This document shows, in pieces, positions 1 to 64,000 of a DNA stretch of 64,000 nucleotides. This DNA is from Nannocystis bainbridge (lineage in GTDB: Bacteria; Myxococcota_A; Polyangia; Nannocystales; Nannocystaceae), in contig NZ_JAQNDL010000002.1 in the NCBI RefSeq assembly GCF_028368995.1, forward strand, positions 320,001 through 384,000, given 5' to 3'. The position numbers were made by a program, and so were the translations under genes. The notes under the pieces are model-generated. The model searched no databases. It was not told the DNA's origin and saw only the letters and a program-made list of their open reading frames with translations. Positions within the stretch are counted from its first letter, which is position 1, and each line of letters begins with the position of its first letter.

Positions 1-963
1 TACCTGCTGACCCGCTTCACCGAGCCCAACGAGATCTTCGGCCCGGTCGACATCCAGGCGTTCCGCCAGGGCACGTACCGCCGGCGCATCGAGAACATGC
101 TGCCCGAGGCCGAGGTCGTGTTCCTCGACGAGATCTTCAAGGCCAACAGCGCGATCCTCAACAGCCTGCTCACGCTGGTCAACGCGCGCCGCTTCACCCA
201 CGGCACCAGCACGGTGCGGGTGCCGCTCATCTCGCTGTTCGCGGCCAGCAACGAGGTCCCGACCGACGAGGCGCTGTCGGCGATCTTCGACCGCTTCCTG
301 CTGCGCGTGCGCTGCGACTACCTCGACAGCTATCACTTCCGCGGCCTGCTGCAGAAGGGCATCCAGCTCGAGGTGCAGCAGATGGCCGACGTGCAGGTCG
401 GGCGCAAGGTGGCGACCGCGGCCGAGCTGCTGTCGATCCAGCGCGACTTCAGCCAGCACGTGAAGATGAGCGAGGAGTTCCTCACCACCTTCAAGGGCAT
501 GGTGTTCCAGATCCGCTCGGAGGGCATCGGCCTGTCCGACCGCCGCGTGGTCAAGCTGCTCAAGGTGTTCGCCAGCTCGGCGCTGTTCGACGGCCGCGAC
601 CACGTCACCGACGCCGACCTGTTCATCCTCCGCCACGTGTGGAACACGCCGGAGCAGGAGGAGATTCTCCAGGAGATCGTCGGCCCGGTGCTCGACCGCT
701 GGTACGAGTCGCACCCGGACCACGGCCGGATCGGCGCCACGCCGACCAGCCTGCAAGACCTGCTCGAGGAGCTGCGGGTCATCCGCGAGACGCTCACCGG
801 CAGCCAGGTGCTGTCGGACATGCAGCTGTTCAGCCAGCTGCGCAACCTCGGCGACATCAAGGCGGCGCTGCTGCGCATGCAGGACAGCCCGACGGCCCAG
901 CGCATGGTCGGCGAGGTCGACAAGCTGCTCGAGACGATGTTCGCGTCGAGCCGGTTCGCCTGA
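1..963 (+). CDS. MoxR/RavA-family AAA+ ATPase (5' end lies outside the window)
   Basis: Frame 1 is open from base 1: YLLTRFTEPNEIFGP, Walker B VVFLDEIFKANSAILNSLL, ASNE, and arginine finger FDRFLLR. These match the RavA subfamily. Confidence 0.9.
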   Translation, partial: YLLTRFTEPNEIFGPVDIQAFRQGTYRRRIENMLPEAEVVFLDEIFKANSAILNSLLTLVNARRFTHGTSTVRVPLISLFAASNEVPTDEALSAIFDRFLLRVRCDYLDSYHFRGLLQKGIQLEVQQMADVQVGRKVATAAELLSIQRDFSQHVKMSEEFLTTFKGMVFQIRSEGIGLSDRRVVKLLKVFASSALFDGRDHVTDADLFILRHVWNTPEQEEILQEIVGPVLDRWYESHPDHGRIGATPTSLQDLLEELRVIRETLTGSQVLSDMQLFSQLRNLGDIKAALLRMQDSPTAQRMVGEVDKLLETMFASSRFA

Positions 964-973
964 GCGAGTGCCC

Positions 974-2578
974 ATGGCCGACGTCCGCAAGCCCCCGGTC
1001 CCGCCGCGCGCGTCGCCGCCTCAGCCGGCGCCGCCGCGGACGTCGCGGTCCTCGGCGGGCGCGCCGGCCCAGGCGCCGCGGGTGGCCCCGAACGTGGCCG
1101 AGCTCGAGCGCCAGGTCGGCAGCCTGGCGCTGTCGCAGATCGATGGCGCCGGGGCGCTGGCGATGATGCGGGCGCTGGTGTGGCAGGGCATCCTGGCGCG
1201 CCTCGGCGTGGCGGCGCCGCTGGTGGTGCTGCACGACCTGGGGTGCCTGATCACGGGCCTGGGCGGCCCGGGGCCGGTGGTCAAGGGCATCGCCGAGTCG
1301 GAGCTGTGCGAGGCCTGGCGCGGGCTGTTGGTCGAGCTCAGCGAGAGCGACCTGGTGCGCGCGCAGGCCGGCTGGAAGCACCGCGACCAGATGATCGGCG
1401 TGGTCCTGGCGCGGGTGTTCGCGCCGGTGGTCCCGCAGCTGCCCGACGACGTGCGGGTGCTGCGGCCGATCGAGCTGCCGGTCGACGCGGTCCACTACGC
1501 CAAGGTCGAGCCGAGCTCGGCGTACACCCGCTACGACCAGCGGCAGACGATCGCGTGGCTGCAGACGCTGACGACGCACCGGCTGTTGCCGCTGCTGGCG
1601 GTCGAGCAGATCGACGTCGACGCGCTGCGGCTGTTCGGGCTGTTCCGCGGCGGGCCCGGCGAGGCGGCCGCGGGCGTCGACCTGGCCGACCTCTACAACG
1701 TGATGGTCAGCCCGGCGCTGGCCGACGTGATCGACTTCTCGATGGAGCTCTTGCCGTCGATCCTCGAGGTCAAGCGCGAGGCCGGGCAGCAGGCGTTCTC
1801 GATCGACGGCTACGCGTCGATCGAGCGCTTCGGCGGGGTCGACGACCTCGAGCTGTCGCAGCTGGCGTACGACGAGGACATCTTCGAGCAGAAGTTCATC
1901 GACGACGAGCTGTTCTACTTCACCCACGAGAAGCAGGTGGAGACCGAGCACCGCACCCACTACGTGCTGGTCGACGGCTCGGCGTCGATGCGCGGGGTGC
2001 GGGAGGTGTTCGCCCGCGGGCTGGCGCTGGCGCTGTGCAAGCGGCTGGCGCTGCTCGGCGAGCACGTGATCCTGCGGTTCTTCGACAGCCGCCTGTACGA
2101 GGGCGTCAAGGTCGGCGCGCAGGGCCACGCCGAGGTGCCGTACGTGCTGCAGTTCCGCGCCGAGCACGGCCGCAACTACGCCCGCGTGATCCGCCAGATC
2201 AACGCCGAGCTGTCGGCCCCGCGCCGCTCGGGCGGCGGCGGCGGCGGCAAGGCGCTGGTCTACCTGCTGACGCACGGCGAGTGCCAGCTGCCGCCCGACG
2301 ACGTGGCCGCCCTGGCCGCGCGCGCGCCGATCTACGGGGTGTTCATCCTCCCGAGCTCGGGCGTGCTCGACCTCGGCTACCTCGACCTGTTCTACCGCGT
2401 GCACGTGATCGACGACCAGGCGATCAGCCACGGCCGCCGGGCCCAGCGCGCCCGCCAGATCATCAGCGACGTCGAGGCCGGCCAGCGCCAGGCCCAGCCG
2501 GTGCGCCGCAACACGGGTGGCGCAAAGACCATGTCCGTGGGGACAGGTCCGAAGGGACAGGGGCGGAGGCGGCGGTGA
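974..2578 (+). CDS. VWA-domain partner of the MoxR ATPase (ViaA-like)
   Basis: MIDAS-like VLVDGSASMRG, then RFFDS and LTHG. Lies directly after the ATPase. Confidence 0.8.
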   Translation: MADVRKPPVPPRASPPQPAPPRTSRSSAGAPAQAPRVAPNVAELERQVGSLALSQIDGAGALAMMRALVWQGILARLGVAAPLVVLHDLGCLITGLGGPGPVVKGIAESELCEAWRGLLVELSESDLVRAQAGWKHRDQMIGVVLARVFAPVVPQLPDDVRVLRPIELPVDAVHYAKVEPSSAYTRYDQRQTIAWLQTLTTHRLLPLLAVEQIDVDALRLFGLFRGGPGEAAAGVDLADLYNVMVSPALADVIDFSMELLPSILEVKREAGQQAFSIDGYASIERFGGVDDLELSQLAYDEDIFEQKFIDDELFYFTHEKQVETEHRTHYVLVDGSASMRGVREVFARGLALALCKRLALLGEHVILRFFDSRLYEGVKVGAQGHAEVPYVLQFRAEHGRNYARVIRQINAELSAPRRSGGGGGGKALVYLLTHGECQLPPDDVAALAARAPIYGVFILPSSGVLDLGYLDLFYRVHVIDDQAISHGRRAQRARQIISDVEAGQRQAQPVRRNTGGAKTMSVGTGPKGQGRRRR

Positions 2579-4407
2579 TCGACACCAACGTGCTGTGGAT
2601 CCGCGCCGAGGGGGCGCTGCGGGCCGGGCGTCACGCCGACGCCCAGATCTACCTGCGCCAGCTGGTCCAGGTCGTCGACCGCATCGACTTCGAGTACGAG
2701 GAGTGGCTGCGGGCCTACGTCGACTCGCTGCGGGCCACCGGCAACTGGGGCGAGGGCATGGCCTGCCTGTCGTACCTCGGCGCGCGCGAGATGCCGGGGC
2801 CCGACATCATGCGGCTGTACGCGCAGCGGGCCCAGGCCGGCGACGCCGACGCGATCCGCACGGTGCGGCTGTACGCGATCTATCTGTCGCGCGCCGGTCA
2901 GCACCGGCCGGCGGCCTCGTGGTTCGAGCTCGGCGGGATGCCGGTGCACCGCGCGATCGCCCTCGAGCGCGCCGGCGACGACGCGGCGGCCTCGCAGCTG
3001 TGGGCCCGCATGCTGGCCGGCGACGCGCTGGTCGACCGCGACTACGAGCGCGCGCTGATGAAGATCAACTACGCGCTGTGCCTGCGCCGCCTCGGCCACG
3101 AGCGGGCCCGCCAGGCCATCGCCGACGCGACCACCAGCGTCGAGGAGGTCGCCGACGCGTTCGAGAGCGAGGGCCTGCGCGAGCGCGCGTTCGACTGCTA
3201 CCAGCTGATCGCGCGCCTCGGCTCGGAGACGCGGGCGTTCGAGAACGTCGCCGAGGGCTACCTCAACAGCGTCCGGATCCTCCGCGACGACGGGCTCAAG
3301 CTCGACGCGCTGCGCCTCTACGAGACGTTCATCGCCATGGCCCGCGAGGCCGGCGAGTTCCACGCGGTGGCGTCGATCCTGCGCGAGGCCGCCGACTACT
3401 GCACGCGCTCGGGGCTGCCGTACGCCGACGACCTGCGCTGGCGCAGCGCCGAGGCGTGGATCAAGGCGGCGACCGAGGCGCTGGCCGCCGGGCACCCGCC
3501 GCAGATCATCGAGAACGCGTGCCTGGCCGCGGCCGAGGCGTTCGCGTCGGTGCGGGCGTTCCGTCAGGTCGCCGAGGCCTACCGCAAGGTCACGACGCTC
3601 GACCTGCCGGCCAAGAACCGCGAGCGAGCGCTGCGCCTGATCCGTCGCCTCGGCGACCAGCCCCAGGACGCGCCGCGGCCGATGCCGGTGCCCGAGTTCC
3701 TGCGCCAGCTGCCCGACTACGAGGAGGTCTGGTACGTCGACCTGGCCGAGTGGGAGCTCGGCGGCGACCCGGCGCTGGTGGCCGCGGGCGTGATGGCCGA
3801 CCGCCGCTTCCCCGACTACGTGCGCCGCCACGCGCTGCTGCTGGTGCTCGAGCTCGAGCGCCGCGGGCAGGCGGTGCCGCCGCTCGAGATCGTCAAGAGC
3901 CTGGCGGTGGTCCGCGCCTATCCGGTGATCGCCGGGCTCGAGGCGATGTACCGCCAGGGCGACGCGTCGCTGCGCGAGTCGGTGGCGGCGGCGATGGGGG
4001 CGCTCCGGTTCAAGCGCAGCTTCGGCCTGGTGTCGCAGGCGCTGCGCGACCCGAGCGCGCCGGTCCGCAAGGCGGCGGCGGCGTCGGTCGAGCGGCTGGT
4101 GTTCCCGCACGCGTTCGAGCCGCTGCGCCGGATCTTCGAGGCCCGCGACCTGCCCGACCCCGAGGCCGCTCGCAAGGCCGCGCTGGCCGCGATCGGCAAG
4201 ATCGGCAGCGTCGAGGCCCTGGACTTCCTGTGCGACCGCCTCCGCGAGGGCGAGCAGCCGTTCGTCAAGGTCGCCAGCACCGCCATCAGCGAGCTGCCCA
4301 ACTCGGAGCTGCTGCCGTACCTGCGGCGCCAGATCGAGTTCGTGCCGGCCGAGCACCGGGCTGTCCTCGAGGACACGGCGCAGCGGCTCGAGCACCGGCT
4401 GCGCTGA
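2575..4407 (+). CDS. TPR/SNAP-like helical protein with C-terminal HEAT repeats
   Basis: GTG start overlaps the previous stop (GTGA). The C-terminus has HEAT-like repeats (ALRDPSAPVRKAAAASV, ARKAALAAIGKIG). Confidence 0.75.
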   Translation: MIDTNVLWIRAEGALRAGRHADAQIYLRQLVQVVDRIDFEYEEWLRAYVDSLRATGNWGEGMACLSYLGAREMPGPDIMRLYAQRAQAGDADAIRTVRLYAIYLSRAGQHRPAASWFELGGMPVHRAIALERAGDDAAASQLWARMLAGDALVDRDYERALMKINYALCLRRLGHERARQAIADATTSVEEVADAFESEGLRERAFDCYQLIARLGSETRAFENVAEGYLNSVRILRDDGLKLDALRLYETFIAMAREAGEFHAVASILREAADYCTRSGLPYADDLRWRSAEAWIKAATEALAAGHPPQIIENACLAAAEAFASVRAFRQVAEAYRKVTTLDLPAKNRERALRLIRRLGDQPQDAPRPMPVPEFLRQLPDYEEVWYVDLAEWELGGDPALVAAGVMADRRFPDYVRRHALLLVLELERRGQAVPPLEIVKSLAVVRAYPVIAGLEAMYRQGDASLRESVAAAMGALRFKRSFGLVSQALRDPSAPVRKAAAASVERLVFPHAFEPLRRIFEARDLPDPEAARKAALAAIGKIGSVEALDFLCDRLREGEQPFVKVASTAISELPNSELLPYLRRQIEFVPAEHRAVLEDTAQRLEHRLR

Positions 4408-4463
4408 GGCTCGCGCGCGCTGCCCGTTCGCGCCGCGCGTGGTAGCTTCGCGGGCGGCGCAGC

Positions 4464-4838
4464 ATGCACGACACGGTCCACTGCCACGGCCTCCAGCTGA
4501 CTGTCGGGATCGGCTTCCACACGGCCGAGCTCGACATCACCCAGACCGTGAGCGTCGACCTGGCGATCGCGTGCGACTTCGGCCGCGGCCCGGCGCGCGA
4601 CGAGTTCACCGGCCTCGTCGACTACTTCGAGCTCGTGCAGCAGCTCGAGCGCCACGTGGCCGGCCGGCGCTACGCGCTGATCGAGGCGCTCGCCGTCGAC
4701 CTCGCGCGCGAGGTGGTGCGTTTGTACCCGCCCGTGCAGGTGCGCGTGAAGGTGACGAAGCGGCCGCTGGCGATGCCGCAGGTCGCGGCGGTCGCGGTCG
4801 AGTGCGTGCGCTCGGCGGCCGATTTCGCCGGCGAGTGA
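4464..4838 (+). CDS. folB: Dihydroneopterin aldolase
   Basis: IGFHTAE...QTVSVDL, VDYFEL, YALIEALA and VKVTK motifs; 124 aa. Confidence 0.85.
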   Translation: MHDTVHCHGLQLTVGIGFHTAELDITQTVSVDLAIACDFGRGPARDEFTGLVDYFELVQQLERHVAGRRYALIEALAVDLAREVVRLYPPVQVRVKVTKRPLAMPQVAAVAVECVRSAADFAGE

Positions 4839-4941
4839 CGGCGCGGCCCGCCCCGCGCGGCTGTGCGCCGCAGCGAGCGGCGACGCGCGCCGCTTCGAGG
4901 TCGCGCTGGACCGCGAGGGCGTTCGGCGGTACGACGGCCGC

Positions 4942-5484
4942 ATGCCCGTCTGGTTGACGCTCATTTGGTTGCTCTTCGCCGCCGGAGGAGTCTGGTTCTT
5001 CTTGAACCTGCACTACCAGCGGACGACCGCGATCGACGCGTGGGACCGGTCGCCCGCGGGCAAGCTCCACCGCGAGGCGCTGGCGTCGTGGCTGCTCTGC
5101 AAGGCGCGCGTCGAGGAGGCCGTGCCGACCGGAGAGCCGCCGGTGATCCGGGCGGCGACGGAGAGCAAGCGGATGACGTCCGGGCGGCTGATCCACGTGT
5201 ACGTCCGCGAGGAGCGGCGACCGATGCGGATCCGGGCCCGCTTGCTGCCGATCGGCGGCGGTGAGGTCGAGGCCGAGGCGTTCGTCCCGATCATCACCGA
5301 GGAGCTGGCCGAGCTGACGCCCGGAAAGATCCTCAGCGTGCTCTACGACCCGAAGGACCCCAGCCGGTTCTGGATCGACACGGCGCGGCGCGACGAGACG
5401 CTGATCGACGCGGTCACGATGCGCACGCGCGCGGCAGAGGAAAACCTCCGCGCGGCCCAGGCGTTCTCGTCGGGCCAGGGCTGA
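4942..5484 (+). CDS. Hypothetical membrane-anchored protein (DUF3592-like OB-fold)
   Basis: N-terminal TM helix; C-terminal PGKILSVLYDPKDPSR motif. Confidence 0.6.
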   Translation: MPVWLTLIWLLFAAGGVWFFLNLHYQRTTAIDAWDRSPAGKLHREALASWLLCKARVEEAVPTGEPPVIRAATESKRMTSGRLIHVYVREERRPMRIRARLLPIGGGEVEAEAFVPIITEELAELTPGKILSVLYDPKDPSRFWIDTARRDETLIDAVTMRTRAAEENLRAAQAFSSGQG

Positions 5485-5519
5485 CGGACCTGCGCGAGCC
5501 GGAGAGTGGCTGCTCGAGA

Positions 5520-5556
5520 GGACATGTCCTGATAGACATGTCCTCTGGGGCATGTA
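5520..5556. repeat. Phased array of the 14-bp TGTCY-N4-RGACA element
   Basis: CATG cores at 5523, 5537 and 5551 (14-bp period), intergenic. Confidence 0.85.
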
Positions 5557-5887
5557 CGAGGCCTGGCGGGCGCCTCGCCCGGGTCGTGCGCGCCGCGACG
5601 CGCGGGGGTAAATCCGAGGTCGGCCGGCAGCAGCGCGGCGGCAGCCGAGCACGTCGCGGCCGCACGCACGGCCTGCGGACGGCGGAGGCGAGCGCAGGGC
5701 CGAGGCGCGGGCGGCCGCGCAGGTGGCCGCGATCACGGCGCGCCGCCGCCCAGGGGCGCGGCCCGCTTTTCCAGAAATCACGCGCAGATGGCCGTTTGGC
5801 GGGACCCGGCCGACGAACGCGGTTCGTGTGACATCAACGGAAATTGAGGTGCCGGTCGTCCGACCGCCGCCATCTTGGTGATCGATC

Positions 5888-6460
5888 ATGCGTCCCAACG
5901 TCGTCCTGTACCTCGCCGTGGCGCTCGCGGCGTCCTGTGGTGAAAAGGAGAAACAAGGCGTGGCCGCCACCGACGGCGACGCCGGGCCAGGGCCGATGGT
6001 GCCGATCGTGGACCCGACCGGCACGACCGTCGCTTCGACCACGACCGAGGCGGAGACCACGACGACCACGAGCACGACCACGACCGGCGATACGAGCACG
6101 ACCACCACGACGGGCGAGACGACCGGCCCGCCGCCAGCCGAGACCGAGGGCCAGCCGTGCATGTTCAACGCCAACTGCCCGGCGACGGCGCAGTTCTGCG
6201 TGTTCGGCGAGTGCCACGACGGCAGCGAGGGCGACCCGTGCGAGTTCCACGGCGAGTGCAGCGCCGCGGCGCCGCGCTGCATCATGGGCGTGTGCTACGA
6301 CGGCAGCGAGGGCGACGCGTGCAAGACGGACACCGATTGCTCCGAGAGCGCGACGCACTGCGTGTACGGGGCCTGCTACGACGGCAGCGAGTTCGACCCG
6401 TGCGAGTTCACCAAGGACTGCATGGACCTCTCGAGCTGCGAGAACAACCAGTGCGTGTGA
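5888..6460 (+). CDS. Lipoprotein with Thr-rich linker and Cys-rich repeats
   Basis: Lipobox LAASC, poly-Thr linker, repeated C-x5-C...CVxGxCxDGSEGDxC units. Confidence 0.8.
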   Translation: MRPNVVLYLAVALAASCGEKEKQGVAATDGDAGPGPMVPIVDPTGTTVASTTTEAETTTTTSTTTTGDTSTTTTTGETTGPPPAETEGQPCMFNANCPATAQFCVFGECHDGSEGDPCEFHGECSAAAPRCIMGVCYDGSEGDACKTDTDCSESATHCVYGACYDGSEFDPCEFTKDCMDLSSCENNQCV

Positions 6461-6517
6461 CGGCGGTCAAGCTGTCCTGAAGGACAGATCGGAGAGCGGG
6501 GCCAGGGCGCAATGATA

Positions 6518-6541
6518 GGACATGACCTTCGGGTCATGTCC
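6518..6541. repeat. Perfect hairpin GGACATGACC-TTCG-GGTCATGTCC (element variant; possible terminator)
   Basis: 10-bp perfect stem with a TTCG loop between convergent genes. Another element copy lies at 6473-6486. Confidence 0.7.
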
Positions 6542-6590
6542 CATCAATTCCGGGATTGTGTCCGGACGCGCCCGGCGAGGGCGGCGCTGT

Positions 6591-8696
6591 TCACTCGGCC
6601 ATGCCGTCGAGCAGGTAGTTCTTCATGAACAGGATCGTCGCGTACATCTGGTAGTCCTGGTTGCGCTTCTTCTGGAAGCCGTGGCCCTCGTCCTTGCCCT
6701 CGAGGTACCACACCGGCGTGCCGCCCCGCTTGAGCGTGGCGACGATCTGGTGGGCCTCGCTGGCCGGCACGCGCGGGTCGTTCTTGCCCTGGATGACGAA
6801 CAGCGGCTTCTTGATCTCGGCGGCGCGGGTGAGCGGCGAGATCTCGAGCAGCTTCTTGCGCAGCTCGGGGTCGCGCTCGTCGCCGTACTCGACGCGGCGG
6901 AGGTCGCGGCGGTAGGCCTCGGTGTTCTCGAGGAAGGTGACGAAGTTGCTGATGCCGACGATGTCGACGGCGCAGCGGATCCGGTCGGCGAAGTGGACCG
7001 AGGCGGCGAGGGTCATGTAACCGCCGTAGGAGCCGCCCATGATCATGACGCGCTCGGCGTCGAGCTCGGCCCGGCCGGCGATCCAGTCGAGCGCGGCGCC
7101 GAGGTCCTTGACCGAGTCCTCGCGCTGGGCGCCGTTGTCGAGCCGCACGTAGGTCTTGCCGTAGCCGGTCGAGCCGCGCACGTTGGGGTAGAGCAGGGCG
7201 ACGCCGAGCTCGTTGAGGTAGTAGTTGTTGCGGGCGATGAAGCCGCTCTGCGACTGACCCTCGGGGCCGCCGTGGACGATGACGACGACGGGGCGCGGGC
7301 CGGTGAACCGCGCCGCCGGCTTGTAGTAGAAGCCGGGGATGTCGCGCCCGTCGAAGCTCTTCCAGGTGACGAGCTCGGGCTCGCTGAAAGTGGTGGGATT
7401 GAGGGTGCCGACCTCGCTCTCGGTCCAGCGCTCGATCTCGCCGGAGCGCACGTCGAGCACGTAGGTGTCGGCCGGCGAGCGCGCGGACGACAGGGTGAAG
7501 GCCAGCAGCTTGCCGTCGGCGTGGAAGGTGAGGCTGCCGATCGCGCCGGCCGGCAGGCGGGTCTTGATCGGTCGCTCGCGCCCGCTCGGCAGGTCGTGCA
7601 GGCGCAGGCGATCGACGCCGCCCTCGTTGACGACCGAGGCGAGCTGCTTGCGGTCCTTGCTGATGGCGAAGAAATCGACGTCCCACGGCACGGGCGGGCC
7701 GAGCGGGGTGGTCTGCTTGCTGGCGAGGTCGAGGGTGACGAGCTCGCGGAACTCGCCCTTGCCGTCGGTGGTGGTGATGACGCCCTTGCCGTCGGCGGTG
7801 AAGGCGGCGCCCGACCAGGCGACGGGGATGTCACCTGTCTTTTCGGTCAGCTTGGTGCGCTGGCCGGTGGCGAGGTCGAACAGCCACAGATAGGTCTCGT
7901 TGACCGAGAGGTTCTCGCTCGCCAACAGCAGGTTGCCGTCGACGGAGAAGTCTTCGGGATCCCAGCCGCCGCCCTCGACCTCGGCGACCAGCTTGTCGGT
8001 GCTCGGGTCGCGCGGGTCGACGACGTAGAAGTCGGTGTCCTTCTTGTTGCGCCGGGTCGAGGTGTAGGCGAACTTCTCGCCGTCGCGGGTCCACGGGCCG
8101 AGGCTGTTCTTCGAGGCGCCGTCGGTGAGCAGGGTGAGCTTGCCGTCGGCGCGATCGAAGCGCCAGTTCTGCGCGAACTCGTTGCCGCCGATGTCCTTCG
8201 AGAGCACGAAGAAGCTGCCGTCGCCGACCGGCGGATAGGTGGCCGCGCCGACGCGGTCGGGGAAGAAGGTCAGCTGGCGCCGATCGCCGCCGGCCAGCTT
8301 GACCTCGTGGATCTGGTCGGTGTCGGCGAAGCGAGTCCGGATCAGCAGCGAGTGATCCTTCGGGTGCCACTTCAAGGCGACGGCCGAGCGCGCCTCGGAG
8401 TAGGTGCCGACGCCGTCGGCGATCGCCCGCGGGATCGGCGGGATGTTCTCGGCGAGCAAGCTGTCAGGCATGCTGACGATGTCGTCGTCGGGCGACGGGT
8501 CGCCAGGGACGAGGACCGGCGGGGCGTCGGATTTGCCTTCGCGCGGCTTGCCGTCAGTGGGCGGAGCATCGGCCTTGTCGGCCGGCTGGGCGTGCTTGGC
8601 CGCGATGGGGGCGACCTTGGGGGCGTCCTTCGGCGGCGGTGCGTCGCAAGCAGCAGCGGCGAGGAGGAAGAGGCAGACGCGAGGCGAGGTCGGCAT
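6591..8696 (-). CDS. S9-family (prolyl oligopeptidase/acylaminoacyl peptidase) lipoprotein
   Basis: HGGPE, nucleophile GGSYGG, QGKNDPRVP and DEGHGF triad motifs, beta-propeller region, lipobox AAAAC. Confidence 0.9.
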   Translation of the reverse strand: MPTSPRVCLFLLAAAACDAPPPKDAPKVAPIAAKHAQPADKADAPPTDGKPREGKSDAPPVLVPGDPSPDDDIVSMPDSLLAENIPPIPRAIADGVGTYSEARSAVALKWHPKDHSLLIRTRFADTDQIHEVKLAGGDRRQLTFFPDRVGAATYPPVGDGSFFVLSKDIGGNEFAQNWRFDRADGKLTLLTDGASKNSLGPWTRDGEKFAYTSTRRNKKDTDFYVVDPRDPSTDKLVAEVEGGGWDPEDFSVDGNLLLASENLSVNETYLWLFDLATGQRTKLTEKTGDIPVAWSGAAFTADGKGVITTTDGKGEFRELVTLDLASKQTTPLGPPVPWDVDFFAISKDRKQLASVVNEGGVDRLRLHDLPSGRERPIKTRLPAGAIGSLTFHADGKLLAFTLSSARSPADTYVLDVRSGEIERWTESEVGTLNPTTFSEPELVTWKSFDGRDIPGFYYKPAARFTGPRPVVVIVHGGPEGQSQSGFIARNNYYLNELGVALLYPNVRGSTGYGKTYVRLDNGAQREDSVKDLGAALDWIAGRAELDAERVMIMGGSYGGYMTLAASVHFADRIRCAVDIVGISNFVTFLENTEAYRRDLRRVEYGDERDPELRKKLLEISPLTRAAEIKKPLFVIQGKNDPRVPASEAHQIVATLKRGGTPVWYLEGKDEGHGFQKKRNQDYQMYATILFMKNYLLDGMAE

Positions 8697-8973
8697 GCGG
8701 GCGCGACTATAACCGAGGGGCCGGCCGCCCGTGAGCGCGGGGCAGCGGATGGTGAAGATGCCGTGGGAGGAGGCGCGGGGCGAGAATTCGCGGGATGGCG
8801 GGGCGGACGCTGCGCCGCGAATGTGACAGCGTGGGCGTCGTGCGGCCGATGATGCTCGACGGCGAAAGCCCAGACGAGAGGCTGGCCTTCGGGACAGCCT
8901 CGACACGATGCTGGGTGCCGTCCGAGCGCGACGTGCCTGACGGCCACCGACGTGACATGCTGGCGTGCGAACG

Positions 8974-9525
8974 ATGGTCGACAAGACGACGCATTTCGGG
9001 CGAGCCGGGGAGTTTTACGCGATGTCGGAGCTGCTGCTCCGCGGCTGGAACGTGGCGGTGCCGGTCATCGACCTGGGCGACGACGTGTTCGTGATCGACG
9101 ACCGGGACAAGACGATCCGGCGGGTCCAGGTGAAGTCGACGGAGGCGAAGCCACTCTCCGCGGAGGCAAACACGTGGGAGGCCACATTCAACCTGTCGCG
9201 CGCGCAGCTGCGGACGGCCCAGCCGATCGAGCTCTATTACATGTTTCTCGTGCGATACCCGCGGTCTTGGCGATTCTTGCTGATACCGCGCCCGGAGCTG
9301 CTGGCGATTCGCAACGGGAGGACCGTCTCGCCGCGAGCGGGTGCGGGCCGTCCCGCGCTCACGGACGGGCAGGCGAGGACTGACGCGCTCGGGCTCACTG
9401 TCACGATCCAGGGCAGCTCCGCGTCCGGCTGGGAGGCGGTGCTGGACCGCTACCTGGACGCCTGGCCGGCCGATTTGCCGGTCGTCGTCGACGGTCCGGG
9501 GACCGCGAGGACCGGGGGGACGTGA
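8974..9525 (+). CDS. PD-(D/E)xK-superfamily nuclease-like protein
   Basis: GRAGE...LLLRGWNV...D-x-GDD...RVQVKS resembles the Holliday-junction-resolvase/restriction endonuclease core. Confidence 0.6.
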   Translation: MVDKTTHFGRAGEFYAMSELLLRGWNVAVPVIDLGDDVFVIDDRDKTIRRVQVKSTEAKPLSAEANTWEATFNLSRAQLRTAQPIELYYMFLVRYPRSWRFLLIPRPELLAIRNGRTVSPRAGAGRPALTDGQARTDALGLTVTIQGSSASGWEAVLDRYLDAWPADLPVVVDGPGTARTGGT

Positions 9526-9526
9526 G

Positions 9527-9826
9527 CTACGCGGCCGACCGCGGCAGGTCCCGGTCGCTGACCGGATCGCGGAAGACGACGCGCCCCAGCTTCTCCAGGC
9601 GGCTCTCCGACAGGCCGGTCAAGAGCATGACGATCTGCTCGGCGATCGAGGCCTGGACCCGCTCGTGATCGTCGCGAGTCTCGTGAGCGATGAACACACG
9701 GCTCCGCGGATGGAGCGCCTCGCCGAACTCGGAACGCAGGCGGGTCAACGAGCCGGGTTCGAGGGCGAAGGTCGCTCCGTCGCGATTGGAGCTCCGGTAG
9801 ATGACGATCGGCTCGGAAGCATCCAT
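9527..9826 (-). CDS. Small hypothetical protein
   Basis: ORF MDASEPIVIYRSS... with globular composition fills the gap between neighbours. Confidence 0.55.
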   Translation of the reverse strand: MDASEPIVIYRSSNRDGATFALEPGSLTRLRSEFGEALHPRSRVFIAHETRDDHERVQASIAEQIVMLLTGLSESRLEKLGRVVFRDPVSDRDLPRSAA

Positions 9827-9955
9827 GGACCGAGTATGGAGCGAAGCGCGCACCGCTGCAACCGAGCGAGGCGAGGGTGGTTTTGTCGTAGCGCCCGGCG
9901 CGCTGTCGTTTTGCTATCCTCGCGGTCTCGGCCGTCGCTCGGCGGCGCCGCACGC

Positions 9956-10765
9956 ATGGCCTCATTCTCTTCGACCCACCCGTTCGCCTATCACGTCTTC
10001 CCGCTGACGGCTGCGCGCTCGATCTGGCGGCTCGGGGCGCTGCACGGCAAGGACGACCTCGGCGCGCTCGGAGCGATTCGTCGCACCACCGGCGACCTCG
10101 ATCGCCTGCTCGGCTTCTCGCGGTTCGTCCACTTCTATCTGCCGCGGCAGGGCACGACACCGGCCGAATTGCCGATCCTCGGGGCGCAGCTGCAGCCGTC
10201 GCGCGTGCCGCCATGTCCGCACGCGATGCTCGTCGTGCCGACCGCGCCGCTCACCGACGAGGATGCGACGATCTGCAACTGGAACATCGCCGTCAGTCGA
10301 CCGACCGTCGAAGGGGTGTGCAAGGGCGGCAACTGGACGCGTGGGACCAATCCAGAGTGGATCCTCGATCGCTGGCGGCGCTTTCGAGCGACGAATCCGG
10401 AGCCCGAGAGGGCGCGTGGATTTTGGGGCGAGCCGCACGTGCCGATCGTGGCGGGGCCGCAGATCGCGGCGAACCTCCGCCTGCTCGGCCGGGCGCCGCG
10501 CAAGACGCCCGAGCTGCTGCTGCGATCGCCCGCGCGGGTGTTCGCGGGGGCGAAGGTGATCGCGTTCTCTCGCGCCGATCTGGCGTCGCTGCAGCGGCTC
10601 GGAGCGGCGCCGGACGGGGCGGCGCTGGAGCTGGGGACGTTCCCGGGCTACGACCCGGACGGCGATCCGCTGGGGCCGCGGCGCGGGCTGCTCGACGATT
10701 TCCTCGCGGGTCTCCGCGACGCGCCGCCGCCGATCGACTTCGACGCGATTCGTCCGAGCGTGTGA
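9956..10765 (+). CDS. Hypothetical protein, possibly DarT/DUF4433-like ADP-ribosyltransferase fold
   Basis: AYHVF...SIWRLGAL, FVHFYL, NWNIA and PELLL appear in the same order as the DarT motifs YHITH..NL..I...G.L, YVPFYF and AEFLV. Confidence 0.45.
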   Translation: MASFSSTHPFAYHVFPLTAARSIWRLGALHGKDDLGALGAIRRTTGDLDRLLGFSRFVHFYLPRQGTTPAELPILGAQLQPSRVPPCPHAMLVVPTAPLTDEDATICNWNIAVSRPTVEGVCKGGNWTRGTNPEWILDRWRRFRATNPEPERARGFWGEPHVPIVAGPQIAANLRLLGRAPRKTPELLLRSPARVFAGAKVIAFSRADLASLQRLGAAPDGAALELGTFPGYDPDGDPLGPRRGLLDDFLAGLRDAPPPIDFDAIRPSV

Positions 10766-10771
10766 TCGCCG

Positions 10772-12829
10772 TCAGCGCGCGCCGAGGGAGCGCAGGAGCA
10801 TGGCGCGCACGGCCGTGAGGTCGGCGTCGACGCGGGCGCGCGGGTGCGCGGCCGCGGGGCCGTGCGGGACGGTGCGGAGCTGGTCCTGGCGGGTGACGTA
10901 GGTGACGCAGGTCGAGGAGCGGTTGCCGCGGAGCATGGCCAGGGCTTCGGCGAGGATGGTCGTCTGGTCCTCGGGACATGGTGTGAAGGACATGTCTCCC
11001 CAGGCAGGTAATGCGACGGCGGCGGCGGCGTCGGACACGAGGCCGGGGGCGTGGGCGCGCAGGTGGTCGAAGGCGCGGGCGAGGCCGGCCGAGTCGCCGG
11101 CGGCGGCGTGTACCAGGCCGAGCTCGACCCACGCGCCGGTGCGGGCCGGGTGGCTGGTGACGGCGTGCTGGAGGTCCACGAGGGCGCCTGCGAGGTCGCC
11201 GGTGGCCGCGCGGGCGCCGGCGCGGTGGGCGTAGACGGCCGGGCCGACGGTGCCGCGCATCTGGGCGATGCCGGCGGCGGAGACGGCGAGGGCGCCAGCG
11301 GGGTCGCCTGTCCGCTGGGACAGGAGGGTGAGGCCGACGTAGGCCCAGCGGGTGCGCGGGTTGAGGGCGATCGAAGCCTCGAGGTCGGCGCGGGCGCCGG
11401 CGTCGTCGCCGAGCCACATCCGCAGCTCGCCGCGGTGGGCCAGCGGCAGGGAGGAGCGCGGCCAGCGGGCGCAGGCGGCGTCGAGCAGGGCGAGCGCGCG
11501 GGCCGGGTGGGCGCTGCGGATCGTCTGCAAGGCGTGGCGCGAGGCGTGGCGCACACCTGTCCGTGTGGACAGGCGCTTGAGGACATGTCCGTCGTGCCAG
11601 GTAGCGAACGGCGAGCGGTTGCAGCCCATGCGCGCGAGGGCGTCGCGGGTGGCGTCGACCAGCGGGCCCTGGCGGTCGGCGGCGAGGGCGGCGGGGGCGA
11701 GCGGGGAGACCTCGGCGAGGGCCTCGGCGAACTCCTCGATCTGCCGCAGGTTGACGGGGGCGTCGGGGGCGGGGCGCTCGCCGGCAGCGGCGAGGAAGCG
11801 CAGCATCCAGGCGACGAACAGGTAACCATCGCCGATCGCGGTGGCGCGGGTCAGCGCGGCGTGGGCAGGGTCCCAGGCGCCGCGGCAGATCAGCGCCTCG
11901 GCGCGCGACAGCTCGGCGGCCGGATCGGGGACCTGGCAGGCGAGCTCGAGCTCGCGGAGGGCGGGGTCGTGGTGGCCGTCCGCGAGCAGGAGCTGGCCGC
12001 GGATCCTGCACGCGCCAGCGCGACCGCGAGCGCCAGGGATGGCTTCGGCGCGGGCCAGGGCGGCCTGGCGATCGCCTGTCCACAGGGACATGTCGGCGAG
12101 CGCGAGGGCGACGGGCGGGTCGTCGGGCTGCAGCGCCAGAGCGGCCTCGCCGTGACGGGCGGCGCCTCTGAAGTCGCCGGTCTCGAGCAGGGCGAACATT
12201 GCGGCGCGGCGGTAGAAGGCAGCGTCGCCCGCCGGGGCGAGGCGCAGGGCGGCGGCCAGCTCGACGCCGCAGGCGTGATCGTGCCCGGCGCGGGCCAGGG
12301 CGGTCGCCAGCTCCATGCGCAGCTTGGCCGAGTCGGGGGCGCGCTGCAGGCCGCGGCGGGCGGCGACGATGGCGAGCTCGAGGTCGCCGCCGCGCAGGTG
12401 CATCTGCGCCTCGAAGGCGTCCCAGGTCGGGTCGGTCGGATCGGCGGCGCGGCCGACCGCGATCGCGGCCGCGACCTCGCGCTCCCAGCCGAGCGCGCTG
12501 GCGTAGCCGACAGCGCGGGTGGCCGCGGCGCGGGTGGCCGCGGGTGCGGCTCGGGCGGCGGCGGCGAGGGCGTCGAGGCTGCGCTGATAGTCGTGCGTGG
12601 CCCGCAAGATCGCGGCGGCGGCGAGGGCGACGGCGGCGTCGTCGGGCCTGTCCCCCAGGGCAGCTTCGGCGGCCGCGCGGGCGCGGGCGAGCTGGCCGTG
12701 ACGAGCCAGGGCGACGGCCCGCAGCAGGGCACCGCGGGCGCCGAGGCGCGGCTCGTCGGCTTCGAGGTCGCCGGCGTCGAGCGCGGCCTGAAGGCGCAGC
12801 GCCAGCTGCGGGCTCGCCGTGCGGTTCAC
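10772..12829 (-). CDS. Tetratricopeptide-repeat protein
   Basis: Many TPR units (e.g. AHRGELRMWLGDDAGARADLEASIALNP). GTG start is preceded by AGGAG. Confidence 0.8.
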   Translation of the reverse strand: MNRTASPQLALRLQAALDAGDLEADEPRLGARGALLRAVALARHGQLARARAAAEAALGDRPDDAAVALAAAAILRATHDYQRSLDALAAAARAAPAATRAAATRAVGYASALGWEREVAAAIAVGRAADPTDPTWDAFEAQMHLRGGDLELAIVAARRGLQRAPDSAKLRMELATALARAGHDHACGVELAAALRLAPAGDAAFYRRAAMFALLETGDFRGAARHGEAALALQPDDPPVALALADMSLWTGDRQAALARAEAIPGARGRAGACRIRGQLLLADGHHDPALRELELACQVPDPAAELSRAEALICRGAWDPAHAALTRATAIGDGYLFVAWMLRFLAAAGERPAPDAPVNLRQIEEFAEALAEVSPLAPAALAADRQGPLVDATRDALARMGCNRSPFATWHDGHVLKRLSTRTGVRHASRHALQTIRSAHPARALALLDAACARWPRSSLPLAHRGELRMWLGDDAGARADLEASIALNPRTRWAYVGLTLLSQRTGDPAGALAVSAAGIAQMRGTVGPAVYAHRAGARAATGDLAGALVDLQHAVTSHPARTGAWVELGLVHAAAGDSAGLARAFDHLRAHAPGLVSDAAAAVALPAWGDMSFTPCPEDQTTILAEALAMLRGNRSSTCVTYVTRQDQLRTVPHGPAAAHPRARVDADLTAVRAMLLRSLGAR

Positions 12830-13059
12830 CGGCTGCCGCTCCTGCGAGTCCCCGGCGCAGGAGATGACGTCAAGGCGGAGGGCCGCGGCCGATCGAACTG
12901 CGTCGAGCGCGGGCGAGCGACAGGGGGCCGCGGGAGCGATGGTTCGCATCGAATCCCGGGCGAACGGACCGCTCTGGCGATCACGCGAGGCGAGTGTGGG
13001 CTCGGCGTCGCCCCGGTCGTCGTCGCGGGCGCGAGGTGGGCGGCCGGCGAGCGCATGGC

Positions 13060-15303
13060 TCAAGGGACAGGTTGCATGGCCGCGAACCCGTGGGCGCGCA
13101 CGTAGTTGATGTGCATGCCCTTACAGACATGTTCATGAGAGCATGTCTTGCAGCGCAGGCTCTTGACGTGGAAGCCGTCGTCGATGAAGCGGCGGGCGTA
13201 GCGGAAGATCTCGAGGCCGCCGTCGGGGCCGAGCTGGGCGGCGTCGAACACCGGCGGGCGCTCGCGCGGCGGCCGGCCGGCGATGCACGCGGGGACGGCC
13301 TCGACGGGCACCGGGGGCCGGAGGGCGGCGAAGAAGGCCGGGAGGTCGAGGTCGAGCTCGGCCGACTCGGTGAGGCGCTCGCGCGCGGGCTGGCGCAGGA
13401 CCAGGCGCGGCGGGGCAGCCTCCAGGGCGAGCAGCCAGGCCTCGGCGGCGCGCGACAGCAGGAGCACGACTTCGAGGTCGAGGGGGAGGTCGAGCAGCGC
13501 GGCGGCGGCGGCAGGGTCGGCGACGACGACGCGGACCAGGCGCTTGCCGGCGATCGATGGCTGGCCTTCGGGACCTGTCGTGGAGGACATGTGCGAGAGC
13601 CGGGCGATCAGGGCCGCGGGGTCGGCGAGCTCGAGCTCGAGCTCGGGGACTTCGGGGTAGTCGGCGGCGAGGGCCTCGGCGGCCGCGAGGTCGGGCGCGA
13701 CCAGCCACAGCGCGCGGGGCCGGGCCGCCGCCGCGAGGGCGCGGGCGTCGAGGCGCGGGCGCGCGGGTGGCTGCGACGCGCCGGCGCCGAGCAGCGGGAG
13801 GCGGAAGCGGCGGGGCGGCGGGTTCGCGGTGACGCCCGGCCGGGTGGCGGGAAGGACATGTCCCGAGAGACTGGTGGTGACGGGGGCCGGCGACGAGATG
13901 GCGGGAGGGACATGTCCCGCGGGACCGGTGGTGACGGGGGCCGGCGACGAGATGGCGGGAGGGACATGTCCCGAGGGACTGGTGGTGTCCAGGACCGGCG
14001 ACGAGATGGCGGGAGGGACATGTCCCGAAGGACTTGTCGACGTCGTATCGTGGTCCATGACGGCGAGGGCGCCTGGGCCGCGGTCGGTCGCGCGCGGGTC
14101 CGGGAGCTCGACGCGCCGCGCGTCGCGGGCCTCGGCCATGCCGGCGGCGGCCTCGTCGGCGGTGCCGGCCCACGCGTCGAGGCTGTCCTCGGGGACATGT
14201 CCTGAAAACCCGTCTTCAAAGCTGTCCTCGGGGACATGTCCCGAGAGGCCGGCGGCCAGGGCCCGCTCGGCGAGCACGCGGTGCAGGCGGGCGGCGGCGT
14301 GCTGGCGGCTGGCCGGGTCGCCGCCGTAGGCGACGGGGGCGTGATGCTCGGCGCCGGCGTCGATCCGCAGGACCTCGAAGCGCTGGCCGGCGAGGGCGGC
14401 GCGGACCTCGTCGAGGTGGTCGCACAGCGGCTCGAGGTAGCAGTGCTTGCAGCGCTCGGGGGCTCGGCAGTCGAGCGGGATGTCGTGCTCGAGCAGCAGC
14501 GCGTACTCCTCCTTGCGCCCGCGGACCTCTTCGATCAGCTTGTGCGGGTCCTGGATCAGGTCCTCGAAGCCCTCGAGGTGCTGCGGCGGAAATCGGTTGA
14601 GCCAGACGTGGACGCCGGGCCGGCGTGCGTAAGCGAAGGCCTCGAGCAGGTAGGGGCGCATGGCCTCGAGGTCGTAGAAGAGGACCTCGCGGCCCTCGCT
14701 GTAGGCGCGGCCGAACGGGATGACGTGCAGCAAGTCGAACTCGCGCACGCCCATGGCGGTGAAGGTGGCCATGAGCTCGGGCAGCTGCTTGACGTTGCCG
14801 CGGTTGACGCAGACGTCGATGTTGACGACGGGGCGACCGTCGGCGAGCGCGCCCTGGAGCCCCTTGACCTCCTCGTCGAAGGCGCCCTTGGTGCCGACGA
14901 GGGCGTCGTGGATCCGGGCGTTGGGGCCGTGGATCGAGAACGTGATCTCGCTGAGGCCGGCGTCGAGGGCGGCCCGCAAGAAGGCCGGATAGGCGAACAT
15001 GCGGCCGTTGGTGACGGTCTGGATCTTGCGATAGCCGGCGCGCCGGCCGAGGCGCACGAAATCGACGAAGTTGGGGTGGATGGTGGGCTCGCCGCCGGAG
15101 AGGATCAGGCGAGTGGCGCCGCGCCGGCGTCCGTCGAGGATCTGGGCCTTGATCTCGTCGCGGTCGCGGTTGGTGCCGTCGTGCGTGTGGGCGTCGAGGC
15201 AGAACACGCAGCGGTCGTTGCAGTCGAACGTCAGCCGCACCCAGTTGCGCCGCTCGTGCGCGGCCTCTTCGTGCTGCACGGCGGTGGCGGGGAGAGCGTC
15301 CAT
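13060..15303 (-). CDS. Radical SAM protein (HxsC-like) with repeat-derived linker and C-terminal Cys motif
   Basis: CNDRCVFC, SGGEPT, TNGR; internal CRAPERCKHCYLEPLC and C-terminal CKTCSHEHVCKG. Confidence 0.85.
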   Translation of the reverse strand: MDALPATAVQHEEAAHERRNWVRLTFDCNDRCVFCLDAHTHDGTNRDRDEIKAQILDGRRRGATRLILSGGEPTIHPNFVDFVRLGRRAGYRKIQTVTNGRMFAYPAFLRAALDAGLSEITFSIHGPNARIHDALVGTKGAFDEEVKGLQGALADGRPVVNIDVCVNRGNVKQLPELMATFTAMGVREFDLLHVIPFGRAYSEGREVLFYDLEAMRPYLLEAFAYARRPGVHVWLNRFPPQHLEGFEDLIQDPHKLIEEVRGRKEEYALLLEHDIPLDCRAPERCKHCYLEPLCDHLDEVRAALAGQRFEVLRIDAGAEHHAPVAYGGDPASRQHAAARLHRVLAERALAAGLSGHVPEDSFEDGFSGHVPEDSLDAWAGTADEAAAGMAEARDARRVELPDPRATDRGPGALAVMDHDTTSTSPSGHVPPAISSPVLDTTSPSGHVPPAISSPAPVTTGPAGHVPPAISSPAPVTTSLSGHVLPATRPGVTANPPPRRFRLPLLGAGASQPPARPRLDARALAAAARPRALWLVAPDLAAAEALAADYPEVPELELELADPAALIARLSHMSSTTGPEGQPSIAGKRLVRVVVADPAAAAALLDLPLDLEVVLLLSRAAEAWLLALEAAPPRLVLRQPARERLTESAELDLDLPAFFAALRPPVPVEAVPACIAGRPPRERPPVFDAAQLGPDGGLEIFRYARRFIDDGFHVKSLRCKTCSHEHVCKGMHINYVRAHGFAAMQPVP
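13843..14040. repeat. In-frame 54-bp tandem repeat (about 4 copies) carrying GGACATGTCC
   Basis: CATG cores at 13857, 13911, 13965 and 14019; encodes (S/A)GHVPPAISSP-type repeats. Confidence 0.9.
14182..14248. repeat. In-frame 39-bp duplication carrying TGTCC-TCGG-GGACATGTCC
   Basis: Cores at 14196 and 14235; encodes SGHVPEDS twice. Confidence 0.85.
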
Positions 15304-15362
15304 TCCGGGCCAATCGTACCCGGCGCCCCGCGCAGGCCGCAAGCGTGCTAACGTCGCCAGCC

Positions 15363-17858
15363 GTGCGCCCCGGCCGCGTCCTCGTCGTCCATCCGCCCGT
15401 GTCGGTGGCGCGGGACTTCATCGATTACCCGTACTTCGTCGACCTCGGGGCGGTGCAGCTGGCGGCGGTGCTCGAGGCCCGTGGGATCGCGTGCGACCTG
15501 GTGGATGCGTACGCGCTGCCGGAGCAGCGCGAGGGGCTGCGCGGCGCGGAGGACGTGGGGGCGAGCGAGCCGCGAGGGCCGGAGACCGTGAGGTCCGCGG
15601 CGGGCGAGTCGCAAGCGACGGAGAGCGAGCGAGCGGGCGAGGTGCGGCACGCGGCGTCGTCGATGCACTGGCGCAGCGACGGGCGGGCGCACCTGGGGGC
15701 GACGGTGGCGGCGACGCTGGCTGCCTGTGCACGGGACGTCGCGGCGGTCGTGGTCGCGGTCACGCCGTTTCACCGGCCGCCGGCGCGCGACGATCTGCTC
15801 GGCGAGCTGCTCGCGGGCCTGCGCGCGCGCCACGGGGCGGCGGTGCCGATCGTGCTGGCCGACTGCTACCAGTCGGGGCAGCACTACGTGGCGGCGCCGC
15901 AGCTGCTCGCCAGCTACCCGGAGGCGGACGCGTACGTGCAGTTCGAGGCCGAGGTGACGGTGCCGGCGCTGCTGCAGGCGTTCTTGGCCGGCGGGCCGGG
16001 GCCGCGCGGCGTGCACCGGGGCGAGCAACCTGTCCTCGAGGACATGCCCGTTCCGGCATGGTCCAAAGTCAACCTCGAGGCGTACCACGAGTTCCGCGCG
16101 GCGGTGGTCCGCGGGCTCGGGCGCGGCGGCTGGGCGTTCCCCATCGGCGGGCGCACGCTGCCGGCGGTGACGAGCCGCGGCTGTCCGTTCCAGTGCGCGC
16201 ACTGCAGCTCGAACCCCGACGTGGAACCGGGCCGGCCGAAGACGCAGCGGCGCCACGACCCGGCCGGGCTGCGGCGGATGCTGACGGCGCTGGCGCAGGA
16301 GCACGCGGCCGAGCGGGTGTTCATCCTCGACGAGCTGATCAACGTGCACCCGGCCCACTTCGATCATGTCCTGGAGGCCATCGGGGCGCTCGGGCTGGGC
16401 TTCGAGCTGCCGAACGGGCTGCGCGCCGATTACCTCGAGCCGCGCCACTTGCAGGCGATGCGCGGGCGGATCACGACGCTGAGCGTGAGCGCCGAGAGCG
16501 GGGTGCAGCGGGTGGTCGACGAGGTGGTCGGCAAGCGGCTCGACCTGGCGGCGATCGTGCGCGCGGCCGAGTCGGCGGCGGCCGCCGGAGTGCCGCTGAT
16601 GATCCACTACATCATCGGCCAGCCGGGCGAGTCGGCGGCGGAGATCAACGCGACGCTGAGCTTCGCGCTGGATCTCTGGGACAGGTTCAAGGCGTGGCCG
16701 GCGGTGCAGTTCGCGACCCCGCTGCCGGGCACGCGGCTGGCCCGCGCGCTGCCGCTGGCGCCGCCGCCGGCCGATCACGACTGGGGGCCGCGGTTCCAGC
16801 GGGCGCCGACCGGGGCGACGGTGCCGGCGGCGCTGCTCGAGAAGTTCCGCTGGACGTTCGAGCAGCGGCTGCGGGCGTCGCAGGGGCCGCAGAAGCTGGT
16901 GATGAACGCGACCTACGCGTGCAACAACCATTGCAGCTTCTGCGCGGTCGGGACGCGGTCGCAGCTGCACGGCGACGGCGAGCGCCTGCGCGAGCAGCTG
17001 AGCCACTACCGCAAGCAGGGGGTCGAGCTGCTCGACATCGACGGCGGCGAGCCGACGCTGCACCCCGATCTGCTGGGCCTCATCCGTCACGCGCGCGCGC
17101 TCGGCTACCGGGCCATCAACGTGACGACGAACGGGCGGCTGTGCGCGTACGAGGCGTTCGCGGCCCGCCTCGTCAACTCGGGGCTGTCGTCGCTGCTGTT
17201 CAGCGTGCACGGGGCCGACGCCCGCACGCACGCGCAGAACGTCGGGGTCGCGGAGGCCTTCGAGCAGACGCTGGCGGGGGTGCGCCACGCGGTCCGCCTG
17301 GCGCCGCGCGGGGTCGAGCTCGGCCTCAACGTGACGATCACGAAGCACAACGAGGGGCAGCTCGATGCCATCACGGCGCTGGCGTGGTCGCTCGGGCTGC
17401 GCTGGGTGAACTACCAGTTCCTGACGCCGTTCGGGCGGGCGACGGCGATGCTGGCGCCCGACACGGCGCGCGCGGCGGACAGCCTGCGGGCGGTGATCGA
17501 GGCGTGGCAGGACCGGATGAAGCTGCAGGTGATCAACCTGCCGTTCTGCTTCCTGCCCGGGCACGAGGCGCTGCTGCAGGGCGACCTCGGCAAGCTCGAG
17601 CGCCACATGGCGTTCGTCAACAACGAGACGGTCAACCTGGCGCAGTACCTGGCCGAGCGCCGGGTCCGCAAGCCGGTGTGCGCGTCGTGCCCGCACGCGT
17701 GCTTCTGCGGCGGGTTCTACGAGCTCGACGAGGTGCCCGAGCCGCCGTGGCTGATCGCGCCGGAGGACCTGGTGCGGCCGCTGACCGATCCGCGGCGCCA
17801 CGAGTCGGTGCCGGCCGAGCTGCGCGAGCGCCTGCGCAAGCGCGCGGGGCCGGCGTGA
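15363..17858 (+). CDS. Fusion of B12-binding-type radical SAM and a second radical SAM domain
   Basis: N-terminal VLVVHPP; TSRGCPFQCAHC and ESG (class B type); second CNNHCSFC with DGGEPT and TTNGR; C-terminal CASCPHACFCGG. Alternative start at 15345. Confidence 0.85.
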   Translation: MRPGRVLVVHPPVSVARDFIDYPYFVDLGAVQLAAVLEARGIACDLVDAYALPEQREGLRGAEDVGASEPRGPETVRSAAGESQATESERAGEVRHAASSMHWRSDGRAHLGATVAATLAACARDVAAVVVAVTPFHRPPARDDLLGELLAGLRARHGAAVPIVLADCYQSGQHYVAAPQLLASYPEADAYVQFEAEVTVPALLQAFLAGGPGPRGVHRGEQPVLEDMPVPAWSKVNLEAYHEFRAAVVRGLGRGGWAFPIGGRTLPAVTSRGCPFQCAHCSSNPDVEPGRPKTQRRHDPAGLRRMLTALAQEHAAERVFILDELINVHPAHFDHVLEAIGALGLGFELPNGLRADYLEPRHLQAMRGRITTLSVSAESGVQRVVDEVVGKRLDLAAIVRAAESAAAAGVPLMIHYIIGQPGESAAEINATLSFALDLWDRFKAWPAVQFATPLPGTRLARALPLAPPPADHDWGPRFQRAPTGATVPAALLEKFRWTFEQRLRASQGPQKLVMNATYACNNHCSFCAVGTRSQLHGDGERLREQLSHYRKQGVELLDIDGGEPTLHPDLLGLIRHARALGYRAINVTTNGRLCAYEAFAARLVNSGLSSLLFSVHGADARTHAQNVGVAEAFEQTLAGVRHAVRLAPRGVELGLNVTITKHNEGQLDAITALAWSLGLRWVNYQFLTPFGRATAMLAPDTARAADSLRAVIEAWQDRMKLQVINLPFCFLPGHEALLQGDLGKLERHMAFVNNETVNLAQYLAERRVRKPVCASCPHACFCGGFYELDEVPEPPWLIAPEDLVRPLTDPRRHESVPAELRERLRKRAGPA

Positions 17859-18061
17859 GCGCGGGGCTGGCGTGCCCGCGCTGCGGCTGTCCTGAAGTGC
17901 AGGTGACGGGCGGGCGGGCGAGCGCGTGCGCGCCGCTGCCGACGCCGGAGCTGCTCCGCTGCCCGCAGTGCGAGAACACGGGGACGCGGCTGCCGCTGCG
18001 CGGGCGGCCGCTGGTGCGCTGGGAGCACGAGGCCGGCGAGGGCGGTGAAGGACATGTCTGA
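17855..18061 (+). CDS. Small zinc-ribbon protein (68 aa)
   Basis: GTGA overlap with the radical SAM stop; CPRC...CPQC. Confidence 0.55.
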   Translation: MSAGLACPRCGCPEVQVTGGRASACAPLPTPELLRCPQCENTGTRLPLRGRPLVRWEHEAGEGGEGHV

Positions 18062-18125
18062 GGAGACATGTCGAATCGGCAATGTCCTGCGGGACATGCT
18101 TATGAGGGCATGTCCCAGGGGACAG
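18050..18125. repeat. Phased 14-bp element array (about 5 units)
   Basis: Perfect units at 18055, 18083 and 18111, with degenerate units in phase at 18069 and 18097. Confidence 0.9.
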
Positions 18126-18157
18126 CGTCGGCGCGGCCCGGCGCGCGGAGCCGGCGT

Positions 18158-20407
18158 TCAGCGCGGTCGCTGCAGCTCGGCGAGGGCGCGCCCCAGGACC
18201 TCGTCACGGCCGGCGCGCACGCCGGCGATGGTGGAAGAGACGGCCACGTCGGGCGTGAGCGGGGTGTAGGGATCGCCGCCGCTGGCGCGCGCCTGGGCAG
18301 CGCGGGTGAAGCTGACGACCAGGCCGCCCGGCAGGCGGAACGGCTGCCCGTCGAAGCTGCCGCCGGCCGTGTCGCTGCCGACGAGCAGGGCGCCGTGGCG
18401 CGCGCGCAGGGCGTCGGCCACCGGCTCGACGTTCCGCGTCGCGCCGGCGTCGACGAGGATGGCGAGGCGGGCAGGCCAGGCCGGCGGGTCGGCGTGGGAC
18501 AGCTGGCGCAGCTCGTCCCACGCGTGCTGGCCCCCGGGCCAGGTGGTGTGGCGGTCGACGACGGTCTGCGGCGCGAGCAGGTGACGGGCGAGCGGATCGC
18601 CGACCCCACCGCGGAGATCGAGGACCGCGGCGTCGGCACGGGCGAGGCGCGCGGCGGGGAGGTCGGCGAGTTCGAGCCCGGACAGGTCGAGGTAAAGCAC
18701 GCCGGGGGCGAGCTCGCGGACCCCGGGGCCGACGTGGAGCTGCGGCGCGAGGGCGACCGGGACGGTGGCGACGGCGACCTCGCGCGCCGTGCCGTCGACG
18801 CCGCGGACCACGAGCTGACGCGGCACGCCGGTCTGGCCGCGAGCCAGCCGCGACAGCGCCCACAGCGTGCGCCGCTGCTCGCTGGCGCCGGGGGCGGTGG
18901 CGCGGGCGTCCGCCAGGGTCTCGGCGATGGCGACGCCGTCGAGGGCGAGGACGACGTCGCCGACGCGCAGATCGGGGGCGCGCGCGGGATCGACGGCGGT
19001 GATGACGACCTGTCCTTCGAGCCAGGTCCAGCGCAGGGCCAGGCGGTGGCCGAGCTCGACGTCGTTGTCGACGTGGACCTGGCCGGCGGTGTCGCCGACG
19101 GCGGCGAGGAGCTGCCAGACGACCTCGCGCAGCCCGAAGCGATCGCGGGCGACGGCGGCGCGGGAGAAGCTGTCCCGTAGGACATGTTCCCAGGCGGCGC
19201 TGCTTCGGGCCACGTGGGGCGAGAACTGGGTCATGTGCGCGCCGAGCAGGGCGATCGCGGTCAGGCGGGTCAGGCGGTCGGCGAGGTCGGGGCTGAACTC
19301 GGGCGGCCGGGCCAGCGGCAGGTCGGGGCGCGACGGCGGGGGCAAGCTGGCGGCGGCGGCCCACACGGCGAACGGCATGGTCGCGACGAGGCCGCGGCCG
19401 AGCGCGATCGGGTGGCGGACGGCGGGGTCGGGGACGGGGGTGTCCTCGGGGACATGTTCGAGGAGCCAGCTGCGATCGACGCGCTCGCTGGTGGGCCCGT
19501 GACGCCACACGAGCGCGCGCTCGGCCGCGTCGGGGCGGGCGATGGGCGTGAGGTCGGGGGCGCCGAGGCCGACGCGCAGCAGCGGGGCCCGCGGCTGGAA
19601 GGCCCGCTCGAGCGCGGCGGCCAGGGCGGCCGGACTCTCGGCGCGCAGCGCCGCCTGGACGCCGGCGAGCGCGAGCCGGTTCCAGCGGGCGCCCCCGGCC
19701 TCGTCGCCGGGATAAAACGATCGGACATGTCGCAAGAGCCAGGTGTAAGCGAGCAGGTTGTCGAGCTCGCGGGCGGTGAGCGGAGCCGGCGGTTCGCAGC
19801 CGGGGCAGGCCGGGCCCACGCGCTCGAGGGTGACGCCGTCGAGCTCGACGCGCGTTGCGCCGCCGAGGCGGACGGTGAGATCGAGGTGGTCGGCGTCGAC
19901 GGGGACGTCGAACACGAGGTCGCGCAGGGCCCAGCGGTGGTCGTCGAGGCGGATCGCGGCGCCGTCGACGACGCGCTGGTGCTCGCCGACGCGGGCGCGC
20001 AGCTCGAGAACAGGCGAGGCGCCGGTCTGCCGCTCGACGCGGGCATAGGCGAACAGGCGCACGCGCTGGCCGCGGAGGTCGTCGGTGGGGACGAGCCGGG
20101 TGAGCCGAGCGTCGCGCGGGAAGCCGTCCGGCGGGGCAGAGAGGGCGATCGCAGCGCAGCCGTCGAGGCCGGGCAGGAGCTCGCGGGCGGTGCCGTCGGC
20201 GTCGAGCAGGCTCCATCCGGCCAGCGGATCGGGGCGGGCCTCGAAGCTGCCGTTGGCGAGCGGGACGCCGCCGATCGCGGTCGGTCCGCAGGCGTAGGAG
20301 AGGGTGGCCGATGGGACATGTTCTTCGGGGCAGGTGTCGTCGCAGGCGAGCACGCCGAGCGCAGCGAGGAGCATGAGGAGGCGGGACGGAAGCAGGGACG
20401 GCATCAT
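18158..20407 (-). CDS. S41-peptidase-like lipoprotein (CBM-like, PDZ and tail-specific protease domain), probably degenerate
   Basis: Lipobox VLAC, NGSFE carbohydrate-binding-like domain, PDZ (LRVGDVVLALDG), VLDLRGG, LVGSDTAGG, PDVAV. Confidence 0.7.
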   Translation of the reverse strand: MMPSLLPSRLLMLLAALGVLACDDTCPEEHVPSATLSYACGPTAIGGVPLANGSFEARPDPLAGWSLLDADGTARELLPGLDGCAAIALSAPPDGFPRDARLTRLVPTDDLRGQRVRLFAYARVERQTGASPVLELRARVGEHQRVVDGAAIRLDDHRWALRDLVFDVPVDADHLDLTVRLGGATRVELDGVTLERVGPACPGCEPPAPLTARELDNLLAYTWLLRHVRSFYPGDEAGGARWNRLALAGVQAALRAESPAALAAALERAFQPRAPLLRVGLGAPDLTPIARPDAAERALVWRHGPTSERVDRSWLLEHVPEDTPVPDPAVRHPIALGRGLVATMPFAVWAAAASLPPPSRPDLPLARPPEFSPDLADRLTRLTAIALLGAHMTQFSPHVARSSAAWEHVLRDSFSRAAVARDRFGLREVVWQLLAAVGDTAGQVHVDNDVELGHRLALRWTWLEGQVVITAVDPARAPDLRVGDVVLALDGVAIAETLADARATAPGASEQRRTLWALSRLARGQTGVPRQLVVRGVDGTAREVAVATVPVALAPQLHVGPGVRELAPGVLYLDLSGLELADLPAARLARADAAVLDLRGGVGDPLARHLLAPQTVVDRHTTWPGGQHAWDELRQLSHADPPAWPARLAILVDAGATRNVEPVADALRARHGALLVGSDTAGGSFDGQPFRLPGGLVVSFTRAAQARASGGDPYTPLTPDVAVSSTIAGVRAGRDEVLGRALAELQRPR

Positions 20408-20804
20408 TATTAAAACTAAGTCCGGCGAAGGGCGAGGTGAGCACGGTACCACGACCGCGGGCCGTGGAGCGCCCCATGCGGGCCAACCGTGGCTCCATCG
20501 GCAGGCATCTTATGGGTCGCGTGGGCTGCGCCGCTGAACGGTGATATCGACGAGCGATTGTTGCGGCTGTCTGGCCGCGCGCGCGAGCGATGGTGGGCGC
20601 GACGCCTGCATGGGCCCCGAGGCCGCAGGGCGACAGCACACGGGCGGGGCAACTGGCGGCGAGATCCGGGCGCAAGGGCTGCCGCTGCGCCGATGCGGGC
20701 GGGGCGAGTTGGTGGCCCTGCGTGGACGTGAGGGCGAAGCTCGCGTCGCGGCGCTGGCGGGCGCTGAGCCGCGGGCGCAGCGGTGCGCGCCTGGGCGATC
20801 CAGG

Positions 20805-21004
20805 CGCGCGCCGCTGCTTCGTCGCGCGTGGTCCCAAATGCATGTCTTTGGGGACATGCCCTCGGGGTCATATGGACGGCGCGTTCAATGTCGTTATTTC
20901 AGGGGCGCGCCGCTGCTTCGTCGCACGTGGTCCCAGAGTCATGTCTTTGGGGACATGACCTCGGGTGCATGTGGGTGGATCGGTCGATGTCGTGTCATTT
21001 CGGG
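20805..21004. repeat. 99-bp intergenic tandem duplication, each copy with a phased element array
   Basis: GCGCGCCGCTGCTTCGTCGCRCGTGGTCCCA...CATGTCTTTGGGGACATG occurs twice; perfect units at 20843 and 20942. Confidence 0.85.
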
Positions 21005-21423
21005 ATTGGTGGGTGGCCGAATGTTCTCAGGGTCGACTGGCAGATCCGTTTCGGCTATGAACGACTGTCTCATTCGCAGGGCGACGCGGGATTCGGCGCT
21101 GACGGCTCCGGCGCGGGCGACGATCGCGGGCTGGCGAACGGCATTGATGGCAGTCGGCGAGGCGGTCGCAGCGGCCGAATCAATGCTCGTTCGGGCGGTT
21201 CTCCGCGCGCCCCGCCGGGGCCGCGGGGTCCAGGCAATTCCCGCGAATTCGTGGCTGGGAGGGGGGCAGGAGGGCGTCCTTGCGGCAATGGTCGGTATCA
21301 TCCTTTGCGCTTCGCCACACCGCAGCTTTGCCTACCCGGGACTACCAACCAATAGTTCGACCGGAAGAGCTCAGGCGGGATTGCCCCGCCGGCTGCTTTC
21401 GAGTCAGAGAAAGGAACCCTCCC

Positions 21424-22608
21424 ATGTTGCGTACCATTCTTGTATTGTTCCCCGCGCTCGCGTTTTCGCTGCCCGTCACGGCGACGGCCGCGGACGAAGC
21501 CCGGTGGGGCGGTAGTCATCAGGGCTACGGTCAGAACGAATTGCTCGAGCTCGAGACCTGCTTGGCCGACGTGGAGCAGCTGACCCAGAACCGTTCGTGC
21601 ACGATCCTCGACGAGGAGGAGTGCCTCGCCGCGTGCGACGTGGCGGCGGACTCCGAAGACGCCAATCGGTCCTGCCGCAGCTCGTGCGTCGACGCGGGCG
21701 TGGCGGTGTGTGAGCGCTGGGGCGGCAGCCAGGGCTTCGACCAGCACCAGGGCGTGATGCCGGGCAAACCCACCGGGCCGGGCGTTGACCTGACGCCGGA
21801 CCAGAACGTCGGCCAAGGCTTCGGCAAGGACATGGGCCAGGGCTTCGGCAAGGACGTCGGCAAGATCGAGCAGGAGCTGCTGCAGGAGCTCGAGCAGGAC
21901 CTCGACCAGAACATCGGCAAGATGGTCGAGCAGGACATCATCCAGGAGCTCGAGCAGGACATCGTCCAGGACCTGGACCAGAACATCGGCAAGAACGTCG
22001 GCAAGCTCGAGCAGGAGCTCGAGCAGGACATCCTGCAGGATCTGGAGCAGGACCTCGACCAGACGATCGGCAAGGACGTCGGCAAGAACGTCGGCAAGCT
22101 CGAGCACGAGCTCGAGCAGGACATCCTGCAGGAGCTCGAGCAGGACCTGGGTCAGACGATCGGCAAGGACATGGGTCAGACGATCGGCAAGCCGGGCTTC
22201 GGCAAGCGCTGGGGTAACCAGGGCTACGGCCAGCAGGGCTACGACCAGGGCTTCGGCAAGGATGTCGACCAGGGCTTCGGCAAGGACGTCGACCAGGGCT
22301 TCGGCAAGGACGTCGACCAGGGCTTCGGCAAGGACGTCGACCAGGGCTTCGGCAAGGACGTCGGGCAGGGCTTCGGCAAGGACGTCGGCCAGGGCTTCGG
22401 CAAGGACCAGACCATCGGCAAGCCGGGCTACGGCAAGCGCTGGGGCAAGCCCGGCTACAACCAGGGCTTCGGCAAGGAGCCGACGCCGGTCACCCCGGGC
22501 CAGTACGATCAGGAGCTGATCTACGTGCTCGGCTCGGAGTGCGCGATGCTGGTGCTCGACCAGACGCAGGGCGTCGGTAAGGGCGTCGGCAAGCACGTCG
22601 GCAAGTGA
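21424..22608 (+). CDS. Secreted Gln/Lys/Asp-rich repeat protein
   Basis: Signal peptide, Cys-containing N-domain, xEQD/xxGK tetrapeptide repeats and ten QGFGK units. Confidence 0.8.
   Translation: MLRTILVLFPALAFSLPVTATAADEARWGGSHQGYGQNELLELETCLADVEQLTQNRSCTILDEEECLAACDVAADSEDANRSCRSSCVDAGVAVCERWGGSQGFDQHQGVMPGKPTGPGVDLTPDQNVGQGFGKDMGQGFGKDVGKIEQELLQELEQDLDQNIGKMVEQDIIQELEQDIVQDLDQNIGKNVGKLEQELEQDILQDLEQDLDQTIGKDVGKNVGKLEHELEQDILQELEQDLGQTIGKDMGQTIGKPGFGKRWGNQGYGQQGYDQGFGKDVDQGFGKDVDQGFGKDVDQGFGKDVDQGFGKDVGQGFGKDVGQGFGKDQTIGKPGYGKRWGKPGYNQGFGKEPTPVTPGQYDQELIYVLGSECAMLVLDQTQGVGKGVGKHVGK
22243..22408 (+). repeat. Coding 24-bp tandem repeat (7 copies, DQGFGKDV type)
   Basis: GACCAGGGCTTCGGCAAGGACGTC repeated in frame. 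Confidence 0.9.
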
Positions 22609-22665
22609 GCCGACCTCGGCGGGTCGCCCGGACGATCGCTCGACGATCGCCGGGGACCCGCCGCG

Positions 22666-22700
22666 AGCGGAGCGCTCGAGGGTCTCTCGAGCGCTCCGCT
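22666..22700 (+). terminator. Strong hairpin downstream of the repeat protein
   Basis: AGCGGAGCGCTCGAG-GGTCT-CTCGAGCGCTCCGCT, a 15-bp perfect stem with no U-tract. Confidence 0.55.
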
Positions 22701-23199
22701 GCGGGCGGCGAAGCGTTCGCCGCCCGTGATCCGCTGAAACCCGCGAGTCCCCGCGCCACAGCCGGCGCAGCGCCCGAGCGGCAGATCGAGCGCCCCTTCG
22801 GACTCGCACGACCCCCGCGGCAGACATCTCCCGCGGCCTCGATTCCACAACCGGCGACCCGTCACGCTGACCTCGACTCGATGGATCGCCCGCCGGTCTC
22901 CTCCGTGCGGCTCTTGCTGCGTCGCGCTCGCCTGTCGTCTCGGCGAGTCGATTCCGCCACCGTCGCACTGCCGTCATTGTCCGGACCGATGGATCGGTCC
23001 TGTGAATCGCGCTCACGCAGGGGACCGCTCCGGCGGCCCTCTCCGCGCCACGAGACGAGAGGAGAATCATGCGAGGCAGGCGCTTGACGCCGCGTGACGA
23101 CCACGCCGCCTCGATGTCGCTCCCGAGGACCCAGCGGCGATCCTGCCGCTGACGACGACGGAGAACGTGCGAATCGGTCAGACCATTTCGAGGTGTCTC

Positions 23200-24456
23200 A
23201 TGTCATTCACGATTCTATCCTCTTTCTCCGCGAGCCGTCTCGCGGGCCGCCTCACTCTCCGCGCCGCGTTGATGCTCGCCGCGCCGTTTTCGCCGCTGAT
23301 CGCCTGCGACGAGCCGGTCGACGAGCTCGACGAGGTCACCGCCGACGAGGACGAGCCGGCGCTCACCGAGGAGCAGGAGGAGGCGCTGCTGTACCGCGAG
23401 GGTTGGTCCAAGGCGGATGACCCGCGCCTCCTCAGCAAGGACTTCAACTATGGGTTCCACGAGCTGCCGACCACGGGCTGGGCGCAGCGCGTGCCGTGGC
23501 CGGGCTATTACTGGCCGACCTACAACGACAGCATCAACTACCGCTGGGCCGGCGCGAAGGTCCGCTCGCCAGCGGAGAAGTACGGGGCCGCGTTCGGCCG
23601 CGCGGGGGTCGGGACGGTCATCTCCAACCGCTTCGGCGTCGGCAGCATCGGCGGCACCCGGGCGTGCAGGTACGACTCCGACTGCGGCAACGTGAACGGC
23701 CGCATGTGCGGGCGCCGGCGCGGCGAGTCGCGCGGCCGCTGCATCGAGACGTGGATGGGCATCTGTCACGCGTGGGCGCCGGCGGCGATCATGGAGCGCG
23801 AGCCCAAGCAGGGCATCTCGTTCAACGGGGTGCGCTTCGAGATCTCGGACCTCAAGGCGCTCATCAGCCTGGTCTACACCGAGGGGCTGTCGGTCCGCTT
23901 CATGTCGCTGCGCTGCAACTCCAAGGGCAGCCTCAAGAGCCAGGCGTGCCGCGACACCAACGCGGGCAGCTTCCACGTCGCGCTGGCCAACCTGCTCGGG
24001 GTCCGCGGCGAGTCGTTCGTGTTTGACCGGACCTACGACCGCGAGGTGTGGAACCACCCGGTGATCGGCTACAAGGTGACGCGCGATCAGGAGGTCTCGG
24101 CGGCGACGGCGAACGACATGATCAGCGGCGGCGGCTCGAAGTACCGCTTCAACCCGCACGCGGTCGAGCTGCGGCGCGTCCGCACCGAGGTCTACTGGAT
24201 CAACGAGGCGGGCCCCGGCTTCAACCAGCAGCTGGTCGACAACGTGGCGACGTTCACGTTCACCGAGGTCTACGACTACATCATCGAGCTCGACGGCGGC
24301 GGCGACATCATCGGCGGCGAGTGGGTCGGGGCGTCGAAGCGCCGCCACCCCGACTTCGTGTGGCGGCCGATGGCGAAGAAGGACACGACGGTGGCGGGCG
24401 CGGTCCGCTACAGCGAGGTCGAGCAGCTGATGCAGCTGGCCGGCGGCGGGATCTGA
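23200..24456 (+). CDS. Transglutaminase-elicitor-family protein (Phytophthora GP42-like), likely lipoprotein
   Basis: PWPGYYWPTYNDSINYRW, SPAEKY, catalytic TWMGICHAW, DTNAGSFHV, EVWNHPV, GGEW and HPDFVW; lipobox LIAC. Confidence 0.85.
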   Translation: MSFTILSSFSASRLAGRLTLRAALMLAAPFSPLIACDEPVDELDEVTADEDEPALTEEQEEALLYREGWSKADDPRLLSKDFNYGFHELPTTGWAQRVPWPGYYWPTYNDSINYRWAGAKVRSPAEKYGAAFGRAGVGTVISNRFGVGSIGGTRACRYDSDCGNVNGRMCGRRRGESRGRCIETWMGICHAWAPAAIMEREPKQGISFNGVRFEISDLKALISLVYTEGLSVRFMSLRCNSKGSLKSQACRDTNAGSFHVALANLLGVRGESFVFDRTYDREVWNHPVIGYKVTRDQEVSAATANDMISGGGSKYRFNPHAVELRRVRTEVYWINEAGPGFNQQLVDNVATFTFTEVYDYIIELDGGGDIIGGEWVGASKRRHPDFVWRPMAKKDTTVAGAVRYSEVEQLMQLAGGGI

Positions 24457-24469
24457 CGCGGGCGGCTCG

Positions 24470-24496
24470 CCGGACCGCGCGTCACTCGCGGTCCGG
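24470..24496 (+). terminator. Hairpin after the transglutaminase gene
   Basis: CCGGACCGCG-N7-CGCGGTCCGG. Confidence 0.5.
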
Positions 24497-24795
24497 GCCG
24501 CGCCCGTGACCAGGATGACGGCAGCCCGATTCGCATGATTGCGGATCGGGCTGCCGTCATTCGTGCGTCCGACATGGAGGCCCTCGCGCCGTCGTCTGCG
24601 CGGGAGACCCGTGGATGTCCCCGCGGCGAGCGCGGCGCGGCGCGGCCGGAGGGACGGCCGGGCGGCCGAATCGGGGCGGCTCGGAGGCGTTCGGCCCGGG
24701 CGCCGGTCGGCGCGATCGTGCCCGCGCGAGCGCGGCTCGGCGGCGCCGCGGCGATCCATCACCGCCGTGTTGGTGCGGTGCGGTAAGGTGACGCC

Positions 24796-25914
24796 ATGTT
24801 GAGAATCTGCTCCTTGAAAATTGTTCAATCGTATTTGCCCGTGGCCGTGATGTCGCTGCTCGCCGGCGGATGTCCGGATTCGGGCAACCCCGGCAGCGCG
24901 TCGGCGACCGAGACCTCGACCGGGACCGGGACCGCGACCGATCCGACCACCGGCAACGTGGGGCCGACGACGACGACGCAGTCGACCGACGATCCGACCG
25001 GCGGCACCAGCACGGTCGGGACCGAGGGCACCGGGGTGACGACGACCGAGGGGACCTCGACGACGACGCAGGGGGTCGACACCACGACCTCGGACACGAC
25101 GACGAGCACCAGCGAGCCGGGGACCACGACCTCGACGACCGACGACACCTCGACCGCCGCGTCCGAGACCACGAGCTCGACGACGACCACCGGCGGCGAG
25201 ACGACCGAGACGACCGGCGAGCCGGCCAGCGACATCGAGATCGTGATCACGGCCGACAACGCCTACGGGTTCGCGTACGGCACCGACGACAACATCTCGA
25301 TGTACTGGGGCGGGATCGAGAACACCACCGCCGGGCAGATCTTCAACTGCGGCGAGGGGCCCGAGAAGTACGTGGTGCCGGCCGCGGAGGCCGACAGCGC
25401 CAGCTTCCTCTACATCATCGCCTGGGCCGACTCGTCGGTGACGCAGGGCGTGCTGGCCCGGTTCCGCCGCAAGGACGGCGGCGGGGTGTTCGGCGAGGAC
25501 GTGTTCACCGGCACGAAGGGCTGGGAGGTGTGCGCGACCGGGGTCGACTACCAGCCGGGCAGCGGCGGGCCGAGCCTGCAGGTCATCAACGATCACATCG
25601 TCAAGTGTAACCAGGGCGTGCTCGATCCCAACACGACCAGCGTCGGCTGGGTCGACGAGGTCGGGACCCAGTACGGCGCGGTGGCGTTCGGCGAGGACAA
25701 CACGACGCCGTACAACGGCGGGCCGATGGTGGGCAACGAGTTCCCGCTGGTGTGTCCGATGGACATGCCGGCCGAGGCGAAATGGATGTGGTTCGACTGG
25801 GGCAACGTGCAGCCGCCGCAGAGCCCGTTCATGTGGCCGGGCGGCAACGGCAACCCCGATCACCAGTACTTGATCTTCCGCTTCGCGGCGGAGCTGGTGC
25901 CGATCCCGATGTGA
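24796..25914 (+). CDS. Lipoprotein with Thr-rich linker and beta-sandwich/lectin-like domain
   Basis: Lipobox LAGGC, long Thr linker, ITADNAY motif. Confidence 0.75.
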   Translation: MLRICSLKIVQSYLPVAVMSLLAGGCPDSGNPGSASATETSTGTGTATDPTTGNVGPTTTTQSTDDPTGGTSTVGTEGTGVTTTEGTSTTTQGVDTTTSDTTTSTSEPGTTTSTTDDTSTAASETTSSTTTTGGETTETTGEPASDIEIVITADNAYGFAYGTDDNISMYWGGIENTTAGQIFNCGEGPEKYVVPAAEADSASFLYIIAWADSSVTQGVLARFRRKDGGGVFGEDVFTGTKGWEVCATGVDYQPGSGGPSLQVINDHIVKCNQGVLDPNTTSVGWVDEVGTQYGAVAFGEDNTTPYNGGPMVGNEFPLVCPMDMPAEAKWMWFDWGNVQPPQSPFMWPGGNGNPDHQYLIFRFAAELVPIPM

Positions 25915-25927
25915 GCCGGTCGTCGGA

Positions 25928-26038
25928 TGTCCGCAAGGACAGGTCTGTGGGGCCCGGAATGCGGGGCGACCCGGAGCTGTCCGAAAGGACATAGAGGCGA
26001 TTGGCAGGAGCTGGGGACATGTCCTGCGGGACATGTCC
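25928..26038. repeat. Cluster of three perfect TGTCC-N4-GGACA elements
   Basis: Units at 25928, 25978 and 26020, intergenic. Confidence 0.85.
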
Positions 26039-26224
26039 TTCGAAGCCGAGGATTCACCGCGCGGGTCCGGCACGCGTGACAGGGCGCACGGGCTCCGGCG
26101 TCGGGCCGCGCCGCCGGCGGACGTTGCGAGGGCGGGTCGGATTGACTATACCGTGAGCACGTCTGGCGGACGCAAAGTGCCCCCAATCGCCGCTGCGCGA
26201 CCGGGTAACCCCGAGGGAGGACAC

Positions 26225-26869
26225 ATGAAGACCACCGACGTCGTTCGAGGCTATGATTTGTGGGCGTCCACGTACGACCGCATCGACAACCCGCTGGTTG
26301 CGATGACGGCAGTGGCGATGCGGCGCTGGCACCCGACGGGGCGCCGCGTGCTGGAGCTCGGATGCGGGACGGGGCGCAACGCGCCGTTCCTGCTCGAGCG
26401 CGGGTTCGAGGCGTACGTCGGCGTCGACGTGTCGCCGGGGATGCTGGCCGAGGCGGCGCGGCGCGTGCCCGACCCGCGGGCGCGCTTCGTCGAGCGCGAC
26501 GCGGCCGAGGCGCTGGAGCTGGGCGATTTCGACGGGGCGCTGCTGAGCCTCGTGCTCGAGCACGCCGAGGACGTGGCGCCGCTGCTGGCCTCGGCGGCGC
26601 GGGCGGTGCGATCGGGCGGCTGGCTGCACATCTTCGAGATCCACCCGCGCTGGCGGGCCGACGGCGGGCGCGCGCACTTTCAGCACGAGGGCGAGGACCT
26701 GTTCCTGCCGAGCTACCTGCACGACGTCGCGGCGATCCAGGCGGCGATGGGCGACGACTGGACGCTGGTGTCGGCGACCGACTGGTACGCCGATCCGGCC
26801 GCCAGCGCGAAGCTGGCCCGCCGCCGCGGCCAGCCAGTGCTGCTCGAGGTGACGGCGGTGCGCGCGTAG
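26225..26869 (+). CDS. Class I SAM-dependent methyltransferase
   Basis: VLELGCGTGR, GVDVSPGML, SLVLEH; RBS GGAGG. Confidence 0.85.
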   Translation: MKTTDVVRGYDLWASTYDRIDNPLVAMTAVAMRRWHPTGRRVLELGCGTGRNAPFLLERGFEAYVGVDVSPGMLAEAARRVPDPRARFVERDAAEALELGDFDGALLSLVLEHAEDVAPLLASAARAVRSGGWLHIFEIHPRWRADGGRAHFQHEGEDLFLPSYLHDVAAIQAAMGDDWTLVSATDWYADPAASAKLARRRGQPVLLEVTAVRA

Positions 26870-26939
26870 GCGCGCCCGGGAGATGTCCCGAGAGACATGT
26901 GGGTCGATCGCCGGCCCGCGCGCGGGTATCGTCGCCGTC

Positions 26940-27929
26940 GTGACGGGACGAGGCGCGCGGGCGGCGATCGTGGCGATGGGCGTGGCGCTGCTGGGCACGA
27001 GCCCGGAGGCGGCCGCGGACGCGGTGATCTACGACGACGAGAGCCTCGTGGAGGTGCCGACCGAGATCGTGGTGCGCGGGGTCGATGCGCTCGGTGACGT
27101 GATGCTCGTGGTGTATCCGTACCCGTGCGTGCTGGGCGGCGCGATCACGCGGTTGGAGAAGGCGCTGGCGAGCGACCCGGACGCGAAGATCGAGGGATCG
27201 CCGGAGGAGGAAGAGGGTCGCGGTTACCACGTGGTCCGCGAGGGCGCGGCGTTCGCGAGCCTCAGCAATTACGAGGGGCCGTACAACCTCTGCTATTTCT
27301 TCGGCCTGCCGCGCGCGGCCTTCCCCGAGCAGGACGGGGCGATCGCACGGCTCGAGGAGCTGTCCGACGGGGGCCGCTGGCGGCTGTTCTCGCGCGACCC
27401 CGCGGTGCTGCGGACCGGGGTGCCGCTGGCGATGGCGGGGCTGAAGAAATCGCCGGGGGCTCCGCGCTCGCGGGTGGTGTCGTACGCGGCGCGACTGGTC
27501 GACGGGGTGCTGAAGATCGAGGCGACCGAGTGGGCGTGGACGACGAAGAAGAACGGCCGTGTGCGGCGCGAGGACCCGCGCAAGCTGTCGCGCGAGGCGC
27601 TGCTCGCGGTCGAGCCGCACGACGAGCTCGATCTGGTCGAGGAGCAGCCGTGGTTCGCGGGGTCGCTGGCCCAGGTGGCGGATACGACAGGTCCTGAAGG
27701 ACATGTTGAAAAGGACAGCCTCGATACGAAGGCCGCGGCGGGACCGGCGGTCGCGAGTGGGCCCGCCGTGAAGGCGAGCGCGAGCCCGGGGCCGGTCGCG
27801 GGACCCGGGCAGATCGAGCCGGCGCGGGCGCAGCCGTCGCCTGGCTGGTGGGACAGCCGGCTGTGGTACGGCGGGGCGTGCTTGCTGGTGGCGCTGGGCG
27901 CGGGGCTGGTGCTGCGGCGAGGGCGTTGA
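26940..27929 (+). CDS. Secreted protein with C-terminal TM/basic sorting-type tail
   Basis: Signal ending EAAA-D; C-terminal hydrophobic helix followed by RRGR. Confidence 0.65.
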   Translation: MTGRGARAAIVAMGVALLGTSPEAAADAVIYDDESLVEVPTEIVVRGVDALGDVMLVVYPYPCVLGGAITRLEKALASDPDAKIEGSPEEEEGRGYHVVREGAAFASLSNYEGPYNLCYFFGLPRAAFPEQDGAIARLEELSDGGRWRLFSRDPAVLRTGVPLAMAGLKKSPGAPRSRVVSYAARLVDGVLKIEATEWAWTTKKNGRVRREDPRKLSREALLAVEPHDELDLVEEQPWFAGSLAQVADTTGPEGHVEKDSLDTKAAAGPAVASGPAVKASASPGPVAGPGQIEPARAQPSPGWWDSRLWYGGACLLVALGAGLVLRRGR

Positions 27930-27937
27930 GGGCGGCG

Positions 27938-28612
27938 TCAGGCCTGCGAGCGATCGGGGACGCGCACGCCGTCGACGACGATGTCGGCGAGCACATCGGC
28001 GAACTGCTCGACGCTCAGGCCCTGGCGCAGCGGGTCGTCGCGCACGAGCGGGGCGAAGCGGGTGAGCGCCTGCAGGACGACGAAGCGAGCGTGGCGCTCC
28101 TCGGCGGTCCAGGTCGCCGGGGCGACGGCGGCGTCGAGGAGGTGACCGATGAAGCCGCCGGCGTCGGCCATCGCCGCCGCGAAGCGCTCGGGCATGGCCT
28201 CGATCAGGGCGGCGAGCATGTCGGGATCGCTGGCAGAGGCGCGGGTCAGCAGCGGCGAGGCGGCGACCATGAGGATCGAGGCGCGCACCCACTGCCGCAG
28301 GCGATCACGCGGGGCCAGGTCCGGCGCGTCGAAGCCGTCGAGCACGGCGAACAACCGCAGCTTCTCGAGCGCGCAGGCGACGTAGAGGACGTCGAGCTTG
28401 GTGGCGAAGGAGAGGTAGACGGTGCCCTTGGCGATGCCGGCGGCGCGCGCGATGTCGTCGATGCTGGTCTTGCGATAGCCGTGGGTGACGAACAGCGCGA
28501 TCGCGGCCTCGAGGATCTTGAGGCGCTTCTTGCCCCTGCTGCTCTCGGGGTCGACGTCACCCACCGCTTCCGCGAGGGCGGCGCGCATCTCGGCGAGGGT
28601 CTCGAAATTCAT
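27938..28612 (-). CDS. TetR/AcrR-family transcriptional regulator
   Basis: ILEAAIALFVTHGYRKTSIDDIARAAGIAKGTVYLSFATK HTH. Confidence 0.9.
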   Translation of the reverse strand: MNFETLAEMRAALAEAVGDVDPESSRGKKRLKILEAAIALFVTHGYRKTSIDDIARAAGIAKGTVYLSFATKLDVLYVACALEKLRLFAVLDGFDAPDLAPRDRLRQWVRASILMVAASPLLTRASASDPDMLAALIEAMPERFAAAMADAGGFIGHLLDAAVAPATWTAEERHARFVVLQALTRFAPLVRDDPLRQGLSVEQFADVLADIVVDGVRVPDRSQA

Positions 28613-28616
28613 GTAT

Positions 28617-28656
28617 GACCAGTTTGACAAATCAGGTCATTTAGTCAATATTGGTC
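28617..28656. promoter_or_regulatory. Probable TetR operator overlapping divergent promoters
   Basis: AT-rich imperfect palindrome GACCAGTTTGACAAAT...ATTTAGTCAATATTGGTC, containing TTGACA at 28624. Confidence 0.65.
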
Positions 28657-28741
28657 TCAAGCCCGCCGGGGAGTCGTTTGGAGCCGATGTCGGCGCGAAT
28701 CCGCGCGCCTGCTCCGCGCACCGCGCAGGGCCCCAGGAGTC

Positions 28742-29425
28742 ATGGCCATGAAGTGGAGTCAGATCCGCGAGCTCAGCCGCATGCAGCGCGAGGGCCGATC
28801 GATCGGCGACATCGCGGCGCTCAAGTTCTCGTACCTGGCGGGGTCGAAGCACGCCGGCAATCACCGCCTTCACACGCTGCCGACGCCCAGCCTCGAGGTC
28901 GACCTGGCCAGGCTGCGGGCGCTGCCCGAGGGCACGGTCGGCCGCGCGCTCGCCCACCAGCTCGACCGCAACAAGCTCGAGCCGCTGGTGATCAGCGACG
29001 AGATGAAGGCGCGCCTGGCCGACAACCCGCTGGCGCTGCGCTACACGACCACGCACGACCTGGTCCACGTGCTGACCGGGTTCCCGACCACGCCGGCCGG
29101 CGAGATCGGGGTGTTCGCGTTCATGATCGGGCAGGGCTTCGGCTCGTCGCGCGCGCTGCTGTGGACCAGCGCGGCGGTGTATGGGCTGCTGATGCCGCTG
29201 CACGTGGCGGGGATCGTTCACAACGTCCGCGTCGGCCTGCGCATGGCCCGGGAGACGCCGCCGATGCTCGAGGCGCGGCTCGAAGACCTGATGGCGGTGC
29301 CGCTGGCAGAGGCGCGCGAGCAGCTCGGCCTGCGCCCGGAGACGATCGCCGCGATCGCGCCGGGGCACGACAGCTGGCTGGCCAAACGGATCCTCGCCCA
29401 GTCGCCGAGCAAGGCGATGGCGTGA
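28742..29425 (+). CDS. Coq4-family protein
   Basis: LRALPEGTVGR and the metal motif HDLVHVLTGF...GE. Confidence 0.8.
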   Translation: MAMKWSQIRELSRMQREGRSIGDIAALKFSYLAGSKHAGNHRLHTLPTPSLEVDLARLRALPEGTVGRALAHQLDRNKLEPLVISDEMKARLADNPLALRYTTTHDLVHVLTGFPTTPAGEIGVFAFMIGQGFGSSRALLWTSAAVYGLLMPLHVAGIVHNVRVGLRMARETPPMLEARLEDLMAVPLAEAREQLGLRPETIAAIAPGHDSWLAKRILAQSPSKAMA

Positions 29426-29435
29426 GCTGCTTCTG

Positions 29436-29632
29436 TGACATGTCCTAAGGGACATGTGTGTGTTTGCGAAGCGTGAGGTTGGGCGGCGACATGTCCCGAT
29501 GGACATGTTAAGGTCGAGGTCCGATCTGACCCGGAGGACAGGGGATAGATTCGGGCGCCGGTGGGGTGGCCCGGAGGACAGGTGTCATCGCCGCGACGGC
29601 GGGTGAGTGTCGCAGCATGTCCCGGAGGCCAG
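29436..29632. repeat. Intergenic cluster of TGTCC-N4-GGACA elements and variants
   Basis: Perfect units at 29441 and 29492; variants at 29527, 29567 and 29618; between convergent genes. Confidence 0.8.
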
Positions 29633-29637
29633 GTTCG

Positions 29638-30321
29638 TCAAGCGCCCCGATCGAGGGCGACGTCGAGGAAGGCGTGGCCGTCGCGCTCGAACACGGCGCC
29701 GCTGCGCAGCGCGAGCGGGCGGGCGAAGCCGGGCAGGTCGGTGACGAGGGTGTGGAACTCGCCGTGCTCGCCGCAGGGATCGACGGCGGCCGGCAGACCG
29801 GACAGCAGGGTGCTGTCGAAGCTGCGACCGAGCCATTCGGCCCCCATGCGCGCGAGGTCGACGGCGACGAGGGTCGCTCGCAGGCCACCGGCGATCATCG
29901 CCCGCGCGAGTTCACCGGTGTCCTGGCCCCACAGCGGGAAGACGGCGCGCAAACCTGTCCCTCGGAGCATGTCCTCTCGGTAAGCCCGGATGTCGGCCAG
30001 GAACAGGTCGCCGAACGCGATCGCGTCGATCTGCTCGGCGCGGGCGCGCTCGATCACCGCGCTCATCCGGGCCTGGTAGACGGCGTTGGGGCACGGGTCG
30101 GGCAGCGCGACCTGCCACAGCGGCAGGCCGAGCGCGTCGGCCTGGGCCAGCAAGACTTCGCGCGGAGTGCGGTGCATGACGACCCGGGCGTCGTCCTCGC
30201 GCGTGGTGGTGAGCAGACCGACGAGCTCGACCGCAGGGTCGCGCGCGAGCACGACGCTGGCCCACGCGGAGTCTTTGCCGCCGCTCCAGGCGAGGATCGT
30301 TCGGGCGCGCTTTCGCGGCAT
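29638..30321 (-). CDS. Adenine nucleotide alpha-hydrolase (diphthine-ammonia ligase/MJ0570-like ATP-binding protein)
   Basis: PP-loop WSGGKDS, FGDLFL, PLW and DPCGEHGEFHT. Confidence 0.85.
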   Translation of the reverse strand: MPRKRARTILAWSGGKDSAWASVVLARDPAVELVGLLTTTREDDARVVMHRTPREVLLAQADALGLPLWQVALPDPCPNAVYQARMSAVIERARAEQIDAIAFGDLFLADIRAYREDMLRGTGLRAVFPLWGQDTGELARAMIAGGLRATLVAVDLARMGAEWLGRSFDSTLLSGLPAAVDPCGEHGEFHTLVTDLPGFARPLALRSGAVFERDGHAFLDVALDRGA

Positions 30322-30380
30322 CACGTCGTTGGTAGCAAAGGATCGCGCGACGCGGGAGGCGGGGCGAGCGGCCGCGCGGC

Positions 30381-30410
30381 TTGACGCCGACGCGCGGGCG
30401 GGCCTACGCT
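30381..30410 (+). promoter_or_regulatory. Sigma70-type promoter
   Basis: TTGACG-N18-TACGCT; predicted +1 near 30416-30417. Confidence 0.55.
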
Positions 30411-30415
30411 GGCGA

Positions 30416-30478
30416 TGGAGGCTTAGTCCGGGCTTCCTTCTCACTCATTCTAGAAACCAGCTCGGGCGCTTACCTCCA
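30416..30478 (+). ncRNA. Putative structured 5' leader or small RNA upstream of the RING-TerD gene
   Basis: TGGAGG pairs with CCTCCA. GTCCGGGCT pairs with AGCTCGGGC. The 24-nt loop is AT/pyrimidine-rich. The structure starts at the predicted +1. Confidence 0.5.
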
Positions 30479-30495
30479 CCTTTTCTCCGCCGCCC

Positions 30496-33108
30496 ATGGG
30501 AGTCACGCACACCGCCACGCGCGAGGCGCTCCTGCGCCGCCAGGGGCTGGTGTTCGTGGCGCCGGGCGCGGCGACCGCGAGCGAGCGGCACCTGCAGGCG
30601 ATCGAGCTCGAGCTGGCGCAGCTCGGGTACGTGATCTCGGTGCGGCTGCGGCAGCGGCTGGCGACGCTGACGCCCGAGGAGCTCGCGCCGCACCCGCGCC
30701 TGGTCGCCGGCGCGCTGGCGGCCCAGTTCGGCGGCAATGTCCCCTACACGCCGCTGTTCCGCCGCTTCCCCGAGGATGTCCCGAAGGACACGCGCGACGT
30801 CTACCTGCACAAGGTGCTGTGTCACTTCCTGCAGACCGAGGGCCAGCCGTGCGTGTTCTGCCGCCGCGTCGGCACGACCCACGTGCTGAGCCCGTGCCTG
30901 CACGTGGTGTGCGACCACTGCTTCGACGGCGCCAACTACAGCGCGTGCCCGGTGTGCGAGCACCACGTCGACCGCAGCTCGCCGTTCTTCAAGCCGGGGC
31001 TGTTCCTGGCGCGCAGCCTGCCGAAGGAGAAGGTCCGCTTCAAGCTGCTCGACCTCGGCGAGGACCTGCCGGCCGCGGCGCGAGAGCTGTTCGAGTCGTT
31101 CTGCGCGCGCACGCAGGTGATGTCGCCGGTCGACGCGACGGACCTCGGAGCGATTGTCGACGATTTCGCCGAGCAGGTGCTGGCGTGGCTGCCGGACAAG
31201 ATCGCGGTGCGTGAGAACGTGGCGCGGATCTTCGGGGCGCTGCTGCGCAAGTGCAACGCGCCGGCCACGTTCGCGATGGCACAGGCGCACCTGGCGACGG
31301 CGACCGACGTGCTGCGCACGCTGGCGGTTTATTCGGGCGCCGATCCGTCGTTGCAGGGCGCGACCGTGAAGCGGCTGGTGGCGCGGCCGAAGGAGGGCGC
31401 GGCCGAACCCAGCGGGCTGGCCGCCCGGATCGAGAAGATCTTCGCCGGCGGCCGGCGACTGCCCAAGGCGGAGACGGTGTCGGTGCCGATCCACGCGTAC
31501 CGCTTCAAGGTGGGGCCGCTGCGCCGGCCGCTGCGGCGGGCGCTGCTGGCCCACCTCGAGGCGATGCACCCCGACGGGCTGGTCGAGGACATGCTGCGCC
31601 ACCGCTCGTACTGGCAGTGGGTCGGCAAGTTCCTGCATCCGCACGAGTTCGCCGAGCAGTTCCCGCAGGTGGCGCGCGCGTTCGCGGTGGTGCGCAAGAA
31701 GGCGCCCGACGGCACGCCGGCGCCGCGGTTCATCGGCTTCCACGCGGCGATCGAGGCGGCGGCGCGGGCCGGCGACGCGCCGGCGATGATCGAGAAGCTG
31801 CGGCAGCGACCGGGCGAGCTCGGGCGCCGCTTCGACCACGCGCTGCGGATCGCGGGCGCCGACGCGGCGGCGCAGGACGTGGTGATCTCGGCGTTCGTCG
31901 CGGCGGCGCCGCGGCTGGCGAACCCGCTGCTGCTGACGTTGCACGGCCACCTGCCGACGCGCGGGCGGCCGGCGGCGGTGCGGCTGTTCTGGCCCAAGGG
32001 ACAGGTGGCGAAGGGGGTCTCGGCGCCGGACGTCCGGCCCACGCTGGCCCCGCAGGCGATCGCCGCGGCCGGGCAGGTGGTCGAGCGCGAGCTGCTGCGC
32101 CGCCTGGCCGACAAGCCGAAGTTCGCCACCTGCGTGCTCGACGAGGGGCTGCGCGACGTGATCGTGCCGTTCAACGAGCGCACGGCCAGCCGCGCCGCGG
32201 TGTCGCTGTCGCGCGGTACGAAGGTGGCGCTGCCGGCCGGCGAAGTGGTGCGCCTGTTCCTCCACTGGTGTCAGCCGGAGGTCGGCGACTCCACCGATAT
32301 CGACCTCTCGGTCGCCTTTTACGACGAGCAATGGGCCTACGTCGGGGTGTGCTCCTATTATCAATTGCGATTCGACGGGGCCGACAAGCGGCCGATCGCG
32401 CAGAGCTCGGGCGACCTGCGCGACGCGCCGTACCCCGACGGCGCGGCCGAGTTCGTCGACGTGCACCGCGAGCGCGCCCGGGCCCAGGGCATCCGCTACG
32501 CGGTGATGGTGGTCAACAACTACGCTGGCATGCCGTTCTCGAAGCTCGAGCGGGCGTGGGCCGGGATGATGCTGCGCACGGACCTCGGCGGCCGGCAATT
32601 CGACGTCCGCAAGGTCGAGCTCAAGTTCGATCTGCAGGGCGAAAACGGGGTGTTCATGCCGCTGGTGCTCGATGTCGCCGAGTCGACGATGCACTGGCTC
32701 GACGTGTACACGACCGGTGAATTCGAGTTCAACAACGTGGAGACCTCGAACAAGGCGATCACGAAGATCTGCCCGGAGATGATCGGCTACTTCGCCAGCG
32801 GGGCCCGGATCTCGATGTACGAGCTGGCGCTGCTGCACGCGGCGGCCCGCGGCCAGCGGGTGGTGGTGCGTGGGCCAGACGGGCTGCGTGGGTTCGAGCG
32901 TGGGGCCGATGAATCGGCGGAGGCGTTCTTGCGGCGGCTCCGCGCCGGTGAGGGGGCGAGCCCGGCGGAGCTGCCCGCGGCCGAGGGAGCGCCGGTGTTC
33001 GCGGCGCTGCTGCACGGCGACGTGGAGCTGCCGGCGGGCAGCGTGTGCTACGCGCTGTTCCGCGAGCGGGTCATCGCTCCGATCGCGGCCAGCGACCTGC
33101 TGACGTGA
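30496..33108 (+). CDS. MXAN_6230/SCO0854-type prokaryotic RING protein with C-terminal TerD-like domain
   Basis: RING CVFC...PCLHVVCDHC...CPVC; RPGELGRRFDH; TerD-like DIDLSV...SGDLRDAP...AAEFVDV. Confidence 0.85.
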   Translation: MGVTHTATREALLRRQGLVFVAPGAATASERHLQAIELELAQLGYVISVRLRQRLATLTPEELAPHPRLVAGALAAQFGGNVPYTPLFRRFPEDVPKDTRDVYLHKVLCHFLQTEGQPCVFCRRVGTTHVLSPCLHVVCDHCFDGANYSACPVCEHHVDRSSPFFKPGLFLARSLPKEKVRFKLLDLGEDLPAAARELFESFCARTQVMSPVDATDLGAIVDDFAEQVLAWLPDKIAVRENVARIFGALLRKCNAPATFAMAQAHLATATDVLRTLAVYSGADPSLQGATVKRLVARPKEGAAEPSGLAARIEKIFAGGRRLPKAETVSVPIHAYRFKVGPLRRPLRRALLAHLEAMHPDGLVEDMLRHRSYWQWVGKFLHPHEFAEQFPQVARAFAVVRKKAPDGTPAPRFIGFHAAIEAAARAGDAPAMIEKLRQRPGELGRRFDHALRIAGADAAAQDVVISAFVAAAPRLANPLLLTLHGHLPTRGRPAAVRLFWPKGQVAKGVSAPDVRPTLAPQAIAAAGQVVERELLRRLADKPKFATCVLDEGLRDVIVPFNERTASRAAVSLSRGTKVALPAGEVVRLFLHWCQPEVGDSTDIDLSVAFYDEQWAYVGVCSYYQLRFDGADKRPIAQSSGDLRDAPYPDGAAEFVDVHRERARAQGIRYAVMVVNNYAGMPFSKLERAWAGMMLRTDLGGRQFDVRKVELKFDLQGENGVFMPLVLDVAESTMHWLDVYTTGEFEFNNVETSNKAITKICPEMIGYFASGARISMYELALLHAAARGQRVVVRGPDGLRGFERGADESAEAFLRRLRAGEGASPAELPAAEGAPVFAALLHGDVELPAGSVCYALFRERVIAPIAASDLLT

Positions 33109-33184
33109 GCGGCGGTCCGGCTGTCCGCTCGCGGCGGTCCGCGTGCGCGACCTCGACGCGGCTGCTAGCATCGAGGACGGCTCG

Positions 33185-33790
33185 ATGCGCGCGCTCGAAG
33201 CACAGCCCCGGATCGCCCGCGAGTCGTATCGCAGCTTCGCCGAGACGGCGCTCGAGCGGGCGCTGCGGGAGGGGCTGCCGGCCTGGTCGGAGCCGGGGCC
33301 GCCGCACGAGCTGTGGGCCGCGGCGCGCATGGCCGGGATGTTCACCGGGCTGGTGTGCGCGGTGGCGATGGTGCCGCAGGTGTTCGCGGCGCTGCTGCTG
33401 TGGAACGTGCTGGCGCTGGTCCGCAGCGCGCAGGGCCGCGAGCCGCCGGCGGATCGCTGGCTGCGCGGGCGGATCGGCCGCTACCGGGTGCCGGTCGGCG
33501 ATCTGAAGCACTGGCAGCTTCACGGCGCGGTGTGGTTCGGGCGCGTCGAGCTGGTGCTGCGGCGCGCTCACGAGCTGGCGGCGGAGGCGGTGCGGGTGGT
33601 CGAGCCCGAGGCACGCCTGGCGTGGACTGGGCCGAGGCGGCTGCGGGTGGAGGTGCCGTGGACGCGCCAGGGCGGCGATCACCGCCGGTTCGATCGCCTG
33701 GTCCGCTTCCTGGCGGCCCACCGCGACGAGCTGCAGCTCGAGCGGATCACCCTGGTGCCGCGGGAGGGACATGGCCCGAAAGACACATAG
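33185..33790 (+). CDS. Hypothetical membrane protein
   Basis: Two hydrophobic segments and GC3-biased codons. Confidence 0.55.
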   Translation: MRALEAQPRIARESYRSFAETALERALREGLPAWSEPGPPHELWAAARMAGMFTGLVCAVAMVPQVFAALLLWNVLALVRSAQGREPPADRWLRGRIGRYRVPVGDLKHWQLHGAVWFGRVELVLRRAHELAAEAVRVVEPEARLAWTGPRRLRVEVPWTRQGGDHRRFDRLVRFLAAHRDELQLERITLVPREGHGPKDT

Positions 33791-33882
33791 GCGGTGATGC
33801 GGGCGGTGGGTGTCGCGAGATGGCGCGAGGGACATGTTCTTTAGAGCATGTCTTCGATCACCCTGCGCCGAGGTCGAGGCGA

Positions 33883-34974
33883 TCAGCCGCGGGCGCGCCA
33901 GTCGGCCAGGGCCTTCGCCTCCTGCTCCGGGGTGATGGCGAACTCCGGGGCGTCGCGGCGCTCGGCTGGGACGGTCGGCCACCAGGCGAGGGTGTCGCGC
34001 ACGGTCTCGGCGAGCGGGCGGAACCGCAGGCCGGCGGCCACGGCCCTGGCGTTGCGCGTCGACATGTGGCCGAGGTCGTTGCCCTTCAACATGACCCAGG
34101 GGACAGCATCCGAGATGCCGTGGGCCTCGAGGAACGCGTAGTCGTCGACCCACACCAGGCGGGCTTCGGGGTTGACCGCCGCCTGCGCGGCCGCGAGGAA
34201 CTGCGGCATGGTCATCGGCTCGCGCGGGCCGACGGCGTTGTAGATCCCGCTGCGGCCGTCCTCGAGCAGACGCAGCATGAATTCGGCGAGGTCGCGGACG
34301 TCGATCAGCTGGACCGGATCGCCCGGGCGCCCGGGGGCGAGCACGTCGCCGCCGCGCTGCAGCCGGACCGGCCAGTAGGGGAAGCGATCGGTGGTGTCGC
34401 CGGGGCCGACGATGTAGGTCGGGCGGACGACGAGGCCGCGCTCGCCGAAGGCCTGCAGGACCTCGCGCTCGCTGCGAGCCTTGGCGACCCCGTAGGCCTC
34501 GGAGCCGTCGGCGGGATCGGTGGCCTCGAGGCGCACGGGCCAGGCCTCGTCGGCGCCCGCTCGCAAATAGGGGTAGTAGACGCCGGTCGAGGAGGTATAG
34601 AGATAGCGGCCGACCTGGTCCTTGAGCAATTGCGCGGACTGCCGGACCCACTCGGGGCGGGTGGCGGAGTCGTCGACGACGATGTCCCAGCGCCGGCCGA
34701 CGAGGGCTTCGAGCTGGCCGTCGCGGTCGCCGGTGAGGCGCTCGACGCCGGCGGGCAGCTCGGCTTGTCGGCGGCCGCGGGTGAAGATCGTGACACGATG
34801 GCCGCGGGCGACGGCGTGGCGGACCAGGTGCGGGCCGATGAAGCCGGTGCCGCCGAGGACGAGCAGGTCGAGCGGGCGGGCAGGACTGTCGGGGGCGACG
34901 ACGGCCGGCCGCGGGCCGCAGGCAGCAGCCGACAGGGCGGCGGAGAGCGCGAGGAAGCGGCGACGGGTGGGCAT
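33883..34974 (-). CDS. NAD-dependent epimerase/dehydratase (SDR) with Tat-lipoprotein signal
   Basis: TRRRFLAL...AAAC signal; LGGTGFIG; YGVAK; RPTYIVGPGD. Confidence 0.85.
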   Translation of the reverse strand: MPTRRRFLALSAALSAAACGPRPAVVAPDSPARPLDLLVLGGTGFIGPHLVRHAVARGHRVTIFTRGRRQAELPAGVERLTGDRDGQLEALVGRRWDIVVDDSATRPEWVRQSAQLLKDQVGRYLYTSSTGVYYPYLRAGADEAWPVRLEATDPADGSEAYGVAKARSEREVLQAFGERGLVVRPTYIVGPGDTTDRFPYWPVRLQRGGDVLAPGRPGDPVQLIDVRDLAEFMLRLLEDGRSGIYNAVGPREPMTMPQFLAAAQAAVNPEARLVWVDDYAFLEAHGISDAVPWVMLKGNDLGHMSTRNARAVAAGLRFRPLAETVRDTLAWWPTVPAERRDAPEFAITPEQEAKALADWRARG

Positions 34975-35104
34975 GGCCTGTCGCAAGGGTACGAGGCCGG
35001 GGGCGGGCCGCAAAGCGGCGCGCAGCCGGTTGGCCATGGACGGCCGGCTCGCTCCCTGCGACTCACGGCAGGCTGACCCGACGGTGCGGGCGATTCGTGG
35101 ATCG

Positions 35105-36262
35105 CTACGGCATGTTGGACTGCGGCAGGACCGACAGCTCGAGCGGGGCGTGGCCGTTGTAGCCGACGGCGTGTTGATTCCAGACCATCGCCTCCGGCCG
35201 CGGCTGGACGCGACCGGCGTCGTCGCTGGCCCGCGCCATCAGGCGGTAGCGTCCGGGCTCGGCGTCCTTCCACGTCACCTCGAAGCGGACCCACATCATC
35301 GGCTCCGGCGCGTGAAGGAGCTTGGCCGACCGCCACCCGGGCTCCCAGATCGGGGCCCACCGGTCCTGCGCGACCTGGCGATCGATCCGGACCTCGACCT
35401 GCTCGATCGCCCCGGCGCCCGACCACGCGCGCCCGTGGAGGGTCCGATCGCCGGGGCCGAGGGTGATGTCCTCGGCCAGCTCGAACGCGCTGCGCACGGG
35501 GCCCACCGTGGCCAGGATCGGCTCGGCGTAATCGGGGCCCGCGAGCACCTGATTGCGCTGAAAGTGGGTGAGCGGCAGCGGCTCCTGCGAGACCTCGATC
35601 CGGCCGAGCCACTTGACCGCAGAGTTGGCACCCCAGCCGGAGAAGATCGCGCGCAGGGGATAGCCGTGATCGATCGGCAGCGGCTCGTCGCGCATGCGAT
35701 ACGCGAGCAGGGTGTCGTCCGCCAGGACCTTGTCGATGGCGATCACCTGCGAATACGGCAGATCGCCGGCCTCGGTGGCCACGGCGTCGAGGCTGGTGAA
35801 CTGCGCGTTGGCGGCCGGGCCGAGCCCGACGGCGTCGAGGAGGTCCTTGACCCGCACGCCCGTCCACTCGGTCGCCCCGACGGCGCCGAAGTGCCATTGT
35901 GTCCACCCGGTGGGCAACCACTTGATGCTCTGGTACGGCGAGACCCGGGGGAAGAATGCGCGGCAGTTGACGCCGCAGTCGAGGACGCGGCGGCAGGTGA
36001 CGGCCGGGAACGCGAGCAGTTCGTCGTAGGTGAAGGCGCGCGGCTTGGCGACGGCGCTGCCGGCGACGTGGAGGCGCCAGGTGGTGAGGTCGATCGGGGG
36101 CGGGGCGGCGCGGCTGTGGATGTACATGCGATCGTTGGGGACGAGGTCGCCGTATTCGGGCGCGGCGCCGAAATTCATCTCCTCCGAGCCGTTGCCCCGC
36201 GAGATGAAATAGGCCGAGGGCGTCGGCTGGACGACGTAATTGGGCGGTGGCTTCGGCGGCAC
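35105..36262 (-). CDS. Sulfite-oxidase-family molybdopterin oxidoreductase
   Basis: LDCGVN, WTGVRVKDLL, HGYPLR, SAVKWL and a Moco dimerisation domain. GTG start follows AGAGGGG. Confidence 0.85.
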   Translation of the reverse strand: MPPKPPPNYVVQPTPSAYFISRGNGSEEMNFGAAPEYGDLVPNDRMYIHSRAAPPPIDLTTWRLHVAGSAVAKPRAFTYDELLAFPAVTCRRVLDCGVNCRAFFPRVSPYQSIKWLPTGWTQWHFGAVGATEWTGVRVKDLLDAVGLGPAANAQFTSLDAVATEAGDLPYSQVIAIDKVLADDTLLAYRMRDEPLPIDHGYPLRAIFSGWGANSAVKWLGRIEVSQEPLPLTHFQRNQVLAGPDYAEPILATVGPVRSAFELAEDITLGPGDRTLHGRAWSGAGAIEQVEVRIDRQVAQDRWAPIWEPGWRSAKLLHAPEPMMWVRFEVTWKDAEPGRYRLMARASDDAGRVQPRPEAMVWNQHAVGYNGHAPLELSVLPQSNMP

Positions 36263-36520
36263 GAGGTCCCCTCTTTGCGAGAAGAAGAATCGCCGGTCGC
36301 GACCGTGCGCGGCGGCGACCTCGAAAGCTATCACTGCGAGCTCGGCCGGCAACGGCGGCCCGGACGGTCCGCGCGGGGGAACGCGGTGTGCGGTGATTCT
36401 TGGCGGTCGACGCGAGCGTGGGCCTGCGTCACTCAGGGCGGCGTGAGGGGGCCGCAGCGCACGCCTGCGCGGGCTTCGCGGGCGGCGCGGTGCGTGAACG
36501 AGCCGGCGAAGGGTCGAAAA

Positions 36521-36870
36521 AGTCCGCGCAATCTCGCTCGCTGACGGAGCATCGTCTGCCATCGCGGCCATGCGCGAGAGGACATGTCCGAATGGACATG
36601 TGAATGGGCGAGAGTCTGCGCGATCTCGCTCGCGACCATCGTCCGCCATCTCGGGCATGGGCGAGAGGACATGTCCGAATGGACATGTGAAATGTCGATG
36701 GTTCGCGCAATCTCTCGCGGACGGAGCATTCTCCTCTATCGCGAGCATGGTCGAGAGGACATGTCCGCATAGACATGTTAAGGGGCGAAGGGCCGCGCAA
36801 TCTCGCTAGTGATCCTCGCCCGCCATCCCGGGCATGCGCGAGAGCACATGTCCGGGTGGACATGTCTATA
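36521..36870. repeat. Degenerate 87-90-bp tandem repeat (4 copies), each with three phased CATG cores
   Basis: Cores at 36569/83/97, 36656/70/84, 36746/60/74 and 36833/47/61. Confidence 0.9.
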
Positions 36871-36883
36871 AAAAAGCCCAGGT

Positions 36884-37849
36884 TCAGCGATAGGCGCCGC
36901 GTGGCGCGACGCCCGTGGTCGCGTGAATCACGGGCGGGACCCCGGCTGGCGCCGACGGCCACTGCACCTCGTAGGCCGCGCCGGGCTCGACGATCGCCTC
37001 GAACAGCTCGAACTGGCCGTCGGCGAGGAACAGGCCGCGCTGGCGGAGGAAGCGCTGGCGGGCGCTCTCGGTCATGGCGGGCCGGGTGACGGCGGTGAGC
37101 GGCAGGCCGAGGGTGACGGCGTCGGCCTCGACGTGGCGACCGTCGATGTCGAACGCGCTCGAACGCATCTCGCGGAGGACCCAGATCGGCGGCCAGGCGT
37201 CGCCGGGCGCGTCGAACAGGACGCCGAGCTCGTAGCCGAGGCACGGGCGGCCGGAGAACGGGGCGGCGAGCAGCGGGCCGCGGGGCTGCGGCTGGCCGAC
37301 GGCGCGCGCGGCCACGACGGCCTCGGCGGCGACCAGCGGCAGCGGCATGTGCCAGCGCGTGGGTCGGCTGCTGCCGCGCAGCATCAACGCGCGGCCGATC
37401 CGGCGCCGGCCGAGGCGATGGGCCAGGGCCGTGGCGCCGCCGCCGAGGCCGAGCAGCGACGGCCAGCCGAGCGCGACGAGACCGGCCAGCGCGAGGCCGC
37501 CGGCGCAGCCGATGCCGATCGCCGCGCCGGCCGCAACGGACGCGAGACGGACCTGCCACTTGAGGCGGTCGGGCGGGTGCCGACGCTCCTCCTCCTCGCG
37601 CTCGCGCAGGGCCTCGGCGACGTGCCAATAGTCGAGGTCGATCCAGGCCGTGCGCCCGCACGAGGGGCAGGCCGGATCGGTGTCGCAGAGGTAACCGCAG
37701 ACGTCGCACAGGAACATGCAGTCGAACGATTCCTTCGGCGAGCCTGCGCCCAATTGATGCGGGCGGATCGAGCTGCGCTTGCTGGCGATGACGGCCTGCT
37801 CGCGCTTGAGGCGGGCGATGGCGTCGACTGTGGCTCCGCCCCAGACCAT
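36884..37849 (-). CDS. Zinc-ribbon, two-TM protein with GIDE-like C-terminal domain
   Basis: CDVC...CPSC, two TM helices and LAAPFSGRPCLGYEL motif. Confidence 0.55.
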   Translation of the reverse strand: MVWGGATVDAIARLKREQAVIASKRSSIRPHQLGAGSPKESFDCMFLCDVCGYLCDTDPACPSCGRTAWIDLDYWHVAEALREREEEERRHPPDRLKWQVRLASVAAGAAIGIGCAGGLALAGLVALGWPSLLGLGGGATALAHRLGRRRIGRALMLRGSSRPTRWHMPLPLVAAEAVVAARAVGQPQPRGPLLAAPFSGRPCLGYELGVLFDAPGDAWPPIWVLREMRSSAFDIDGRHVEADAVTLGLPLTAVTRPAMTESARQRFLRQRGLFLADGQFELFEAIVEPGAAYEVQWPSAPAGVPPVIHATTGVAPRGAYR

Positions 37850-37999
37850 GCTCGCAGGATAGCCGAGGTCCGTGGACCGCGGAATACGCGGGGAGCGAGG
37901 TCGGTTCCGCCCGACGAACCAAAGGCGGTGGGGCGGTCGTGTGCGCGAAATCGTGGCAATGTCGTGCCTGCCGGCCTGGTCATCGTAAAGGGAGAGGAC

Positions 38000-38734
38000 A
38001 TGCAGTTTCACAACTTTGGAATGATCTTGATGACATGCGCCCTGGCGGGCTGTCCGGGCGAGAAGAACGACACCGAAGGCGGCACCGATCCGACGGCGAC
38101 GGGCGGCGAATCGGCGTCGACGAGCGACGGAGCGACGGGGCCGACGACCTCGGGATCGACGGCGACGAGCACCGGCGAGGCGACCGAGCCCGGCGCGACG
38201 AGCACGAGCGACGGCGACGCGACGGGCCCCGGCGAGACGAGCACGAGCACCGGAGAGCCGGGGCCGACGACCTGCGAGAAGTACTGCGCGCTGCTGGTCG
38301 CGTGCATCGGGCTGACGCCGGAGGAGGCCGCGACGTGCCCGCAGGACTGCGAGGCGGAGCTGGTGGAGCTGGATGGCGAGTGCCGGGTCGCGGTGGTGGC
38401 GACGTACGAGTGTCACGCGGAGCTGACCTGCGCGCAGCTCGATGACCTCGAGCAGGGCAAGGTCGGACCGTGCACCGACGAGGGCAAGGCGCAGGAGGAG
38501 GTGTGCGGCTTCGGCGATTCTTGCGAGCTCACCGGCGGGGGCGACGGCTCGGAGAATTGCGAGTACACGCGCAAGTGCGCCGGCGAGCCGGAGATGATGA
38601 TGCGCTGCACCGAGGCGGCTTGCGAGTGCCTCGAGGCGGGGGTCAAGTTCGGCGAGTGTGCTCCCGAGCAGGTCTGCAGCGACATCGCGGGGCTCGAGGC
38701 CAAGGCGCTGTCGTGCTGCGGGATCGGGGCGTGA
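38000..38734 (+). CDS. Cys-rich lipoprotein with Thr/Ser linker
   Basis: Lipobox LAGC, RBS GGAGAGG, many Cys. Confidence 0.75.
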   Translation: MQFHNFGMILMTCALAGCPGEKNDTEGGTDPTATGGESASTSDGATGPTTSGSTATSTGEATEPGATSTSDGDATGPGETSTSTGEPGPTTCEKYCALLVACIGLTPEEAATCPQDCEAELVELDGECRVAVVATYECHAELTCAQLDDLEQGKVGPCTDEGKAQEEVCGFGDSCELTGGGDGSENCEYTRKCAGEPEMMMRCTEAACECLEAGVKFGECAPEQVCSDIAGLEAKALSCCGIGA

Positions 38735-38805
38735 CGGCGGGGCGAGCGGCCGAGCGGTGAGATGTCCTCAGGGACATGTCCTGAAGGTAACCTCGGGATC
38801 GGGCC

Positions 38806-39540
38806 TCAGGAGGGGTCGAGATCGGGGTAGCGGCGGAAGATGCCGTGCTCGTTGAAGGCCAGGCGCCGCGGGGAGGCCAGGTACGCGGCGATGCGCGGGC
38901 GGGCGGCCACGCGGTCGCCCAGGCGCAGCAGCGCGGGCGTGCCGCGGGCGTGGCGGGCGAACGCGTGGGGGAAGGCGTACTCGAGGCCGAGCAGGGCCTG
39001 CAGCAGCGACAGGTCGGCGTGGCAGCAGGCCTCGCCGAGCAGCCACGGGCCGCCGCTGCGCTGCAGCACGCGGTCGAAGTAGGCCAGGAACTTGGGCAGC
39101 CGGGCGTCGCGGAAGGCGGCGGCTCGCAGCGCGGCGGCGTCGCGCTGGTCCTCGTAGTATTGCGCGCTCGAGATCGGGTGGTGGGTGTCGTGGGCCTCGG
39201 CGACGAGGTCGCTGATCGTCAGTTGCAGCTGCATGGCCTCGGCGCGGCCGCCATCTGTCCCCGGGGACAGGTCGTGACGATCGCCGAGGAAGCCGCAGAT
39301 GTTGGCGGTCTGGGCGATCACGAGGTCGCCGGCGCGGAGGATCGGCGGGGCGAAGGCGGGCAGGCCGGGCAACGACTCGAGGGCGCGCACGATGGCCGCC
39401 TCGCCGCCGCCCTCGGAGGCGGGCCGGCGGGCGACGTCGAGGTAGGGCGCGCCGGCGTCCTCGCAGACGAGGCGGACGAACTCGCCGCGGCCGGGGATGC
39501 CGGGCCAGTAGTAGAGCTCGTAGAGATCGGCGGTGGGCAT
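38806..39540 (-). CDS. Glutathione S-transferase
   Basis: LYYWPGIPGRGEFVRL, FAPP, QTANIC and ADLSL. Confidence 0.9.
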   Translation of the reverse strand: MPTADLYELYYWPGIPGRGEFVRLVCEDAGAPYLDVARRPASEGGGEAAIVRALESLPGLPAFAPPILRAGDLVIAQTANICGFLGDRHDLSPGTDGGRAEAMQLQLTISDLVAEAHDTHHPISSAQYYEDQRDAAALRAAAFRDARLPKFLAYFDRVLQRSGGPWLLGEACCHADLSLLQALLGLEYAFPHAFARHARGTPALLRLGDRVAARPRIAAYLASPRRLAFNEHGIFRRYPDLDPS

Positions 39541-39592
39541 GGTGATGAGCGAGTGTGGCCGAGGTCAGGGTCGTCGGCGACGCGCAGAGAGT

Positions 39593-40597
<1,005 letters not shown>

Positions 40598-40708
40598 GGG
40601 CTCACCTTACGCGATGCGGCGGGCGCAGGCCCGAATCGCACCGGTCACAGGGAGGACGGAGGAGTTCGCCGTGGGCGTGCGCCCGATGCTGAGGCATGAT
40701 GACCGGCG

Positions 40709-41746
40709 ATGACGCACGGACGAGCGCAGGCGTTGCCGTCGAGGTGGCCGATCGTGCAGGCGCCGATGGCCGGCGGACCCGACACGCCGGAGCTGGCAGC
40801 GGCAGTGACGAACGCGGGCGGGCTCGGCTCGCTCGGCTGCGCGTACATGACGGCGCGCGAGATCGAGGCGGCGGCGACGAAGCTGCGCTCGCTGACGACG
40901 CAGCCGTTCGCGCTCAACCTGTTCGTCCGCGCCGACGCACCCGACGAGCCGGCCGCGGCGGCGCGCGTGTCGCCGATCCTCGCCGGGTTCCGCCGCGAGC
41001 TCGGGCTGCCCGCCGAGGCGCCGCCGGGGCGCCCGGCGCCGGAGTTCGCGGAGCAGCTGGAGGCGGTGCTGCGGGTCCGACCGGCGGCGTTCAGCTTCAC
41101 GTTCGGGGCGCCGACGCGGGCCCAGATCGAGGCCCTGCAGGCGCGATCGATCGCGGTGATCGGGACGGCGACGACGGTCGAGGAGGCGGAGCTGCTGGCG
41201 TCGCTGGGGGTCGATGCGGTGTGCGCCCAGGGCTCGGAGGCGGGCGGGCACCGCGGGACGTTCCTCGGCTCGTTCACGGACGCGCTGGTCGGGACGATCA
41301 CGCTGGTGCCCCAGATCGCGGCGCGGGTGCAGGTGCCAGTGATCGCGGCGGGCGGGATCATGGACGGTCGGGCGATCCGGGCGATGCTCGGGCTCGGCGC
41401 GGCCGGGGTGCAGCTCGGCACCGCGTTCATGACGTGCCCGGAGGCAGGCACCGGCGCGGCCCACCGCGCGGCGCTGGCGACGGCCGCTCGCACGGTGGTG
41501 ACGCGAGCGTTCAGCGGCAGGCCGGCTCGTGGGATCCGCAATCGCTTCAGCGACGCGTTCGCGGCCGTCGAGGCGGCCCCGTTCCCGCAGCAGCAAGGGT
41601 TGACGCGAGACATCCGCGCGGCCGCGGCGGCGCAGGGCCGGACCGAGATCATGCAAATGTGGGCAGGGCAGGGGGCGCCGCTGGGCCGCCCGCTGCCGGC
41701 GGCCGAGCTGATGGCGCTGCTGATCGCCGAGGCGGAGCTGACGTGA
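40709..41746 (+). CDS. Nitronate monooxygenase family flavoprotein
   Basis: PIVQAPMAGG, QGSEAGGHRG, AAGGIMDG and GVQLGTAF. Confidence 0.9.
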   Translation: MTHGRAQALPSRWPIVQAPMAGGPDTPELAAAVTNAGGLGSLGCAYMTAREIEAAATKLRSLTTQPFALNLFVRADAPDEPAAAARVSPILAGFRRELGLPAEAPPGRPAPEFAEQLEAVLRVRPAAFSFTFGAPTRAQIEALQARSIAVIGTATTVEEAELLASLGVDAVCAQGSEAGGHRGTFLGSFTDALVGTITLVPQIAARVQVPVIAAGGIMDGRAIRAMLGLGAAGVQLGTAFMTCPEAGTGAAHRAALATAARTVVTRAFSGRPARGIRNRFSDAFAAVEAAPFPQQQGLTRDIRAAAAAQGRTEIMQMWAGQGAPLGRPLPAAELMALLIAEAELT

Positions 41747-42160
41747 CGCGCCAGGGAATCATGGCAGTCCATGAATGGCCATAGGGCGCCGCGTGAAGCG
41801 CCGGATCGCGGGGCACCGGCGAGGCGCGAAGAGAGCCGGATTCTCGGTTCGCCGGACGTGGGGGGCGGGTGTGTCGCTTCGGCACATGCGACCACGCAGC
41901 GGGCGGTGAAACGCGTTCTCGCCGGGCTTTCGCGCGGCTGGGCTCGATGGTCGGGGAGCCGCGCATTCCTGTGACGTCGCGGCAGGGTCGGCGGACGATT
42001 CGCGGTCCCGAGCGGCCGGGTGCGCGCATTTCAGGGCCGTAATTCCAGCGAGCTGGACAAAAGCGCGTCGTTCGCGGTACACGTGGTAGCTCGTGCGCGC
42101 GGTCCTCGTAGCTCCGAGGTCCTGCCGGTCGCGCGGAGATGTCCAGCGGTCGGAGGACTC

Positions 42161-42682
42161 GTGCGAACCAGCAGATCGGGCGGACAGTACAACGGCGCCG
42201 CGCTCTATTCATTCTTGCTCGGGCTGGGCCACTCCGAGGCGCTCGTGCACAAGGTGCTGCAGGACGCCGGGGTCGACAGCATCGACCCCAAGCGCTGGTA
42301 CGACATCAACTGGGCGATCGAAGTGTACTTCGCCATCTACGAGAAGATCGGCCGCGGGGCGATGATCGCGGTCGGCAAGAAGATGATCGAGACGGCCCCG
42401 TTCCCGCCCGGCCTCGACGACGTGAAGCGCCTGCTGATGGGCCTCGACGCGGCCTATCGCCTCAACGTGCGCGGCGGCGCCGACCTCGGCGGGATCACCT
42501 GCGAGTTCGACGACGACGACAGCGCGCGGCTGGTGTGGAGCACGCTCGGCCCGTGCCCGCTCAACATCGGCATCATCGAGGGCTGTTGCTCGCGGGTCGG
42601 CGCGGCGGCGCTGGTCGAGCACGGGGCAGGCGGGTGCATGGACGAGGGGGGCTCGTCGTGCACGTATCTGGTGAGCTTCTGA
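42161..42682 (+). CDS. Small V4R/HNOB-like ligand-binding protein
   Basis: GGAGGA RBS then GTG; IDPKRWY; PCPLNIGIIEG and C-x6-C..TYLVSF, typical of V4R-like domains. Confidence 0.6.
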   Translation: MRTSRSGGQYNGAALYSFLLGLGHSEALVHKVLQDAGVDSIDPKRWYDINWAIEVYFAIYEKIGRGAMIAVGKKMIETAPFPPGLDDVKRLLMGLDAAYRLNVRGGADLGGITCEFDDDDSARLVWSTLGPCPLNIGIIEGCCSRVGAAALVEHGAGGCMDEGGSSCTYLVSF

Positions 42683-42693
42683 GGCGGTCGGCG

Positions 42694-43590
42694 ATGCAAG
42701 CGGCTTTTGCGTGGATCGAACACGAGCGAGCAGGCCTGGCTTCGCAGCTGGCGGAGCGGCTGGCAGGGCGCGCGGGCAGCGTGTTCCGCAGCGCGGGCGA
42801 GGCGACTTGCACGGCGATCGCGGAGGGCTTGATCGCGGCGCTGATCGCCGACGCGGCCAGTGGCAAGGACGCGGCCGGGCGCGAGGCGATGCTGGCGCTG
42901 GTGCAGCGATTCTCGGGGGCGCTGGCCTACGCCGACCTGCGGCACCTGGCGACCTCGCTGCGGTCCCTGGTGCTGGCGGCGGCGAGCGGGGCCGAGCCGG
43001 GGGAGCGCCAGCGGGTCGAGGACTGGCTGTTTCAGCTGGTGCTGGTCGGGGCGATGCGGTTCGTGGCCCAGCGCGAGCAGACGTTCCAGGAGCAGGCGGC
43101 GCGGCTGGAGGTGCGTCAGCTCGAGTCGCAGCTCGAGGAGCTCAAGGCGGCCTTCGCCGAGAAGACGCGGCTGCTCGAGGTCATTCGCCAGGCCTCGACG
43201 CCGGTGGCGCCGGTCCACGAGGGCATCCTGGTGGTGCCGCTGGTCGGGATGTTCGACGCCCAGCGGGCGCAGATGCTGACGGAGCGGCTGCTGAACGCGA
43301 TCGGTGAGGCGCGTGCGAGCGTGGTGATCGTCGACATCTCGGGGGTGCCGCTGTTCGACGCCGAGGCGGCCGAGCTGGTGATCCGCACCAGCCAGGCGGT
43401 GCGGCTGCTCGGGGCGCAGTTGCTGCTGGTGGGGCTGTCGCCCGGGGTGGCGCAGACGATCGTCGACCTCGGGGTCGATCTGGCGAGCCTCAAGACGATG
43501 CGCTCGCTGCAGGACGGCATCAGCCACGCGCTGGCGCTGCGTCAGCTGCGGATCGCGCCGGTGGTGAATGGACCGGGTCGAGGTCGGTGA
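42694..43590 (+). CDS. RsbR-like STAS-domain protein
   Basis: STPVAPVHEGILVVPLVG, VDISGVP, LLGAQ and VAQTIVDLG; helical N-terminal domain. Confidence 0.85.
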   Translation: MQAAFAWIEHERAGLASQLAERLAGRAGSVFRSAGEATCTAIAEGLIAALIADAASGKDAAGREAMLALVQRFSGALAYADLRHLATSLRSLVLAAASGAEPGERQRVEDWLFQLVLVGAMRFVAQREQTFQEQAARLEVRQLESQLEELKAAFAEKTRLLEVIRQASTPVAPVHEGILVVPLVGMFDAQRAQMLTERLLNAIGEARASVVIVDISGVPLFDAEAAELVIRTSQAVRLLGAQLLLVGLSPGVAQTIVDLGVDLASLKTMRSLQDGISHALALRQLRIAPVVNGPGRGR

Positions 43591-43641
43591 TGATGCGCGC
43601 CCCGGTGCTGTGATTCGCCGCGCGGTGCGAGGATTCGCCGG

Positions 43642-44922
43642 TCACTTCGATTCGCCGGCGAGGGCGCGGTCGCAGGCGGCCACGCGGTCGCGCAGGAGGT
43701 CGCGTTCGCGGGCGTTGCGGGTCAAGGATGCGGCGCGCTCGAGCTCGGCGCGAGCCTCGGCGAAGCGGCCGAGCTTGAAGAGAAAATCGCCGCGCACGCC
43801 CGGCAGCAGGTGATAGCGGGCCAGGGCCGGCTCGTCGACGAGGGTGTCGACGATGGCCAGGCCGGCGGCCGGGCCCTCGGCCATGGCGACGGCGACGGCG
43901 CGGTTGAGCTCGACCACCGGCGACGGCGACAACTGATAAAGAGTCCCGTAGAGCGCGGCGATCTTGGCCCAGTCGGTCGCCTCGGGGGTGAGGGCGCGGG
44001 CGTGGCAGGCGGCGATGGCGGCCTGGATCGCGTAGGGGCCGCGGGCGCCGCCGAGCGCGTCGATGCGCTCGAGCGCGGCCAGGCCGCGGCGGATCAGCAA
44101 CCTGTCCCAAAGGCCACGGTTCTGCTCGGCCAGCAGCACCGGCTGGCCGCCGGGGCCGACCCGCGCCCGCGCGCGTGAGGCCTGGATCTCCATCAGCGCG
44201 ACCAGGCCGTGGACCTCGGACTCGTCCGGCATCAGCCCGGCGACGATCCGGCCGAGCCGCAGCGCCTCCTCGCACAGCGCCGGCCGCATCCAGTCGTCGC
44301 CGGAGGTGGCCGAGTAGCCCTCGTTGAAGATGAGGTACAGGACCTCGAGCACCGAGGACAGGCGGGCCGCCAAAGCCGGCCCGCGCGGGACCTCGAACGG
44401 CACGTCGGCGTCGGCGAGGGTCCGCTTGGCCCGCACGATCCGCTGGGCGATCGTCGGCTCCGGCACCAGATAGGCGCGCGCGATCTCCTGCGTCGTGAGG
44501 CCGCCGAGCAGGCGCAGCGTCAGCGCCACGCGGGCCTCGCTCGACAGCGCCGGGTGACACGAGGTGAACACCAGGCGCAGCAGGTCGTCGCCGACGTCGT
44601 CGTCGAGCGCGGCGTCGAGGACGGCCGCGGGCGCGTCCTGCTGGACGTCGAGGACGTGGCCGAGCTCGACGTGCTTGCGGCCGTGTCGCTCGACGCGGCG
44701 CAGGTGATCGATGGCGCGGTGCTTGGCGGCGGTCATCAGCCACGCGCCGGGGTTGTTGGGCACGCCGGCGCTCGGCCATTGCTCGAGCGCGGCGACCAGC
44801 GCGTCCTGGGCCAGCTCTTCGGCGATGCCGAGGTCGCGGACGTAGCGGGTGAGCCCGGCGATCAGCCTGGCCGACTCGAGGCGCCATACGGCGTGGATGG
44901 CGCGATGGGTGTCGGGGGGCAC
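43642..44922 (-). CDS. ECF RNA polymerase sigma factor with C-terminal extension (ECF42/DUF6596 type)
   Basis: AEELAQDAL, LRLVFTSCHPAL, LYLIFNEGY, TDWAKI and VELNRAVA. Confidence 0.85.
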   Translation of the reverse strand: MPPDTHRAIHAVWRLESARLIAGLTRYVRDLGIAEELAQDALVAALEQWPSAGVPNNPGAWLMTAAKHRAIDHLRRVERHGRKHVELGHVLDVQQDAPAAVLDAALDDDVGDDLLRLVFTSCHPALSSEARVALTLRLLGGLTTQEIARAYLVPEPTIAQRIVRAKRTLADADVPFEVPRGPALAARLSSVLEVLYLIFNEGYSATSGDDWMRPALCEEALRLGRIVAGLMPDESEVHGLVALMEIQASRARARVGPGGQPVLLAEQNRGLWDRLLIRRGLAALERIDALGGARGPYAIQAAIAACHARALTPEATDWAKIAALYGTLYQLSPSPVVELNRAVAVAMAEGPAAGLAIVDTLVDEPALARYHLLPGVRGDFLFKLGRFAEARAELERAASLTRNARERDLLRDRVAACDRALAGESK

Positions 44923-45035
44923 GCGAAGGGACTAGACCACTGTCGTGGGCCGGCGCAAGGGCAGGGCGAAAGATCGCGGTTCGGTGGCGGCGAGCGCGGG
45001 CCGGCGGCCAATCATAGCAGTCGAAACATCGTGGA

Positions 45036-45965
45036 TCAGGGGGCCGGGGGCAGCTCGTCGACGACCCATTGGGCCAGGCGCTGCTCGACGCGGAAGTAGA
45101 GGTCGCGGCGATCGAGCGGGGCCGCCAGCACGTGGCGCTTGAAGTAGACGTAGAACAGGTTGCCGGGCACGCCGACCAGGGCGCGGTGGCGCAGCGCCGG
45201 CGCGGCGTCGTCGGCGAGCGTGTAGAAGCTGCGCAGCTCGACCCCCGGCTCGAGCGCGGTGCTGCGGAACACGCTCGCGCGCAGGGCCGGGCGGCGCGAA
45301 GCCGGGGCGATGCCGGCCAGCAGGGCCCGCAGCTGGGCCAGGCCGAAATCGTCGCCGGGGAAGCCGAGGATCAGCTCGTCGTGCGAGATGGTGGCGATCG
45401 CCCGCTCCTCGAGGCCGCCGCGCCGCAGCTCGTCGGCGAGGGCGGCCGTCAGCCCGTGCTGCAGGCGCTGGGCCTTCTTCGGCTCGAGGTAGCCGAACAC
45501 GGTCTGGCGGAACGCCTTGGACTCGGCGAGCACCGGGTCGACGCCGCGGGCGGCGCAGAACTCGGCCCAGGTGCCGTCGCCCAGCGTGCGCTCGTCGTCG
45601 TGGAGCTTGAGCACGCTGAAGTTGGCCTCGCGCAGGTCGAACGAGACCAGCCACGCACCTGCCTGTTCGGACAGGCGGCTGCGCGTCGGCGGGCTGGGAC
45701 CGACCGGGGCGGCGCACATGCGGCGGAAGGCGGGCGTCTTGCCGAGGGCGTCGCGCAGGGCGACCAGCTGCTGCTGGCGGTATTCGCCGACCGACTGGCC
45801 GCGCGCGGCCAGGCGGTCCTCGAACGCGGCGAAGCGCAGGGCGAGCGCCGGCAGGTCCTCGTACTCGGGCGAGCGCGCGAGGGTGTCGAGGTAGTACGCG
45901 GCGTGCTCGGTCACGGGGATCGTGAGGCGAAACAGCCGGCGGAATTCCTCGAGGTCGCGGAGCAC
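45036..45965 (-). CDS. Hypothetical protein with family A polymerase-like palm motifs
   Basis: VSFDLREANF (motif A-like), SKAFRQTVFG (motif B-like), ISHDELIL (motif C-like). Confidence 0.5.
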   Translation of the reverse strand: MLRDLEEFRRLFRLTIPVTEHAAYYLDTLARSPEYEDLPALALRFAAFEDRLAARGQSVGEYRQQQLVALRDALGKTPAFRRMCAAPVGPSPPTRSRLSEQAGAWLVSFDLREANFSVLKLHDDERTLGDGTWAEFCAARGVDPVLAESKAFRQTVFGYLEPKKAQRLQHGLTAALADELRRGGLEERAIATISHDELILGFPGDDFGLAQLRALLAGIAPASRRPALRASVFRSTALEPGVELRSFYTLADDAAPALRHRALVGVPGNLFYVYFKRHVLAAPLDRRDLYFRVEQRLAQWVVDELPPAP

Positions 45966-46055
45966 GGCGCGAAGCTAGCACGTCCACGCGGCGGTCTCGG
46001 GGCCCGGCCGGTCCGCGAACAGGCCCGCGCGGCGTCGTGGTAGGCTGGCCGCACG

Positions 46056-47165
46056 ATGACCCTCGACCTGCGGCGGACCTCCTGCTTGGTGCTCGTGTGT
46101 GGACTCGGCTGCGGGCAGCCCGGCGCGGGCGACTCGCTCACGGCCGCGACGACGGCGAACTCGACCTCGACGACCGACGCCTCGACGGCCGCCCCGACCG
46201 GGACCACCACCGCGGAAGCGACGACGACCGCGGAGCCGACCACCGGCGAGCTCGACCCGTGCGTCGCCTCGCCGCAGGCGCTGGCCGATTGCTCTGACCC
46301 GGTCGCGTACGCCGAGGATCTGAAATTCATCGCCGACATCCGCACCCCGGGCACGCCGCACTGGAAGGCGGTCCAGGACCTGTGCGCCGAACGGCTGAGC
46401 GAGCTCGGCTATCAGGTCCAGCTGATGGACTACGGCAGCGGCGTCAACGTGGTCGGCCGGCGGCTCGGCACGGTGAACCCGGAGCAGATCGTGCTGGTGG
46501 CCGCCCACTACGATCACATCTCGAATTGTCGCGGCGCCGACGACAACGCCAGCGGCGTGGCGGCGACCCTCGAGATCGCGCGGCTCCTGGCCAAGGTCGA
46601 GTTCGACCGCACGGTCCACATCGCCTGCTGGGACGAGGAGGAGGACGGGCTCATCGGCTCGGAGGCCTACGTGGCGGCCGCCAAGACGGCGGGCGACGAG
46701 ATCGTCGTCGACTTCAACTTCGACATGATCGGCTACACCTCGACCGCCGAGAACAGCCAGACGGTGCCCACCGGCTTCGGGCTGGTGTTCGCCGAGGCCT
46801 ACGCCGAGCTCGAGGCCAACCAGTTCCGCGGCGACTTCATCGCCATCATCAGCAGCGCCAAGGCCAACGCCCACGCGACCGCCTACGCGGCGGCGGCCGA
46901 CCGCATCGGCCTGCGCCGCGCGCTCATCGAGCTGCCCGCCGGCCAGGAGTCGTCGGACCTGTTCGCCGACCTGCGGCGCTCCGATCACGCCCCGTTCTGG
47001 GACGCGGGCTATCCGGCGGTGTTCCTCACCGACACCAGCGAGTTCCGCTACGCCAATTATCATTGCATGGCCGGCGAGGACGAGGTCGCCAACCTCGACC
47101 TCGAGTTCGCGGCCGCGGTGACGCGCGCGACCGTCGAGGCCAGCGCGGTCGCTCTCGGGATGTGA
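46056..47165 (+). CDS. M28-family metallopeptidase lipoprotein
   Basis: AAHYD, GADDNASG, DEEEDGLIGS, NFDMIGY, RSDHAPF and YH. Confidence 0.9.
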   Translation: MTLDLRRTSCLVLVCGLGCGQPGAGDSLTAATTANSTSTTDASTAAPTGTTTAEATTTAEPTTGELDPCVASPQALADCSDPVAYAEDLKFIADIRTPGTPHWKAVQDLCAERLSELGYQVQLMDYGSGVNVVGRRLGTVNPEQIVLVAAHYDHISNCRGADDNASGVAATLEIARLLAKVEFDRTVHIACWDEEEDGLIGSEAYVAAAKTAGDEIVVDFNFDMIGYTSTAENSQTVPTGFGLVFAEAYAELEANQFRGDFIAIISSAKANAHATAYAAAADRIGLRRALIELPAGQESSDLFADLRRSDHAPFWDAGYPAVFLTDTSEFRYANYHCMAGEDEVANLDLEFAAAVTRATVEASAVALGM

Positions 47166-47536
47166 CCGCCGGGGCGCGCGATCGATCGATCGGGCGTTCG
47201 CGCGGCGACTCGCTGCATTGGGCCCGGCCTCGCATGAGGCCGGCGAGGGGCCCGTGCGTGAACTCCGGTCAATGGCGGGGTCGACCGCAACGCCGGCGCA
47301 GCGGGGCGCTCGCCCATAGCGACGGTCGGGGTATCACCCTGTCAGCCGCCGGGCGGCGCGCTGCTCCCAATGGGCAATCGTACGACCCGGCCATACGGGC
47401 GGGGCGGGGCGGGCCCGCGCAAAGGCCCCGGTTCGGCCGCTGCGCGGCCCGTGGCGCGGGTGCTTGCATTCGCGCCGGCGAAATTCCCGGGGGCCGCCAT
47501 TGCCAAATGGCCACGGTTGACGGATATGGACCGCGC

Positions 47537-49027
47537 ATGATTAAGGCCATCTCGACATACGCCCTGCCGCGCCTCTCGGCCGGCGCCCTGTTTACATTCA
47601 GCGCCTCGCTGGTCGCGCTGGGTTGCCCGGCCGACTCCGGCACCTCGACCGGGACCGAGACCGAGACCGGCACCGACACCGGCACCGATGCGGGCACGGA
47701 GACGGCGGGTCCCACCACCGTCGACCCGAGCGAGACCGGCGGCCTGACGACCTCGACGACGATCGACCCGACCACCGCCGGGCCGACCAGCACGACGGAG
47801 GACGAGACGACGACCACGACCGAGGCGACGACGGTCGACACCACCACGACCGAGGCGACCACGGTCGACACCACCAGCGCCGAGACGACGACCACGACCG
47901 GCGTGGTGGAGGAGACCACCACCACCGGGACCGACACGACCGACACCACGACCGGCGAGACGACCACCGAGGACACCACGACCGGCGGGCCGATCAAGCC
48001 CGAGGACTGCGAGGAGCTGCCGATCTTCGGCGTCGAGCTGCTGAGCCAGCAGGAGCACCAGCTCGAGAGCGCCGGGCCGGTGCCGCTCGTGCGCACGCCC
48101 GCGGGGCAGGCCAGCATCACCGCCGATCCGGCGCTGTTCGACCTGCTGCGGATCCTCTTCGACGGCGACCTCGGCGTCGGCGTGCACGCGCTGGATCCGG
48201 ACCCCAACCATGCGGTCCCCAACAACGTCCAGCTTTACGTGCCGATCAGCAACGCCGCCGTGGTCTACCAGGAGGACCTGGCGATGAACGCCTACACCAA
48301 GGTGTTCACGGCCGTCGCCGGCGAGCTCGAGATCTTCGACCTGGTGACGCCGCACCAGACCCACGGCCGCGTGCGCCACGTCGAGCTGCGCGAGATGGTG
48401 AAGGTCGGCGACCTGCTCGAGCCGGTGATGGGCGGGGCCTGCTACTGGATCGAGGAGGCCGAGTACGACGTGCGGCGGCCCAGCGGCTGCGCCCCGTTCA
48501 CCGACGATGCGTGCGCTGCGGAGCAGTTCTGCATGCCGGTCAACGCGATCGGCAGCGACGGCGTGTGCGTGACCGGCGGGGCCAAGGTCGAGGGTGAGAC
48601 GTGCGCTCTGGTCGACCCCAACGGCTGGGACTCGGACTGCGGGCTCGGCCTGCGCTGCGTCGATTTCGGCGACGGCCACGAGTGCGGCCAGGTCTGTGAC
48701 GTGCTGTCCGACGCGCCGGGCTGTCCCGCGGGCACCCACTGCGGCGGCGGCTACAACATGTGCCTGCCCGAGGCGCTGCTGCAGAACAGCGGCATCGACC
48801 CGGCGCCGCTCGGCGAGCCGTGCGTCGACAACCCGGCGGCGCTGTACTGCGGCGGCGAGGGCCGGCCGGGGCACTGCTACGACGACGACGGCAACGACGG
48901 CCCGCTGGTGTCGACGTGCCTGCCGTTCCTGCCGGCGCAGTCGCAGTGCGAGGCGCCGCAGGTCGCCGGCTACGTGGCGTACAAGGCGGGCATCGACCGC
49001 TCGACGCTGTGGTGCCTCACGCCGTGA
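47537..49027 (+). CDS. Lipoprotein with long Thr-rich linker and Cys-rich C-terminus
   Basis: Lipobox ALGC, poly-Thr region, many Cys. Confidence 0.75.
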   Translation: MIKAISTYALPRLSAGALFTFSASLVALGCPADSGTSTGTETETGTDTGTDAGTETAGPTTVDPSETGGLTTSTTIDPTTAGPTSTTEDETTTTTEATTVDTTTTEATTVDTTSAETTTTTGVVEETTTTGTDTTDTTTGETTTEDTTTGGPIKPEDCEELPIFGVELLSQQEHQLESAGPVPLVRTPAGQASITADPALFDLLRILFDGDLGVGVHALDPDPNHAVPNNVQLYVPISNAAVVYQEDLAMNAYTKVFTAVAGELEIFDLVTPHQTHGRVRHVELREMVKVGDLLEPVMGGACYWIEEAEYDVRRPSGCAPFTDDACAAEQFCMPVNAIGSDGVCVTGGAKVEGETCALVDPNGWDSDCGLGLRCVDFGDGHECGQVCDVLSDAPGCPAGTHCGGGYNMCLPEALLQNSGIDPAPLGEPCVDNPAALYCGGEGRPGHCYDDDGNDGPLVSTCLPFLPAQSQCEAPQVAGYVAYKAGIDRSTLWCLTP

Positions 49028-49085
49028 GGCGCAGGGCCGGGCGCGGTGCCCGGAGGGGCGGGCGCCCGGGGTCGCCGGCGTGATG

Positions 49086-49169
49086 TGTTCGTAAGAGCAT
49101 GCTCGCCAGGACATGTCCTTGAGGGCATGCTCTTGTGGGCATGCCCATTCGGGCATGTCCCGAGAGTCA
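49086..49169. repeat. Phased 14-bp array with five RRRCATGYYY decamers
   Basis: CATG at 49098, 49112, 49126, 49140 and 49154, between convergent genes. Confidence 0.9.
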
Positions 49170-49173
49170 GATG

Positions 49174-51378
49174 TCAGCCCAGGTCGGCGAGCGCCAGCGG
49201 CCAGCGGTGGTCGTAGGCCACCAGCTTGCCGGTGGCCGCCAGCGGCGCGGCGTCGGGGAGCGGCTGCGGGTCGCCCTCGGCGGCGAGCACGAACGCGTGC
49301 AGCGGGGTGACGACGACCACGCCGCGCTCGCTGCCGGTGGCCAGCAAGTGGGTCACGGGCGGTTGCACGACCTCGCCGGCGGGCAGGGTCTGCTCGCCGC
49401 AGGGGCGGCCCTCGGCGTCGAACCACAGGTGACGGTCGTCGCTCTCGACCACCAGGCGGCCGGCGCCGTCGAACTCGAACAGCCAGGCGTTCTTCAGGGT
49501 CCTGCGGGCCAGCTCGCGGCCGGCGCGGATGTCGTGGAGGACCAGCGCGTCGTCCTTGCGGGCGGTCCAGGCGACCCGCTGGCCGTCGGCCGAGAAGCGC
49601 GGCGACTCGTACTCGCCCCACGGGGCCGCGACCTCGCGGAAGCCCGCGCCCTCGCGCAGCCAGCAGCGCGACACGTGGCGCCCGCGCTGCGAGTCGTAGA
49701 CGTCGGCCTTGAACAGCGAGCCGTCGTCGCTGGCCAGCAGGTTGCCCGAGCTGAGGAAATCATCGGACGAGACCACGCCGAGCTGGGCGAGCTCGCGGCC
49801 CTCGGCGTCGAGCTCGACCAGCCGGCCGCTGCGGTCCTCCTCGCGCAGCAGCGCGAACACGCCGCCGGTGCGCTCGATCGGCGCGGCGTGGTGGATCCGG
49901 ATCGCCAACTGCTCGGCCCCGGCGGCGGTCAGGCGGAAGGCGTCGTCGTTGTTGAACCACGCCAGCGCGGCGTCGCGGCCGAGCGGGACGGCGCCGCTGA
50001 ACGCGTGCGAGGCGCCCCAATCGATGCCGCGGGCCAGCTCGACGCCGGCGGGCGAGCGCAGGGCGACGCCCTTCTCGACTTCGGTGAAGCCGAGGATCAG
50101 GCCGCTGCCGTCGCGCGTGACCTGAGGCTCGTACAGCGGCGGGGACATGTGCGCGGCCCGGACCGCGCCCTTCGGCAGGGTCTGGCGGAACCGGACCGCG
50201 CCGTCGTGGCCGAGGTGGAGCACCTGGTCCTCGTGGACGCGGGCGATCAGGCCGTCGGAGGCGCCGGCGGAGCTGATCTGATCGACCTCGGCGATCGGGC
50301 CGGCGAAGCGCAGGCCCTCGGGCTCGAGCGTGGCCACGAACAGCTGGCCGCCGCGGCGCGCGAGCGCGGCCAGCGTGCCGCTGGCGTCGCGGTGCATCAT
50401 GCCGACCGCGCAGTCTTGCTGGATCCGCGTCTGCAGCTTGCGCGCGATCGTGCCTTCCACGTCGGCCCACACCACCTCGCCGGCGGCAGTGCCGAACACG
50501 AACTGACCGGCGGCGAGGCCTGGCGCGATCGCGGTGATCGGGCCGTCGGTCGACGGCAGGGTCGAGGCGACCGCGCCCGCGCGCAGCACCGCGACCGCGC
50601 CGGCGGTGGCGACCGCGATCGCGTCCTCGCCGACCGCCGCGAGGCCGACCACCGGGCCTTCGACGCGACCGAGGGGCACCAGCGCGGCGTCCTTGCCGGG
50701 CTGCCAGGCGGCGACGCTGCCGTCGTCGAAGCCGATCAGCGCCCGCGCGCCGGCGGCCGCGAGCGCGGTCGCCTGAACGCCTGTCTCGAAGGACAGGTCG
50801 GCGATCGGCTCGCCGTCGCGATGGGCGCGCAGCTCGGCGCGACCGAGGGTGACGAGCACGTCCTCCGCGAGCGCCGTGAACGCGCGCAGGCCGAGGTGCT
50901 GCGCGGCCCAGGTCGGCTTGCCCACGCTGGCGCGGCCGCGCTTCTGCGCGACCTCGTAGGCCTCGATCGCGCCGCTGTCGCGGGCGACCACGACCTGGGC
51001 ATCGTCGGCGACGAAGGCGGCGCCCATCCGCCGCATCGGCGCGGGATAGGCGGCGGTGTCGCGGCCGTCGCCCTTCTTGATCCCCTGCAGCCAGGCAGCG
51101 TCGCGGACCACGAGGGTGAAGGTGGCGCTGGCCTTGGGGACGGTGCTGCGCGCCGACACCAGGCACTCGGCCACGTAGTCGTGGAGCTCGCCGGCGGTCG
51201 CGTGGGGATCCTGGTCGTTGGCGCGGGCGATCGGGCCGGCGGCGCCGAGGCCGTCGAGCAGCCGCAGGGCGAAGATCGGGCAGAAGGAGACGACGTCCTT
51301 CTCGAGCGAGCGCACGGTCAGCTTGATCTCGGCGCCCTTGAGCGCGGCGACTTTGACGGAGTAAGTGGCGGTCGACAT
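49174..51378 (-). CDS. WD40/beta-propeller-like protein
   Basis: Repeated blades ([31 protein letters not shown]). Confidence 0.65.
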
Positions 51379-51547
51379 GGGGGGGCGCCGGCCATCCTAT
51401 CATCGAGGTCCTGCGCATCGGCTGGGGGCGCGGGGAGGCGGGGGCCGCGGAGCGACGGTCGGGGGCGGCCTGGCCGTGGCCCGGCGCGGCCGGGGGCGCG
51501 AGCGGGAGACGAGGCGCGGCGATCGGCTTACGATCCACGGGACCGCC

Positions 51548-52843
51548 ATGCGCCGCCTCGCCGCCCTCGCCGCCCTCGCGCTCGCCATCACATGTCTTTG
51601 GGGACAGCCTGCCGCCTCGGCCGCCGCGCCGGCGCCGGTGCCCGATAAGGCGTACTTGCTGCGGCCGGCGCGGGTGTTCGACGGCGAGGCGGCGCGCGAG
51701 GGCTGGGTCGTGCTGGTCCGCGGCGAGCGGATCGCGGCGGTCGGGCCGGCGGCGCAGGTCGGCGTGCCGGCCGACGCGGAGCCGATCGAGCTGGCGAACA
51801 CCACGCTGCTGCCCGGGCTCATCGAGGGCCACTCGCACCTGCTGCTGCACCCGTATGACGAGACGTCGTGGAACGACCAGGTGCTGCGCGAGCCGCTGAC
51901 GGTGCGCGTGGCCCGGGCCACCAACCACGCCCGCGATGCGCTGCTGGCCGGGTTCACGACGGTGCGCGACCTCGGCACCGAGGGCGCGGCGGAGGCCGAC
52001 GTGGGGCTCAAGCAGGCGATCCGGCAGGGCATCATCCCCGGGCCGCGGGTGGTGACGACGACGCGGGCGATCGTCGCCACCGGGACCTACGCGCCGCGGG
52101 GCTTCGCGCCGGCGTGGCACGTGCCGCAGGGCGCGGAGGAGGCCGACGGCGAGGACCTGGTCCGGGTGGTGCGCGGCCAGATCGCCCGCGGGGCCGATTG
52201 GATCAAGGTGTACGGCGATTACGCGTGGGGGCCGAAGGGCGAGGCGCTGCCGACGTTCTCATTGGCGGAGATGCAGCGGATCGTGGCGACGGCGCGCGAC
52301 GGCCGGCGGCCGGTGGTGGTCCACGCGAGCACGCCGGAGGGCATGAAGCGGGCGGTGCTGGCCGGGGCGGAGACGATCGAGCACGGCGACGGCGGGACCG
52401 CGGAGGTGTTCAAGCTGATGGCGAAGCGCGGGGTCTACCTGTGCCCGACGCTGGCGGCCACCGACGCGGTCCAGCAGTACGCCGGCTGGAAGCCGGGCGT
52501 CGGGCCCGAGCCGCAGGCGATCCGCGACAAGCGGGCCAGCTTCCGCGCGGCGCTGACCGCCGGGGTGCCGATCTGCTTCGGCAGCGACGTCGGGGTGTTC
52601 CGCCACGGCGACAACGCGCGCGAGCTCGAGCTCATGGTCGACTACGGGATGAAGCCGATCCAGGCCCTGCGCGCGGCCACGTCGGTCAACGCGCGGATGC
52701 TTCACATGGCCGACAGCATCGGCCAGGTCAAGGTCGGGCTGCTCGCCGACCTGGTGGCCGTCGAGGGCGACCCGACCCGCACGATCTCGGCGGTCCGGCA
52801 GGTCCGCTTCGTCATGAAGGGCGGGGCGATCCACCGCCGATGA
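51548..52843 (+). CDS. Secreted amidohydrolase-family protein (Xaa-Pro dipeptidase-like)
   Basis: [36 protein letters not shown] and ADLVAV. Confidence 0.9.
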
Positions 52844-52856
52844 CGGGCGATGGAAT

Positions 52857-52888
52857 CATGCCACATGTCTCCGGAGACATGTGGCATG
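52857..52888. terminator. Perfect 32-bp palindrome built on the element; possible bidirectional terminator
   Basis: CATGCCACATGTCT-CCGG-AGACATGTGGCATG between convergent stop codons. Confidence 0.65.
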
Positions 52889-52902
52889 AATGCCCGGGCC
52901 GT

Positions 52903-53709
52903 TCACTCGGCGGGCACGGGGCCGGGGACGTCGGCGCCGGTGCGCTGGCGGGAGGCGTGGCGCATCTCTTCGATGCGGGCGCGGGCCTCCTGGCGCATGT
53001 TCTCGGGCAAGAAGCTGAGGATGATCGCCAGCAGCATCAGCGACGCGGGCATCAGGAACACCAGGAACTCGACGCGGTGGGCGATCGGGACGGTCACGGC
53101 GGCGCCAGCGGCGAAGGCGGCGATCTTGCCGGCGCGCAGGGCCGCGTGGCGCTTGGCCAGCGCGAGCGCTTCGTCCTTGCTGAACATCAACTCGGCCAGG
53201 TGGATGCCGAGGTCGGTGGCGGGGCCGGTGAGGTGGGTGGTGCGGACGAGCAGGCCGGTGCTGGTAGCGATGGCGGCGTTCTGCAGGCCCATGGCGAAGC
53301 TGAGGATCGACAGCAGGATGAAGTCGGCCGGGACGATGACGGGCCCGCCGAACACCCCGAGCAGCCCGAAATGCCCGGCGATCGCGGTGAACAGGACCAG
53401 GGAGAAGGAGATCCACAGCGGCACGCTGAACCGCGGCCGCTTGTTCTGGTGCGCCCGGCCGTTGATGAGCAGGCCCGAGAGCATCGCCCCGCCGATGAAG
53501 CAGCTCAGCACCAGCGCGAAGTCGAGGAGCGGCATCAGGTGCACGACTTCCATACCCAGGCGCGTGACGGTTCCTGTCACGTGTGTCACGTAGGTCTGGC
53601 AGGCGAGCAGCGCCGCGGCGTTCACGGCGCCGGCGGCGAAGGTAAAAAGCAGCCAGCTCGGGATGTGCCGGGGCGAGAAGATCGATTCGGGGCGGTAGAG
53701 CGTCAGCAT
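52903..53709 (-). CDS. YoaK/DUF1275 membrane protein
   Basis: AGAVNA, THVTG, AMGLQNA and RTTHLTG. Confidence 0.9.
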   Translation of the reverse strand: MLTLYRPESIFSPRHIPSWLLFTFAAGAVNAAALLACQTYVTHVTGTVTRLGMEVVHLMPLLDFALVLSCFIGGAMLSGLLINGRAHQNKRPRFSVPLWISFSLVLFTAIAGHFGLLGVFGGPVIVPADFILLSILSFAMGLQNAAIATSTGLLVRTTHLTGPATDLGIHLAELMFSKDEALALAKRHAALRAGKIAAFAAGAAVTVPIAHRVEFLVFLMPASLMLLAIILSFLPENMRQEARARIEEMRHASRQRTGADVPGPVPAE

Positions 53710-53819
53710 CGTTTCGCGTTTGGAGAAAGCGGAGAAGCTATTCCGGAGCGCGCAGGCGGGGTGCCACCATTGGCGGGAGCACTCGCTCCTTCTTGCGCTC
53801 GTAGTATAGTCGCGAGACG

Positions 53820-54245
53820 ATGAATTTCATCCACCGATTGAAGAGCGCGGTAGGGATTGGTACGCCCACCATCGCCATCGAGGGCGTCGTGGGTCCGGTG
53901 CGCGCGGGGGAGGTCCTCCGTGGCACCCTGGTGCTGCAGGGCGGAGAGTACGAGGTGCCGGTCGAGCGCGTGATGCTCCGCTTCGACGAGCAGCACCTCA
54001 CGCACAAGGTGCCGAGCGCCGCGGCGCCGCCGGACCGGGTGAGCGAGCGGAGCCTGGCCGCCGCCGAGCTGCCGCTCGACCCGCCGGTGCTGCGCATCGG
54101 CGAGCGAGTCACGCGAGAGTTCACGCTGCCGCTGCCCGCGACGATCGAGCCGAGCCAGGGGCCGCGGGCCTACGCGCTGCTCGCCGAGGTGTCGATCGCC
54201 GGCGTCGACCCGCGCGCCGAGCTGCCCCTCGAAGTGGTTGCCTGA
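53820..54245 (+). CDS. SpoOM-like (arrestin-fold) protein
   Basis: RLKSAVGIG...GEVLRGTLVLQGG...FTLPLP...GVDP. Confidence 0.6.
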   Translation: MNFIHRLKSAVGIGTPTIAIEGVVGPVRAGEVLRGTLVLQGGEYEVPVERVMLRFDEQHLTHKVPSAAAPPDRVSERSLAAAELPLDPPVLRIGERVTREFTLPLPATIEPSQGPRAYALLAEVSIAGVDPRAELPLEVVA

Positions 54246-54428
54246 GCGCCCGCGCCTCCGCCGCGGCGCGCCCCAGGACGGCACAAGGGCGGACGGCTCG
54301 GCGAATTTTTTCGTGAGCGAGCGCAGGTCGGCGCGCAGGGCGGAGACGAGCAGCCGAAAACAAGTACGACGAATCCGTCGCCGAGGCGGAGGACGCGCTC
54401 GTGCTCGCGGGGTCGTCCGCCCGGGGTG

Positions 54429-54525
54429 CAATGATGACAGCAGAGAAAGTCCGAGGCCCGCTGTCATTGTTGCGGTGCCGTCATTGTTGCGGTGCCGTCA
54501 TTGTTGCGGTGCTGTCATTGTCGCC
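54429..54525. repeat. 17-bp direct repeats (about 3.5 copies) with an upstream inverted partial copy
   Basis: GTCATTGTTGCGGTGCC at 54463, 54480 and 54497 (last base T), partial at 54514; inverted GCAATGATGACAG near 54428. Confidence 0.8.
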
Positions 54526-54692
54526 AGCGCGGCCGGACGGCTGTCTCGGCGAGCGCGGCGAGGGCTGGATCTTGCGCGGCGTGAACTCCCCCCGGCGTGG
54601 GCCGAACACGGGAGGGTGGCGCGGCTGTGGGGGCACGGGCGAGCGACGGCCGTCGCGGGGTCCCAGGAGCACGCGCACGACGAACGCGAGGA

Positions 54693-56504
54693 TCACGGGT
54701 CGAGCACGACGACGTAGCCGTCGCGGCCGCCGTGGCTGGGCTGGTTGCCGGCGCCGAGGTCGATGCCGTTATTAAAATGACCGGTGGCGGCGACCGAGCC
54801 GGCGTCGGCGGCGGCGACGTGGGTGTCGCGCTGCTCCTGCGGGCCGCCGAGCCGCTTGCTCCACCCGTGCTGGCCGAGCGGGCCAAACTTGGCGACGAAC
54901 ACGTCGCGGTTGTCGAGGGCCATCAGCGGGCCGCCGCCGAGGTCGCAGGAATTGTAAAAGGTGCCGATGACGGCGAGGTTGTCGAGGCCGTCGACGGCGA
55001 CGTGCTCGGCGATCGAGCCGCCCTCGCACAGCTCGCGGCTCCACAGATGGGCGCCGTCGCCGTCGAACTGGGCCAGGTAGCTGACGACGTTGGGGCCCTC
55101 CAGCGGCCCGCCGCCGAAGTCGAGGACGCCGCTCGTGCCACCGGTGAGGCTGACGCGGCCCTTGCTGTCGACCGCGAGGCCGCGGATGGCCTGGCTGCCG
55201 ACGTCGCCCCAGCGCTTGCCCCACTTGGCGGCCCCGGACGGGTCGAACTTGATGAGGAAGATGTCCTCGAGGCCCGCGCTGACGAGCGGGCCGGTGCCGG
55301 GATCGAAGCTGCCGCGCATGCCGCCGGTGACGTAGATGTCGCCGGCCGCGTCGGCGCCGATGCCCATGCCGATCTGCCACTGCGGGTCGCCGAAGCCGCG
55401 GCTCCACGCGTGCGCGCCGGCGCCGGTGAACTTGGCGACGAACAGGTCGTTGGCGCCGGCGCCGAGGAGGGTCGGACCGCCGAGAGCGAGCGAGCCGACG
55501 AAGGCGCCGGTGAGCAGGATGTCGCCGGACGGATCGATCGCCAGATCGACGATGGTGGCGTCGTCGCCGGAATGGAACGAATGGCTCCACTGGTGCTGGC
55601 CGTCGCCGTCGAGGCGGGCGAGGAACAGGTCGGCCTGGGCGGTGGGATTTTTGAGCGGGCCGCCGCCGAAATCGAGGTCGCCGTGGAAGACGCCGCCGAG
55701 GACGATGTCGCCGTCGCCGGCGATGGCGAGGCCGTATTCGGGACCGCCCTGGTAATCGCCGTCGCCGAAGCGCTTGGCCCACAGGAGGGCGCCGTCGGGG
55801 GCGAACTTGGCGAGCAAGACGTCGTAGCCGGCGTGGACCAGCGGGCCGCCGCCGAAGTCGACGTCGCCGTTGCTCCACGCGGCGAGCACGAGGTTGCCTT
55901 CGCCGTCAAAGGCGACCCTGTCGCCCTCGTCGTTGCCGGCCTCGCCGAAGGTGAGGCCCCAGGCGTATGCGCCGTCGCCCTGGCACGGGTCGAGGCCGTC
56001 GCAGCTCTCGTCGCCGGGCGCTTCGCAGGTGTCGCGGGCCGGGACGACCTCGCCGAGGCAGGGTCCCCACAGCTGCTCAGGGCCGCAGGTCTTCTGGCCG
56101 CCGTGGCACTCGCCGACGTCGAGGGTGCCGTCAGGGCCGCTGTAGCAGTCCTGCATGTCCCCGGGGACACATTCGCCGACGACGCCGGTGTCGGTGGCGT
56201 CGGTGGTCGTGGTGGAGTCGGTGGTGACGGAGGTCGTGGTGGTCTCCGTGGTGGTGGTTGTTGTGCCCTGGGTGGTGCTGGTGGTCGGGTCGACGGCGGT
56301 GGTGGGTTCGCCCGTGGAGGTGGTGGACTCGGTGGTGGTCTCGCTGCCCGCGCCGGTGGTGGGCGCGATCGCGGTGGTCGATTCGCTCGCGGTCCCGGCC
56401 TGCGCGGTGGTGTCGGCGGGGTCGGTGTCGGTGGCAGCGACAGGGTCGCCAGGGCACGCGGCGAGGACGAGGGGGGTGAGGCGCAGCCAGCGAGTCCAGG
56501 GCAT
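54693..56504 (-). CDS. Lipoprotein with Thr linker, Cys module and SBBP-like beta-propeller repeats
   Basis: Lipobox LAAC; repeated DxxGNLVxxGxFxGxxDFGGGPL...DxFxAKF...WxKRxG units. Confidence 0.85.
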   Translation of the reverse strand: MPWTRWLRLTPLVLAACPGDPVAATDTDPADTTAQAGTASESTTAIAPTTGAGSETTTESTTSTGEPTTAVDPTTSTTQGTTTTTTETTTTSVTTDSTTTTDATDTGVVGECVPGDMQDCYSGPDGTLDVGECHGGQKTCGPEQLWGPCLGEVVPARDTCEAPGDESCDGLDPCQGDGAYAWGLTFGEAGNDEGDRVAFDGEGNLVLAAWSNGDVDFGGGPLVHAGYDVLLAKFAPDGALLWAKRFGDGDYQGGPEYGLAIAGDGDIVLGGVFHGDLDFGGGPLKNPTAQADLFLARLDGDGQHQWSHSFHSGDDATIVDLAIDPSGDILLTGAFVGSLALGGPTLLGAGANDLFVAKFTGAGAHAWSRGFGDPQWQIGMGIGADAAGDIYVTGGMRGSFDPGTGPLVSAGLEDIFLIKFDPSGAAKWGKRWGDVGSQAIRGLAVDSKGRVSLTGGTSGVLDFGGGPLEGPNVVSYLAQFDGDGAHLWSRELCEGGSIAEHVAVDGLDNLAVIGTFYNSCDLGGGPLMALDNRDVFVAKFGPLGQHGWSKRLGGPQEQRDTHVAAADAGSVAATGHFNNGIDLGAGNQPSHGGRDGYVVVLDP

Positions 56505-56618
56505 GGCTGGCCTATAACCCGCGCAGAACGCCGATGTTGCCGGGACAAACGCGCGCTCGTGTGATTCGTGCAGGGTGATGCCAAACCCGCGCGGCCAGAT
56601 CGATTACCATGGCGATCG

Positions 56619-56972
56619 ATGGCTCGTCCCCGCGCGCGCTGGCTCGTGATCGCAATCGTGGTGGCGCTGGCGGTGACGGGCTACTTCGCTTACCCGTACG
56701 CGGTGGTGGCCGGGCTGGCGCGCTCGATCGCGGGGGCGGAGACGGCGGAGGCGGAGACGGCGGCGCTGTGCCGGGCGAATCGGGCGTTCCACTCGGGCTG
56801 GGCGCCGACGTACTCGGTGCGGACGCGCGACGCGAACGGGGCGGAGCTGCGGCCGTGGCAGGACGGGGCGTACGCGCAGGTGGCCGCGATCACGCTGACC
56901 TGGGCGACCGGTCAATCGGTGGACCGCACGCTGCTGACGCGCGACGGGCTGGCGTGCGTGTTCGGCGAATGA
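56619..56972 (+). CDS. Small membrane-anchored hypothetical protein
   Basis: N-terminal TM helix and GC3-biased codons. Confidence 0.55.
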   Translation: MARPRARWLVIAIVVALAVTGYFAYPYAVVAGLARSIAGAETAEAETAALCRANRAFHSGWAPTYSVRTRDANGAELRPWQDGAYAQVAAITLTWATGQSVDRTLLTRDGLACVFGE

Positions 56973-56996
56973 GCCGGGCGCGACCCGGCTCATTCG
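56966..56996. terminator. Hairpin between convergent genes
   Basis: CGAATGAGCCGGG-CGCGA-CCCGGCTCATTCG, 13-bp stem. Confidence 0.6.
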
Positions 56997-57068
56997 TCGG
57001 ACCGGCGGTCGTCGCCGGGGCGCCGAGTCGTCGCATTCGCCCGGCGCGGCCCGGGGCGAACCGGCGGG

Positions 57069-57557
57069 TCACGCGTCGCCGAAGCCGCTGGCGATCCAGC
57101 GGCTGGCGGTGGCGCTGCTGAGCTTGAAGCTGGGGGCGACGCGGCGCTCGGCCAGCTTCTCGCCGATCGGGTCCCACGCGGTGAGCATCGCGTGCGGGTC
57201 GTCCTCGTCGGGGGCGATGTCGAGGTCGACGCGGATCGAGGCGCCCTCGGCGTCGACGACGGTGACGCTGCGGTGGCGCTGGGCCCGGGCGTGGGCCTCG
57301 TGGCGGGTGACGACGTCGAGGGCGCCCTTGAGCAGGGTCTTGAAGTCGGTGTGGTTGAGCGGCTTGGGGTTCTTCTTGTCACGCCCCATGGTCCACGGGC
57401 TGGTGAGGACCGGCTCGGCGTCGCCGTCGCGGGTCATCGTCACGGCCCAGCCGTCGTCGTCCTCGTTCTTGATCACCTGGGCCGTGAAGCCGCTGGCGAC
57501 CCATCGGCGCGCGTCGCCTTCGCCGCTGTCCGTTTGGTCGGTCGTGTCTTTCGCCAT
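57069..57557 (-). CDS. Conserved hypothetical protein
   Basis: Globular sequence with PWTMGRDKKNPKPL; AGGAAG-like RBS upstream. Confidence 0.7.
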   Translation of the reverse strand: MAKDTTDQTDSGEGDARRWVASGFTAQVIKNEDDDGWAVTMTRDGDAEPVLTSPWTMGRDKKNPKPLNHTDFKTLLKGALDVVTRHEAHARAQRHRSVTVVDAEGASIRVDLDIAPDEDDPHAMLTAWDPIGEKLAERRVAPSFKLSSATASRWIASGFGDA

Positions 57558-57626
57558 GATGCGGTGCTTCCTTGCTTCCTGCGCGTTTGTACAGCAACCA
57601 CGGCGCCGGCGACAGGCATCGGCGCG

Positions 57627-60443
57627 TCAGGGCTCGCGGACCAGCAGCGAGACGGGCAGGTCGGCGAACACCTCGGCCAGCGGCAGGGCCGCGCCGCGGT
57701 GCTCGGCGCCAGTCAGCAGGTCGCGCCAGGTCCCGGCCCGGCCGAGAGCCAGCGCCTGGTCGCCCCAGGCGGCGCCCAGCGGCCACGGGTGGCGACCACC
57801 GGTCATCGTGTAGGCGAGCCGGGGGACCACGCAGACGAGCTCCTGGTCGCCGTGGGCGCGGCGGAAGGCGACGACGTGCCTGCCGCCGGCGATCGGGGCG
57901 TAGCTGCCCTCGAGGTAGAGGGCGCGGTGCTGGCGGCGGTGGGTCAGGCCGAGGTGCAGGACCATGAGCTTGATCCGGCCGTCGAGGTAGCTGGCCAGCA
58001 GATCGCGGGCGCGGGCGGCGGGATCGGCGGCCTGGGCCCGGATGTCGGCGAGCGCCCCGCGGCGCCGCTCGTAGTCGACGGGCCGGCGGTTGTCGGGGTC
58101 GACCAGCGAGAAGTCCCACAGCTCGCCGCCCTGGTAGGTGTCGGGCACGCCGGGCGAGGCGAGCCGCAGGCACAGCTGGGCGAGGCTGTTGACGGCGCCG
58201 TGGGTCGAGAGCTTGCGCGCCAGCGCGGCGGCCGGGCCGACGAAGCCGGGGTGGGCCAGCATCTCGCGCACGAACCGCTGCAGCGCGGCCTCGTAGGCGG
58301 GGTTGCCGGCGATCCACGAGGTGTGCTCCTTGGCCTCGCGGGTGGCCTTTTCCATGTAGGCGCCGACGCGATCGACGAAGCCGGGCGGGACGCTGTCGCC
58401 GTCGCCGAGCTCGTCCAGCGGGAGGGCGCCGACGACGGTCTGATAGAACAGGTAGGCGTCGTTGCGGCTGGGCGCGAGCGCGTCGTCGACCTCGGTCTTG
58501 TGCGGCCGCGCCAGGCGACTCCAGGCCGAGACGGCGCGCCGCCACTCGTCGGGCAGCTCCGACAGCACGGCCAGCCGCGCGCGCACGTCCTCGCCGCGCT
58601 TGGTGTCGTGGGTGGCGGTGGTGGTCATGGTCCGCGGGAACCGCTGCCGCTGGCGCCGGTTGTGGGCGTGGAAGACGTCGGTGCCGGCGCCGAAGATCGC
58701 CGGGTCGCAGCCGACCTCGTTGAGGCAGACCAGGCGGTTGTAGCGGTAGAGCGCGGTGTCCTCGACGCCCTTGGCGATCACGGGGCCGGTGAGCTGGGCG
58801 AAGCGCATGGCGAAGCGCACCTGCTCGGCGCGTTCACCTGGCTCTTCGGGCAGGTGATGCAGCATCAGCAGGTCGCGCAAGAACTCGAACACGCTGGGGT
58901 CGACGTCGGGGCGGCGGCGCCGGGCCCGTCGCAGAGCGCGGTCGATGCAGGCGTCGTCGCTGGCGGTGCGGGTGCCGTCGGGCCGCACGTAGGTGCGGTA
59001 GACCGGGAAGGCGGCGATGGTCTCGACGATCGCGGTGGTGAGGCTGGCGCGGGTGAAGTCGCGGGAGCGCCGGCGGGTCTGGGCGATGCGCTCGAGCCGG
59101 TGGGCGAGCATGTGGATCTCGCTCGAGAGGCTGGCGCGCAGGATGGCGATCCGCGAGGCGTAGGCGACGGCGTCGTAGTCGCGCTCGGTGGCGATGAAGC
59201 GGTGATAGAAGTTGGTGAGCTTGGGCCCGGCGTCGGGGCGGATCCACAGGCCGTTGACGACGCCGAGGAAATCGTAGCCGGTGGTGCCGTCGACCTGCCA
59301 GTGCGACGGGAGCTGCTCGCCGGGCTCCAAGATCTTCTCGATCACGAGCCAGGGCGGGGCGCCGCCTTCGGGGGCGTGGGCGCGGGCCTCGGCCTGCAGG
59401 GCCTCGAAGTAGGCGGCGGGATCGTAGAGGCCGTCGGTGTGATCGAGGCGGAGGCCGGTGATCCGGCCCTCGGCGATCTTGCGCAGGACGAGCGCGTGCG
59501 CGGCGGCGAAGACGGCGGGGTCCTCCATCTTGACGGCGGCGAGCTCGTTCACGTCGAAGAAGCGGCGGTAGTTGATCTCCTCGGTGGCGACGCGCCAGAA
59601 GCTGAGGCGGTAGACCTGCTCGCCGAGGAACGCCTCGAGGGCGTCGAAGCTGCGCGGGTCGCCGGGTGCGCCGGCGAGCTCGGCGAGGGTGGCGTCGACG
59701 GCGGCGGCGATGACCTCGGAGTCGGCGAGCAGGGCGCCGAGGCGGCGCTTGATGACCTCTTTTTCGCGGGCCCGATCTTCGCGCGCGGCGGGCGGAGTGC
59801 TGGCCTCGCCGGGCAGGTGCTCGATGGCGGTGGAGATGCTGTGGAGCTCGGCCAGCGAGGGGTCGTCGGCCGGCAGCTCGAGGCGAGCGAGCGCGGGGCG
59901 GAGGACGAGGGCGAGCGACTTGACGGCGACCGGGAGGCGGCGCTCGTAGTAGGCGACGAAGAAGCTGCCGCCGTCGCGCACGACCGCGAGCTCGCCGGCC
60001 TCGAGCGCCTCGCCGAACTGACGCCCGAGGATCGGCAGGAGCAGCTTGCCGGCCATGCCGATCTTCGGCGGCGCCCACTCGATGTCGAACCAGCCCTCGC
60101 ACAGCGAGGCCTCGCCGCTCTCGAGCACGTCGTTCCACAGGCGGTTCTCGCCGCTGCCGATGCCCATGTGGTTGGGCACGAAGTCGAGCACGTGGCCGAG
60201 GCCGCGGGCCTTGAGGTCGTCGGTCCAGGCGTCGTAGGCGGCCTCGTCACCGAGCTCGGGGCCGAGGCGGGTGTGGTCGACGATGTTGTAGCCGTGGGTG
60301 CTGCCGCGCTCGGCGTGCAGGTACGGCGAGGTGTAGACGGCGTCGACGCCGAGGGCGTCGAGGTAGTCGGTGATCGCCGCGGCGGCGCCGAAGCCGAACT
60401 CGCCGTGCAGCTGCAGGCGATAGGTCGAGGCGGGGACCGTCAC
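57627..60443 (-). CDS. treY: Malto-oligosyltrehalose synthase
   Basis: STYRLQ, GSTHGYN, DFVPNHMG, INYRRFFDV, LRLDHTDGL, THDTKRGED and SLVDPDNRRPVD. GTG start overlaps the treZ stop. Confidence 0.95.
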   Translation of the reverse strand: MTVPASTYRLQLHGEFGFGAAAAITDYLDALGVDAVYTSPYLHAERGSTHGYNIVDHTRLGPELGDEAAYDAWTDDLKARGLGHVLDFVPNHMGIGSGENRLWNDVLESGEASLCEGWFDIEWAPPKIGMAGKLLLPILGRQFGEALEAGELAVVRDGGSFFVAYYERRLPVAVKSLALVLRPALARLELPADDPSLAELHSISTAIEHLPGEASTPPAAREDRAREKEVIKRRLGALLADSEVIAAAVDATLAELAGAPGDPRSFDALEAFLGEQVYRLSFWRVATEEINYRRFFDVNELAAVKMEDPAVFAAAHALVLRKIAEGRITGLRLDHTDGLYDPAAYFEALQAEARAHAPEGGAPPWLVIEKILEPGEQLPSHWQVDGTTGYDFLGVVNGLWIRPDAGPKLTNFYHRFIATERDYDAVAYASRIAILRASLSSEIHMLAHRLERIAQTRRRSRDFTRASLTTAIVETIAAFPVYRTYVRPDGTRTASDDACIDRALRRARRRRPDVDPSVFEFLRDLLMLHHLPEEPGERAEQVRFAMRFAQLTGPVIAKGVEDTALYRYNRLVCLNEVGCDPAIFGAGTDVFHAHNRRQRQRFPRTMTTTATHDTKRGEDVRARLAVLSELPDEWRRAVSAWSRLARPHKTEVDDALAPSRNDAYLFYQTVVGALPLDELGDGDSVPPGFVDRVGAYMEKATREAKEHTSWIAGNPAYEAALQRFVREMLAHPGFVGPAAALARKLSTHGAVNSLAQLCLRLASPGVPDTYQGGELWDFSLVDPDNRRPVDYERRRGALADIRAQAADPAARARDLLASYLDGRIKLMVLHLGLTHRRQHRALYLEGSYAPIAGGRHVVAFRRAHGDQELVCVVPRLAYTMTGGRHPWPLGAAWGDQALALGRAGTWRDLLTGAEHRGAALPLAEVFADLPVSLLVREP

Positions 60444-62245
60444 GTCGCGTCTCCGCTGGCGCCGTAGATGGCCGCGCGCGCAGGCGGCAGGTCGGGGTGG
60501 ACCTCGCCGCCGCTGGTGAGCAAGAGCTGCCACTCGCGGCCGGGCGGCGGGCCCGGCGGGTGGGCCTGCGGTTCGGGGCCGAAGTCGATGACGAGCACGC
60601 GGTCGCCAGCGGGGCCGCGTCGCAAGACCCACAGGACGTGGTCTCCGACTGTCCCGACGGACATGTTCGATCGGTCCTGTTGGCGGAGGGTCGGATCGTC
60701 GCGGCGCAGGTGCAGCAGGGCGCGGTAGAGGGCGAGCACGCCGGCGTGCTCGCCGGCGTCGCGCTCGGACCAGTCGAGGCGCGAGCGCTCGAAGGTGGCG
60801 GGGTCCTGCGGGTCGGGGATCTTGGCCTGCTGCTCGGGATCGTGGAAGGCGGCGAACAGCTGGAACTCGGCGCGGCGACCGGCGGTGACCTTCTCGCCGA
60901 GCTCCTGCGGGTGATCGGTGAAGAACAGCCAGGGGGCGCTGGCGGCCCACTCCTGGCCCATCCACAGCAAGGGGGTCATCGGCAAGAACAGCAGCAGGGC
61001 CGAGGCGGCGCAGTACTTGTCGAGGCTCGTGAGGTGGTGAAGGCGCTCGCCGAGGGCCCGGTTGCCGACCTGGTCATGGTTCTGCAGGCAGTAGACGAAG
61101 GCGGGCGCGGGCAGGCCGCTGGCGTCGGCGCCGCGCGGCTTGCCGGACGGCGGCCAGGCCTGACCCTCGTAGAGGAAGCCGCGCTCGATGCAGCGGGCGA
61201 GGTCCTGGACGCTGGGCTCGAAGGCGCCGTAGTAGCCGTCGCGCTCGCCGGTGAGGACGACGTGGAGGCTGTGGTGGAAATCATCGGCCCAGATGGCGTC
61301 GAGGCCGACGCCGAGGACGATGGCGGGATCGTTGGTCTCGTCCTCGGCGATGAGGATCCGGTGGTCGGGGGCGCCGCGGACGTCGGCGGTGAGCTCGGCG
61401 AGGATCGGGCGCTCGGTCGGATCGACCATGGCGTGGGTGGCGTCGAGGCGCAGGCCGTCGAAGCCGAACTCGGTGAGCCAGTAGCGGACGTTGTCGAGGA
61501 CGAGCCGCCGCATCGCCGGGGTGGCGAAGTTGAGGGCGTCGCCCCAGGGGGTCTGGACGTCGTGGGCGAAGTACTCGGGGGCGTAGCTCGAGAGGTAGTT
61601 ACCCTCGGGGCCGAAGTGGTTGTAGACGACGTCGAGGAGGACGTTCATGCCGAGGCCGTGGGCGACTTCGACGAGGGCGCGCAGGTCGTCGGCCGGGCCG
61701 TAGCCGGCGTACGGCGCGAAGTGGGCGACGCCGTCGTAGCCCCAGCCGCGCGCGCCGGGGAAGCTCGACAGCGGCATCAGCTCGATCGCGGTGATGCCGA
61801 GCTCGGCGAGCAGCGGCAGCCTGGCAGCAGCGGCGGCGAAGGTGCCCTCGGGGGTGAAGGTGCCGATGTGGAGCTCGTAGAGGACGCAGTCGGCCAGCGG
61901 CCGCGGGCGCCAGTCGGTGGCGCGCGGCTGGTAATGACCGCGCACGACCTCGGCGGGGCCGTGGAGGCCGAACGGGAGGGCGCGCGCGTAGGGGTCGGGG
62001 ACCTCGGCGTCGCCCAGCTTGAAGCGGTAGAGGGTGCCCTCGGGGAGGTCGTAGAAGGCCTCGAACAGGCCGTCGCCGCGCGGCTCGAGCGGGCGGGCCT
62101 CGCGGGCGACGGGCGAGCCGTCGTCGGCCCGGTCGTAGAGGACGACGGCGACTTCGGTCGCGCGGGTGGTCCACACGCGGAAGCGGACGCCGCCGTCGAC
62201 GAGCGCGGCGCCGAGGTCGGACAGGGCGGAAGGATCATGGGTCAT
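60440..62245 (-). CDS. treZ: Malto-oligosyltrehalose trehalohydrolase
   Basis: [45 protein letters not shown]. Confidence 0.95.
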
Positions 62246-62268
62246 GGGGCAGCTCGGGGTCCGCGATC

Positions 62269-62320
62269 GGACATGGCGAAAGGGTCATGTGCCGTGGGAC
62301 ATGGCGAAAGGGTCATGTGT
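62269..62320. repeat. Phased element array (28-bp duplication) between glgX and treZ
   Basis: CATG at 62272, 62286, 62300 and 62314. Confidence 0.85.
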
Positions 62321-64000
62321 CGCGCGGCGGCTCCGGGTCGACGCCGCGCAGCAGGAGCAGGGTCCTGGGCGGGAGCCGGGCCAGGTCGCCGCCGGCGATC
62401 ACGCCGCGAGCGTCGTCGTCGGCGGTGTCGAGGAGGCGCTCCCAGGTGGCGTGCAGCGACGGCAGCACGAACTCGACGGGATCCTGGCCGCCGTTGAGGA
62501 CCAGCAGGAGGTCATCGTCGCGGATCGGCTCGCCGTCGTCGTCGACGTCGTCGACGCCGCGGCCGGCGAGGAACATGCCGAGGCTCTGGGTGGTCGGGCT
62601 CTGCCAGTCGTCGTCGGACAGGCCCTCGCCGTCCGGCCGGAGCCACAGGATGTCATGGACGTCGCTGCCGCGGATCTTGCGGCCCTTGAAGAACTTGGAC
62701 CGCTGGAGGGCGGGGTGCTCGTGGTAGATCCGGATGGTCCGCTGGACGAATCGCAGCAGGGCCCGCCGGTCGTCGTCGAGGTCCCAGTCGTACCAGCTGA
62801 TCTCGTTGTCCTGGCAATAGGCGTTGTTGTTGCCGCCCTGGGTGCGGCCGATCTCGTCGCCGCCGGCGATCATCGGCGTGCCCTGCGACAGCAGCAAGGT
62901 GGCCAGGAAGTTCCGCTGCTGCCGGCGCCGCAGCGCGAGCACCCGCGGGTCGTCGGTCGGGCCCTCGGCGCCGCAATTCCACGACAGGTCGTGATCGCTG
63001 CCGTCGCGGTTGTCCTCGCGGTTGGCCTCGTTGTGCTTGTGATCGTAGGCGACGAGGTCGGCGAGGGTGAAGCCGTCGTGGGCGGTGACGAAGTTGACGC
63101 TCGAGTAGGGGCGGCGGCCGTCGTTTTGGTAGAGGTCGCTGCTGCCCGAGAGGCGATAGCCGAGGTCGCCGGCGACGCCGCCGTCGCCGCGCCAGAAGGC
63201 GCGCATGGTGTCGCGGTACTTGCCGTTCCACTCGGCCCAGCGGACCGGGAAGTTGCCGACGTGATAGCCGCCCTCGCCGAGGTCCCACGGCTCGGCGATC
63301 AGCTTGACCTGGCTGATGACCGGGTCCTGGTGGATGATGGTGAAGAAGGACGACAGCTGGTCGACCTCGTAGAGGCCGCGCGCGAGGGTGGCGGCGAGGT
63401 CGAAGCGGAACCCGTCGACGTGCATCTCGAGCACCCAGTAGCGCAGCGAGTCCATGATGAGCTGCAAGGTCTGCGGGTGGCGGACGTTGAGGCTGTTGCC
63501 GGTGCCGGTGTAATCGTAGTAGTAGCGCGGGTCGCCGGGCACGAGCCGGTAATAGGTGGGGTTGTCGATGCCGCGGAAGCTGAAGGTCGGGCCGAGGTGG
63601 TTGCCCTCGGCGGTATGGTTGTAGACGACGTCGAGGATGACCTCGATGCCGGCCCGGTGCAATGCGCGCACCATCTCCTTGAATTGCTGGACCTCGGCGG
63701 CGACCTGCGCGCCGCTGCGGTAGCGCACGTCGGGGGCGAAGAAGCCGATGGTGTTGTAGCCCCAGTAATTGCGCAGGCCGCGGTCGAGCAAGAACTTGTC
63801 GTCGACGAATTGATGGACCGGCAGCAGCTCGACGGCGGTGACGCCGAGCTGGGTCAGATGCCGCACGATCGGCGGGCTGGCGACGCCGAGGTAGGTGCCG
63901 CGCAGCTCGGGCGGGACCTCGGGGTGGCGCATGGTGAGCCCCTTGACGTGGGTCTCGTAGATGATGGTCTTGTGCAGCGGGACGTGCGGGCGCGCGTCGT
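62313..64000 (-). CDS. glgX: Glycogen debranching enzyme (5' end lies outside the window)
   Basis: [50 protein letters not shown]. Confidence 0.95.

Follow-up and report, generated by a model that had tools for sequence, protein, structure and literature searches.

A 14-bp palindrome iterated throughout the genus Nannocystis is probably the recognition site of a putative DNA-binding protein

Described systems closest to the Nannocystis motif

By analogy, the closest counterparts of the 14-bp palindrome described here appear to be HIP1, REP/BIME elements, uptake sequences and Neisseria dRS3. PMC5861425 describes HIP1 (Highly Iterated Palindrome 1, GCGATCGC) of cyanobacteria as hyper-abundant, lineage-specific, present within and between ORFs, and conserved between genomes beyond neutral expectation; the same paper reports no evidence of a peptide, RNA or gene-regulatory role and proposes a nucleoid-level one. 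HIP1 has also been linked to orphan methyltransferases (PMC4390886, PMC5861425). The Nannocystis motif is likewise short, palindromic, hyper-abundant, lineage-specific, genic as well as intergenic, and retained across species, but it is another word in another phylum and its palindrome is split by a fixed 4-bp free spacer. Moreover, unlike HIP1, it forms phased 14-bp tandem arrays with a strong 3′-intergenic preference, has no known cognate methyltransferase, and is less dense, with a perfect copy every 3.7 kb on average.

REP/BIME elements with their RAYT transposases occur in enterobacteria and pseudomonads as units of about 35 bp in alternating orientation. The Nannocystis units share with them a palindromic, hairpin-capable structure, clustering behind genes and in convergent spacers, copy numbers of hundreds to thousands and restriction to a lineage; however, they measure 14–24 bp, are 34% genic, run head-to-tail at one fixed period and lack a GTAG-type tag, and none of the 11 Nannocystis genomes yielded a RAYT gene. 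Uptake sequences (USS in Pasteurellaceae, DUS in Neisseriaceae) are comparable in being genome-wide, common to related species, placed within genes in preferred frames and tolerant protein segments, frequent after genes and rare in foreign DNA, whereas the Nannocystis motif is palindromic with a free spacer, phased into arrays and clustered. Neisseria dRS3, a 6-N8-6 integration target known only from intergenic DNA, resembles it through two conserved half-sites, a free spacer of fixed length and hundreds of copies, and the associated NIME arrays of longer units bounded by a palindrome recall the tandem repeats at 36522–36865 and 20801–20993; Nannocystis copies are also genic, in contrast, and none of the three IS110-family copies has inserted into a motif. 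Finally, parS, matS, Noc NBS, SlmA SBS and FNR-class operators comprise a few to about 100 sites confined to domains or promoters. These share a 13–16-bp palindrome with HTH-dimer geometry, and the FNR box (TTGAT-N4-ATCAA) has the same 5-N4-5 layout, but the Nannocystis motif has 2982 perfect sites on all contigs and is least frequent near promoters. We found no published description of the Nannocystis palindrome.

Abundance, geometry and placement of the repeat

In the window, by which we mean the whole 64-kb stretch of DNA analysed, TGTCY-N4-RGACA occurs in 35 perfect copies, whereas 100 dinucleotide-preserving shuffles averaged 0.07 and never exceeded 1, and near-matches in the window number 29 with one mismatch and 54 with two. 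The first-pass annotation had listed exactly these 35 start positions, and the window holds no further ones; its eight variant positions were also correct, seven carrying one mismatch and 29956 carrying two, while its GC content of about 74% had to be lowered to about 72% (range 0.69–0.75). The two comparisons on which it had staked the motif, namely spacer length and a codon-aware null, left the motif standing. Across the 11-Mb genome, 2982 copies have a spacer of 4, whereas a spacer of 3 yields 29, a spacer of 5 yields 10, and each of the lengths 0–3 and 5–12 yields 3–29; inside genes, 1025 copies face 22–42 in 10 synonymous-codon shuffles. The enrichment is about 100–300-fold relative to other spacer lengths and about 36-fold relative to synonymous shuffles. 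As had been claimed, the genome-wide spacer counts and the base profile show a spacer fixed in length and free in sequence; it is relatively A/T-rich, with Y as its first base and R as its last. The core TGTCY-N4-RGACA extends to C-M-TGTCC-N4-GGACA-K-G, in which the C-M and K-G flanks bear information, and within the TGTCC half-site G1 and C3 hardly vary, T2 is unconstrained and T can replace C4.

Where units follow one another head-to-tail, neighbours have a CATG in common and recur every 14 bp, in agreement with the initial description, and spacings of 14, 28 and 42 bp between sites occur 2654, 579 and 161 times, respectively, in arrays of up to 8 units. The basic unit is the inverted repeat and not the GGACATGTCC junction, because 760 of 956 perfect GGACATGTCC have an N4-spaced partner half-site matching 4/5 or better (about 3% would be expected by chance from two independent 5-mers) and because the outer halves are at chance level in 493 of 1987 perfect 14-mers. 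Some arrays carry identical spacers, which suggests local duplication. The array at 49086–49169, also noted previously, keeps an exact 14-bp register, and TRF reports a period of 14 at 49108–49157.

Perfect copies are spread over all contigs at about 27 per 100 kb, or one per 3.7 kb. About two thirds are intergenic and 34% lie inside genes called in this analysis. Density per kb falls from 2.09 in convergent spacers to 0.91 in tandem and 0.38 in divergent ones, a 5.5-fold difference between the extremes; copies lie a median of 73 bp from a 3′ end, and a perfect copy is present in 35% of convergent spacers. The earlier statement that the motif shows no preference for promoters understated this pattern, in which 3′ ends are markedly preferred and density is lowest in divergent spacers. 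A density map relative to ori and ter, which had been suggested, revealed no ori/ter domain pattern; copies are clustered (variance-to-mean ratio about 4.5 per 100 kb). The motif is depleted in 50-kb bins whose GC is low and whose GC skew is close to zero (rho 0.47 and 0.41, respectively); such islands look foreign, and the depletion looks like a signature of resident DNA.

Table 1. Motif copies, arrays and tandem repeats in the 64-kb window
Feature	Coordinates	Location	Observations
Perfect copy	2532..2545	Near 3′ end, inside gene 1082-2578 (+)	Exact match; half-sites kept in 4/4 other Nannocystis species, spacer differs
Perfect copy	4362..4375	Inside HEAT-repeat gene 2575-4407 (+)	Exact match; perfect in 1/4 relatives, 1-2 mismatches in the rest
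Intergenic copy	5525..5538	41 bp past stop of 4969-5484 (+)	Flanks extend to GGACATGTCC...GACATGTCC; region without alignment in 4 relatives
Intergenic copy	6473..6486	Between convergent genes 5888-6460 (+) and 6591-8696 (-)	
Three perfect copies (11309, 11558, 12077)	11309..12090	Inside TPR gene 10772-12829 (-)	Each read as [L/M]-S-x-x-T; kept in 0/4, 4/4 and 3/4 relatives, respectively
Two perfect copies (14184, 14223)	14184..14236	Inside radical-SAM gene 13060-15303 (-)	Each inside repeated peptide SGHVPEDS; each kept in 3/4 relatives
Perfect copy	16031..16044	Inside radical-SAM gene 15363-17858 (+)	1 mismatch (GGACC) in 4/4 relatives
Array	18055..18124	Between convergent genes	Perfect at 18055, 18083, 18111 (28-bp steps), degenerate units between them; no alignment in relatives
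Two perfect copies (19171, 19441)	19171..19454	Inside S41 peptidase gene 18158-20407 (-)	Both perfect in the sole relative with an alignment
99-bp tandem repeat, 1.9 copies	20801..20993		One perfect copy per unit (20843, 20942); repeat local, only its motif part recurs elsewhere
Three perfect copies (25928, 25978, 26020)	25928..26041	Just past stop of 24841-25914 (+)	26020 copy runs into another GGACATGTCC
Intergenic copy	26884..26897	15 bp past stop of 26258-26869 (+)	
Two perfect copies (29441, 29492)	29441..29505	Between convergent 28742-29425 (+) and 29638-30324 (-)	
Perfect copy	30777..30790	Inside prokaryotic RING-finger gene 30496-33108 (+)	
87-bp tandem repeat, 3.9 copies	36522..36865		Perfect copy ends each unit (36585, 36672, 36762, 36849), with ACATG flanks; unit local, only its motif part recurs in rest of genome
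Intergenic copy	38763..38776	Between convergent genes, stops 38734 (+) and 38806 (-)	
Perfect copy	39256..39269	Inside glutathione S-transferase gene 38806-39540 (-)	
Six degenerate units, no perfect copy	49086..49169	Between convergent 47537-49027 (+) and 49174-51378 (-)	
Perfect copy	50782..50795	Inside gene 49174-51378 (-)	No Pfam family matched by the gene
Intergenic copy	51593..51606	Between divergent 49174-51378 (-) and 51638-52843 (+)	Rarer context
Intergenic copy	52866..52879	Between convergent 51638-52843 (+, amidohydrolase) and 52903-53709 (-, DUF1275)	
Perfect copy	56156..56169	Inside gene 54693-56504 (-)	
Perfect copy	60650..60663	Inside alpha-amylase-family (TreZ-like) gene 60440-62245 (-)	Read M-S-V-G-T; same codons in 5/6 other Nannocystis genomes, one at 59% protein identity; spacer varies

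Retention between species and origin of genic copies

TGTCC-N4-GGACA is present in 114–2090 copies in each of the 11 Nannocystis genomes searched and in 87 and 161 copies in two sister genera, while 27 other relatives contain 0–8. Among the 40 usable genic sites, a small sample drawn from 1.2 Mb of one other species, N. exedens, 22 (55%) are still perfect; of the control 14-mers matched for composition, 673 of 7384 are (9.1%; p = 3e-13). A/T at third codon positions was conserved in 32 of 44 cases within half-sites, in 53 of 180 within the flanks (p = 2e-7) and in 1187 of 4681 over the whole genome. The first and second codon positions were no more conserved in half-sites (0.80, 0.85) than in the flanks (0.88, 0.89), so the evidence for conservation comes from retention of whole sites and from third-position A/T. 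Across 199 orthologous spacers, a site occurs in both species in 28, in G000 alone in 14, in G010 alone in 12 and in neither in 145, and near-matches become perfect copies between species, for example at 11309 and 16031. Selection, or a drive that depends on recognition, thus maintains copies at any place where the sequence can be tolerated; uptake bias, biased repair or another such drive would give the same retention as selection for a function.

Genic copies are distributed over the three reading-frame phases as 505, 431 and 89, and these copies preferentially occupy protein segments that are less hydrophobic and of lower complexity. In the one case examined against outgroups, the TreZ-like copy at 60650, 11 non-Nannocystis proteins differ from it in residues and not by an insertion; this copy arose by point substitution, and the price was the use of rare codons that end in A/T. 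Coding sequence at 13845–14034 also contains a 54-bp tandem repeat whose units resemble the motif.

A putative dimeric protein weighed against other readings

The thousands of strictly spaced copies kept across species make this palindrome, iterated genus-wide, a probable recognition site of a putative DNA-binding protein. In its fuller form, to which we assign a probability of roughly 45%, the motif would be the double-stranded DNA site of an abundant dimeric protein, accumulating wherever tolerated. A symmetric dimer would place one subunit on each 5–7-bp half-site, with half-site centres 9 bp apart. In post-gene spacers, and most of all in convergent ones, copies are densest, and neighbouring sites overlap there through the shared CATG, giving phased 14-bp arrays. 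Of the three alternatives in the first-pass annotation, a dispersed site for a dimeric protein fits best, given position-by-position half-site readout and strand-symmetric spacers, although binding itself is something we only infer; the REP-like alternative fared poorly, given the absence of RAYT from the 11 genomes, the 34% genic share and a base profile devoid of a GTAG-type flank. The annotation's doubt about a regulon operator was borne out by the 2982 copies, by the low density of promoter-bearing divergent spacers and by copies inside unrelated genes.

Several observations that speak against a dimer site favour a REP/BIME-like structural element acting as single-stranded nucleic acid, whose transcript hairpins (a 5–8-bp stem with a tetraloop, or decamer paired with decamer in arrays) would end or stabilise mRNAs, bidirectionally between convergent genes. 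The preference for 3′ ends, in the order convergent, tandem, divergent, would equally be expected of a REP-like or terminator element, and a four-base spacer is a natural tetraloop. Arrays of self-complementary decamers fold into long RNA or ssDNA hairpins, and as RNA the two arrays folded are far more stable than shuffles, namely −56.1 kcal/mol (z −3.7) at 49086–49169, decamer paired with decamer, and −51.6 kcal/mol (z −6.1) at 18055–18124. Compensatory doubles are in modest excess at some positions (TGTTC...GAACA, 38 versus 9.5 expected; TGCCC...GGGCA, 146 versus 60 expected on a GC-rich background), and at position 2 downstream of genes wobble-type variants exceed mismatch-type ones (104 versus 66). 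Nevertheless, RNA-compatible variants are not preferred overall (262 wobble-type versus 238 mismatch-type), and each half-site varies without regard to the other: at the stem position that varies most, the partners of TGACC are GGTCA in 25 copies, GGCCA in 68 and GGGCA in 41, tracking the marginal frequencies (178:451:314) and not complementarity. Loop words 3′ of genes show no strand preference (CTCG 42, CGAG 38; TTCG, the UUCG of RNA, 38, CGAA 32), the base profile of copies and flanks contains no T-run 3′ of the element, no Rfam family matched in the window, and no RAYT is present to copy the element. A terminator or stabiliser would, moreover, have no obvious use at the 1025 retained genic copies. 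We consider this hairpin reading unlikely.

Rather improbable, in our judgement, is a DNA-uptake or self-recognition signal of the USS/DUS type, in which a surface or periplasmic receptor would prefer motif DNA, and uptake with subsequent recombination would spread the motif through the genus to all tolerant places. The pattern fits such signals in its genus-wide extent with a gradient into sister genera, its preferred frames and tolerant protein segments, the substitution origin of the examined copy, the retention and post-gene frequency of copies, and their depletion in foreign-looking islands. ComEC and DprA genes are present, but this says little, since, of 14 control genomes, 10 have ComEC and 11 have DprA; known uptake sequences are asymmetric words and are not known to have variable spacers or to form phased arrays, the Nannocystis copies are clustered, and we know of no natural transformation in Nannocystis. 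That the copies are a functionless by-product of sequence-specific repair or methylation (HIP1-/VSP-type bias), in which an enzyme recognising the motif or its CATG junction would correct near-matches toward the motif and so replenish the copies, seems improbable to us. Such a process would suit a palindrome that is, like HIP1, hyper-abundant, lineage-specific, genic and intergenic, as well as the conversions at 11309 and 16031, yet it leaves the exact 14-bp arrays and the convergent/divergent difference unexplained, and no Vsr-family endonuclease was found in the genome (90% complete). For HIP1 itself, the authors of PMC5861425 favour selection over biased repair.

A mobile, selfish mini-element of the REP/RAYT or MITE kind, or a landing pad for a site-specific recombinase, such as Neisseria dRS3 is for phage and IS110-type integration, is very improbable. 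Thousands of copies, turnover of copy number in the same spacers between species, arrays of identical units suggestive of recent duplication, and 87-bp and 99-bp units each ending in the motif, as in NIME architecture, would be in keeping with mobility. However, no Y1 transposase or RAYT turned up in any of the 11 Nannocystis genomes or in G011 or G013, the examined genic copy is not an insertion (a 14-bp insert would break the frame), and the genome's three IS110-family copies all lie outside the motif.

For the dimeric-protein site, the arrays would grow through local unit duplication. Its whole-chromosome scale and depletion in foreign-looking islands point away from gene regulation and toward a role at the level of the nucleoid or of self-DNA, and the hypothesised "chromosome-wide binding code" might involve a protein that, as we only infer, polymerises along DNA. 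Such a protein could mark, organise or protect resident DNA, or block or relax converging transcription.

Basic unit, spacing and genomic location

A pattern search of the window recovered the same 35 perfect copies of the inverted repeat TGTCY-N4-RGACA (half-sites TGTCC and GGACA) that the first-pass annotation had counted by eye, and none besides, against a chance level averaging 0.07 and reaching 1 at most in 100 dinucleotide-preserving shuffles. The eight variants it had listed proved genuine, seven with one mismatch and one with two, and the array at 49086-49169 contained six degenerate units in exact 14-bp register; the GC figure of 74% was slightly high, the measured value being ~72%. 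The window corresponds to C3:320001-384000 of the N. bainbridge genome. Across the five contigs of this genome (11.05 Mb, 71.5% GC), we counted 2982 copies with a 4-nt spacer, whereas each other spacer length from 0 to 12 yielded 3-29, spacers of 3 and 5 included, bearing out the claim that the spacer is constant in length. The extended profile, R-C-M-TGTCC-N4-GGACA-K-G-Y, is symmetric around a 14-bp core, and its spacer is free in sequence, relatively A/T-rich, and begins with Y and ends with R. Bare half-sites showed no enrichment (GGACA 11418 and TGTCC 12351, against ~10,000 each by a hand estimate from base composition). The original observation is thus confirmed and is stronger than originally stated.

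Adjoining units frequently form phased arrays. The decamer GGACATGTCC is present 956 times in the genome; direct 14-bp phasing is seen as GGACA-N9-GGACA (639 times) and TGTCC-N9-TGTCC (682 times), and decamer-like units are spaced by 14, 28 and 42 bp in 2654, 579 and 161 cases, most other spacings giving ~3-30. The longest arrays comprise eight units, and 42 of the 404 arrays with at least three units lie inside called genes. We considered the decamer as the basic unit and rejected it: 760 of the 956 perfect decamers have an N4 partner half-site matching at 4/5 positions or more, whereas the outer halves, in 493 of 1987 perfect 14-mers, are no better than chance. The inverted repeat is accordingly the basic unit, as first proposed, and the decamer is formed where adjoining units meet with CATG in common. 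In some arrays the spacer is repeated too, for example in seven CTGA-GGTCATGYCC units, which points to growth of the arrays through local duplication.

For gene context we relied on a crude codon-usage caller of our own, which called 7871 genes covering 81% of bases. On these calls, 1928 copies are intergenic (0.94/kb), 1025 fully genic (0.114/kb) and 29 lie across a gene end. Density reaches 2.09/kb in convergent spacers, 0.91/kb in tandem and 0.38/kb in divergent ones, with a perfect copy in 35%, 18% and 12% of them, respectively, and the median distance is 73 bp to a flanking 3′ end and 221 bp to a 5′ end. This 3′ bias, the minimum in divergent spacers and the copy number uphold the earlier judgement that the motif looks less like a regulon operator, and rule out a transcription-factor operator, for which upstream sites numbering tens to hundreds per genome would be expected. 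An intrinsic terminator, a GC-rich hairpin with a T-run behind it, also appears unlikely: beyond +14/+16 the flank profile is not enriched in T, and A-T pairs occur in the stem.

Within genes, the 1025 copies compare with 22-42 under a codon-preserving null (synonymous-codon shuffling of all called genes), and the selection seen in genes is sufficiently clear to override codon preference. Genic copies are spread along gene length in two main reading phases, V-[P/L/S]-x-D-x (505) and [L/M]-S-x-x-T (431), with only 89 in the phase that requires TGT. Their protein surroundings are less hydrophobic than random genic positions (0.271 vs 0.315) and also lower in complexity; the extreme cases are linkers of repeated PEAVPADSQ type, and a single protein of 1486 residues holds 14 copies. 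Because some "intergenic" stretches, such as the one on contig C3 in the table, are uncalled low-complexity coding sequence, the genic share is, if anything, underestimated. The window copies divide into 15 genic and 20 intergenic, and Pfam confirms that the hosts are ordinary and unrelated (HEAT, TPR, two radical-SAM, S41 peptidase, RING finger, GST and alpha-amylase family). In a set of 10 window genes checked, 8 had Pfam matches.

At the chromosome scale, all five contigs carry ~27 copies per 100 kb, with an over-dispersed distribution (variance 123); the window, at 35 per 64 kb, has twice the genome mean. Mapping relative to ori and ter revealed no visible density change at the two GC-skew switches, and the proposed likeness to parS, matS, NBS or SBS sites, which are few and mark one domain, was not sustained. 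Across 50-kb bins, copy number correlated with GC (Spearman rho 0.47) and with absolute skew (0.41). Motif-poor bins combine lower GC with skew close to zero and a smaller number of confidently called genes, and on these grounds look like acquired islands.

Features of the window and of the N. bainbridge contigs (C1-C3)
Feature	Location	Strand	Observation
Gene with low-complexity part	5888-6460	+	small gene; weak, below-cut-off Pfam matches to Mucin, Cys-rich DUF7107 and EB modules
Low-complexity part, 141 bp	6005-6145		192 BLAST hits in the genome, 154 of at least 60 bp; many in 5/5 other Nannocystis searched; probably codes for a linker common to a large family of paralogues
99-bp tandem repeat	20801-20993		1.9 copies; one perfect motif per unit; unit local, only its motif part recurs
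Repetitive gene	21541-22608	+	21806-22476 highly repetitive coding, periods 12, 24 (6.9 copies, 97% matches), 69 and 93 bp; no convincing Pfam family
87-bp tandem repeat	36522-36865		3.9 copies; one perfect motif per unit; unit local, only its motif part recurs in the genome
17-bp tandem repeat	54463-54521		GTCATTGTTGCGGTGCC; 3.5 copies, 97% matches; near gene boundary
TreZ-like gene, alpha-amylase family	60440-62245	-	motif copy at 60650
Gene of 1486-residue protein	C2:2066053-2070511	-	long acidic P/E/A-rich repeats (PEAVPADSQ and PEAVSSDSQ types); 14 perfect copies; holds the densest 3-kb motif cluster of the genome
Uncalled stretch, 2.3 kb	C3:715551-717842	-	11 perfect copies, some of them in a 42-bp repeat; resembles low-complexity minus-strand coding sequence
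IS110-family element, ~1.4 kb, three copies	C1:~555900-557320; C2:~2315110-2316530; C3:~876250-877660		>99.6% identical; not inserted in a motif; in 2/3 a motif-like copy lies outside one end, at 47-52 bp, in one case with one mismatch

Taxonomic range and maintenance

TGTCC-N4-GGACA is abundant throughout the genus, with 114-2090 copies in 10 of 10 other Nannocystis genomes (among them exedens DSM 71, pusilla Na p29, punicea FL3, radixulma and sp. RBIL2) against 1-6 for a reversed-pattern control. Elsewhere in the family it is raised only in two sister genera, represented by G011 (87 copies) and G013 (161), with 0-8 copies in 11 further family genera and 16 genomes of the class. For the character of the motif in these two sister genera, 200 kb of G011 and 41 kb of G013 proved insufficient. 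In G013, phased direct repeats only just exceed the control (27 vs 17), and in G011 and a further comparison genome, G024, they do not exceed it; phased arrays are essentially confined to Nannocystis. In the fragmented Nannocystis MAGs G002 and G004, many phased matches fall no more than a few hundred bases from a contig end, so that MAG copy counts are probably underestimates; the arrays seem to break short-read assemblies. G011 has an iterated palindrome of its own, TTGCA-N2-TGCAA, with 280 copies in the whole genome (e.g. L216-L225) against 5 for the reversed control, compared with 3-20 in Nannocystis genomes (control 0-1) and 0-13 in other relatives. Different lineages of the family may each have their own word.

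Individual copies are retained between species. The TreZ-like gene carries its copy at matching codons in 5 of 6 other Nannocystis genomes, including one where protein identity is only 59%, while the spacers differ; the corresponding position in 11 non-Nannocystis outgroup proteins has other residues and no gap, which indicates that this copy arose by substitution. Most genic copies in window positions 1-20 kb persist in four other species, where one-base gains and losses also occur, whereas the array sequences there find no alignment in those species. In a larger test against 1.2 Mb of N. exedens, 817 genic sites with full flanks gave 47 matches and 40 usable comparisons, and 22 of the 40 sites are still perfect, compared with 673 of 7384 composition-matched 14-mers in 1022 random genic alignments (9.1%; p = 3e-13). 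Third-codon-position A/T is kept in 32 of 44 half-site positions, against 53 of 180 in flanks (p = 2e-7) and 1187 of 4681 genome-wide. Among 199 orthologous spacers, a site is present in both species in 28, in N. bainbridge only in 14, in N. exedens only in 12 and in neither in 145, and copy numbers in these spacers differ between the two.

Candidate readings and known systems

On balance, the motif appears to act as a symmetric site on duplex DNA, each half-site being read by one subunit. A REP-like hairpin element, which we regard as unlikely, would fit the 3′-end preference and the folding of two arrays as RNA into long hairpins, decamer on decamer (-56.1 kcal/mol, z -3.7; -51.6 kcal/mol, z -6.1), as well as the compensatory pair TGTTC...GAACA (38 vs 9.5 expected) and the predominance of wobbles over mismatches at position 2 (104 vs 66). 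However, information in the motif is position-specific, with G1 and C3 almost invariant; one-sided replacement of T2 by A, C and G occurs 230, 381 and 335 times on the left and 178, 314 and 451 times on the right; and TGACC partners GGTCA 25 times, GGCCA 68 times and GGGCA 41 times, following marginal frequencies rather than complementarity. Moreover, spacer words are symmetric relative to transcription, downstream of genes RNA-compatible (wobble) variants are as common as incompatible ones (262 vs 238), and within genes the incompatible ones are the commoner (343 vs 274). Rfam gave 0 matches at gathering thresholds in the window. The REP-like alternative of the first-pass annotation does not extend to membership of the REP/RAYT family: a search for the RAYT Y1 transposase (PF01797), positive in 17 of 41 genomes and 6 of 14 controls, found it in none of the 11 Nannocystis genomes and in neither G011 nor G013. 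REP/BIME elements are strictly extragenic and combine a GTAG-type 5′ tag with an imperfect palindrome of ~20-40 nt, whereas 1025 of 2982 motif copies lie fully inside called genes and the 14-bp core has symmetric flanks and no GTAG; clustering after genes, above all convergent ones, is common to both.

By analogy, the motif seems to behave most like HIP1 of cyanobacteria, being a short palindrome far above expectation, in and between ORFs, at sites conserved between relatives beyond control; it differs as a word from HIP1, GCGATCGC, which has cognate GATC/CGATCG methyltransferases. HIP1 is described as over-represented 15-300-fold and conserved within and between ORFs, with no known gene-level role and a proposed nucleoid role (PMC5861425). 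An origin as a by-product of repair or methylation is very unlikely for the present motif; in the case of repair, no Vsr-family endonuclease was found in the N. bainbridge genome, which is 90% complete. Uptake sequences and Neisseria dRS3/NIME also have features in common with the motif. As in USS/DUS, genic copies occupy preferred frames and tolerant segments and are common to a clade; ComEC and DprA genes are present, which is uninformative on uptake as they are near-universal in controls too, and we consider an uptake or self signal distinctly unlikely. dRS3/NIME are integration targets, with mobile elements or phages within the palindrome, whereas the ends of the three IS110-family copies split no motif. 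This, together with the lack of RAYT in the 11 Nannocystis genomes, makes a mobile mini-element extremely improbable.

Our main reading, to which we assign a tentative probability of roughly 0.45, is that the motif is a genus-specific recognition site for a putative dimeric DNA-binding protein, which would read it as duplex DNA with one subunit on each half-site, and that selection or recognition-dependent drive would keep it wherever tolerated, with phased arrays after genes. FNR-class operators have a 5-N4-5 layout, which the motif shares. Conservation at codon positions 1 and 2 of the half-sites (0.80 and 0.85) is not higher than in flanks (0.88 and 0.89), which counts against this reading. 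At 14 bp per unit, successive dimers would, by simple arithmetic, lie 120 degrees apart round the helix. A possible, if doubtful, extension is that the motif represents an undescribed chromosome-wide DNA word with a dedicated dimeric reader, which would coat phased arrays between converging genes (one dimer per 120 degrees) and single genic sites as a new nucleoid or self-DNA marking system. If true, related words in sister genera, such as TTGCA-N2-TGCAA in G011, would imply co-evolving reader/word pairs in Nannocystaceae. We found no earlier description of the motif in the literature covered, which lay mostly outside subscription journals and was confined to article texts.

Significance and window synteny

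Hyper-abundant short palindromes, such as HIP1, REP and uptake sequences, rank with the clearest signals at genome scale, yet what they do is still poorly understood. For the present motif, experiments are easy to design, since the spacing rule is absolute, the phased arrays are ready-made probes, and the host genus offers cultured, completely sequenced strains such as N. exedens DSM 71 and N. punicea FL3. Identifying a reader protein could bring to light a new system, be it nucleoid-associated, for transcription boundaries or for self-recognition, in the large GC-rich genomes of myxobacteria. In practice, contigs of short-read MAGs seem to stop at the arrays, islands of foreign DNA can be flagged by the motif, and it may also bear on genetic tools for a genus prized for its natural products.

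Positions 1-18000 and 57000-64000, at opposite ends of the window, have their syntenic counterparts far apart on other Nannocystis chromosomes. The N. exedens counterpart of 1-18 kb (placed by DNA search) lies near 0.28-0.35 Mb and that of 57-64 kb near 7.16 Mb, which places a rearrangement or species-specific DNA within the window.

Follow-up and report, generated by a model that had tools for sequence, protein, structure and literature searches.

Results

The radical SAM gene and its C-terminal CATG site

The stretch of DNA analysed here, referred to as the window, comprises 64,000 nucleotides of the Nannocystis bainbridge genome and includes a minus-strand radical SAM gene. In the gene product, a radical SAM domain at the N terminus is followed by a variable linker and then by a conserved C-terminal region, Cx2Cx5Cx3H, in which the CATG site falls; none of the NCBIfam models scored over its curated cut-off against it. 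The features of the gene are as follows.

13060..15342, minus strand: radical SAM gene, 760 aa, with Pfam Radical_SAM at residues 37-181
13108..13152: three CATG sequences in 14-bp phase, superimposed on K732-H744 of the radical SAM gene
13845..14034, minus strand: in-frame tandem repeat of 54 bp, 3.5 copies, 91% matches, in the linker of the radical SAM gene
14184..14240, minus strand: two perfect cores (14184 and 14223) of the repeat described below, both encoding GHVPEDS

The terminal stretch of the open reading frame (13060..15342, minus strand) contains ...LRCKTCSHEHVCKGMHINYVRAHG..., and the codons of the site are AAG ACA TGC TCT CAT GAA CAT GTC TGT AAG GGC ATG CAC. An earlier note on this DNA had pointed to the A/T-ending codons ACA, TCT, CAT, GAA, CAT, and TGT in a gene that otherwise uses G/C-ending codons, and to three CATG cores positioned 14 bp apart at 13114, 13128, and 13142. 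All six codons and all three cores are present, together with a fourth CATG at 13134 that the note had not listed. The GC3 of the gene is 0.91 according to our own GC3-based gene calls, and the segment CKTCSHEHVCKGMH, within which the CATGs fall, has six A/T-ending codons among 14 compared with a background of 9% (P = 8e-4). The genome-wide codon shares are 0.13% for ACA, 0.08% for TCT, 0.13% for TGT, and 0.22% for CAT.

The codon alignment of the site, from which row L021 (31% identity) was left out, showed no gap in any of the 17 orthologues, and the Cx2Cx5C spacing was intact. The three CATGs, in the phase ACA...CAT...GGC ATG, are common to five congeners and absent in 11 more distant orthologues; the orthologues from other genera that share the Cys/His scaffold have no CATG triple. 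Of the six atypical codons, only two, ACA and the CAT that precedes GTC, are common to the five congeners, and the other four are found only in the N. bainbridge genome. Constraint at the radical SAM site itself is shown only for ACA and one CAT. The residue changes, Y/F>H, D>E, and G>V, are all located in the variable x5 stretch between the cysteines. The six own-lineage differences within 18 nt place the site in the top 0.6-4% of windows in the conserved domains of the gene; a burst of own-lineage substitution as a peculiarity of the site was rejected, as the maximum in such windows is 6-8.

One could argue that the peptide T-C...H-V...G-M-H spells CATG three times by accident, since the dipeptides T-C, H-V, and G-M are all compatible with CATG, and the conservation of the Cys and His residues has its reasons in the protein. 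However, the predicted CDS of the whole genome contain 77 CATG triples at 14+14, compared with none at eight of nine control spacings and three at the ninth, and all six congeners retain ACA, a rare codon, while the triple is missing from the other-genus orthologues. The orthologue alignment and the triple counts refute an origin by chance or codon usage, to which we assign a negligible probability.

An abutting palindrome that is hyper-abundant in Nannocystis

The repeat unit is an interrupted palindrome of 14 bp, TGTCC-N4-GGACA. The units abut head to tail with zero spacing, which gives rise to GGACATGTCC junctions and to the 14-bp phase of CATG. The 11-Mb genome contains 1987 perfect copies, as compared with 0-16 when the arms are set at spacings of 0-3 and 5-17, and 6245 copies with at most one mismatch, as compared with 101-272 at control spacings; a reversed-pattern control yielded 3. 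A CATG-CATG distance of 14 occurs 3736 times, with 72 occurrences of distance 13 and 262 of distance 15, and harmonics appear at 28, 42, and 56. The spacing between units is enriched at zero only, and arrays extend to as many as 12 units. A GGACATGTCC without a recognisable partner on either side is uncommon (33 of 956). Recent slippage is probably not the cause of array growth, given that neighbouring loops differ.

The radical SAM site corresponds to two abutting degenerate cores of this family, one at 13116-13129 (TGCCC TTAC AGACA) with two mismatches to TGTCC-N4-GGACA and the other at 13130-13143 (TGTTC ATGA GAGCA) with three. It is a genuine but degenerate, weak two-unit member of the palindrome family. 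Eight of the nine other copies that had been proposed in the window fall within one mismatch of the unit, those at 11558, 16031, 19171, 19441, 39256, and 60650 being perfect and those at 27690 and 51593 having one mismatch, whereas the copy at 7836 has two.

Perfect cores number 114-2090 per genome in all 11 Nannocystis genomes, compared with 1-6 for the controls. Among 14 other genera of the family Nannocystaceae, two have 87 and 161; the remainder, like the 16 genomes drawn from other families, have 0-8. The over-representation of the repeat is thus very large in each Nannocystis genome searched. No description of the TGTCC-N4-GGACA motif was found in the searchable literature, which did not cover subscription journals and supplementary files.

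Copies inside genes arise mostly by base substitution

Among the 1987 perfect units, 767 (39%) lie inside predicted CDS, and 21% of the genes hold a core. The observed numbers of perfect cores in the three reading frames are 65-66, 286, and 416, and codon usage predicts 0.03, 0.16, and 5.13; the excess is 81- to about 2000-fold by frame, and the control spacings fit the expectation. The frame bias follows codon compatibility and preference. A peptide-level function of the coding copies was rejected, given that all three frames are used and that conservation is seen at synonymous sites. Copies within genes of the window include the following.

11558..11591: perfect core and GGACATGTCC junction inside a TPR gene (10772-12949, minus strand)
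16031..16060: perfect core and phased CATG pair inside a second radical SAM gene (15345-17858, plus strand)
30777..30790: perfect core; host gene at 30496-33108
39256..39269: perfect core; host gene at 38806-39540 (GST in the earlier note), with no gap versus the G024 orthologue

The proposal that such sites arise by substitution rather than by insertion held for the radical SAM site and for 12 of the 13 coding copies that could be compared, which are gap-free relative to at least one other-genus orthologue, but not for the linker copies, which reflect indels and duplications. The core in the TPR gene is common to five congeners with a variable loop. The sequence at 16031..16060 aligns without a gap to G009 and to three other genera, none of which has the motif, and the core at 30777..30790 has no mismatch in any of the five congeners, the corresponding other-genus sequence being GGTCCCCAAGAACA, again without a gap. 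Lineage-specific gains were seen in gap-free alignments, for example at 7679, where G003 has acquired a perfect core through four changes, and at 60625, where G001 has gone from three mismatches to one. The gene at 18158-20407 and the S9 peptidase gene gave same-genus matches only, and the five genomes searched for outgroup orthologues contained none for genes 60440-62245 (site 60650) and 49174-51378 (site 50782).

In-frame insertion of a small mobile palindromic element, similar to the Rickettsia palindromic elements, would be an alternative route into genes, and the linker of the radical SAM gene offers it some support. Each 54-bp unit of the tandem repeat bears GGGACATGTCCC, read as G-H-V-P, in a region that is rich in indels between species, and the core at 14184 lies within a 36-39-bp stretch that is absent from all five congeners. 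Judging from this alignment, the 14184 copy is an in-frame duplication, 39 bp in length and unique to the N. bainbridge genome. On the other side stand the gap-free alignments of 13108-13152 and of 12 of the 13 tested coding copies, as well as the array flanks, in which no larger mobile-element body was seen (4130 flanks compared, 82 of them alike to any other array flank). We conclude from the alignments that insertion is refuted for the radical SAM site and stands only for the linker copies; as an account of the family it is very improbable.

The motif is constrained as nucleotides

Within the 64-kb window, using 29 coding cores, our own GC3-based gene calls, and five related, non-independent genomes, identity to the congeners at third codon positions was 90.8% in the arms, 80.9% in the background, and 63.8% in the loops. 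Third positions were invariant at 60 of 75 sites in the arms and 7 of 24 in the loops, with a background of 64%. A/T third positions were invariant at 16 of 23 sites in the arms as compared with 122 of 687 in the background (odds ratio 10.6, p = 1.4e-7), indicating that the motif is constrained as nucleotides. Intergenic cores behave similarly across species in that position and arms are kept and loops and flanks diverge. The earlier suggestion of a second code overlaid on the genes was thus borne out, because the coding copies show an excess in every frame and are conserved at synonymous sites across the five congeners. The changes are not all synonymous, as the substitutions Y/F>H, D>E, and G>V in the radical SAM gene show. 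Biased repair might leave the same signature on the arms as selection. Mismatch columns had changed toward the consensus in 7 of 17 cases and matching columns away from it in 27 of 193, but these counts carry no weight because the cores were ascertained on the same sequences.

Arrays are located mainly at gene 3′ ends

Although hundreds of copies reside in ORFs, the family is mainly extragenic at gene 3′ ends, a feature that the earlier note had not seen. The density of the motif outside genes is about seven-fold that inside, and arrays of at least three units are 78-97% intergenic and near 3′ ends. Examples in the window are listed here.

29437..29631: intergenic array cluster with five cores, between convergent genes
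36522..36866: intergenic tandem repeat of 87 bp, 3.9 copies, with three phased CATG units per repeat unit
49098..49160: five-unit 14-bp phased array, between convergent genes

The spacers of four congeners orthologous to the cluster at 29437..29631 keep two to three cores at aligned positions with different loops. Coding copies show no concentration toward gene 3′ ends, a possibility that we rejected, as 8.6% lie within 150 nt of the stop compared with 12.8% expected; their numbers by decile of relative position are 110, 80, 75, 84, 92, 75, 75, 80, 59, and 37.

REP and BIME sequences are short palindromic extragenic units that lie behind genes, are often clustered and enriched between convergent genes, and are linked to a Y1 (RAYT) transposase. 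One alternative hypothesis is that the Nannocystis arrays are hairpins of this kind, in which adjacent arms in RNA or single-stranded DNA form a stem of 5-10 bp closed by a 4-nt loop; the gene-end hairpins would stabilize or terminate transcripts, and the coding copies would be by-products. The location of the arrays agrees with this hypothesis. An array is present in 48% of the intergenic regions between convergent genes, in 17% of those between tandem genes, and in 8% of those between divergent genes; array density is 1.98 per kb in convergent spacers versus 0.21 in divergent ones, and the median distance of arrays is 48 nt from a gene 3′ end versus 239 nt from a 5′ end. Stable folds are predicted for three intergenic arrays (z = -3.9 to -6.1) and for the mRNA strand of the radical SAM site (z = -2.65), although the stem of the latter has a C-A mispair and not a G-U pair. 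In intergenic copies oriented with the upstream gene, G-T mispairs exceed A-C mispairs (702 vs 558 and 644 vs 462, or 1.26-1.39-fold), which would fit RNA stems that tolerate G-U, but transcription-linked C>T mutation could give the same excess, and the coding copies, conserved as they are, lack the asymmetry (813 vs 855).

The covariation of the arms is small but statistically real (z about 7). Pairing across N4 was 0.484 against 0.431 in shuffles, 0.630 against 0.594, and, with no excess, 0.569 against 0.563 at the closing pair. This is far below the covariation that would be expected of a stem constrained by its fold, and variants in a single arm dominate among the motif copies. A different fold, with CATG as the hairpin loop and covarying arms, was rejected because at none of the nine distances did pairing differ from that in shuffles. 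The loop sequences show no strand preference with respect to transcription (for example, CGAA 92 vs TTCG 91), a palindromic stem sequence and strict array phasing are not needed by an RNA stem, and the flank composition revealed no T-run beside arrays. Rfam gave no family at the gathering score within the window, and the Y1/RAYT transposase (PF01797) had no match in the N. bainbridge genome (assembly 90% complete), with matches in 6 of 14 control genomes. The Nannocystis motif resembles REP/BIME in part, in having palindromic units that often cluster behind genes and are enriched between convergent genes, but differs in that ORFs contain 39% of the perfect units, a Y1_Tnp gene was not found, and the arms follow a consensus more than they covary. 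We regard the hairpin hypothesis as doubtful.

Discussion

The reading that we favour is that a dimeric protein would recognize the 5-nt arms as double-stranded half-sites, the arms being kept at the consensus by selection for binding or by drive. On the comparative evidence above, we judge the chances that it is correct to be about even. The comparisons show that the hundreds of copies in ORFs were created by base substitutions of both kinds, synonymous and non-synonymous, which fell where they could be tolerated and involved no indels. After a copy has formed, its arm bases are conserved as nucleotides and its 4-nt centre drifts. The putative reader protein might form dimers on the two arms and stack along abutting units, and selection for binding, or a drive favouring motif-bearing DNA, might hold the arms at the consensus where the coding sequence allows. 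On this reading, CATG-compatible frames happened to be available in the radical SAM gene at the conserved codons for Cys, Thr, and Gly-Met-His, and the variable x5 residues were subsequently overwritten. Long arrays between convergent genes could, more speculatively, be boundary sites at gene ends that act at the DNA level. The explanation is of the type proposed for cyanobacterial HIP1 and for uptake sequences. Against the half-site reading, the location of the arrays is as suggestive of a function in RNA, or of the terminator type, as it is of one in DNA.

The earlier note had likened the motif to DNA-uptake sequences, and this likeness fits the evolutionary pattern; overall, its interpretation is partly supported. 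Known uptake signals, the USS of Pasteurellaceae and the DUS of Neisseria, are asymmetric words, and uptake sequences occur as inverted pairs behind genes. The Nannocystis motif shares with them thousands of copies, a large share in ORFs that originated by point substitution, and a use of frames that follows codon preference, but its unit is palindromic and arranged in phased arrays. One could envision a self tag for uptake or recombination, in which a protein prefers motif-bearing DNA and conspecific exchange drives the motif into tolerant positions. Such a tag would be consistent with the restriction to the genus and with the spread of the motif, as cores with at most one mismatch occur approximately once per 1.8 kb on all contigs and their density falls in lower-GC 100-kb bins (r about 0.5). 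It would also be consistent with the substitution origin of the copies and with their frame bias; the same pattern of frame and conservation, with frame use following codon preference and copies at poorly conserved residues, is reported for USS/DUS (PMC2817400). The ComEC and DprA genes are present in the N. bainbridge genome but say little, because most control genomes have them too (10 and 11 of 14, respectively). Abutting arrays of up to 12 units are not known from the asymmetric uptake signals, and the strict zero spacing and the 10-fold contrast between convergent and divergent spacers demand extra assumptions. We consider the self tag unlikely.

A bolder form of the half-site reading is that the motif would be a new genome-wide DNA word recognized by its own protein in the form of phased, stacking dimers, and that this recognition would suffice to overwrite codons and residues in about one-fifth of the genes. 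We hold this to be decidedly doubtful. If true, the word could label the DNA of a myxobacterium as self for uptake or recombination; alternatively, the arrays between convergent genes may be protein-based boundaries at gene ends that replace classical terminators in a genome of 72% GC.

The radical SAM site illustrates how a nucleotide-level signal can shape protein sequence, with three residues changed beside an iron-sulfur-type cysteine motif. The motif explains clusters of rare codons in Nannocystis that otherwise resemble sequencing or annotation oddities, and its sites should be masked in gene finders, codon-optimisation tables, and dN/dS scans for the genus. The arrays are candidate gene-end parts for engineering Nannocystis producers of natural products. 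Why a clade keeps thousands of copies of one palindrome is a question shared with HIP1, for which the family provides a clean system with thousands of sites, strict 14-bp phasing, and clear gains between sequenced species.

HIP1 (GCGATCGC) of cyanobacteria is a hyper-abundant palindrome inside and between ORFs that is conserved beyond neutral expectation and for which chromosome-level roles are proposed (PMC5861425); it has reportedly been linked to methyltransferases (PMC4390886) and to transformation (bioRxiv 10.1101/2024.09.10.611283). Like HIP1, the Nannocystis motif is short, palindromic, and hyper-abundant in a single clade, over-represented genome-wide by one to two orders of magnitude, with copies within and between ORFs that are conserved among related genomes. 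Unlike the contiguous octamer, it is interrupted (5-N4-5), has units that abut strictly in 14-bp arrays reaching 12 units, and is about seven-fold denser outside genes, with a concentration at gene 3′ ends.

The dRS3/NTS repeats of Neisseria, ATTCCC-N8-GGGAAT, have a variable centre and hundreds of copies around genes, where they are read by the Ssn nuclease; NTS have oriented, non-palindromic flanks and are tied to a small GIY-YIG gene that is flanked by the repeats (PMC11893778). The Nannocystis motif is likewise a palindrome with a variable centre and many copies clustered around genes. The N. bainbridge genome has two GIY-YIG matches, the small one being a 107-aa gene that adjoins a RecQ-like gene; from its sequence we take the product to be YhbQ-like. 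Unlike the NTS-associated gene, it has no motif in its immediate flanks, the nearest cores lying within the gene upstream or past the gene downstream. It is the only small GIY-YIG gene in the genome, and an Ssn-type nuclease partner is not supported. Rickettsia palindromic elements are palindromic repeats that reside in protein-coding genes, are read in frame, and as insertions add residues. The Nannocystis palindromes also lie inside protein-coding genes and are read in frame, but the radical SAM site and 12 of the 13 tested copies add no residues.

Results

The CATG-rich codons at 13108..13152 encode the C-terminal Cys motif of the first of two long radical SAM genes that lie back to back in our own gene calls:

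13060..15342, minus strand, radical SAM gene (ORF, 760 residues; Pfam Radical_SAM at residues 37-181)
15345..17858, plus strand, second long radical SAM gene

Because almost no spacer separates them, the called starts are probably over-extended. The pair and the TPR gene are syntenic in congeners, and no NCBIfam model matched 13060..15342 at its curated cut-off. The protein ends in ...LRCKTCSHEHVCKGMHINYVRAHG, and the codons at the site are AAG ACA TGC TCT CAT GAA CAT GTC TGT AAG GGC ATG CAC. A/T-ending codons account for 6 of 14 at the site, with a gene-wide GC3 of 0.91 by our own gene calls (binomial P = 8e-4), and the genome-wide codon shares of ACA, TCT, TGT and CAT lie between 0.08% and 0.22%. 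CATG starts at 13114, 13128 and 13142, and once more at 13134. Triples spaced 14+14 occur 77 times in predicted CDS of the whole genome, whereas eight of nine control spacings gave 0 and the ninth gave 3; the phase at the site is therefore not due to chance. The unusual codons and the 14-bp phase to which the earlier note had drawn attention are thus both confirmed.

The assembly (11.05 Mb, 71.5% GC) contains 3736 CATG pairs at 14 bp, as compared with 72 at 13 and 262 at 15, with harmonics at 28, 42, 56 and 70; chains of at least two units number 2066, the longest having 12. The sequence TGTCC-N4-GGACA is found in perfect form 1987 times, with 0-16 occurrences at spacings of 0-3 and 5-17, and 6245 times when up to one mismatch is allowed (control spacings, 101-272). 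TGTCC-N4-GGACA is the better description of the repeat unit. Only 33 of 956 copies of GGACATGTCC have no recognisable partner on either side, a level matching that of control palindromes; GGACATGTCC is merely the junction between two abutting units. Neighbouring units show zero spacing only, and the centre is free except that A is avoided at its position 1 and T at its position 4. As few as 82 of 4130 array flanks are similar to any other flank; the flanks being unique, there is no larger element body. The two units of the radical SAM site carry 2 and 3 mismatches to the core consensus, and the site is a weak, in part lineage-specific copy; the interest resides in the repeat family rather than in this member.

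Among 100-kb bins, those of contig C1 at 1.1-1.3 Mb included, the number of units per 100 kb varies between 10 and 108 and is correlated with GC (r 0.33-0.63 within individual contigs); bins poor in the motif may represent DNA acquired recently or biosynthetic genes of great length. All 2-kb bins of the window except one have a positive GC skew, and cumulative skew climbs steadily to 3.3, which places the window well inside one replichore.

Relatives retrieved through protein similarity were Nannocystis punicea, N. radixulma, N. sp. RBIL2, N. pusilla and N. exedens. Perfect units are present in 11 of 11 genomes of the genus (114-2090 per genome; reversed-pattern controls, 1-6). Two of 14 other genera of the family have 87 and 161, and all remaining genomes have 0-8. 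The paired form, GACATGTC-N6-GACATGTC, was detected in every one of the 10 further genomes of the genus but in only 1 of 30 other genera, and is most frequent in N. bainbridge (223; five large congeners, 90-147). G009, which has one of the more distant orthologues of the radical SAM gene, has 959 perfect units yet just 24 paired CATG forms. Together with the counts in the two other genera, this suggests that the TGTCC-N4-GGACA word is older than the phased arrays.

Gene positions were taken from calls based on GC3 periodicity (7612 genes, 81% coding), which are heuristic and especially uncertain at starts. By these calls, arrays of at least three units are 78-97% intergenic. Array density per kb of spacer is 1.98 in convergent, 0.59 in tandem and 0.21 in divergent spacers, of which 48%, 17% and 8%, respectively, hold an array; gene 3′ ends are a median 48 nt away from arrays and 5′ ends 239 nt. 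Predicted ORFs nevertheless account for 767 of all 1987 perfect units, and 21% of genes contain one or more units with no more than one mismatch. By reading frame, 66, 286 and 416 perfect units were observed, whereas a codon-usage model expects 0.03, 0.16 and 5.13; counts for control spacings in CDS are as that model predicts. No clustering of coding copies at gene ends was seen in their relative positions within predicted genes. Three intergenic tandem repeats were recorded in the window:

36522..36865, 87-bp unit, 3.9 copies, phased CATG units inside each
20801..20993, 99-bp unit, 1.9 copies
54463..54521, near-perfect 17-bp unit repeated 3.5 times (97% matches); the surrounding convergent spacer, 54246..54692 (447 bp), is without a TGTCC-N4-GGACA unit

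The 87-bp and 99-bp units each contain 2-3 phased CATG units, indicating that whole arrays plus their surroundings can duplicate locally.

The earlier note had proposed that the motif arose in genes by point substitution. A tblastn search gave 18 orthologous C-termini, of which 17 were codon-aligned (L021, at 31% identity, was left out), and all 17 are gap-free through Cx2Cx5Cx3H. In the five close congeners the codons are ACA TGT TCG TAC/TTC GAC CAT GGC/GTC TGC AAG GGC ATG, with the rare ACA codon and three CATGs in 14-bp phase already there; the eleven remoter orthologues, G009 included, have ACC, ACG, GCC and so on instead and are without the CATG triple. Relative to these congeners, N. bainbridge has six or seven changes in a stretch of 18 nt, between identical flanks, and this stretch ranks in the top 0.6-4% of windows in the conserved domains of the gene for divergence, although it is not unique. 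Of the site's six A/T third positions, only 13144 (within ACA) and 13129 (within the CAT that precedes GTC) are common to all five congeners, and the other four are found in N. bainbridge alone among them. Change at the site was not purely synonymous: three residues are replaced (Y/F>H, D>E, G>V), all in the x5 stretch, which is variable throughout the protein family in any case.

Among 13 coding copies in the window that could be compared with orthologues from other genera, 12 are gap-free relative to at least one of them, the alignments of the TPR gene carrying little weight at 29-41% identity:

10977, 11309, 11558, 11582, 12077, 12649, 13128, 16031, 16367, 30777, 31990, 39256, gap-free coding copies

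Several outgroup sequences resemble proto-sites; for example, GGTCCCCAAGAACA in an outgroup is aligned to TGTCCCGAAGGACA in N. bainbridge. Gap-free congener alignments also reveal lineage-specific gains, at 7679 (a perfect unit in congener G003, 3-4 mismatches in the four others) and at 60625 (1 mismatch in congener G001, 3-5 in the others). The linker of the radical SAM gene departs from this pattern:

13576, copy within an indel-rich stretch
13845..14034, in-frame tandem repeat of a 54-bp unit that contains the motif once and encodes ...SPSGHVPPAISSPAPVTT
14184, copy inside a 36-39-bp segment absent from all five congeners; a 39-bp duplication in 14184..14240 encodes GHVPEDS...

The copy number of the motif-bearing linker repeats differs among the five congeners, indicating that the motif also expands proteins by duplication. 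Both routes therefore exist, substitution for conserved-domain copies and in-frame duplication for linker copies. An origin by substitution thus stands, but not as the sole route.

Two further repetitive coding regions were noted in the window. A stretch of ~90-110 nt at ~6010-6150, in ORF 5888-6460, has matches of 72-87% identity at dozens of unrelated loci across the five congeners, all of which contain some; the ORF has only a sub-threshold, mucin-like, low-complexity Pfam match, and the stretch is probably a recurrent low-complexity coding segment. Gene 21445-22608 encodes a highly repetitive protein, with nested coding repeats at 21806-22476 (periods 12, 24, 69-72 and 93 nt), the 24-nt repeat having 6.9 copies with 97% matches.

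The five congeners, projected onto the window, each cover 32.6-47.8 kb at 84.5-87.0% identity. Third codon positions are 90.8% identical to the congeners in the arms of 29 coding units, 80.9% in the background and 63.8% in the loops. For A/T third positions of N. bainbridge the identity is 89.2% in arms (111 comparisons) and 33.0% in the background (3297 comparisons). Invariant A/T third positions number 16/23 in arms (14/17 without the linker) and 122/687 in the background (odds ratio 10.6, p = 1.4e-7), a large effect in a test of five related genomes and one window; invariant loop third positions number 7/24 (background, 64%). The claim that a nucleotide constraint is overlaid on the genes therefore holds. 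Alignments of five or six species cover 22 coding units, of which 14 occur in all the aligned species or all but one, and 6 in a single species. For intergenic units, position and arms are retained between species whereas loops and flanks diverge, and spacers unit-free in N. bainbridge are unit-free in relatives too.

Discussion

A dimeric protein that reads the arms as duplex half-sites and stacks along arrays would fit the consensus arms, the unconstrained centre, the two-fold symmetry and the strict phasing at zero spacing; MetJ-type operator arrays provide a precedent for abutting palindromic boxes. Alternatively, the arms might pair as the stem of a hairpin. The location of arrays at gene ends and the stability of predicted folds (z = -3.9 to -6.1 for three arrays) are consistent with pairing, but no T-run was found after units, the loops are strand-symmetric and single-arm variants predominate. 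Across N4, two of the three variable positions show a small excess of pairing (z about 7), of only 4-5 percentage points, and covariation around CATG was absent. In copies oriented with the upstream gene, G-T mispairs exceed A-C mispairs (tandem, 702 versus 558; convergent, 644 versus 462). This bias, however, is absent in coding copies (813 versus 855) and could stem from transcription-linked C>T mutation, and on the mRNA strand the stem of the radical SAM site contains a C-A mispair. Neither a RAYT gene nor an Ssn-type partner gene was found in the genome, and a search of the window returned no Rfam family. Recognition by a putative duplex-binding dimer is the reading favoured here.

The main text of open-access papers yielded nothing relevant on the motif, or on repeats in Nannocystis or in myxobacteria more widely. 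For the coding overlay, cyanobacterial HIP1 comes closest, described in PMC5861425 as hyper-abundant, conserved inside and between ORFs, and of unresolved function. Uptake sequences, to which the earlier note had likened the motif, are likewise close to the coding copies; in ORFs, according to PMC2817400, they show a frame bias tied to codon preference and are placed at poorly conserved residues. The gene-end arrays resemble REP/BIME elements and the Neisseria dRS3/NTS repeats (PMC11893778). The Nannocystis family differs from each of these systems in that an interrupted palindrome is joined with strictly abutting arrays and with an intragenic population that is both large and conserved.
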